A stretch of 33,862 bases of DNA, from positions 1 through 33,862 of the forward strand of contig JALTWL010000301.1 in the NCBI GenBank assembly GCA_027047045.1, in the 5' to 3' direction. Made by a program: the position numbers and the translations under genes. Positions within the stretch are counted from its first letter, which is position 1; the number at the start of each line of letters is the position of its first letter. Under the pieces are notes generated by a model. It saw only the letters and a program-made list of their open reading frames with translations, searched no databases and was not told the origin of the DNA. Source of the stretch: Micavibrio sp. (GTDB lineage Bacteria > Pseudomonadota > Alphaproteobacteria > Micavibrionales > CSBR16-224). This document shows, piece by piece, positions 1 through 33,862 of this stretch.

Positions 1-89
1 TACTAAATGATGTATCTATAAAAGAAAATGAATTATTAGAGGCTTTAAAATCTCTGGGATATGCCATTTTAAATGATAAAGATGGATAA
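1..89 (+). CDS. 3' end of an upstream gene (partial), possibly DUF721/DciA-like
   Basis: Open frame from position 3 reads LNDVSIKENELLEALKSLGYAILNDKDG, stop TAA 87-89. The 'L..AL..LG.AIL' tail resembles alphaproteobacterial DUF721 C-termini, but only 28 codons are visible. Confidence 0.35.
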   Translation, partial: LNDVSIKENELLEALKSLGYAILNDKDG

Positions 90-164
90 AATATTGCATA
101 TATTTATATAAACTGTTATGAACACAGTTAATAATATTTTCTAAAAAAGTTGGAGCGTAAAATT

Positions 165-731
165 ATGAAAGTCAATGCAATTACTATTCGTGCAGGTAAT
201 ATTTTAGATTACAATGACAAACTTTGGGTAGTTTTAAAGAGCGATATTAACCAGCCAGGCAAAGGGGCGGCAGTCATACAGGTTGAGATGCGTGATATTG
301 CCAGTGGTAATAAAACGAATGTTAGATTTAGAACTCAAGAAGTTGTAGAAAGAGTGCGAGTTGATGAAGTTGAATATCAATTTTTATTTGCTGATGGTGA
401 TGATTTTACTTTCATGAATAACAATACTTATGAGCAAATTATAATTTCTAAAGAAATGATAGGTGATGCGGCTGTTTACTTACAAGATGGTATGATGGTA
501 ATGGTTAAAATACATGAAGGAAAACCACTAGGTGTGGAGCTGCCCACCCAAGTTACAATGAAAATTGTTGAGGCAGACCCTGTTGTTAAAGGACAAACTG
601 CATCTTCATCGTACAAGCCCGCAATGCTTGAAAATGGGGTTAGAATTTTGGTGCCTCCCCATATTGAGGCGGGTACAAAAATTGTAGTTAAAACAGCTGA
701 TAATAGCTATGTAGAGCGGGCTAAAGACTAG
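165..731 (+). CDS. efp: translation elongation factor P
   Basis: PGKG loop, KTNVRFR, YQFLF.DG, C-terminal GQTASSSYKPAMLENG...VPPHI. GGAG at 152-155 favours ATG 165 over TTG 150. Confidence 0.97.
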   Translation: MKVNAITIRAGNILDYNDKLWVVLKSDINQPGKGAAVIQVEMRDIASGNKTNVRFRTQEVVERVRVDEVEYQFLFADGDDFTFMNNNTYEQIIISKEMIGDAAVYLQDGMMVMVKIHEGKPLGVELPTQVTMKIVEADPVVKGQTASSSYKPAMLENGVRILVPPHIEAGTKIVVKTADNSYVERAKD

Positions 732-767
732 TTACTAAATTTTTAAATAAAAAGGATTTTACAAGAT

Positions 768-1574
768 ATGGTTATGGCTAAATACTCAGCAAATATCAAT
801 GTTATGGTCAGGGCGGCTGAAAAAGCCGCACGTAGCCTGCTCCGTGACTTTGGAGAAGTAGAACAATTACAAGTATCAAAAAAAGGACCTGCTGATTTTG
901 TATCTGCTGCAGATATTAGGGCGGAAGAAATAATCCAAAAAGAATTAAGCCGAGCAAGACCAGATTTTGGCTTTTTGATGGAAGAAAAAGGTTTAATTGA
1001 GCCAAAAAATTCATCTAATAGCAGATGGATTATTGACCCTTTAGATGGCACAACCAATTTTTTACATGGAATACCGCATTGGGCTATATCTATTGCTTTG
1101 GAAGAAAATAATATTATTATCGCAGGTGTTATATATGACCCAATAAAAGATGAGCTTTTTTGGGCAGAAAAAGGCTCTGGCGCTTTTATGAGCAACAAAA
1201 GGCTTAGGGTTTCTGGGCGTCGCAATATACAAGATACAGTAATTGCAATTGCCACCCCCAATATAGGGCATGAAGAAAATATCCATAGCGAATTTGCCAC
1301 GCAACTAGCATCAGTGATAAAAGCGGTTACTGCGACTAGACGTTTGGGTGCGGCCGCCCTAGATTTGGCATATGTTGCAGCTGGGCGTTTTGATGGTTTT
1401 TGGGAAATGAACTTAAGCCCATGGGACGTTGCCGCAGGCTCTATAATAATCAAAGAAGCTGGTGGATATATTACTGATATTGATGGTATGAATAATTACA
1501 TATATGGAAAATCTGTTGTTGCTGCCAATCCAAATATACAAAAAGACCTGCGGGCAATGGTAAATAATAAATAA
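768..1574 (+). CDS. suhB: inositol monophosphatase family protein (SuhB)
   Basis: DFVSAAD, WIIDPLDGTTNF, RRLGAAALDLAYVAAGR, LSPWDVAAG motifs; follows efp. Confidence 0.95.
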   Translation: MVMAKYSANINVMVRAAEKAARSLLRDFGEVEQLQVSKKGPADFVSAADIRAEEIIQKELSRARPDFGFLMEEKGLIEPKNSSNSRWIIDPLDGTTNFLHGIPHWAISIALEENNIIIAGVIYDPIKDELFWAEKGSGAFMSNKRLRVSGRRNIQDTVIAIATPNIGHEENIHSEFATQLASVIKAVTATRRLGAAALDLAYVAAGRFDGFWEMNLSPWDVAAGSIIIKEAGGYITDIDGMNNYIYGKSVVAANPNIQKDLRAMVNNK

Positions 1575-1596
1575 AAGTTTTTAAGATTATTAGGCT

Positions 1597-2394
1597 ATGA
1601 ATTTTTTAAAAAATAACAATAAATTACACATTAAAACCATACTAAATTTTTACAAATTTTTTGGAATTTTAGCTTTATTATTTGTGTTTTTTATCTCTTC
1701 TAAAAAAAAAAAAAAAAAAAAAAAACAAATAAATAAAATGGGGCCTCTTTTAACTATCCCATATATTTTACAGGAACAAGAACAAAAAAACACCAATCAA
1801 TTACAGAAAAAAAAGCTTTTAACTTTACCTTTTTATGATACAGATATTACAAATCCGATAAAAAAAACTAATAAAAACGATATTTATTGGGAATATAAAA
1901 AGCCATCTTCAAAGCCCAAATATAAAGTTAAAAATAAATTTATAAACCAACCTAAAAATACTGTGAATAAAATAAATATAAAAAAAGCACCTCTTTTACC
2001 AGTAAAAAAGGTAGAATTACCAGTGCCAGAACTGCCCCCAACTTCTATATTAGAAACTTTTGACAACAAAAATATCAAAAAAGATGAAATTTTAAACAAT
2101 ATTATTTTTGAGAGAAACAGCACTGATATCACACCAAATATTGAAGACAAGCTACAAAAACTTATAAAAAAATTAAATAACAATCCAAATTTAAGGGTAC
2201 AGCTACACGCCTTTGCAACTGGTATAGATGGTAATCTTAGTAGTGCTAGGCGAATATCACTTTCCAGAGCTTTGGCTATTCGTGAATATCTAAAATCAGC
2301 GGGTATTAGAACCACACGTATAGATGTAATGGCATTAGGGGACAACACAGACAAACAGCCAATAGATAGAGTGGATTTTATTTTTATTAAATAA
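1597..2394 (+). CDS. OmpA/MotB-like peptidoglycan-binding protein with N-terminal membrane anchor
   Basis: Hydrophobic segment FFGILALLFVFFI, Lys/Pro-rich linker, C-terminal IIFERNST...ARRISLSRALAIREYL...IDVMALG...DRVD OmpA_C-like motif. Confidence 0.8.
   Translation: MNFLKNNNKLHIKTILNFYKFFGILALLFVFFISSKKKKKKKKQINKMGPLLTIPYILQEQEQKNTNQLQKKKLLTLPFYDTDITNPIKKTNKNDIYWEYKKPSSKPKYKVKNKFINQPKNTVNKINIKKAPLLPVKKVELPVPELPPTSILETFDNKNIKKDEILNNIIFERNSTDITPNIEDKLQKLIKKLNNNPNLRVQLHAFATGIDGNLSSARRISLSRALAIREYLKSAGIRTTRIDVMALGDNTDKQPIDRVDFIFIK
1702..1725 (+). repeat. A24 homopolymer (eight AAA Lys codons) inside the OmpA-like gene
   Basis: 24 consecutive A read directly, in frame. Confidence 0.9.
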
Positions 2395-2548
2395 CTATTC
2401 ACAAATATTTATAAGTAAACAATTATCCTAATCCCCTCCTTTTTTTGGTTATATTATAGTCATTTTTAAAGTTATATAGATATTCTTAAAATTATTTAGA
2501 CTATTGGTTTAAGCCTGCATGTACTAGATTATGCGAAATTACATTTCT

Positions 2549-2594
2549 GGGGGGAGAGTAAGTAATGTAAGTGGTTTTAAAAATAACTACAAAA
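2549..2594 (+). repeat. intergenic repeat copy A (inverted relative to 24521-24562)
   Basis: G6 then GTAAGTGGTTTTAAAAATAACTACAAAA (2567-2594), 24/28 identical to the reverse complement of 24521-24548. Confidence 0.5.
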
Positions 2595-2607
2595 GCTAAT
2601 TATAAAA

Positions 2608-3276
2608 TTATGGCCTAAAGCTAGTCTTTTTATCATTTTGTTTTTTGTATCCGCTAGAAATAATATTATTAGCTTTTAATTTAGCTATTTTTCTTGCAAT
2701 TTCTTTTAAGTCTATTTCTACTGTATATCCTTTTTTAATATATGGTTTTACTTTTTCCATTTCTCGCAGAACATCTTCTTTGAACTGCTTGTCTTTATGC
2801 CAATCCTTCCTTGCAACAGGATAGTAATTAGGGGCGGTAAACATTTTTATAACCTCTGGCCAATGTCTTTCCAACGTCATTACAAAGCGCCTAGATGCGT
2901 GTATTTGCCCAATTGCAACTAAAGAATTAACATTTTTAAGCCCTATTTCTTTATCAATCAAATCCATGGAATAAATTACATTTTCACCAGTATTTGTTGC
3001 CTTGTCTTCAACAATTATATTTTCTTTTGGAATACCCCAACCAATTAAACGAGCCTGCATTCTATCAGCTTCCATAGTACCATCATCGGTTGCAACACCA
3101 CCAGATACAATAATTTTTTTAAAAAATCCCTGCTTATATAATTTAGCTGCGTGATCTGCAAGTTGATCCGCTTTCATTCCACCGAAAATTATACAGATAT
3201 CAGCCTTTACAACTTCTGTTTCAATTAGCATATAACTGGCTATTTTTTTTGCTATAAATTTACTAACGTTTTCCAT
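2608..3276 (-). CDS. YdcF/DUF218 (SanA/ElyC-like) family protein
   Basis: ADICIIFG, IIVSGG, EADRM, IIVEDKATNTGENV, H.xR motifs. Start is either 3276 (MENVSK) or 3300. Confidence 0.88.
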   Translation of the reverse strand: MENVSKFIAKKIASYMLIETEVVKADICIIFGGMKADQLADHAAKLYKQGFFKKIIVSGGVATDDGTMEADRMQARLIGWGIPKENIIVEDKATNTGENVIYSMDLIDKEIGLKNVNSLVAIGQIHASRRFVMTLERHWPEVIKMFTAPNYYPVARKDWHKDKQFKEDVLREMEKVKPYIKKGYTVEIDLKEIARKIAKLKANNIISSGYKKQNDKKTSFRP

Positions 3277-3370
3277 AATGCCCAATAATAGCACAAGCAT
3301 TAAATCCGAGTCAAGATTTTTATGTGAAAAAATTTTTACTTGGATAATTCTTTAAATAAAATAAATCATA

Positions 3371-3781
3371 TTAAATTATATTTTCTATGATTTGACTATT
3401 TAGTTGAGATTTTACAAAAGCGTAATTGGCACCTGCTTTTTTAACTTCTTCAAAAGTTATATTGCCAGCAAGTCCTGTCAATACCACCAGTTTAGTTGCC
3501 CCACATTTTTTCTTCATAGTCCTAACAGAAGACACTCCATAGTCATCGGGTAAATTTAAATCCAGAAATATTATATCAAAATCTTCTTCTTTTATACAAT
3601 TATATGCACAATACATAGTTTCTGCATGTGTTACTAATATGTCATAGTTTTTTATTTGTGATACCAAATCTTTAAATAAAATCACATCTCCTGGATTATC
3701 TTCAACCAGTAAGATTTTTTTTGTAAAATTTGTTGAAAATGAAATATTAAAATGACCTACGTCTTCATAATTATTGCTCAT
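3371..3781 (-). CDS. single-domain response regulator (receiver only)
   Basis: ILLVEDNPGD, DIIFLDLNLPD (phospho-Asp), LVVLTG, conserved Lys in FVKS; no output domain. Confidence 0.9.
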   Translation of the reverse strand: MSNNYEDVGHFNISFSTNFTKKILLVEDNPGDVILFKDLVSQIKNYDILVTHAETMYCAYNCIKEEDFDIIFLDLNLPDDYGVSSVRTMKKKCGATKLVVLTGLAGNITFEEVKKAGANYAFVKSQLNSQIIENII

Positions 3782-3808
3782 ATCTTTTGCCTTATATATC
3801 TTTAAATA

Positions 3809-4246
3809 TTAAAACTTAGATGGTCTTTCAACCACCCTAAACCAAAATTTTTCTATAGTTTTTACAATATATTCTAATTTGTCTGGATCTGATGGTTTGA
3901 CTATATAGCCACTAACATAATTATCATATGCACAAGAAATATCTTGTTTTGTAGCAGAGCTACTCATAATCAATACAGGTATTTTTTTTAATTTTGGAGT
4001 AGCTTTTATATATTTTAGTATATCATGTCCTTCCATATCAGGTAAATTTAGATCTAACAATACAATATCCGGTGTTGGTGTATTTTCTTTACCATTTTTT
4101 TTATTTAATATGTCCAAAGCCTCAAAGCCATTATTAGCGATTTGTATATTATGCATTAGCTTTAGCGTCTTAAGCGCTGTTATAAATAAAATTACATCTC
4201 CTGGATTATCTTCAATAATCAATATTTCTATTGGTTCTTGTTCCAT
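3809..4246 (-). CDS. single-domain response regulator, Rcp1-like
   Basis: ILIIEDNPGD, PDIVLLDLNLP, IPVLIMSSS, YIVKP and C-terminal I.KFW typical of Rcp1-type receivers. Confidence 0.92.
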   Translation of the reverse strand: MEQEPIEILIIEDNPGDVILFITALKTLKLMHNIQIANNGFEALDILNKKNGKENTPTPDIVLLDLNLPDMEGHDILKYIKATPKLKKIPVLIMSSSATKQDISCAYDNYVSGYIVKPSDPDKLEYIVKTIEKFWFRVVERPSKF

Positions 4247-4273
4247 GTATTTTCCATTATTTAGTGCTTTTAC

Positions 4274-5917
4274 TTAAGCTAGTTTATTATTTAATTTTGG
4301 TATAGTAAATCTAAATATTGCACCTTTGTTAATTTCACCTTCTGCCCATATTTTTCCACCATGAGCATTTACTATCTTTTTACACATAGCAAGCCCAATA
4401 CCTGTGCCTGGATATTTGGCTTGAGTATGCAATCTTTTAAATACTTTAAATATTCTATCTGCTTGGTTGGGGTCAAAGCCAATTCCTCTATCTTCTATAG
4501 TAAATATATATTCGTATTCATTTTCTGTAGCCGATATTTTTATTACTTGCCTTTCATCTGTTTTTATATATTTTAAGGCGTTTCCTATTAAATTTTGAAA
4601 AACTCGCATAATATTTACCTTATTGCCATATATTTTGGGTAATTTAGAAACTTTTATACATGCATTTGTTTCATTTATTTGCTCAGTTAGATTTTTAGTA
4701 ACAATTTCAACTATATCATTACAGTTAAGTAGATCATAACTAACAGCCTCTTGCCCCAATCTAGAGTAAGCAAGTAAATCAACTATCAATTCTTGCATTC
4801 TAACTGCTGCATTGCAGGCATAATCTATATATTCTCTGCCCATATCATCTAACTTATCGTTATAATCGCGTTTTAACAATTTTGTAAAACTAGATACCAT
4901 TCTAAGTGGCTCTTGCAAATCATGTGATGCGGCGTATGCAAATTGCTCTAATTCTTCGTTTGTTTGGTTTAATTTATCTAAAGTTTTTTCTAAGTTATTT
5001 TGTGATTTTTCCAACGATTTATATGTTTTGATATGCAAAAGCACCATTCCTATAAAGGGGATAGCATATGAAAATATTTTCAATATATGGGCAATATAAA
5101 AATCACTGTCATATAGTTCAGTTGAGCCAAATGCCATATGTATTTCTAAAATAATAGATGGTATCACCATAAGTAATATTGCAAAGCTAAGATAATTATT
5201 TAATTTTTTATGCAATGATAAAAAAATAGGAATAGCAAAAATCGATATAATAATCGGTACAATATCAAAAGGTCTAGAAATAACAAAATCAGGATATATT
5301 GCTTGTGGTAAATTTAAATTTATAGACATTAAATAATTAAAAATATAAGCAGCTACTGCAAACAATATACATAGTAATATTATTGTTCTAAATTCATAAT
5401 TATTATTCTTTTTTTTATTTTGGGATTTATTTAAGCTAACCATCGCAAAAACAGCCCCCATAACTAATATAAATATATTAAAAATGCGAGAAACCGCCCA
5501 AGTAACTGCTATAAGTTCACCATTGCCAATAGTAGCTTCTAATATTCGTAACGATGAAAGTGCATTAAGTGCATCTGTTATGCTAGAAAAGAAAAGTGTC
5601 ATGCCTATTATTTGGGTTGTTACTGCTTTAGATATTTTAAAATATGAAAAAGCAAGTATCATACTTACCATAGCAATAATTACAGCTGTCCACTCTAAAA
5701 TACCGTGCAATATTTGGTTTTTCAGTAAAGGAAGTAATGTATCTTCATTTATTTTACCATCATTATATAAATTTATATTTTCCAATGGTGGAGTTTTAAA
5801 ATTAAAATTCACCCCCAATATTTTTAATAAAAATGGTGTCAAAGATATAGCAAATACAGCGATTATAATAACAGTATTATTGGTATAATTTAGTTTATTT
5901 GAAAGTTTAAATTCCAT
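4274..5917 (-). CDS. membrane sensor histidine kinase (polytopic, MASE3-like input; Cph1/COG4251-type kinase core)
   Basis: About 7-8 hydrophobic helices, H-box LEQFAYAASHDLQEPLRMV, N box VFQNLIGNALKY, DRGIG, F box IFKVFKRLH, GTGIGLA. The MASE3 assignment is from recollection of the HxxLEW motif. Confidence 0.9.
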   Translation of the reverse strand: MEFKLSNKLNYTNNTVIIIAVFAISLTPFLLKILGVNFNFKTPPLENINLYNDGKINEDTLLPLLKNQILHGILEWTAVIIAMVSMILAFSYFKISKAVTTQIIGMTLFFSSITDALNALSSLRILEATIGNGELIAVTWAVSRIFNIFILVMGAVFAMVSLNKSQNKKKNNNYEFRTIILLCILFAVAAYIFNYLMSINLNLPQAIYPDFVISRPFDIVPIIISIFAIPIFLSLHKKLNNYLSFAILLMVIPSIILEIHMAFGSTELYDSDFYIAHILKIFSYAIPFIGMVLLHIKTYKSLEKSQNNLEKTLDKLNQTNEELEQFAYAASHDLQEPLRMVSSFTKLLKRDYNDKLDDMGREYIDYACNAAVRMQELIVDLLAYSRLGQEAVSYDLLNCNDIVEIVTKNLTEQINETNACIKVSKLPKIYGNKVNIMRVFQNLIGNALKYIKTDERQVIKISATENEYEYIFTIEDRGIGFDPNQADRIFKVFKRLHTQAKYPGTGIGLAMCKKIVNAHGGKIWAEGEINKGAIFRFTIPKLNNKLA

Positions 5918-5963
5918 AAAATATCTTTTATATTGATTTTAGAAATACTAAAATAATATAATT

Positions 5964-5992
5964 ATGATATAGCTCATGTAAAATCTTATCAA
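5964..5992 (-). promoter_or_regulatory. putative sigma70 promoter for the histidine kinase
   Basis: Minus strand TTGATA-N17-TATCAT, 47 bp upstream of ATG 5917; chance matches are likely in AT-rich DNA. Confidence 0.4.
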
Positions 5993-5996
5993 GTAG

Positions 5997-6260
5997 CTAT
6001 TCTATATCTTTTAAGGTTAATATTTTATTATTTGTATCTCGGTCATTTATATTTTTTAATATCATTTGGTAAAGTTGATCGCATTTTTTCCATATTTCTT
6101 TAGAGCTGTGAGTTTTTTCATATTCTGCTATAATTTTAATTATAGCCTCATCTAGTATTTTAACTATATTTTCCATTTTATATATGTCTGCCTCTGCTAG
6201 CGCATATAGTACTAAAGATAAAATATGTTCCGTTATTTTTTCTGTTATTGCATCTGTCAT
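5997..6260 (-). CDS. small helical hypothetical protein immediately downstream of luxI
   Basis: 87-aa ORF, ATG 14 bp after the luxI stop, amphipathic helical pattern; no family recognised. Confidence 0.65.
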   Translation of the reverse strand: MTDAITEKITEHILSLVLYALAEADIYKMENIVKILDEAIIKIIAEYEKTHSSKEIWKKCDQLYQMILKNINDRDTNNKILTLKDIE

Positions 6261-6274
6261 TTGATTTTCTTTCG

Positions 6275-6901
6275 CTAATAATGTTTGTTATAGGGTATTT
6301 CTTGAAGAACTGGATATTTAATATTTGTTTTATTTCTAACATTTTGGAGAGTCTTTTTTGATATATGCAACATTCCTGCTATATTTTTTCGCCCGCCTCC
6401 ATAAGGTTTATTTTTACCCAAAAAATCAATGGACCAGCCATTTTTTATAAAAACAGAGCGCCATATTCCAATTGGCATCATACCTATTATAGCTTTAATT
6501 TCGTGACTAATTGCGTATTCCAAATATGCGCAAACTATTTCTTTTATAATCAGCTCTCTCAAAGAGTTACAAATTTGACTATCAACACAAAATCGTGAGC
6601 CTTCCCAAATTTTAGAAGAATTGGGAAGTTTAATTTTATCTACACTTTCAGGCCATAAATCCTTTATCATATATGGTCTATTTGTTGGAATTAACCTAGA
6701 TGTTCCTCTAACCGTTCCATTTTTGTCTTGCCAAACCAAATATGTAGTTGCTGGATTATCATATATGTCATATTCCATACCCTCCCATTCTGACAGCCCC
6801 CAAGCCTGCCTTTTTATAAAAGATTTATATCTAAGTTCATATTGTGAAGATAAAGCTTGTCCAAAAAAATGAGATGTTTTGCACGTAATACAGTTAATCA
6901 T
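6275..6901 (-). CDS. luxI: acyl-homoserine lactone synthase (LuxI family)
   Basis: Conserved R-x3-F-x5-W (LRYKSFIKRQAW), E-x-D-x2-D (EYDIYD), RLIPT..PYM, IWEGSRF; SD AAGGAG upstream. Confidence 0.93.
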   Translation of the reverse strand: MINCITCKTSHFFGQALSSQYELRYKSFIKRQAWGLSEWEGMEYDIYDNPATTYLVWQDKNGTVRGTSRLIPTNRPYMIKDLWPESVDKIKLPNSSKIWEGSRFCVDSQICNSLRELIIKEIVCAYLEYAISHEIKAIIGMMPIGIWRSVFIKNGWSIDFLGKNKPYGGGRKNIAGMLHISKKTLQNVRNKTNIKYPVLQEIPYNKHY

Positions 6902-6904
6902 TAC

Positions 6905-6963
6905 TGTGATTCTCCTTAACTCTTAGATAGTTTTTAAAAACCAATCGGTTAAGTAAAATCACA
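6905..6963 (-). promoter_or_regulatory. 5' leader hairpin sequestering the luxI Shine-Dalgarno
   Basis: Arms 6948-6963 and 6905-6920 pair at 15 of 16 positions in the mRNA (one G-U), covering AAGGAG. Confidence 0.55.
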
Positions 6964-6984
6964 ACAAATTATTTGTATTTAGAA

Positions 6985-7004
6985 AACTACAAGTTTTTGT
7001 AGTA
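6985..7004. promoter_or_regulatory. lux/las-box-like LuxR-family operator
   Basis: AACTACAAGTTTTTGTAGTA: NNCT-N12-AGNN with perfect 7-bp arms ACTACAA/TTGTAGT, centred about 93 bp upstream of the luxI ATG. Confidence 0.7.
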
Positions 7005-7062
7005 TTTTTTTTGCAAATACTAGTTTAGAATCATGCCTATTTTTTAAGTGTAGTTGTAACAA

Positions 7063-8409
7063 TCACCGCTCATGAAGTGAATTTTTAAGAGCTTTTTTAA
7101 ATGGAGTAATTATATAACTCATAATAGTTTTTTTTCCCGTCATAATATCAACACTTGCGGTCATACCTGCAATTATAGGTAATTTTTCTTGATTATATTC
7201 AATTGCTTTTTTATCACTTTCAAGGGTAACTCTATAGAAATTTTCTCTATATTCGTTAACAATTGTATCTGCGCTTATTTCTTTAACAGTTGCCTCTATT
7301 CCGCCATATGTTTCATAGTCATAGGCGGTAATTTTAACTATTGCTTTTTGTTCTGGATAGATAAAAGCAATATCCGCAGGAGAAATAGAGGCCTCAATTA
7401 TCAAATTATCATTCGAAGGTACGATTTCCATTATCGTTTCTCCTGGCTTTACGACTCCACCAATTGTAGTGATTTTTATATCTTTAATTTTACCATCAAC
7501 TGGGGATAAAATCTCTGTTCTATTTGCTCTATCTTGATAGCTCAGTAGAGCCTCTGTCAAGCTAGCCAGCTCAGTTGTTTTTTGTGATATTTCTTCTTTT
7601 ATTTTAGCCACCTCAGCACTATTTAGGCTTTTTATACGTTCTTCTGCCTCTTTTAGAGCTGATTTTGCTTTTTTTAGCCTAATTTTGGTATTGTTCACTT
7701 CGGCTTGTTGGGCGGCAATTTTACTATTTAATTGTAACAGTTCTATTTTAGATACAGTTCCTTTTTTCTCTAATGGAGCAATAACCGCATGTTCTTCTTT
7801 GGTCAAAGATAGAATTTTAATCGCCCCATTTAAAGTTTCTTCTAGCTCTTTAATTTCTTGTTTTTTCTGCTCTTTTTGCTGTTTTAAAATTTCTAGTTGA
7901 TTTTTATGTTGTTTTATATATGCGTAATAATTTTCTTTTTCAATTTTTACTATATTAGGAGCAGATAAAGTTAATTCTTCAGAAAATTGTGGCTCAGTAT
8001 TTTGTACGATTGCTTTTAGCTTTGCAATTGTTGCTTTCAGGGCAAAAGCTCTGTTTAAATTGGCTTGATATTCCGCATCTGCTTGTACATTTTTAATATT
8101 TACAAGTTTTTGCCCTTTTTTAACACTATCACCCTGTTTTACCAGTATTTTTTCTATTATTCCACCTTCTAAATTTTGTACAAGTTGAATTTTACTTGAT
8201 GGCACAACTTTGCCAACACCTCTTGTAACTTCATCAACTGTTGCAAAATTTGCCCATATTAAAAAGCTAAAAACTATAATTAAAATAGCATAAAGCAAAG
8301 CATAATCTTTCCAGCTGACTGTATTATAAGTGGCAAGTTTATCGTCATATTTATCGCCTAGCTCCATTTTTTTTAAATCTTGTTCTTTAATTTCCATTTT
8401 ATCCACCAT
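7063..8409 (-). CDS. type I secretion membrane fusion protein (HlyD/LapC family)
   Basis: N-terminal TM, DEVTRGVGKVVPS, QNLEGGII, coiled coil, SPVDG, GGVVKPGE.IMEIVP, ISADT, GMTASVDI.TGKKT, ends LHER. Confidence 0.95.
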   Translation of the reverse strand: MVDKMEIKEQDLKKMELGDKYDDKLATYNTVSWKDYALLYAILIIVFSFLIWANFATVDEVTRGVGKVVPSSKIQLVQNLEGGIIEKILVKQGDSVKKGQKLVNIKNVQADAEYQANLNRAFALKATIAKLKAIVQNTEPQFSEELTLSAPNIVKIEKENYYAYIKQHKNQLEILKQQKEQKKQEIKELEETLNGAIKILSLTKEEHAVIAPLEKKGTVSKIELLQLNSKIAAQQAEVNNTKIRLKKAKSALKEAEERIKSLNSAEVAKIKEEISQKTTELASLTEALLSYQDRANRTEILSPVDGKIKDIKITTIGGVVKPGETIMEIVPSNDNLIIEASISPADIAFIYPEQKAIVKITAYDYETYGGIEATVKEISADTIVNEYRENFYRVTLESDKKAIEYNQEKLPIIAGMTASVDIMTGKKTIMSYIITPFKKALKNSLHER

Positions 8410-8414
8410 TTATC

Positions 8415-10649
8415 TTACTCCATATCCTTGAGGTTGGCGGGGTGGTATTGTTTTTCTTGTAGAGCTTTTATAACCTCATCTCTTTTGCCATAATCAATTA
8501 TATGTCCCTTATCCATAAGGGCAAGTTTATCTATTAGCCCCAACAAAGTTGTTCTGTGAGTAATTAGTATAACTGTTTTATTTTTACAAATTTTAATCAG
8601 TTTTTTATAGAGTATTTTTTCTGACCTTGGGTCTATTGAGGCGGTCGGTTCATCTAAAATTAAAATTGGTGGGTCATACAATAATGCCCGTGCAATTGAA
8701 ATTGCTTGTCTTTGCCCACCAGATAAAAGCTCTCCTCTCTCACCAATATGGGTATCAAGTCCAGTTGCTGTGCCTTTCATAAATTCATTTATGCCAGATA
8801 ATTCTGCTGCTCTTAAAATAGCTTCTTCTGGCACTGCTTCATGCCCCATTATTATATTATCCCTAATTGTGCCATAAAACATATATGCATCTTGCTGAGC
8901 CACCCCAATATTGCGCCTAAGGTCGCCAAGCTCTATTTGTCTAACATCAAGCCCATCTATTTCAACCGAGCCCTCAGTTGGCTGATACAAATTAAGAATT
9001 AACCTTTCAAGCGTTGTTTTACCGCAACCAACCGCACCAATGATGCCTACTTTATCGCCCGCCATTATTTCCATATTCACCCTTTTAATAGTGTCGCTTT
9101 GTTGGCTGGGATACCTAAAAGATACATTTCTAAAATTTATATGGCCTTTTAGGGTAGGTTTTGAAACTAATGCTTTTCCAGCCTTACGTTCTACTGGTGA
9201 TGACATAAGCTTATCTAGTCTTTTTAGGGCTGTTTTTGACTGATTAAATTTAGTAATTATCTGAGCCAATTGTGCCAAAGGCGCAATTACTCGCCCAGAT
9301 AAAATGACGCATGCAATCAAAGCACCTGTTGTTATGCTTGCATCTGCAACTAAATAAGCCCCATATATAACCACAAATATTGAACAAAGCGCCGCAACAA
9401 ATCCTGTAAAGCTAACTGCCAAAGCAGATATATGACGTGACTTTACGCTTGTTAGGGAGGATTGTTCAACTATTTCTTCCCATTTTCTTTGGTTATGTCC
9501 TTCGGCTGCTTGTATTTTAATGGTTTCAAGCCCATTTAATGTTTCTATTAAAACGCTACTTTTAAATGCACCTTCCCGTGCATATTCGTCCATTATTTTT
9601 GCTAGTGGTTTTTGCAAAAAATAACCAAAGGCAAAAATAATTATCATTAAGCTAATTGGAACTATGACTAAAGGCCCGCCAATTAGCCATATTAAAAATA
9701 CAAATAGCAAAACAAAAGGCAAATCAACGATTGCCGCCACCGTTGCTGAGGTAAAAAAATCTCTAAGTGTCTCAAATTCCCGCATATTGTCCGCAAGCAT
9801 TCCAGAGCTTGGTGGACGGGCGCACATTTGCATATTTTGAATATGTTCAAATATCCTAGAAGATATTCTAATATCTGCTTTTCTACCTGCGGCATCTAAA
9901 AAATGAGCTCTTAGATTTTTTAAAATGAAATCAAATAACATAGCAACAATCGCCCCAATTCCCAGTACCCAAAGAGTATTAAAAGACTTATGAGGTAACA
10001 CTCTATCATAAACATTCATAATAAAAATCGGACTAACAAGGGCAAACATATTTATCAATAAGGCGGCAAGTACCACTTGTTTGTATAGGTTTGTGTGTTT
10101 TTTAATAGCACTCCAAAACCAATTTTTTTCTGCCTCTATTGCTTTTGGACCTGCACGATCATCAATATTTATCTTAGCGCTAACAAAAAAGCTATATCCT
10201 ATATATTTGCTTTCAAGTTCATCTTTGCTAAGAGTGATTTTTTTTTCTGCAGCCTCAGGAAAGGTAAGACTAGCCCCCGTATCTTCAGAAAATTCATGTA
10301 AAATACATGCATTTTTATCTTTTAATATCAATATACAAGGCAAACTTGGAGATTTTAATATATCACATAGCGGACGCCTTAACAATCTAGCCGACATATT
10401 AACCCGCTCTGCTGCCCTTATAAAAAGCCCAGGTGAAGCAAAGCCATCTTTAGAAAGAGGCAACCCAGCACTAATCGCTGCAATACTTGTTCTTCTACCG
10501 TTCATTTTGGCTAAAATAACCAAACATTCCAGCAGTGGGTCTTCTAAAGACAGTATAGCCGTTTCCGATGCCCAGCTAGAAAAACTTGCTTCAGCCTTAA
10601 TGGTGAATTCTTCCCCCCCCATATTACTTATATCGCTATTGCTTGACAA
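8415..10649 (-). CDS. type I secretion ABC permease/ATPase (LapB/LssB-like, C39-like domain)
   Basis: DPLLECL...AGLP N-domain, PIFIMNVYDRV, Walker A GAVGCGKTT, LSGGQRQ, ILILDEPT. The start may be ATG 10622. Confidence 0.95.
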   Translation of the reverse strand: MSSNSDISNMGGEEFTIKAEASFSSWASETAILSLEDPLLECLVILAKMNGRRTSIAAISAGLPLSKDGFASPGLFIRAAERVNMSARLLRRPLCDILKSPSLPCILILKDKNACILHEFSEDTGASLTFPEAAEKKITLSKDELESKYIGYSFFVSAKINIDDRAGPKAIEAEKNWFWSAIKKHTNLYKQVVLAALLINMFALVSPIFIMNVYDRVLPHKSFNTLWVLGIGAIVAMLFDFILKNLRAHFLDAAGRKADIRISSRIFEHIQNMQMCARPPSSGMLADNMREFETLRDFFTSATVAAIVDLPFVLLFVFLIWLIGGPLVIVPISLMIIIFAFGYFLQKPLAKIMDEYAREGAFKSSVLIETLNGLETIKIQAAEGHNQRKWEEIVEQSSLTSVKSRHISALAVSFTGFVAALCSIFVVIYGAYLVADASITTGALIACVILSGRVIAPLAQLAQIITKFNQSKTALKRLDKLMSSPVERKAGKALVSKPTLKGHINFRNVSFRYPSQQSDTIKRVNMEIMAGDKVGIIGAVGCGKTTLERLILNLYQPTEGSVEIDGLDVRQIELGDLRRNIGVAQQDAYMFYGTIRDNIIMGHEAVPEEAILRAAELSGINEFMKGTATGLDTHIGERGELLSGGQRQAISIARALLYDPPILILDEPTASIDPRSEKILYKKLIKICKNKTVILITHRTTLLGLIDKLALMDKGHIIDYGKRDEVIKALQEKQYHPANLKDME
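10613..10620 (-). repeat. G8 tract at the 5' end of the T1SS ABC gene
   Basis: C8 on the plus strand; ATGGGGGGGGAA on the coding strand. Confidence 0.85.
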
Positions 10650-12372
10650 TGAAACACCCCTCCCATTTAAGCGCTGTAATTTCTTTGCAAATATTTAACG
10701 CATCGCCTTTAGAAACAGGACCTGCTTGCACCCTAAAATAAGTACCTTTTTTCTTTAAATTTGCTTTTTGAATTCTTTTTGTTAGATTTTTAAGTAAATT
10801 AGAGTATCTCTTGTTAATTATAGATAATTTTTCCTCTGCCTCCAAGCTATCTTTATATGCCCCCAGTTGGATAAAATAATTTTTTGGACTAGAGCTCAAA
10901 TCTATAACTTTAGTTGCAGTTTTTTTATCTACTACTTTTATATAATCCTCAGATTTAGGCAAAGATAATTCTGCTTTTTTAGGGGCTTTTGCTGGAATTA
11001 ATTTTATTTCTGTGAAAATCGGGGCTTTTTGTGGTGGTTTTTCAACTATTATTTCTTGCAGGCTGGGGATTTTTATTTTTAGAATTTTAAGCAAATCACC
11101 CCTAAGTGCAATTAAGCGATAATCTGCAAATAGCTTGCTATAAAATACATTGGTTAAGTTGCTTTTTGATATAAATAATTCATTTTGAGTGTTAAGCAAA
11201 TCAAGCAAAGTTCTGCGATTTAATTTAAATTGGTCGTAATATACCTCTACTACCTTTTTATTGGCTTTAACTTGCTCTTTAAATTCGGCTAATTGTTTTA
11301 TTGCCGATTTTCTAGCTGCCCATGTACTTCTAATATCACGCTCTAAACTGCGAATAGCGGCGGCTTTATTATTTTGTGCGATATCTTTTTGATAAAAACT
11401 TTCTTTTATGCGAGCCTTATCCCTGCCACCACGAAATAAATTCCACCTCATCACCATTAGAGCTGAGCCTAAATCTTGCCCTCCTTCAATGCCACTTATA
11501 TCTTCCCCCTTTGTACCAGAAACTTGGAGTTCAACTGTTGGGAAATTTATCCCGTGCGAGCTTTTATAATCTGCCTCTGCTGCCTCTATATTATTGCTGA
11601 GCGATGAAATAGTGGGATTTTTTTCTTTTGCTTGCTCTATTAACTTGGATAATTTTTCAGGTATATAATCCTCCAAAGAATGAGGTATATACATATTCGT
11701 AGGTGGGGCTATACCAACAGTATTTTTATAATTTGCCTCAGCATCTGCTAGACTTTGTTTAACTGATTCAAAATTTGCCCTTGCACGCGCCACTCTTGAT
11801 ATTGCTTGCGCTAAATCACCTTTATTAAATTTACCTCCCCTAACTCCATCTTTAATTCTAGCTAACATATCTGTATGAGCCTTAATATTTTGTTTGGCAA
11901 TATTCAAAAGCTCTCTGCGTCTTAGGACGTTTAAGTAGCTGTTAGTTACACTCAAAGCAGTAAATTCACCTGCTTCAAATAATTTATAGTCTGCTGCTTT
12001 TGACAGTATTTTATCACGTTTTATATTATTTATTGTTGTCGCCCCGTCAAATAAAAGCTGAGTCATAGTCAAGGTTACTTTCCTTCTAAGCAATTCTTCA
12101 TCATTTATAACGGGAGTATCAGTAAATTCAAAACCGCTTTCTGCATTTAAGTCTAATGTAGGAAAAAAGGAAGATTTACTCTGTTTTAGGCGTTGTTCGG
12201 ATATAAGTTTTTGCTTAGCCACCGTGCTAAATTCAGGATTGGTTCTAAGGGTCAGTTCAATTGCCTTTTTTATTGTCAATCCCTGTCCTTCTTTTGGAGA
12301 AGAGTAAGCCCCCCCCCAAAAAAAAAGCCAAATTAAAACAACAAATACCAACAATATCGCAATTTTGCGCAT
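10636..12372 (-). CDS. TolC/LapE-family outer membrane channel with C-terminal SPOR domain
   Basis: Signal peptide, FFPTLDL, QLLFDG, FPTVEL, WNLFRGG, RTLLDLLN.QNE repeats, then a Pro/Lys linker and YFIQLGAY...YFRVQAGP...ICK...CFIV (SPOR pattern). Confidence 0.92.
   Translation of the reverse strand: MRKIAILLVFVVLIWLFFWGGAYSSPKEGQGLTIKKAIELTLRTNPEFSTVAKQKLISEQRLKQSKSSFFPTLDLNAESGFEFTDTPVINDEELLRRKVTLTMTQLLFDGATTINNIKRDKILSKAADYKLFEAGEFTALSVTNSYLNVLRRRELLNIAKQNIKAHTDMLARIKDGVRGGKFNKGDLAQAISRVARARANFESVKQSLADAEANYKNTVGIAPPTNMYIPHSLEDYIPEKLSKLIEQAKEKNPTISSLSNNIEAAEADYKSSHGINFPTVELQVSGTKGEDISGIEGGQDLGSALMVMRWNLFRGGRDKARIKESFYQKDIAQNNKAAAIRSLERDIRSTWAARKSAIKQLAEFKEQVKANKKVVEVYYDQFKLNRRTLLDLLNTQNELFISKSNLTNVFYSKLFADYRLIALRGDLLKILKIKIPSLQEIIVEKPPQKAPIFTEIKLIPAKAPKKAELSLPKSEDYIKVVDKKTATKVIDLSSSPKNYFIQLGAYKDSLEAEEKLSIINKRYSNLLKNLTKRIQKANLKKKGTYFRVQAGPVSKGDALNICKEITALKWEGCFIVKQ
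12309..12326 (-). repeat. T9G9 tandem homopolymer in the tolC signal-peptide coding region
   Basis: Plus strand C9 (12309-12317) followed by A9 (12318-12326). Confidence 0.9.
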
Positions 12373-12571
12373 AATTTTAACACTCTAATTTTTTAAATAA
12401 TTGCCCCTATTCTATCCTACTTTTTTACTAAATAACAATCTTTTAGTGGCTTAAATTTACACTTTTCTAACATTTATCATATAAAATTATATATAGGTAG
12501 AAATATGTCTGTTTTAGAAAATAATAGCATATTTGAATAGCCTGAGATAACTTACAATTAAGGGTTTTATA

Positions 12572-15500
12572 TTGGCTAATAGTTTTTACATTATAATTGA
12601 GGCGAGCTCAAATTATCTAAGCAATGCACCAATTTTAGAAATACTTATCAATGGTGCTGTTGTAAAGAGTGCAACTATTACTACCAAAACTGGTACTGGT
12701 AGTGATAATTTCACCTTTTTGCTTGATTATCCTATTTCCGACTTATCACCTTCATCTATTAGTTTTAGATTTAATGATAACTCTGTTGAAGGTGGACGCA
12801 ATATTACAATTGAAAATGTTAGGATAAATGGTCAGCTAATAGACAGTGCTGATTTATCACAACAGCAACTGTTACAAAATGATATATCAAACCTAAATAT
12901 ACCCAACAATGACCACCTATTCGGTAGAATAGACCCAACACAGGCAGATTTTGATCCAGTTACCATAACTGGCACAGCAGGCGATGATAAATTACAAGCA
13001 GGAATTGGTGATGATGTAATAGATGGTGGTGCAGGTAATGATAGAATACGTGGTGTTCATGACGATGATGCAATAGATGGTGGCGATGGCAATGATACAA
13101 TATTTGGAGAGGCAGGTAACGATATTGTAATTGGTGGTAACGGTAATGACTTAATATTTGGTAATGCTGGTGATGATATATTATTTGGACAGGCTGATAA
13201 TGATGTTTTACTTGGCGGTGCTGGCAACGATGTTCTAAATGGTGGGATTGGCAACGATAGTGCGATAGGCGGGGCTGGTGATGATATTATATTTGGTGAA
13301 GACGGAGATGATACTTTAGTTGGTGTATCAGGTAACGATATTTTATATGGCGATGCTGGCAATGATACGATTGCTGCAGGTACAGGTGATGATACTATGT
13401 ATGGTGGCGATGGTGCAGATGACATTATTGCAGCTAGCGGTAATGATGTTGCCTATGGCGGCATAGGAAATGATTTCATTACAGCTGATGCGGGCAATGA
13501 CTTTGTTGATGGTGGCGCAGATAATGATATGGTATATGGTGGCACAGGCAATGATCAATTAGAAGGTGGCACAGGTAATGACCAAGTTTTTGGTGATAGT
13601 GGTAACGATATCATTGATGGCGAAGATGGCAATGACTTAATTGTTGGTGGTGTTGGCTCTGATAATATTGCAGGTGGCGCAGGTGAAGACATAATTTATG
13701 GCAATGGGCTAGATTCTGTTACCATTTCTGCAATTCTTCGGAGCAATGCAGGACTTGTATATAGCGAATATACAAATAGCTTTTACAAGCTAGTAACTAA
13801 TGCTGTTGATTACTATACAGCCTCTAATGCAGCCAGTGTCTCACTTATCAATGGTGTTAAAGGTAGTATAGTTTCTATTACTAGCGCCGTTGAAAATTCT
13901 ATTGTCCAAAATATTGCTGCTGGCAATGAAATATGGTTAAGTGCAACGGATAGCTTTGCAGAAGGTGAGTGGCGTTGGCAGGGGGGAATAGAAGACAGTA
14001 AACAATTTTGGCAAGGTGATGGCTCTGGTGGTGCTGTTGGTAATATGTACAATAATTGGAATACTGGTGAACCTAACGATTGGGGAAGCGGTGAAGACAA
14101 TGCTGTAATGTATACAAATGGAACATGGAATGATTTAAACGGTATAACAAATAATAGGTTTTATGTAATAGAATGGGAAGCATCTTTATTTTCAGATGAC
14201 AATGCTACAGATTTTATAAATGGCGATGCTGGCAATGATATAATTTCTGGTGATGGAGGAAATGATACCATCTATGGTGGTTTGGGGGTTGATATAATAT
14301 ATGGTGGTTTAGGTGATGACACTATTTATGGGGCAGGCAAAACCAATTATACAAATCCAGAATTTCCTGATACATCTGCTCTATCATCTTATGGAGGTGG
14401 ACAAGATGCAGGTGGAAAAGTAGAAATTATAGATAATGGAGAAGGATTTTCACTAGAGGGCAATTTATGGAAAAAAATTCCCGTAAATTATAATGTAACC
14501 ACAGATACCATCTTAGAATTTGAATTTAAAAGCACAGGAGAAGCTGAAATAAGCGGAATTGGTTTTGATAATGATAATAGTATATCTTCAAGTGCAACAT
14601 TTAAGCTTTATGGAACTCAAAATTGGGGCATAAGTGATTTTGATAATTATAATGGCAGTGGTAATTGGCAGAGCTATTCTATAAATGTTGGTAATTATTA
14701 CACTGGAACATTTTCTGACTTATTTTTTATAAATGATGATGATGCCGGTGGTGTTAATAGTACAGATAATTCTTGGTTTAGAAATATTAAAATTTATGAT
14801 GCAACTGCAACTGATAGTGGTGCAAATACTCTTAACGGCAATGATGGTAATGATACTATTTATGGGGGCTCACAAGATGATATAATATATGGTGATGCTG
14901 GCAATGATACACTTAATGGTAATGATGGTAGAGATATAATATATGGTGATAGCATATCTAAAGTAGTTACTATGGAAGCTGGCGAAATTGCTGTTAGCCA
15001 ATCCAATTCTTCTCAATGGCACAGTATTAGCTTTAGCAGTAGCATTACCAGCCCAATAGTAAAAATGTTTGGACAAGATGTAACGGGCGACCCATTTACC
15101 TTGCGTGTTAGAAATGTAACTAATGGTGGATTTGAATTTCAAATAGATGAATATGACTACCAAGACGGCTCTACTGGTCTGGAAAATATATCTTGGTTTG
15201 CCGTTGCCAGTGGTAGCTACACATTAAGTAATGGTACAAAAATAGAAGCTGGTACAACAACACTAGAAAATGAAATTACTACCAACATATCTTTTAGCGA
15301 TAGTTTTTCTAGCCCTATAGTTTTCTCACAAGTGATGTCTGACAATGAAATGACTGCAGTTGTAACAAGAAATTCCAATGTAAATAGCAATGGTTTTAGA
15401 GTTAGAATGCAAGAAGAAGAAGCAAATCCAAATTTACATAGTCCAGAAACTGTTGGTTGGATTGCTATGGAGGCGGGAGGAACGGCGGCAAATGGTTTTT

Positions 15501-16957
15501 TAATCGGCGAAACAGGTAATAATGTAATACATGATAATTTCACTGTTAATTTTGATACCGCCTTTGATAGCACTCCAATTTTTGTAGCTGATATGCAAAC
15601 TATTGATGGGGGCGATACGGCAAATACAGCCGGTATTTCTATCTCAACGACATCGGCTGTGATATTGATAGATGAAGAAACCTCCAGAGATGCAGAAATT
15701 GGACATACAACAGAAAATGTCGGCTATATAGCCTTAAATGCTGGTACATATACGGCCATAAACGATACTGTAAATGGTAGTGATACAATTAAGGGGGGCT
15801 CAGGTAATGATATATTATACGCCGATAGCAAAGTTGATAGTTCAATATCAACAGGAAATACAGCAAACCCCCTATCAGGCTTGATAATGTCTGACAATGC
15901 AGATGCTTACTGGGATTTATCAGAAATTACAGGAACTACAGCGGATAATCAAGGAAGTTTAGGGGCATCTGTTGATGGAAGAATTTACGGCTCTCCCAAT
16001 ATGGGGGCAACTAAATTATATACATCTGGTAGTACATCAATTGAATTTGATGGTATAAATGATGGTATTAGAATACCAGATAGTGTCGGCATTAACACTG
16101 CTAGTAAATATCCAGAACGCACAGTAGAGCTAGTCTTTAATGCCGATGATATAGATACACGGCAAGTTTTATACGAAGAAGGAGGCACAGTAAATGGTTT
16201 TACAATATATATAGACGGTGGCAGAGTTTATGTTACAGGTGAGGATGATGGTAATTGGGTTGATGCAAATATCAATGCGGAAATATCTGTAAATACAACT
16301 TACCATGTAGCTTTTGTATTTGACCAACCCAATAATAGCTTTACAGGGTATCTTAACGGGGTGAATATTGGTTCTGTTAGTGTTGGCAATCAGCCATTTC
16401 CTTCCCATGGTGCAGATATAGGTATAGGATATGCTCCCGATGGAGTACAATTTGCTGATGGTGAAAGTGGTGGTGGTGTATTTTTCTATTTTGATGGTAA
16501 AATTTCAGATGTTGCTCTTTATAACCAAGCTCTAACACAAAGCCAAATACAAGAACGTGCCAATATTGTAAAAGATATTTTCCCACCCGCAAGACCAATT
16601 GATGATACAATATATGGTGGGGACGGTTTTGACCAAATGTATGGTGGAGATGGTGGACGCGATGTATTTGTCTTTGAATCAGTAAGTGCTTTTAATAATA
16701 TTGATCAAATCAATGGTTTTGATGTGACAGAACAAGATGCACTGGATATAACAGACATACTTACTGGTTACGATCCTATTGCTGATAGTATAGCTGATTT
16801 TGTTCAAATCACAGAAAATGCTGGAAATAGCATAGTTGCCATTGATGCAAATGGTACTGTTGGAGGTAGCAACTATACAGATATGGTTCAAATAAATGGT
16901 GTAACAGACTTAAATGTAGAGGTAATGGAAATAAATTATAACTTAATAACCTCATAA
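12572..16957 (+). CDS. RTX Ca-binding T1SS substrate, multi-lectin adhesin 1
   Basis: TTG start. N-terminal CBM60-like beta domain, many GGxGxDxLx repeats, C-type lectin with EPN/WND (~13750-14176), unassigned beta domain (~14380-14800), three H-type-lectin-like repeats (~14970-15745), LamG-like domain (~15880-16560), C-terminal T1SS target domain (I.GF...DALDITDIL). No signal peptide and no Cys seen. Confidence 0.9.
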   Translation: MANSFYIIIEASSNYLSNAPILEILINGAVVKSATITTKTGTGSDNFTFLLDYPISDLSPSSISFRFNDNSVEGGRNITIENVRINGQLIDSADLSQQQLLQNDISNLNIPNNDHLFGRIDPTQADFDPVTITGTAGDDKLQAGIGDDVIDGGAGNDRIRGVHDDDAIDGGDGNDTIFGEAGNDIVIGGNGNDLIFGNAGDDILFGQADNDVLLGGAGNDVLNGGIGNDSAIGGAGDDIIFGEDGDDTLVGVSGNDILYGDAGNDTIAAGTGDDTMYGGDGADDIIAASGNDVAYGGIGNDFITADAGNDFVDGGADNDMVYGGTGNDQLEGGTGNDQVFGDSGNDIIDGEDGNDLIVGGVGSDNIAGGAGEDIIYGNGLDSVTISAILRSNAGLVYSEYTNSFYKLVTNAVDYYTASNAASVSLINGVKGSIVSITSAVENSIVQNIAAGNEIWLSATDSFAEGEWRWQGGIEDSKQFWQGDGSGGAVGNMYNNWNTGEPNDWGSGEDNAVMYTNGTWNDLNGITNNRFYVIEWEASLFSDDNATDFINGDAGNDIISGDGGNDTIYGGLGVDIIYGGLGDDTIYGAGKTNYTNPEFPDTSALSSYGGGQDAGGKVEIIDNGEGFSLEGNLWKKIPVNYNVTTDTILEFEFKSTGEAEISGIGFDNDNSISSSATFKLYGTQNWGISDFDNYNGSGNWQSYSINVGNYYTGTFSDLFFINDDDAGGVNSTDNSWFRNIKIYDATATDSGANTLNGNDGNDTIYGGSQDDIIYGDAGNDTLNGNDGRDIIYGDSISKVVTMEAGEIAVSQSNSSQWHSISFSSSITSPIVKMFGQDVTGDPFTLRVRNVTNGGFEFQIDEYDYQDGSTGLENISWFAVASGSYTLSNGTKIEAGTTTLENEITTNISFSDSFSSPIVFSQVMSDNEMTAVVTRNSNVNSNGFRVRMQEEEANPNLHSPETVGWIAMEAGGTAANGFLIGETGNNVIHDNFTVNFDTAFDSTPIFVADMQTIDGGDTANTAGISISTTSAVILIDEETSRDAEIGHTTENVGYIALNAGTYTAINDTVNGSDTIKGGSGNDILYADSKVDSSISTGNTANPLSGLIMSDNADAYWDLSEITGTTADNQGSLGASVDGRIYGSPNMGATKLYTSGSTSIEFDGINDGIRIPDSVGINTASKYPERTVELVFNADDIDTRQVLYEEGGTVNGFTIYIDGGRVYVTGEDDGNWVDANINAEISVNTTYHVAFVFDQPNNSFTGYLNGVNIGSVSVGNQPFPSHGADIGIGYAPDGVQFADGESGGGVFFYFDGKISDVALYNQALTQSQIQERANIVKDIFPPARPIDDTIYGGDGFDQMYGGDGGRDVFVFESVSAFNNIDQINGFDVTEQDALDITDILTGYDPIADSIADFVQITENAGNSIVAIDANGTVGGSNYTDMVQINGVTDLNVEVMEINYNLITS

Positions 16958-17074
16958 CAATAACCTCTTAATATATGGTTGGTAATCATACAGTCTTATA
17001 ATTTTTTTAACTTTTCTAATGTAAAATTATAGTTAGATGGTTGTATCTTAAATTTTTAATAATAGATATTTTTT

Positions 17075-20000
17075 ATGCCCAAATTTTATTTGACAATTCA
17101 AGCAAACGCTACTTACAGCTCCGACGCACCAGTTTTAGAAATACTAGTCAACGGTGCTGTTGTTGACAGCGCAACCATATTGTCAAACAGTAATAATTAC
17201 GTATTTTTACTAGACTATCCAGCTGGCACTAACTTCCCAAGCTCTCTTAGCGTTAGATTCAATGACGGTTCTTCTGAAGGTGGTAGAAGCATTTCTATTT
17301 TAGATTTTCAAGTAAACGGACAATCTGTTGATAGTACCGACCTTTCCACAAATTTTTTAACACAAAATCAATCAGCAATTTTAAATACCAATAATACTGA
17401 CCATTTATTTGGTAGAACAGAGCCAACACAAGCAGATTTAGGAACAGCAACAATTACTGGAACGGCGGGTGATGATAAACTAAATGGAACTATTCAAGAC
17501 GATATAGTTGATGGCAGTAGCGGTAATGATTATTTAAGAGGTGTGCAAGGTGATGATGCTATCAATGGAGGGACTGGCAATGACACCATATTTGGTGAAG
17601 ACGGTAATGATATAATAATTGGTGGTGCTGGCAATGATGTTATCTTTGGTAATGCAGGGGAAGACTTACTTTACGGTGGGCTAGATAATGATGTTTTAAT
17701 AGGTGGTTCTGGTAATGATGTTTTAAATGGTGGTTCTGGCAACGATAGCGCAATAGGTGGGGCTGGTGATGACATTATATTTGGTGAAGACGGCGATGAT
17801 ACACTAGTTGGGGCTACGGGTAATGATTATTTATATGGTGATGATGGAATTGACAGCCTAATTGGTGGGGCTGGTAACGATAATCTTTATGGTGGTTTGG
17901 GCAATGATACCTTAATAGGCGGCGCAGGAGTAGATACCATATATGGTGAAGATAACGATGACTTTATCATGGGTGACGCTGGTGACGATAACTTAAACGG
18001 CAATGGTGGAATTGACTTTATATATGGTGGCACAGGCAACGATACCATTAGTGGCGGTTCTGGCAATGATACCCTATATGGTGATGATGGAAATGACACT
18101 ATCAGTGGTGATACAGGCAATGATACCGTTGTCGGTGGGCTTGGTAGTGATACCTTAAATGGTGGTGATGGTATAGATTTAATTTATGGACAGGGGCTAG
18201 ATTCTTTTACGATTTCTAGTATATTGCGCTCTAATTCAAATATTGTCTTTTCTGAAGAAACTAATTCTTTTTACCAATTTGTCCAAACCACAGCGACTTT
18301 TAATGAAGCTAGAAATGGTGCAAGCTCTACCACATTAAATGGGATAGATGGGCATTTAGTTACAATTACCTCTCAAACAGAAAATGATTTCATAAATAAT
18401 CTGGTTGGAACAAATCAGATATGGATTAACGCCACAGATGCAAATAATGACGGGCAGTGGCAATGGGCGGCTGGCGATGAAGATGGTTTAGTATTCTGGG
18501 AAAGTGGTAATGCAGCAAATGGATTTTATACCAATTGGAATACGGGGCAACCAAATCTCTCAACAGGTGATAATGCTGTTACTATGTTAAGCGGTGGGCT
18601 TTGGGATGATTTAAGCTTTAGCACAGCAAATTTTTATGTAATAGAATGGGAACTAGGGAAATTTTCGGATGATAGTGCCGCAGATACTTTAAATGGTGAT
18701 AATGGCAATGATATTTTAACTGGTTATGGAGGTAATGATACTTATAATGGTGGCAATGGTTCTGACCAAATATATGGTGGTGCTGGCAATGATACTTTAA
18801 ATGGTGATGCTGGTGATGATTATATATATGATGCTGAGGGAAGTAATAATTTTAATGGTGGGGCTGGTAATGATTTACTTGACGCCAGATTCACAACAGC
18901 AACTGCCTCTATTGATGAGCAAATAGCCGATATTTTAGCTAATAATCCTGGGGTTACATATAGCTCTAATACGGGTAGTTTCTATAAATATGTATCTACT
19001 TCTACAGATTATCATTCAGCTCTTGCAGCTGCGAAATCTTCTACTATTAAAGGTGTGGCTGGATACCTAACTAACATAACCTCACAAACAGAGCAAGATT
19101 ATGTTTGGGGATTAACTGGTAGCAATAGCATTTGGGCAGGCGGTACAGATGCCAGTATTGAGGGAAATTGGGTATGGACAGATGGGGCAGAAGCAGGAAC
19201 ACAGTTTTGGTCTGGTGGACCTAGTGGCTCTGCCGTTGGTGGCATGTACACTAATTGGATATCAGGATATGAGCCGGGTGATTCTAATGATAACTATGAT
19301 TATTTTGTTTTACATGCTGGTAACTTAGGGAAATGGTATGCTGATTTTGGAACTGTAAATTACAATTATGTAATTGAGTGGAATGAAGATAATATTTTGG
19401 TAACTCCGACGGCTAGTTCTCCCTCGCAATCGGCAAATACTATGAATGGTGGCGATGGTAGCGATACAATTTACGGCGGCACTCAAAATGATACTATTAA
19501 CGGTGATAATGACAATGATTATCTATATGGCGAAGATGGCAATGATACAATAGATGGTGGTGCTGGCGCTGATATAATATATGGCGGTATTGGCAGTGAT
19601 AATATCACTGGTGGTACAGATAATGATACATTGTGGGCATCTGGTTTGGTTGAAGGAACGTCTGACTTAATTAGTGATGATAGCGCTACAAATACTGTCA
19701 GTGGTGGTATGGGTAACGATACAATACATGGTAGTGATGGCACTGATACCTTAAATGGTGGTGCTGGAAATGATATAATTTATTCTAATTCAAAGGCTGG
19801 GGTGGCAGCATACACGGTTGCTGATGCCTTGGCTGAAAATCCTAACGCTGTTTATAATTCTACAACAAATAGTTTTTATGAATATGTGGGGTCTTCTACA
19901 ACGCATAGTCTTGCATCATCTGCAGCGGCTTCTTCTACTTTAAATAATGTTGCCGGACATCTAATTAACATAACCTCGCAAACAGAGCAAGATTATGTTT

Positions 20001-20671
20001 GGAGCTTAACCGGTAGTAATAGTGTTTGGGCGGGTGGTACTGACTCTGTTATTGAAGGGGATTGGGTATGGACAGACGGAGTTGAAGCGGGAATACAATT
20101 TTGGTCTGGTGGACCTAGTGGCTCTGCCGTTGGTGGCATGTACACTAATTGGATAGCAGGATATGAGCCGGGTGATTCTGATGATAACTATGATTATTTT
20201 GTTTTGCATGCTGGCAACTTAGGGAAATGGTATGCTGATTTTGGAACTATGTATTACAACTATGTCATAGAATGGGACGGTGCAAATGTAATCACATCTG
20301 GCACTCCTGCATCTCAAACAATTTTAAGTGGTGGTGATGGGCTGGATAAAATGTATGGAGGCGCTGGAGCTGACACATTTTTATTTGAGGCAATATATGC
20401 ATATAACAATATAGATGAAATTTACAATTTTGATACAACCGATAAAGATGCGCTTGATATTTCTGATATTTTAAAAGGATATGATCCTGCAACTGACGTG
20501 ATTACAAACTGGGTGGAAATGAGAGATTCGGGAAGTAATACTATTGTTAATGTTGATAAAACAGGTAGCGGTCGTTTTGGAGCAAATACACAAATTGCCA
20601 CCTTATTCGGTGTAACTGGGCTTACAGATGAGGTATGGCTTGAAGATAATGGTAATTTAATTACCTCATAA
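17075..20671 (+). CDS. RTX Ca-binding T1SS substrate, multi-lectin adhesin 2 (three C-type lectin domains)
   Basis: Paralogous N-domain and RTX block. Three C-type-lectin-like modules (GHL..ITSQTE...W...TD...G.W.W...YTNW..G[QE]P...YVIEW) at ~18240-18650, ~18945-19381 and ~19845-20275. C-terminal T1SS target domain ends NLITS, as in adhesin 1. Confidence 0.9.
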   Translation: MPKFYLTIQANATYSSDAPVLEILVNGAVVDSATILSNSNNYVFLLDYPAGTNFPSSLSVRFNDGSSEGGRSISILDFQVNGQSVDSTDLSTNFLTQNQSAILNTNNTDHLFGRTEPTQADLGTATITGTAGDDKLNGTIQDDIVDGSSGNDYLRGVQGDDAINGGTGNDTIFGEDGNDIIIGGAGNDVIFGNAGEDLLYGGLDNDVLIGGSGNDVLNGGSGNDSAIGGAGDDIIFGEDGDDTLVGATGNDYLYGDDGIDSLIGGAGNDNLYGGLGNDTLIGGAGVDTIYGEDNDDFIMGDAGDDNLNGNGGIDFIYGGTGNDTISGGSGNDTLYGDDGNDTISGDTGNDTVVGGLGSDTLNGGDGIDLIYGQGLDSFTISSILRSNSNIVFSEETNSFYQFVQTTATFNEARNGASSTTLNGIDGHLVTITSQTENDFINNLVGTNQIWINATDANNDGQWQWAAGDEDGLVFWESGNAANGFYTNWNTGQPNLSTGDNAVTMLSGGLWDDLSFSTANFYVIEWELGKFSDDSAADTLNGDNGNDILTGYGGNDTYNGGNGSDQIYGGAGNDTLNGDAGDDYIYDAEGSNNFNGGAGNDLLDARFTTATASIDEQIADILANNPGVTYSSNTGSFYKYVSTSTDYHSALAAAKSSTIKGVAGYLTNITSQTEQDYVWGLTGSNSIWAGGTDASIEGNWVWTDGAEAGTQFWSGGPSGSAVGGMYTNWISGYEPGDSNDNYDYFVLHAGNLGKWYADFGTVNYNYVIEWNEDNILVTPTASSPSQSANTMNGGDGSDTIYGGTQNDTINGDNDNDYLYGEDGNDTIDGGAGADIIYGGIGSDNITGGTDNDTLWASGLVEGTSDLISDDSATNTVSGGMGNDTIHGSDGTDTLNGGAGNDIIYSNSKAGVAAYTVADALAENPNAVYNSTTNSFYEYVGSSTTHSLASSAAASSTLNNVAGHLINITSQTEQDYVWSLTGSNSVWAGGTDSVIEGDWVWTDGVEAGIQFWSGGPSGSAVGGMYTNWIAGYEPGDSDDNYDYFVLHAGNLGKWYADFGTMYYNYVIEWDGANVITSGTPASQTILSGGDGLDKMYGGAGADTFLFEAIYAYNNIDEIYNFDTTDKDALDISDILKGYDPATDVITNWVEMRDSGSNTIVNVDKTGSGRFGANTQIATLFGVTGLTDEVWLEDNGNLITS
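19205..20248 (+). repeat. intragenic direct repeat, 150 bp (19205-19354 and 20099-20248)
   Basis: Manual alignment: 146/150 identical, offset 894 bp. Confidence 0.9.
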
Positions 20672-20678
20672 CAACAAT

Positions 20679-21185
20679 CTATTGAAATACAGCATTTACC
20701 GTAAATTGACCTTGATAATCCCCACCAGTTGGGGACGCGCCAACCTGCAATGTTGCGCCAATTGGTACTGTTATAAATGGAAGTGATGTTGTATAAGTTG
20801 GACCATTTGCATCAGTTACTATATTAAAAGAAACAAGAGGCATAGTCTCAGTCCCCGCAGTTCTGGTTATTTGACTATTCGCAGGAACACTTATTTGTAT
20901 CAGCTGAAATGGAAAACTTTGCGATACGTTACAAGAGGCATTGTTAAATGGCGCCCCGCCAGTAGTTAGACAACCGCTAACACTACGATTTCCGCTTGGG
21001 GTTAAAACAGCTGTACTAGCCGCCCCACATGTAACTGTAAAATTACCAAATAACATAGGTTGCGGACAGCTAAGAACTTGAGCCTTAGCAATATTGGAAA
21101 GAGCAATATTAGAAAGCGCAATTGCAGATATGCTAACCGCTAAACCCAAAGGTAACTTTTTTAAAATTTTTTTATTCTTTTGCAT
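20679..21185 (-). CDS. secreted DUF4402/Csu-like pilin-type subunit
   Basis: Signal peptide ending AKA-Q, MLFG near the mature N-terminus, four Cys, C-terminal IGATLQV...GDYQGQFTVNAVFQ strand typical of chaperone-usher-like subunits. Confidence 0.72.
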   Translation of the reverse strand: MQKNKKILKKLPLGLAVSISAIALSNIALSNIAKAQVLSCPQPMLFGNFTVTCGAASTAVLTPSGNRSVSGCLTTGGAPFNNASCNVSQSFPFQLIQISVPANSQITRTAGTETMPLVSFNIVTDANGPTYTTSLPFITVPIGATLQVGASPTGGDYQGQFTVNAVFQ

Positions 21186-21246
21186 CTATAAAATCCACTT
21201 ATATATTTAACAAAAATTATTTTTAAATTCAACTACTCAATTTTTA

Positions 21247-22059
21247 TTAAAAATTTACTTCTTTTCTTGCCCAAATTTTATTTGGTGAGTTATATTTTAT
21301 CGTTGATATATAAGCCAACTCTATTTTTTCACATTTATTTTTATGTTCATCTGTATCTGCAAAATTAAGAGAAACCTCTTTATTTGTTAGCTCTTTGTAA
21401 ACGGCAAGCCCATAAATCTCTTTAATGATTACTTTTTCCTTGCCTGTTAGGCAAGAAATTTTAATTTTACCATATATGCTTTTATTGCCCTCTCTGGTGA
21501 TATTAAATTTTAACTTATATTTGCCTGCATCAATATTAGTTAATGTTATATTTTTAATATCTACATCGGCGTTAAAGCTACCATATCTAATAAATACAGG
21601 ATTTATCATACCAACGACAGCATCTGCAGAAAAGTTAGTTTGTTTTTTATCATCGGGTACAGTTTGAACTAATATATGGCTTCTATATTCAATATTTTCT
21701 TCTATTTTTGCATTATTTTTTACAGATATTTTAACTTCTGCCTCTTTACCTGCGGGAATTGTTAAAAATTTAGGTGATATTTCAATAAAATCATCAGCCC
21801 AATTTACATTTTTTATATTTTCATCTATTGAAATTTTTTTTAATGTGCCTAATTTACCGTGCATATAGTAATGCACTAGCTCTATTTTATAGCTTTTCTC
21901 ACTATTGCTAGAATTTTTAATTGTCATTAAGGCTGTTTTATTTTTATCACTTAAAATAAGCCGATTACTTTCAACCGAAATTGCAAAAGACGACTTTGCC
22001 AATATGGCAAAAGACAACAAAAACACACTAAGTAAAATAATATAATATTTATTTTTCAT
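21247..22059 (-). CDS. periplasmic fimbrial chaperone (PapD/EcpB-like)
   Basis: Signal peptide (SFA-I), RLIL, I.N, ISPKFLTIPAGKEAEVKI, EYRSHILVQTVP, PVFIRYG, REGNKSIYG. Confidence 0.78.
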   Translation of the reverse strand: MKNKYYIILLSVFLLSFAILAKSSFAISVESNRLILSDKNKTALMTIKNSSNSEKSYKIELVHYYMHGKLGTLKKISIDENIKNVNWADDFIEISPKFLTIPAGKEAEVKISVKNNAKIEENIEYRSHILVQTVPDDKKQTNFSADAVVGMINPVFIRYGSFNADVDIKNITLTNIDAGKYKLKFNITREGNKSIYGKIKISCLTGKEKVIIKEIYGLAVYKELTNKEVSLNFADTDEHKNKCEKIELAYISTIKYNSPNKIWARKEVNF

Positions 22060-22133
22060 TGCTTAAATTATCACTATTTACACTAATATTGTGAATATTA
22101 TATACTCCATTTTATAAATTACAAGGAAGCTGT

Positions 22134-24497
22134 ATGTTAAGCCACCAAAATATAAATACCAATGATGCACTTAAACTAGCTCAAGAACAAATGCTACTTG
22201 GTAACCATTTGGTTGCAAAGGATATTTTGCTTAAAATAAAAGATATAACAAATGATGCGCAAGATATAAAATATATGCTTGCCATTGTTAATTATAATCT
22301 AGGAGATATAAAAGAAGCGGTTAGAATTTTGCAAAATATAGTTAATTCTAACAATCAAATAGGGGCAGATATATGGTGTAATTTAGCTTGTTTTCTAGCA
22401 GAGCTTAAAAATTACGATAAAGCAAATGATGCTTTTGACCAAGCAATTGCAATAGATAAGAACTATCCAGATAGCTATTGGAATAAAACAAATCTTCTTT
22501 GTTTGATGGGGCTATATGAAGATGCCCAAAAATATGGCTTAAAAGCCACAAAACTCACCCCAAATAGGGAAGAAGCATGGCTTAACTTAGGTGTGGCAGA
22601 GGCTAAATTAAATAATTTTCAAAAAGCAATTCTTGCTTGGGAACAGGCTCTTAAAATCAATCCATATAACAGCATTGCGCTTAGTAATTTGGGCAATATT
22701 TGGCGTGAGGCTGGGGATTTGGATAAGGCAAAGAAATATTGCGAAGATGCTTTAAAACTTGATGGCAACAATGCGCAAGCAATGAATAATTTAGGCAATA
22801 TATTATTTGATTTAGGGCAGTTAAACGATGCTGTTGATTGGTATAAAAAAGCAATTACAAAATCTCCCAATTATGCAGAGGCTCACAATAATTTAGCCGT
22901 GTCTTTGATGCAGTTGCAAAATTTTACAGATGCTATAATTGAGGCAAAATATGCTTGTCTTTTTGATGAAAATTACTCAGATGCTTATATGAACCTTGCG
23001 ATTGCTCTAAAATCAATAGGTAATATCCAAGAGGCTGAACAAGCGCTAAGCAAAGCAATATCCATAGAAAATAATAATCCTATTATTGAAATTGAATATA
23101 TTGACATGTTGTTTACGCTTGGACGGATAAGTGATGCAGAATTATTGCTTAGCCGTATAAAAAGCCAAAATTTTACAAAAGCGCAAGAATATATAAAATT
23201 TGCTACTATATTAGAAAAAATGGGTAAATTTAAAGATGCAATTACGATAGCTAACAAAGCAATTGAACTAAACCCAAAACTACCAGAATCTTATATTAAA
23301 AAGGGACAAATATACCATATGTATGGTAACGCTGATGAGGCAGAAAAATGCTATAATAAGGCAGCCCAAATAAACCCCAACAACCTATCTCTACTTACTG
23401 CTATGGCAGATTTACAGCAAAGCAAAGGCAATAAGGAAAAATCTGAAAAACTAGCAAGAAAGGCAAAAGCCATAAAAGATGATTTACCTGGAATTTACGG
23501 ACTTATTAGTAAAGTAAAAAAATTCACCTCAATAGATGATAAAGATTTAAAAGATATGCTAAAAATTGCTAAAAATGTTGAAGATAAAGGCTTTGAGGCT
23601 GCAGCTACCTTACATTTTGCCATATTTTCTGCGTTTGATAATTTACAAGAATATAAGCTAGCATCTAAACATTTAAAACTGGCAAATGAATATAAAAGAA
23701 AACTTGTTCCCGATATAAAAGTTCAACCACATTTTAATATTATTGATAATTTAAAGCTGGAATATCCAGTTGAAAAATTCTCTGAGCTTCAAAATTTGGG
23801 ATATATGTCTAATATTCCGGTATTTATTGTTGGCATGCCACGTTCTGGCACAAGTTTAACTGAACAAATACTAGCTGCTCACCCCGATATATATGGCGCA
23901 GGAGAAATATTGGATTTTGGTCAAGCAGAGCAAGCCTTTGGCGAAGTGATAAATTCAAATAATTGTTACAAAATAGGCAAATATTATACAGACAATATTA
24001 AAAAGTACGACAAAAGCCAAACAGCTCTTAGAATTGTAAATAAAATGCCTGGTAATTTTATGCGTATTGGACAAATTTTATCTAGCTTGCCCAACGCAAA
24101 AATAATTCATTGCCGAAGAAATGCTCATGATACATCTTTTTCATGTTATAAGCAAAATTTTGCCAAGGGACATGAATGGGCATATGATTTAAATGAAATT
24201 GCAAAATATTATAAATCTTATGAGGAAGTTATGGCTTATTGGCAAAAAACACTTCCCCCAAATAGCTTTTTGGAAATTTTATATGAAGACTTGGTCTATG
24301 ATTTAGAAAAAAATGCAAAAAAACTAATTAAATATTTGGGATTAAGATGGAAAAGTAGTTGCCTAAAGCCACATTTATATAAACGAGATGTATTTACAGC
24401 CTCTAAAAATCAGGTAAGAGAGCCAATTTACACCAGCTCTGTTAACGCTTGGCAGAAATACAGCCCATATTTAACTGAGCTTCAAAATATTTTATAG
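22134..24497 (+). CDS. TPR-repeat-containing sulfotransferase
   Basis: Many TPR motifs (A.NNLG, AW.NLG); PAPS-binding VFIVGMPRSGTSLTEQIL; KMP.NF, IIHCRR..DT..SCY, YEDLV, TAS..QVR.PIY. Confidence 0.93.
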   Translation: MLSHQNINTNDALKLAQEQMLLGNHLVAKDILLKIKDITNDAQDIKYMLAIVNYNLGDIKEAVRILQNIVNSNNQIGADIWCNLACFLAELKNYDKANDAFDQAIAIDKNYPDSYWNKTNLLCLMGLYEDAQKYGLKATKLTPNREEAWLNLGVAEAKLNNFQKAILAWEQALKINPYNSIALSNLGNIWREAGDLDKAKKYCEDALKLDGNNAQAMNNLGNILFDLGQLNDAVDWYKKAITKSPNYAEAHNNLAVSLMQLQNFTDAIIEAKYACLFDENYSDAYMNLAIALKSIGNIQEAEQALSKAISIENNNPIIEIEYIDMLFTLGRISDAELLLSRIKSQNFTKAQEYIKFATILEKMGKFKDAITIANKAIELNPKLPESYIKKGQIYHMYGNADEAEKCYNKAAQINPNNLSLLTAMADLQQSKGNKEKSEKLARKAKAIKDDLPGIYGLISKVKKFTSIDDKDLKDMLKIAKNVEDKGFEAAATLHFAIFSAFDNLQEYKLASKHLKLANEYKRKLVPDIKVQPHFNIIDNLKLEYPVEKFSELQNLGYMSNIPVFIVGMPRSGTSLTEQILAAHPDIYGAGEILDFGQAEQAFGEVINSNNCYKIGKYYTDNIKKYDKSQTALRIVNKMPGNFMRIGQILSSLPNAKIIHCRRNAHDTSFSCYKQNFAKGHEWAYDLNEIAKYYKSYEEVMAYWQKTLPPNSFLEILYEDLVYDLEKNAKKLIKYLGLRWKSSCLKPHLYKRDVFTASKNQVREPIYTSSVNAWQKYSPYLTELQNIL

Positions 24498-24520
24498 CTG
24501 TCTTACTTATACTTTGCTTA

Positions 24521-24562
24521 TTTTATAGCTATTTTCAAAATCACTTACTTTTTTACCCCCCC
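24521..24562 (-). repeat. intergenic repeat copy B (inverted relative to 2549-2594)
   Basis: TTTTATAGCTATTTTCAAAATCACTTAC followed by C7 at 24556-24562. Confidence 0.5.
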
Positions 24563-24574
24563 ATTTTAAAATAA

Positions 24575-24604
24575 CAGTTAAGTAATTAAAAACATGCTTA
24601 ACTG
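24575..24604. terminator. possible hairpin between convergent genes
   Basis: CAGTTAAG ... CTTAACTG inverted repeat; AT-rich stem with weak U-tracts. Confidence 0.3.
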
Positions 24605-24680
24605 CTAAAATCAGCATAATAGCTTGTTTTGTAAGAATAATTTTTGGGGAGTTAATAAAATATAACCTATAAATAATATT

Positions 24681-25511
24681 TTATTTTTTTATGAAACGTT
24701 TTTTAGGTGCTATAAATCTTCTGTTTTTTTGAATTAAGCAATATTTTAATTTATCTTCGTCTATTTTGCCTCCTTTAGCAATCAAAGCCTCTTTTGCATC
24801 TAGTATGTCCAAAACAGCAACCTTACTATCTTCAAAAGATAGTTCAGCCTCACCATTATTGTCAGTGTCAAAATATTTAAATATTTTAGTAACGCTCATA
24901 GAAGAAAAATTAAAAATTTGTGTTATTCCCATATCGGGTGCTAGCAACTGTCTTTGCATTATTGTGTGGTTATTTATTTTTTTCCAATTACCCTCTGCAT
25001 GCTCTAACAAGATGGCAATTTTCTTATGTCCCCGACTAAGCGCCACTTCAGTCGGAGTTAGCTTTCTTTGATTTTTTAATTTGGGATTAGCCCCTCTATT
25101 CAATAAAATATGTACTATATCCTCATGCCCCAAATAAGCCGCCCAATGCAAAGCCGTTCCACCCCAATTTTCATTAAGATTGATATCTACCTCCTCAGCC
25201 GCAAGCAAAATACTCACTGCAGGCATGTTATTTTTTGATACAGCATATATAAGGGCATTTCCTCCATATTTATTAACCCAATTAACATCAGCCCCATATT
25301 TGATAAGTAATTCTAATATTAAAACTCCTTGATTTTTAGAGGACTCTGCGGCTAACATCAAAGGAGTCTTTTCATCAAGATCCACTTTATTACTAACAGA
25401 ATAAAAATTAGGCGATACTCCAACCTTTAAAACATTGGCTACTTCTTTGTAATCACCGCTGTAAACAGCCTCTAACAATTTCATTTGTAGTTTTTTTTCT
25501 TTATTGGACAT
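24681..25511 (-). CDS. ankyrin repeat protein with uncharacterised C-terminal domain
   Basis: TPLMLAA, GADVN, NALIYAV, GGTALHWAA..GH..IV..LL.RGANP, TPTEVA. Confidence 0.9.
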   Translation of the reverse strand: MSNKEKKLQMKLLEAVYSGDYKEVANVLKVGVSPNFYSVSNKVDLDEKTPLMLAAESSKNQGVLILELLIKYGADVNWVNKYGGNALIYAVSKNNMPAVSILLAAEEVDINLNENWGGTALHWAAYLGHEDIVHILLNRGANPKLKNQRKLTPTEVALSRGHKKIAILLEHAEGNWKKINNHTIMQRQLLAPDMGITQIFNFSSMSVTKIFKYFDTDNNGEAELSFEDSKVAVLDILDAKEALIAKGGKIDEDKLKYCLIQKNRRFIAPKKRFIKK

Positions 25512-25559
25512 GACAATCAGGCAGCCTTAAACAAATTTTAATACTAATAAATTAGTAGA

Positions 25560-25588
25560 ATAATAACCACCCGCATACAATATGTCAA
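25560..25588 (-). promoter_or_regulatory. near-consensus sigma70 promoter for the ankyrin gene
   Basis: Minus strand TTGACA-N17-TATTAT, about 50 bp upstream of ATG 25511. Confidence 0.6.
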
Positions 25589-25592
25589 TAGC

Positions 25593-26276
25593 TTATTGAT
25601 TTTTCTTTTGCCAAATTTCAGGACTCTGTAAAAAATCTTCTACCGTTTTGATGGCAATATCATTAAAAAGATTTTCTTGCTTGATAAATTCAATAATCTT
25701 TTGCCAGTTTGTAAGATAATGCATAGTAAATTTATTATCTTCAAATATTTTTATACTATTTGGAAAAATATCATAAAAAAATGGGCAAAATACATGCTCT
25801 ATCTTGCCACCTGCTTTTCTAATTGCCTCAGTAAATAGAATCTTACTGCCCCCATCGGTTGCCATATCTTCAACCAAAAGCACATTTGGAGATGATTTTT
25901 CTTTAAAAAAATCTCCTTCTATTTGAGCCGTTTTACCAAAAGATTTAGGCTTTTTTCTTATATATATCATTGCTTTGTCAGTTAAATCTGCTATCCATGC
26001 GGCATATGGTATCCCTGCAGTTTCCCCGCCTGCAATAAAATCTATTTTATCCAAATCAATAGAGTTTTTAATATATTCAACACTATAAAATATTATCTTT
26101 TTTCTTTCTTCTGGATAAGATATTAAACGTCGGCAATCCACATATACAGGGCTTTTTTTACCAGAAGTAAGTGTGAAATATTTGTCCCTATCCTCAGCTA
26201 TTGCAACACAGCCTGTCTTAAGAAAAATAGCGGCAGTATTTATTGCTACACTATTTTCTGCCATTTTTTTTAGCAT
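25593..26276 (-). CDS. pyrE: orotate phosphoribosyltransferase
   Basis: FTLTSG.KSPVYVDCRRLIS, AGGETAGIP, YIRKKPK.FG, PRPP motif LLVEDMATDGGSK. Confidence 0.93.
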   Translation of the reverse strand: MLKKMAENSVAINTAAIFLKTGCVAIAEDRDKYFTLTSGKKSPVYVDCRRLISYPEERKKIIFYSVEYIKNSIDLDKIDFIAGGETAGIPYAAWIADLTDKAMIYIRKKPKSFGKTAQIEGDFFKEKSSPNVLLVEDMATDGGSKILFTEAIRKAGGKIEHVFCPFFYDIFPNSIKIFEDNKFTMHYLTNWQKIIEFIKQENLFNDIAIKTVEDFLQSPEIWQKKNQ

Positions 26277-26603
26277 CTACCAACGCCCACGTTTATAAAA
26301 ATTTTGTGATGAACTTCTAAATAAGTAAAAATTCCTAACTAAAAGAGTGACTATTGATATTACCGCAAATAATATAAATGAGCCACAAAGTGCCATAAAT
26401 AGCCACCATTCATCATCTATTGTACCTTGGTAGTTAAATTTCATATATAAAAAAAACATCAAGGTAATAAAAACATTTATAGTAATCATTGTAATATTAT
26501 AGACGCTAATTGCCCGCTTATTCGGGTAGTCTGGCTGAAAAAATATAAACGCTGCTAAGGATATAACTGCAAGTAAAAGCAAAAATAAAACTATAAAATC
26601 CAT
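26277..26603 (-). CDS. hypothetical membrane protein (3 TM)
   Basis: Three hydrophobic segments, SD GGAGG upstream, stop abuts the pyrE start. Confidence 0.75.
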   Translation of the reverse strand: MDFIVLFLLLLAVISLAAFIFFQPDYPNKRAISVYNITMITINVFITLMFFLYMKFNYQGTIDDEWWLFMALCGSFILFAVISIVTLLVRNFYLFRSSSQNFYKRGRW

Positions 26604-26808
26604 AACTTATACAGCCTCCATAGCTACTGATAAATTTCAAAATAATAATGATTATACAAAAAAATATCTAAAAATAAAATATATAATAGCAACCATTTTT
26701 AATTTGGAATTTTTTCTTGTTTGGGATTACAACAATTTCTAATTACTCTGAGTTCAAATGCAAAATTTTTCTTCATAGCAAGTAAGAGTTAATTTAGAAA
26801 ATTCAATA

Positions 26809-28290
26809 TTATTTAATAGTTCTATAATTAGGAGCCTCTCTGGTTATATGAACATTATGGACATGGCTTTCGTTTACACCTGAATGGGTAATTGCCACAA
26901 ATTTTGCTGTATTTCTAAGAGTATCTATATCTGCTGAGCCTGTATATCCCATAGCAGAGCGAAGGCCTCCCACCAATTGATATAAAATATTTGCAACAGG
27001 CCCCTTATAAGGAACGCGTCCTTCAACGCCTTCTGGTACAAGTTTGCCCGCTTGTATATTACTATCTTGCCCGTATCTATCCGCAGAGCCGTCAACCATA
27101 GCCCCCAAAGACCCCATACCGCGATAGCTTTTGTAAGAACGACCTTGATAGTAGATAATATCACCCGGTGCTTCATCTGTACCTGCTAAAAGAGAGCCAA
27201 CCATAACCACATTTGCCCCCGCGCCTATTGCTTTTGCAATATCGCCAGAATATTTAATACCACCATCGGCAACAACTGGAATATCACGTGTTTGGCAAGC
27301 AAAAGCTACTTCTTTAATGGCGCTTAGCTGTGGTATTCCAACTCCTGCGACTATTCTAGTTGTACAAATAGAGCCAGGCCCAATGCCAACCTTAATTGCA
27401 TCAGCCCCCGCATCAATTAAGGCTGACGCCCCATCAGCTGTTGCAACATTGCCAGCCAGTACTTGAATATTATTAGAGCGAAGCTGTCTTATTTCAGATA
27501 CAGTGTCCAACACGGCCTTTGAATGACCATGCGCTGTGTCAACCACAACAAGGTCAAGCCCAGCATCTGCCATTGCCATAGCCCTGTCCACTCCGTCCTT
27601 GCCAACACCAACGGCTGCTGCAACTCTAAGTCTACCCTCACTATCTTTGTTTGCATTTGGGTTTAATATAGCTTTTTCTATATCTTTAACAGTAATCAGC
27701 CCAGCACACCGCCCCATATCATCAACAACGATTAAACGTTCTATTCTATGTTCATGTAGCAGTCTTTTAACCTCAGCACGTTCAACATTTGGTCTAACCG
27801 TTATAAGATTTTCATGCGTCATAAAGTCTTTAACTAAAGCCTCGCTACTATCTTCAACAAAGCGTACATCACGGTTAGTGATAATACCGACCACCTTTTG
27901 AGATTTGCTGTCAATTACAGGTATTCCAGAAATTGAATATCCTTTCATTAAATCTAAAACTTCGGCCAGACTAGTTTCTGGAGCAACCGTAATTGGGTCA
28001 GTTACCATACCAGATACGAATCTTTTCACTCGTCTAATTTCTTCAACTTGTTTGCCAATTGGCATATTTTTATGAATAACTCCAATACCGCCAGCTTGTG
28101 CCATGGCAATTGCCATGTTGCTTGTTGTAACTGTATCCATTGCTGCCGATATAAGAGGAATATTAAGTTCAATTTCTTTGGTAAGGCGTGTTTTAACACA
28201 AACATCTGATGGTTGTACTTCTGATAGTTGTGGTACTAGAAGAACATCATCAAAAGTAAATGCTGCTGGCGGTATAAATTCATTCATCAT
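26809..28290 (-). CDS. guaB: IMP dehydrogenase
   Basis: [19 protein letters not shown] pair, [36 protein letters not shown]. Confidence 0.98.
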
Positions 28291-28341
28291 TTTATTGTTA
28301 CTCCCACTTTATATAAAAATTTAAATCCACTATTGAATATA

Positions 28342-29034
28342 CTACCCCCGAAATCCAATAGCTACAACATAGATTTCCGAAGAATCTTTTCTGCTTGCAT
28401 CAGGCTTTATATGTTTTACTTTTTGAAAATCTTTTTTCATTTGCTCAAGCAAGCTTTTTTCTGCGCCACCTTGAAATAATTTAGCCAAGAATATCCCATC
28501 TTTTTCTAGCACATCTATAGCAAAGACATAAGCCATTTCAACTAGACCAACTATACGTAAATGGTCAGTCTTTTTATGCCCAATAGTTGGCGGTGCCATA
28601 TCGCTCATAACCAAATTTGCTTTTCCACCTAGCGCCTTTTTTAATATTTCTTCAGCATCATCATCAGTAAAGTCTTTTTGTAAAATAGTTGCGCCTTCAA
28701 TATTTGGCATTTCTAAATAGTCTATTGCAACCACCTTTCCTTCTGTTTCATTTGGTTTTATCTTTTCAATTGCAACTTGTGTCCAACCACCAGGAGCAGC
28801 GCCCAAATCAACTACTTTGTCCCCTATTTTAAATAGCCCAACTGCCTCATCTAACTGTAAAATTTTAAAAGCTGCCCTACTATTGTAGCCTAGTTTTTTA
28901 GCCTCTGCCACATATGGGTCGTTTAACTGTCTTTTAAGCCAGCGCGTAGAGGCAGCAGAGCGTCTTTTAGCTGTTTTTACATGTTTTTTCCTTTGTTGGC
29001 CTCTTGGATTTTTACTGGAATATTTATCTTTCAT
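28342..29034 (-). CDS. rlmE: 23S rRNA Um2552 2'-O-methyltransferase
   Basis: RWL.RQLNDPYV, SRAAFK, DLGAAPGGWTQ, SDMAP, K, SRKDSSE (K-D-K-E tetrad). Confidence 0.96.
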   Translation of the reverse strand: MKDKYSSKNPRGQQRKKHVKTAKRRSAASTRWLKRQLNDPYVAEAKKLGYNSRAAFKILQLDEAVGLFKIGDKVVDLGAAPGGWTQVAIEKIKPNETEGKVVAIDYLEMPNIEGATILQKDFTDDDAEEILKKALGGKANLVMSDMAPPTIGHKKTDHLRIVGLVEMAYVFAIDVLEKDGIFLAKLFQGGAEKSLLEQMKKDFQKVKHIKPDASRKDSSEIYVVAIGFRG

Positions 29035-29149
29035 CTTTTTCCGTAATCATTAACTTTTTAATAAGATTCTTAAGTTATTATAATGCTTAAATGATGATAC
29101 AAAAACAATAATAAATAATAATATATAATATAGAGGGGTTATTTAAATC

Positions 29150-29665
29150 ATGGATTATACTTTAGAGGAACTTTCAAAAAAACTTGGTATTCCAGACTTT
29201 CCAGAGCGTGAAGAAATGCTCTATTACTATAATGATGAAAATAATACACGCATTGGTGGGCATGGGGAAATAAGATTAGAAGATGGTGGCCGTCTTTTCA
29301 CTGCTAACTTATATCACGCTCGTAAAGATTATATAGATGATGAGGGCGTAGAACATAAACTTTATGAAGAAACCATGCAAATAAATGCTTGTCGCATGGG
29401 AGGTGGAGATATTTTCCGTATAGTCCATATAGAAATAGATGGCAAAGAACAATCACCAACTGACCCTGCTTTGGTTGAGCTTAGTTTTGCAGTTTTTTAT
29501 AGCCGTATTATTGATATAAATTTTGGTATGGTAAAACAAAGCTTTGGTCTATTAGATACAAAACGTGAAAATAAAATTAACAACTCTCAAAATTTAGATA
29601 TATCTCAAAAAACTGGTGGAGTTGTCGTTCCATTCCCAAGTAAAAAGCGTGGGCTTGCAATATAA
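29150..29665 (+). CDS. hypothetical protein
   Basis: 171-aa ORF with SD-like GAGGGG; no family recognised. Confidence 0.75.
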   Translation: MDYTLEELSKKLGIPDFPEREEMLYYYNDENNTRIGGHGEIRLEDGGRLFTANLYHARKDYIDDEGVEHKLYEETMQINACRMGGGDIFRIVHIEIDGKEQSPTDPALVELSFAVFYSRIIDINFGMVKQSFGLLDTKRENKINNSQNLDISQKTGGVVVPFPSKKRGLAI

Positions 29666-29696
29666 TTGATTGATATATAGATATGATAGGGTTTCG

Positions 29697-30263
29697 CTAC
29701 TTATCTAATTTTTGAACGGTGGCGTAACCACCTTTCATATATTCCCAACCAGTAATAACAGTAATTATAGCCGCTGCAACCAACCCCCAATTGCCTATTT
29801 CAACGGCAAAAGGCACAAGTTTTGGTCCATATTCACCCGCCATTATAAAGCCAATGAATAACATTTGAATTGTTGTTTTCCATTTTGCAAGTTTAGTCAC
29901 TGGAACTTGCACATTATATGGACCTAAAAATTCTCTAAGCCCAGATACCATAATTTCTCTGATAATAATTATAAGTGCAGCAAGCACCCAATAGCCCTGT
30001 AAATGTTCAAAAGCAATTACCAAAACCAAAGATACAACCACAATTAGCTTATCTGCGATTGGGTCTAAAAATTTACCAAAAGCAGATGTTTGTTCTAAAT
30101 ATCTAGCTAAATAGCCATCAAAAAAATCGCTTGCCCCAGCCAAGGCAAAAATTACAACTGCAGACCAAATAGCAACTTCACTGCCTATATAAAATAAAAT
30201 AACTATAAGTGGAACGGCAATTATTCTAAATATAGTCAAAAGATTTGGGATTTGTGTTAGCAT
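29697..30263 (-). CDS. pgsA: CDP-diacylglycerol--glycerol-3-phosphate 3-phosphatidyltransferase
   Basis: IPNLLT..R, DFFDGYLAR...FGKFLDPIADK, REI.VSGLRE, AKWKT; conserved position after uvrC. Confidence 0.97.
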   Translation of the reverse strand: MLTQIPNLLTIFRIIAVPLIVILFYIGSEVAIWSAVVIFALAGASDFFDGYLARYLEQTSAFGKFLDPIADKLIVVVSLVLVIAFEHLQGYWVLAALIIIIREIMVSGLREFLGPYNVQVPVTKLAKWKTTIQMLFIGFIMAGEYGPKLVPFAVEIGNWGLVAAAIITVITGWEYMKGGYATVQKLDK

Positions 30264-30335
30264 AATTTTATATATTTCTTCAAAATTTAGTTAAAGCTCC
30301 ATTATTATAATCAAAATATTAAATACAAGCTTTAT

Positions 30336-32171
30336 TTAATGAAAATAATCATATATTTTTTTCGCGATATCAGCAGATATTCCCTTAACTGCTTTTAAAT
30401 CAGCAATATTTGCCTCTGCTATTGCTCGACTAGAGCCAAAATGTCTAAGTAATCGTTGTTTTCTAACTTGCCCAATTCCTGTAATTTCATCAAGGGGTGA
30501 TTCGTAACTTTTCTTTTTTCTTCTAATCCTGTGAGAACCAATTACAAATCTATGTGATTCATCTCTAAGCCTCTGTATAAAATGTAAAAGACTATCATCT
30601 TTTGCAAGAATTATAGGCTTTGTCCTATTTGGAACAAAAATTTTTTCTTCACCTGCGTTTCTTTTAATGCCTTTGGCAACGGCAATTATTGGTATTTTAT
30701 CTATTTTTAACTCTTTTAAAACTTTAAGCCCTATTTGCAACTGCCCTTTACCGCCATCTAGTATAATTAAATCTGGGAAGTTGTTTTCTTCCTTTGCTCT
30801 TTTAAAGCGCCTTGTTAGCATTTCCGCCATCATTGAATAGTCATCTCCACCATGCCCTTCCATATTGAATTTTCTATATGCAGGCTTCAAAAAACCAGCC
30901 TCTGTTGCAACAATCATAGCGCCAACTGCATTGCTTCCAGATATGTGGCTGTTGTCATATACTTCTATTCTTGTTAGTTTTTTGCCTATATTTAGTAATT
31001 TTGCCAGCTCAGCTAGTAGTTGTTTTTGTAATTTTTTATCTGTAATAGATTTTTCTAACTTTGCGATTACTTGTTGTTTTGCTTGTTTTAAGCTTTCTTT
31101 TTTACGTCCCCGTTTTGGGAATATTATCTTAAAATTACTATCCCAACTTTGTTGCCAAGCCTCTGTAATTAGATTTTTATTTTCTATATCTTCATTTATA
31201 TAAATATTTTTAGGAGGTGGATTATTAGCATAAAATTGTACTATAAACGCCTCCATAATCTTTGTTGGCATTTCAGCTTTATCATGTTTTGGAAAGCTTG
31301 CATAGTTGCCGTAATAATTACCGCCTCTATAAAATAGTGATAAAATACAGCTTTTTCCCTCTTTCATTGCAATTACATGTATATCAGCATTGCCCCAAAT
31401 ATCACCCGCAATATTTCTATATGATTGTACAGAAGTTAGAGTTTTTATTTTATCTCTATAAATAGCGGCCTTTTCAAATTCTTCTTTGTTGCTTGCCTCT
31501 TGCATTTTTTTTGCAAATATTTTTTGTATGTCTGATGTTTTGCCACTTAAAAAATCAACCGCCATTTTAACTTGTTTTAAATATTCATCTTTTGTTACAA
31601 AGCCAACACAAGGCGCAGTACATCTTTTTATTTGATATTGCAAACAAGGTCTTGTTCTGCTTTTAAAGACATTTTTATTACAATCTCTAAGCTGAAAGGT
31701 TTTTTGCAAGATTGCAATAGTTCTATTTACATCACCAGCTGAGGCAAAGGGACCAAAATATTTATATTTTTTTTGTTTTTTGCCTCTGTGTTTTAGAAGT
31801 CTTGGAAAATCATCACTGCTTGTAATTGCGATATGAGGAAATGATTTATCATCGCGCATTAAAATATTGTATTTTGGCTTTAGCTTTTTAATTAGATTAG
31901 TTTCAAGTAATAGCGCCTCTGCCTCAGTTGCAGTTTCTATTATTTTCATTGTAGCGGTTTGCGCAATCATACGCTGTAGGCGAATAGGTTGTTTTTCTAT
32001 ATGAGTGTAATTTGCTATTCTCTTTTTTAGATTTTTTGCTTTGCCAACATAAAGCACTTTACCACCTGCGTCCTGCATTTGATAAACGCCTGCACGCTCA
32101 GAGCTGTTATTTTTAAATTTTTTAATAACAGCTAGCCCATTTTTAATAGAATTTTTTATTTTTTTTATCAT
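30336..32171 (-). CDS. uvrC: excinuclease ABC subunit C
   Basis: GIY-YIG GVY.M...YVGKAKNL, Cys-rich RPCLQYQIKRCTAPC, RIEVYDNSHISG, DGGKGQ, RDESHRF, HhH repeats. Confidence 0.97.
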   Translation of the reverse strand: MIKKIKNSIKNGLAVIKKFKNNSSERAGVYQMQDAGGKVLYVGKAKNLKKRIANYTHIEKQPIRLQRMIAQTATMKIIETATEAEALLLETNLIKKLKPKYNILMRDDKSFPHIAITSSDDFPRLLKHRGKKQKKYKYFGPFASAGDVNRTIAILQKTFQLRDCNKNVFKSRTRPCLQYQIKRCTAPCVGFVTKDEYLKQVKMAVDFLSGKTSDIQKIFAKKMQEASNKEEFEKAAIYRDKIKTLTSVQSYRNIAGDIWGNADIHVIAMKEGKSCILSLFYRGGNYYGNYASFPKHDKAEMPTKIMEAFIVQFYANNPPPKNIYINEDIENKNLITEAWQQSWDSNFKIIFPKRGRKKESLKQAKQQVIAKLEKSITDKKLQKQLLAELAKLLNIGKKLTRIEVYDNSHISGSNAVGAMIVATEAGFLKPAYRKFNMEGHGGDDYSMMAEMLTRRFKRAKEENNFPDLIILDGGKGQLQIGLKVLKELKIDKIPIIAVAKGIKRNAGEEKIFVPNRTKPIILAKDDSLLHFIQRLRDESHRFVIGSHRIRRKKKSYESPLDEITGIGQVRKQRLLRHFGSSRAIAEANIADLKAVKGISADIAKKIYDYFH

Positions 32172-32288
32172 AAAAGCTAAAATAACATTTTTTTTTAAGA
32201 AAATAATAACTTTTTGATGTTTTAATTACAGTCATGAGTGCAATAAAATGGACAAACGGTAGATTGTCATTGATTTTATTGGGGGTGT

Positions 32289-32330
32289 AAAAAAACCGAG
32301 ATGCTAAATAAAAAAGCATCTCGGTTTTTT
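32289..32330 (-). terminator. intrinsic terminator downstream of acs (bidirectional form)
   Basis: AAAAAACCGAGATGCT-9 nt loop-AGCATCTCGGTTTTTT perfect inverted repeat, 14 bp after the acs stop. Confidence 0.9.
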
Positions 32331-32344
32331 ATTGTCTAATTTTT

Positions 32345-33862
32345 TTAAGCCGCAACATTACCCATCAAGTTAAGATGACCCGCTACAAGCTCTTCAACTA
32401 TTGCAGGTTCTGCCAAGGTAGATGTATCGCCTAACTGGTCATGTGCGCCTTCAGCAACTTTGCGAAGTATGCGACGCATAATTTTACCGGACCTTGTTTT
32501 TGGAAGGCCTGATACCCATTGTATAACATCTGGGCTTGCGATTGGACCTATTTCTTTTCTAACCCAAGTAATTAGCTCTTGTCTTAGCTCCTCACTTGGC
32601 TCTGCTCCATTTACTAAAATAACGTAAGCATAAATTCCCTGCCCCTTAATATCGTGAGGATAGCCAACAACTGCAGATTCTGCAATTTTAGAATGAGCAT
32701 TAAGGGCTTCTTCAATTTCAGCTGTACCAAATCTATGCCCAGATACATTAATTACATCATCAACACGCCCAGTTATTCTATAATAACCGTCCTTATCACG
32801 CTTTGCGCCATCACCTGTGAAATACATACCCTTAAATGTAGAAAAATAAGTTTGTACAAAACGCGCATGGTCTTTGTAGACTGTTCGCATTTGTCCAGGC
32901 CAGCTGTCTAACATAACTAAATTGCCCTCTGCTTCTGTTTCCTCAATTATATTGCCATCACTATCAACAAGGGCGGGCTTTACACCAAAAAATGGCTGCG
33001 AGGCATAGGCGGGCTTAAGGTCAGTTGCGCCTGGAAGTGGTGAGATTAAAATCCCACCCGTTTCAGTTTGCCACCAAGTATCAACTATCGGACAACGCCC
33101 CTCGCCTACAATATCATAATACCAAAGCCAAGCCTCCTCATTTATTGGCTCTCCAACTGAGCCTAAAATTCTAAGACTTTTTCTAGAAGTTGCCTTCACA
33201 TATTCATCGCCCTCCTTCAGCAAAGAGCGAATAGCAGTTGGCGCTGTATAAAAAATATTTACTTGGTGCTTATCAACTACTTGCCAAAAACGACTCCAAT
33301 CTGGGTAATTTGGTACACCTTCAAACACAAGAGATGTCGCACCATTGGCAAGCGGACCATAAACAATATAGCTATGCCCAGTTACCCAACCAACATCTGC
33401 AGTGCACCAATAAATATCGCCTTTGTGATAGTCAAATATATATTCATGTGTCATAGAGGCATAGACCATATAACCTCCCGTTGTATGAAGAACCCCTTTT
33501 GGCTTACCTGTAGAGCCAGAAGTATAAAGAATAAATAGTGGGTCTTCTGCCCCCATCTCCTCACAAGGACAATCATTTGACTGCTTAGAGCATATTTCAT
33601 GATACCAAATATCGCGCCCATCAACCCAATTTATCTCATCACCAGTTCTTTTTAGAACTATAACTGTATGCACATCTGGACAATCCGCAAGCGCAAGGTC
33701 AGCATTATTTTTTAGGGGAATTTTTTTGCCTCCACGAATGCCAAAATCAGCGGTAATTAAAACATCTGATTCGCAATCCAAAATTCTATCTTTTAAAGAT
33801 TGTGGAGAAAATCCGCCAAATACAACCGAATGTACCGCACCAATCCTAGCACAAGCAAGCAT
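32345..33862 (-). CDS. acs: acetyl-CoA synthetase (5' part outside the window)
   Basis: [58 protein letters not shown]. Confidence 0.97.

Follow-up and report, generated by a model that had tools for sequence, protein, structure and literature searches.

Gene content of the locus

The window analyzed here, i.e. the whole stretch of DNA at its full length of 33,862 nucleotides, comes from an uncultured low-GC alphaproteobacterium, and its gene inventory was compiled from ORF calls combined with Pfam and NCBIfam profile searches. Each of the genes named in an earlier sequence-only reading of this DNA was found in its place by these means, and the cluster is indeed enclosed, as that reading had it, between two housekeeping blocks. 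The features are as follows.

Left flank: efp, inositol monophosphatase and OmpA-family genes (housekeeping)
6275-6901, minus strand: luxI-type acyl-homoserine-lactone synthase (Autoind_synth, 1.6e-26)
7063-8409, minus strand: HlyD/LssD-type periplasmic adaptor (TIGR01843, 385.9 bits vs cut-off 208.65)
8415-10649, minus strand: LssB-type ABC permease/ATPase (TIGR03375, 890 bits vs 693.1)
about 10176-10544, minus strand: C39-like N-terminal domain of the LssB-type ABC protein (Peptidase_C39, 5.2e-6)
10636-12372, minus strand: TolC-family outer-membrane channel (TIGR01844, 254.7 bits vs 225.15)
about 10645-10890, minus strand: SPOR domain of TolC, C-terminal after a linker, residues 495-576 (E 1.3e-6, 29.1 bits vs cut-off 21)
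12572-16957, plus strand: RTX lectin 1 (RTX1), 1461 aa (Lectin_C, Laminin_G_3, weak H_lectin match)
12572-12946, plus strand: CBM60-like N-module of RTX1 (profile match to CBM60)
13856-14155, plus strand: C-type lectin-like domain of RTX1 (EPN at residue 500, WND at 519)
residues about 590-745 and about 795-1090 of RTX1, plus strand: two beta modules without family assignment
16052-16552, plus strand: LamG module of RTX1 (Laminin_G_3)
16703-16906, plus strand: VCA0849-type secretion domain of RTX1 (TIGR03661)
17075-20671, plus strand: RTX lectin 2 (RTX2), 1198 aa (three Lectin_C stretches, VCA0849-type C-terminal secretion domain)
17075-17449, plus strand: N-module of RTX2, the same as in RTX1
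20679-21185, minus strand: DUF4402 pilin-like subunit of the RTX-adjacent paralogue type (PF14352, 1.8e-18)
21247-22059, minus strand: divergent PapD-like periplasmic chaperone (PapD_N, E 2.7e-4, 21.3 bits, below the cut-off of 23)
22134-24497, plus strand: cytoplasmic fusion of a TPR-repeat protein and a sulfotransferase domain (Sulfotransfer_3, 2.8e-38)
about 23817-24353, plus strand: sulfotransferase domain (Sulfotransfer_3)
Right flank: pyrE, guaB, ftsJ and uvrC (housekeeping)

An ankyrin-repeat gene, recognized by Pfam, adjoins the cluster. Near the cluster, a pair consisting of a histidine kinase and a single-domain response regulator was seen repeatedly; since the sensor domains of these kinases differ (MASE3, PAS, CHASE-PAS), no orthology is claimed. 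One sequencing run, labelled hydrothermal vent metagenome, contains the full stretch and is its possible origin, and there is no RNA run among those listed as containing it.

The type I exporter

All three exporter components exceed the cut-offs of their NCBIfam models, which identifies the tolC, lssB and lssD genes as a type I secretion system. The LssB-type ABC protein has orthologues with 47-65% identity in all 21 exporter neighbourhoods of relatives, and the adaptor is likewise present in each of them. The C-terminal SPOR domain of TolC was the sole basis on which the apparatus had been described as spatially targeted. A TolC-SPOR fusion is encoded also in L042, a metagenome contig with 57% GC (SPOR, 6.6e-6), and none was found in the 21 exporter neighbourhoods, where the TolC matches end by query residue 477; the TolC proteins of genomes G001 and G046 do not carry the domain. 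Among the 10 papers listed, out of 4,516, in a full-text search of the literature on SPOR and TolC, none contained the phrase "SPOR domain", which is no proof of absence.

The RTX proteins

The two RTX genes diverge from the exporter genes. Both products contain nonapeptide calcium-binding repeats (HemolysinCabind, 1.8e-76 and 2.8e-91), which in RTX1 form RTX blocks, and both end with the TIGR03661 secretion domain (31.0 and 30.5 bits vs a cut-off of 17.6), so that by repeats and C-terminal domain the two proteins are cargo of the RTX type for type I secretion. The Lectin_C family (PF00059) is matched at 36.2 bits by RTX1 and at 76.6 bits by RTX2, vs a cut-off of 22.6, and Laminin_G_3 in RTX1 exceeds the Pfam cut-off as well; the H_lectin match yielded 0.062 on the isolated segment of RTX1. 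The nearest solved sequences to the lectin domain of RTX1 are the carbohydrate-recognition domains of collectins (about 1e-7), and the EPN and WND motifs of this domain (residues 500 and 519) stand at the canonical spacing; EPN or QPD, together with WND, we take to be the calcium/sugar site motifs of the C-type lectin domain. In RTX2, where the last two of the three C-type lectin-like domains result from a recent duplication (86% nucleotide identity over 300 nt), the sugar-site motifs are degenerate, being QPN/WDD once and EPG/WYA twice. The C-type lectin domains of animals have conserved disulfide bonds. No such bonds can form in RTX1 or RTX2, as neither protein contains a single cysteine; this absence is to be expected of proteins that leave the cell unfolded.

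The N-terminal module shared by the two proteins was assigned to the CBM60 type by family model and by fold. In particular, the module of RTX1 matches the CBM60 family PF16841 with 9.9e-7 and 29.6 bits, vs a cut-off of 28.2, and that of RTX2 remains below this cut-off; the structural model of the RTX2 module (pLDDT 89.6) has as its top Foldseek matches the vCBM60 structures 2xhh (E 2.1e-5) and 2xfd (2.2e-4), with TM values of 0.60-0.68 and a probability of 1.00. Binding of calcium and of a ligand by this module is putative. The module was found in 25 of 150 near relatives vs 2 of 401 genomes in a sample of the whole class, and a word-based search retrieved 12 clusters among 5.8 billion. It defines a rare, cysteine-free RTX family, in which lectin modules are shuffled in front of a C-terminal domain for type I secretion: the paralogues differ in their complement of modules (C-type lectin, LamG and two further kinds), which confirms the turnover of lectin modules that the sequence-only reading had put up for testing. 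One member of this family of secreted bacterial lectins has a putative sugar site of the animal EPN/WND type.

Could the RTX proteins be toxins, of the cytolysin or bacteriocin-like sort, and not lectins or adhesins? The RTX hemolysin model NF033943 does match both proteins, at 162.8 and 220.2 bits vs a cut-off of 1000, but the match covers the repeat region only, every non-repeat module has a fold of carbohydrate-binding type, and no acyltransferase or other toxin family was detected among the window ORFs of at least 80 aa. We regard a toxin function as extremely improbable.

The DUF4402 subunit and its chaperone

The DUF4402 protein begins with a signal peptide and has four cysteines that are conserved. 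Its structural model resembles the pilins of chaperone-usher systems, the match being a middling one: for Csu pilin 7zl4_A, which ranks among the best of these matches, Z is 6.2, with 107 residues aligned at an rmsd of 3.5. Foldseek returned no match for this model at E of 0.001 or below, comparison of the DUF4402 profile with PDB sequences gave nothing meaningful, and a full-text literature search did not find DUF4402. In the adjacent chaperone, a signal peptide was judged by eye; the protein matches the PapD profile with 1.1e-3, and the atlas clusters that match it bear the name "molecular chaperone". An exhaustive search found 1180 relatives of the chaperone, and a word-based search found only the chaperone itself.

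For the complex of the chaperone with the subunit, three predictions gave ipSAE values of 0.84, 0.85 and 0.84, the best of 3 controls reaching 0.00; by the tool's own account, 116 of 157 solved complexes attain this mark, as do 2 of 215 mismatched pairs. At least 82% of the contacts were common to the runs, and the pLDDT of the partners was at least 81. In the predicted complex, chaperone strand 139-154 is inserted between the C-terminal (156-168) and the N-terminal (35-49) strands of the subunit. The subunit is thus predicted to be an incomplete Ig fold that is completed by a strand of the chaperone, i.e. by donor-strand complementation, although a pair of the chaperone-usher kind may pass such a prediction owing to its resemblance to complexes already solved.

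In G046, G474 and G535, the gene for the chaperone is followed by an usher-like one, and others are located elsewhere in G001; the usher-like protein of these relatives (927 aa in G046) has no match among the Pfam usher models, NCBIfam or PDB sequences, and no homologue of it is encoded in the window. Because of the latter, the window by itself gives no ground for proposing that a fibre is assembled.

The TPR-sulfotransferase

The sulfotransferase domain contains, at residues 569-574 of the fusion protein, a PRSGTS loop, which is presumably the PAPS-binding loop. The solved sequences nearest to it are the protein-tyrosine sulfotransferases TPST1 and TPST2, with weak similarity (E 1.7e-6 to 2.3e-5). 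Tyrosines in an acidic context, as raw counts, amount to 9 of 54 in RTX1 and to 15 of 57 in RTX2. In all six loci that have an orthologue of this gene, it adjoins the chaperone and subunit genes. The sulfotransferase of the cluster is also the best match among the one to three copies in each of the four genomes with a match, and in G046 it is the only copy.

Conservation of the cluster in relatives

When relatives are considered, the exporter, the two RTX genes, the subunit, the chaperone and the sulfotransferase recur together, which makes a functional unit likely. The gene order of the window is retained in G001 and L042 and rearranged in G046, G535, G547 and G474. The exporter is the looser part of the assemblage: in four loci (the window, G001, G046 and L042) it adjoins N-module RTX genes or diverges from them, but it is far from the cluster in five other genomes checked, and shows no linkage to N-module RTX genes in any of 20 further genome loci. 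Of 26 evaluable loci, 13 have a DUF4402 gene of the RTX type at less than 400 nt from N-module RTX genes, with four different arrangements among them. In the remaining 13 loci, no DUF4402 gene was found within the 20 kb examined, and of the 13 genomes that contain DUF4402 as well as the N-module, 4 (G536, G054, G048 and G509) do not have the two side by side. On the phylogenetic tree, the RTX-adjacent DUF4402 copies are split from the 8 copies of usher-containing operons at a branch with 99/97 support. Of 14 relatives with a strong match to the RTX-type DUF4402, 13 have the N-module, vs 25 of 150 overall. Because the loci are related, their independence is overstated by these counts and by the Fisher test.

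The same data allow one to consider a neighbourhood of surface genes devoid of functional coupling, in which the exporter and the RTX proteins form an ordinary system, the chaperone and DUF4402 are what remains of a chaperone-usher operon, and the sulfotransferase acts on, e.g., a polysaccharide or a small molecule. Such an arrangement would be consistent with the lack of an usher in the window, with the half of the N-module RTX loci that have no DUF4402 gene, with the commonness of solitary DUF4402 genes in the clade (33 of 61 genomes) and with the weak likeness, at about 1e-6, of the enzyme to tyrosylprotein sulfotransferases. However, the adjacency survives four gene orders and a GC range from 33% to 57%, the RTX-adjacent subunits make up a group of their own on the tree, their phyletic co-occurrence with the N-module is strong, and it is the cluster copy of the sulfotransferase that is matched best, or solely, in the genomes discussed above. 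Uncoupled neighbours therefore appear unlikely.

The luxI gene has a different standing. It follows the adaptor gene after 161 nt on the same strand, just before position 7063, where the cluster starts, and no terminator is predicted in between. Together with the SPOR domain on TolC in the window and in L042, and with the ankyrin-repeat gene that adjoins the cluster, this arrangement could fit the sequence-only reading in its full form, an attachment apparatus that is under quorum-sensing control, targeted to the septum and switchable, in a Micavibrio-like epibiont. However, luxI is next to the exporter in the window only, being absent from all 21 exporter neighbourhoods of relatives; its orthologue in G001 (46% identity) is found beside luxR on another contig, and in G535, G547, G532, G474 and G046 luxI is far from the cluster or was not found. 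The attribute "density-regulated" lacks its counterparts in the window: no Autoind_bind protein, i.e. no LuxR, is encoded among the window ORFs, and the five lux-box-like sites of the form CTG-N10-CAG (vs 3.3 expected, a chance-level number) are all inside ORFs, with none intergenic. The attribute "switchable" also finds no footing, the window having no phase-variable tract and only the 27-nt periodicity of the RTX repeats; and the TolC proteins of G001 and G046, as already noted, are free of SPOR. The scan for promoters and terminators stayed at the chance level (105 promoter-like sites vs 89 expected, 14 terminator-like vs 12). We consider this elaborate apparatus quite improbable and the attractive quorum-sensing story has been removed as unsupported: luxI is a neighbour in this genome only, outside the conserved module. 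What stands of the integrated system proposed earlier is the exporter, the RTX lectins, the subunit, the chaperone and the sulfotransferase; the quorum-sensing link and the switch are not supported.

Taken together, the cluster is probably a conserved surface-protein module of four parts, namely the exporter, the RTX cargo, the chaperone with its DUF4402 subunit, and the TPR-sulfotransferase, with luxI as a mere neighbour.

Proposed function

The most likely function of this four-part module is the export of multivalent lectins that cooperate with a surface subunit of the chaperone-usher type, with sulfation ahead of export as a possible further step. The RTX proteins would exit the cell unfolded, the C-terminus leading, via TolC/LssB/LssD and, once outside, would fold on calcium into multivalent lectins. 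The PapD-like chaperone would hold the DUF4402 subunit in the periplasm by donor-strand complementation, and an usher of the DUF4402 type, with its gene in another part of the genome, would then probably display the subunit on the cell surface. The cytoplasmic TPR-sulfotransferase probably modifies one of the exported proteins prior to export. We infer, in addition, that the lectins would bind glycans, that lectin and pilin-like subunit would act jointly, and that the assembly would serve attachment.

A bolder and rather doubtful extension can be envisaged, whereby the RTX-adjacent DUF4402 paralogue would be a dedicated docking subunit, shown by a divergent chaperone-usher machine, that captures the lectins by the CBM60-like N-module conserved in them. 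Two secretion pathways would then converge on one adhesive organelle with exchangeable lectin heads, and the sulfotransferase would sulfate tyrosines of one of the partners in the cytoplasm to create or tune the contact. The module offers a case for approaching two questions, the role of the DUF4402 "pilins" and the target of the very large family of bacterial TPR-sulfotransferases.

Comparison with known systems

The exporter resembles the Lss system of Legionella (LssB/LssD family) in the 890 bits of its ABC protein on the LssB subfamily model and in the adjoining adaptor; unlike in Legionella, tolC is here a part of the operon and fused to SPOR, and the cargo genes are adjacent. The archaic (sigma) chaperone-usher Csu pili of Acinetobacter baumannii (7zl4, 6fjy) combine a two-domain periplasmic chaperone with an Ig-like subunit, to which the putative chaperone and the subunit of our cluster would correspond, and the interface predicted here has the same donor-strand geometry. 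Unlike in Csu, the subunit belongs to DUF4402 and not to the spore-coat-U family, with sequence similarity near noise, no usher is encoded in the window, and the subunit is linked with proteins that leave by type I secretion.

The sulfotransferase invites comparison with the raxX-raxSTAB locus of Xanthomonas, where a gene for a tyrosylprotein-type sulfotransferase accompanies those for a type I exporter and for what it exports (PMC4646787, PMC6637879). Our cluster likewise has an exporter, cargo and a sulfotransferase, the last being putatively of the TPST type. The enzyme of our cluster differs from RaxST in that TPR repeats of about 500 residues are fused to it, the candidate cargo exceeds 1000 aa and is not a 60-residue peptide such as raxX encodes, with sulfation being putative here, and the sulfotransferase gene stands beside the chaperone and subunit genes, outside the exporter operon.

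As to the cargo, LapA of Pseudomonas, MpIBP of Marinomonas and the adhesin of Marinobacter (PMC6650083) are RTX adhesins that bear sugar-binding modules and leave the cell by type I secretion. They resemble RTX1 and RTX2 in their large size, the calcium-binding RTX character, modules of ligand-binding type, a C-terminal secretion signal and adjacent genes for the ABC protein, the adaptor and TolC. Genes for the LapG protease and the LapD receptor were not found among the window ORFs of at least 80 aa and may exist elsewhere in the genome. In contrast to Lap-type adhesins, the N-terminus is here CBM60-like instead of a Lap retention module. Unlike in these adhesins, a long array of Ig-like extender repeats is lacking here, the modules belong to the C-type lectin-like and LamG kinds, and the RTX genes have those for the pilin-like subunit, its chaperone and the sulfotransferase as companions.

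Gene content of the window

ORF calling, combined with Pfam and NCBIfam searches, served as the basis for annotating the window, in which the G+C content per kilobase ranges from 26 to 44%. On the left, efp is followed by genes for an inositol monophosphatase, an OmpA-family protein and a DUF218 protein; between the last of these and an 87-aa orphan without family lie the genes of two response regulators, each of a single domain, and of a MASE3 histidine kinase. On the right, an ankyrin-repeat gene directly past the sulfotransferase gene is followed by pyrE, guaB and ftsJ, then by genes for a CDP-alcohol phosphatidyltransferase, UvrC and an AMP-binding enzyme; a homologue of the ankyrin-repeat protein was found in none of the related loci examined.

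Genes of the cluster and its immediate borders (coordinates, strand, product)
5997-6260, (-), 87-aa orphan, 3' of luxI
6275-6901, (-), luxI
7063-8409, (-), HlyD/LssD adaptor
8415-10649, (-), LssB-type ABC exporter with a C39-like N-terminal domain
10636-12372, (-), TolC with a C-terminal SPOR domain
12572-16957, (+), RTX1, on the strand opposite to the exporter
17075-20671, (+), RTX2, on the strand opposite to the exporter
20679-21185, (-), DUF4402 protein (pilin-like subunit)
21247-22059, (-), PapD-like protein (chaperone)
22134-24497, (+), TPR-sulfotransferase
24681-25511, (-), ankyrin-repeat protein, 276 aa

All parts listed in the sequence-only reading are present among these ORFs and their Pfam and NCBIfam assignments, and that list was therefore correct; luxI falls just beyond the interval then assigned to the system.

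RTX proteins with a rare N-terminal module

Both RTX proteins contain numerous nonapeptide repeats, no cysteine and, at the C-terminus, a VCA0849-type type I secretion domain that scores above the NCBIfam cut-off; they also have in common an N-terminal module of 120 residues (N-module). In RTX1, this module matches Pfam CBM60 barely over the cut-off. The model built from a 13-sequence alignment of the N-module (A1) is confident (pLDDT 89.6), and its top two Foldseek matches are the vCBM60 structures 2xhh and 2xfd (E 2.1e-5 and 2.2e-4; TM 0.60-0.68), vCBM60 being a calcium-dependent carbohydrate-binding module. RTX1 further carries a C-type lectin-like domain, the nearest solved sequences of which are collectin carbohydrate-recognition domains, with the motifs EPN (residue 500) and WND (residue 519), which we take to be a mannose-type calcium and sugar site. 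Two other modules of RTX1 (residues ~590-745 and 795-1090) matched no family convincingly, H_lectin giving only 0.062; RTX1 also has a LamG module. The C-type lectin-like domains of RTX2 number three; their site motifs are degenerate, and the second and third domains are the product of a recent duplication.

A word-based search across 5.8 billion protein clusters retrieved the N-module in only 12 proteins, which differ in their module sets (Lectin_C, LamG, PPC, cadherin), in line with the turnover of lectin modules that had been proposed for checking. The N-module is present in 25 of 150 near relatives vs 2 of 401 in a class-wide genome sample. Three related genomes (G548, G539 and G540) each harbor 5-7 N-module RTX paralogues with differing module sets, several of them in tandem, which indicates that the lectin heads of this family diversify rapidly.

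The type I exporter and its SPOR-bearing channel

All three exporter genes are found together in each of the 21 compared neighbourhoods of exporter orthologues, and the ABC protein of G001, the nearest related genome, is 65% identical to that of the window. The N-module is encoded in two of these neighbourhoods (genomes G001 and G046). The exporter adjoins the cluster only in the window, in G001, in G046 and in the metagenome contig L042, and occupies other genomic sites in G535, G547, G474, G532 and G538. In the loci L019-L036, from relatives of G001, the gene immediately upstream of tolC is mostly a different, same-strand cargo gene; the products share with the RTX proteins of the window only the 115-residue C-terminal secretion domain. 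Since the same secretion domain is carried by otherwise different cargo encoded upstream of tolC, the exporter seems to be the general route of the clade for this type of C-terminal signal.

The TolC of the window ends in a linker rich in Pro and Lys, followed by a peptidoglycan-binding SPOR domain (10645-10890, (-)). This fusion is retained in L042 (3622-5460, (-)), a relative with 57% G+C; SPOR is lacking from TolC in G001, G046 and the rest of the 21 other TolC orthologues examined. The fusion could tether the channel to peptidoglycan. Elsewhere, SPOR domains are involved in septal targeting, and the spatial targeting that had been suggested for the apparatus would follow only by analogy with them. 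The phrase 'SPOR domain' was not found in a limited literature search on SPOR and TolC.

The pilin-like subunit, its chaperone and a likely usher

Signal peptides are recognizable by eye on both the DUF4402 protein and the chaperone. The latter scores under the Pfam PapD_N cut-off and its profile matches PapD, FimC and CupB2 weakly; it groups with clusters named 'molecular chaperone', and an exhaustive search revealed 1180 relatives of equal length. With the DUF4402 model (pLDDT 76), Foldseek found no strong match; in a wide structural search, the Csu pilin was joint best (107 residues aligned, rmsd 3.5, Z 6.2, the Z values of this model being middling by the scale of the search tool), and the top 50 matches included at least 10 further chaperone-usher pilins. 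Prediction of the chaperone-DUF4402 complex gave ipSAE values of 0.84, 0.85 and 0.84 (0.00 for the best of three controls), passing a mark that 116 of 157 solved complexes and 2 of 215 mismatched pairs attain; because such complexes have already been solved, this shows likeness, not proof of binding. The runs have at least 82% of contacts in common, with partner pLDDT of at least 81. In the predicted complex, chaperone strand 139-154 sits between the first and last strands of the subunit, and the interface, as modeled, is of donor-strand-complementation geometry.

The window contains no usher-like gene. In G046, G474 and G535, the chaperone gene is followed by that of a 927-aa protein, which is likely to be an usher, and G001 encodes homologues of it elsewhere; the 927-aa protein matched none of the Pfam usher models, NCBIfam families or PDB sequences. 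Its C-terminus is a carboxypeptidase-regulatory-like domain. The full operon of the relatives (L018, 2123-8566, (-); L054, 8949-15392, (+)) encodes a 399-aa unknown protein, two DUF4402 subunits, the chaperone and the 927-aa protein.

Conservation of the cluster

In G001, the contig of which starts at the chaperone gene, the gene order is identical to that of the window: chaperone, DUF4402, two convergent RTX genes and the divergent tolC-ABC-adaptor genes. Among 6 loci from a metagenome scan with A1, L042 is collinear with the window, down to the TolC-SPOR fusion and the TPR protein, and the DUF4402 gene comes directly after the RTX gene in L040 and L043; L041, L044 and L045, with the flank beyond the contig, were excluded from the counts. 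The 26 evaluable loci are 20 of the genome loci with the N-module together with the window, G001, G046, L040, L042 and L043. In 13 of the 26, the RTX gene(s) have a DUF4402 gene of the type seen in the window at a distance of under 400 nt, in four arrangements (convergent downstream, same-strand upstream, same-strand downstream and divergent upstream); in the other 13, the 20 kb examined contain no such gene.

In the DUF4402 tree, a 99/97 branch parts the RTX-adjacent subunits from eight copies in operons with the chaperone and the 927-aa usher-like protein; the RTX-adjacent side also holds eight database homologues of unknown genomic context. The RTX-type subunit has a strong match in 14 of 150 relatives, 13 of which also possess the N-module (Fisher's exact test, 3.7e-11, uncorrected for relatedness); in 4 of these 13 genomes, the N-module RTX gene and the RTX-type DUF4402 gene are apart, not adjacent.

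Regulation

The product of luxI is a real AHL-synthase homologue. The gene is separated from that of the adaptor by 161 nt with no predicted terminator, according to a scan that performed at chance level, and may be co-transcribed with the exporter. There is no luxI in any of the 21 exporter neighbourhoods; it resides on a separate contig, adjoining luxR, in G001, and in five other genomes it is either distant from the cluster or was not found. With the linkage unconserved, luxR absent from the window and no lux-box-like site in its intergenic DNA, the proposed quorum-sensing link is not upheld. Nor is the proposed switching: neither a phase-variable repeat nor an invertible element was found in the window. 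The exporter operon occupies the position beside luxI that luxR has in G001. Among the sequencing runs searched, none of RNA contained this DNA.

Next to the cluster, the window, G046 and G535 all encode a histidine kinase and, after it, a CheY-like response regulator of a single domain (window 3371-5917, (-); L037 6503-8516; L046 12635-15219). The sensor domains of the kinases are unlike (MASE3, PAS and CHASE-PAS). This may be a conserved regulator, or merely a common gene pair.

The sulfotransferase and the function of the cluster

No signal peptide was seen by eye on the TPR-sulfotransferase. Its TPR repeats, spanning ~500 residues, are arranged like those of O-GlcNAc transferase, which tops the natural matches of this region; the Sulfotransfer_3 domain contains a PRSGTS loop, and the best solved sequence relatives of the protein are, weakly (1.7e-6 to 2.3e-5), protein-tyrosine sulfotransferases. 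Six loci (window, L042, G046, G535, G547 and G474) have an orthologue (37-43% identity); in each, it stands directly next to the chaperone/subunit genes or to the first gene of their operon, that of the 399-aa protein. The incomplete genome G001 yielded no match. Genomes carry 1-3 copies, and in all 4 genomes with a match, the cluster copy is the best-matching one. The sulfotransferase tracks the chaperone and subunit genes, not the exporter.

Taken together, the integrated system envisaged in the sequence-only reading is supported for its exporter, lectins, subunit, chaperone and sulfotransferase, but not for quorum sensing and switching; the lifestyle proposed with it, that of an epibiont recognizing prey or host, is not supported. 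Most likely, the cluster serves to export multivalent calcium-dependent lectins that act together with a chaperone-usher-type surface subunit, a cooperation that we infer from gene linkage. The contribution of this window is the combination, in which a specific DUF4402 paralogue, its chaperone and the sulfotransferase travel with a rare family of CBM60-headed RTX lectins. The sulfotransferase may act on the RTX cargo, on the pilin-like subunit or on some other substrate. Sulfation coupled to type I export has a precedent in the RaxST/RaxX/RaxAB system of Xanthomonas (PMC4646787 and PMC6637879).
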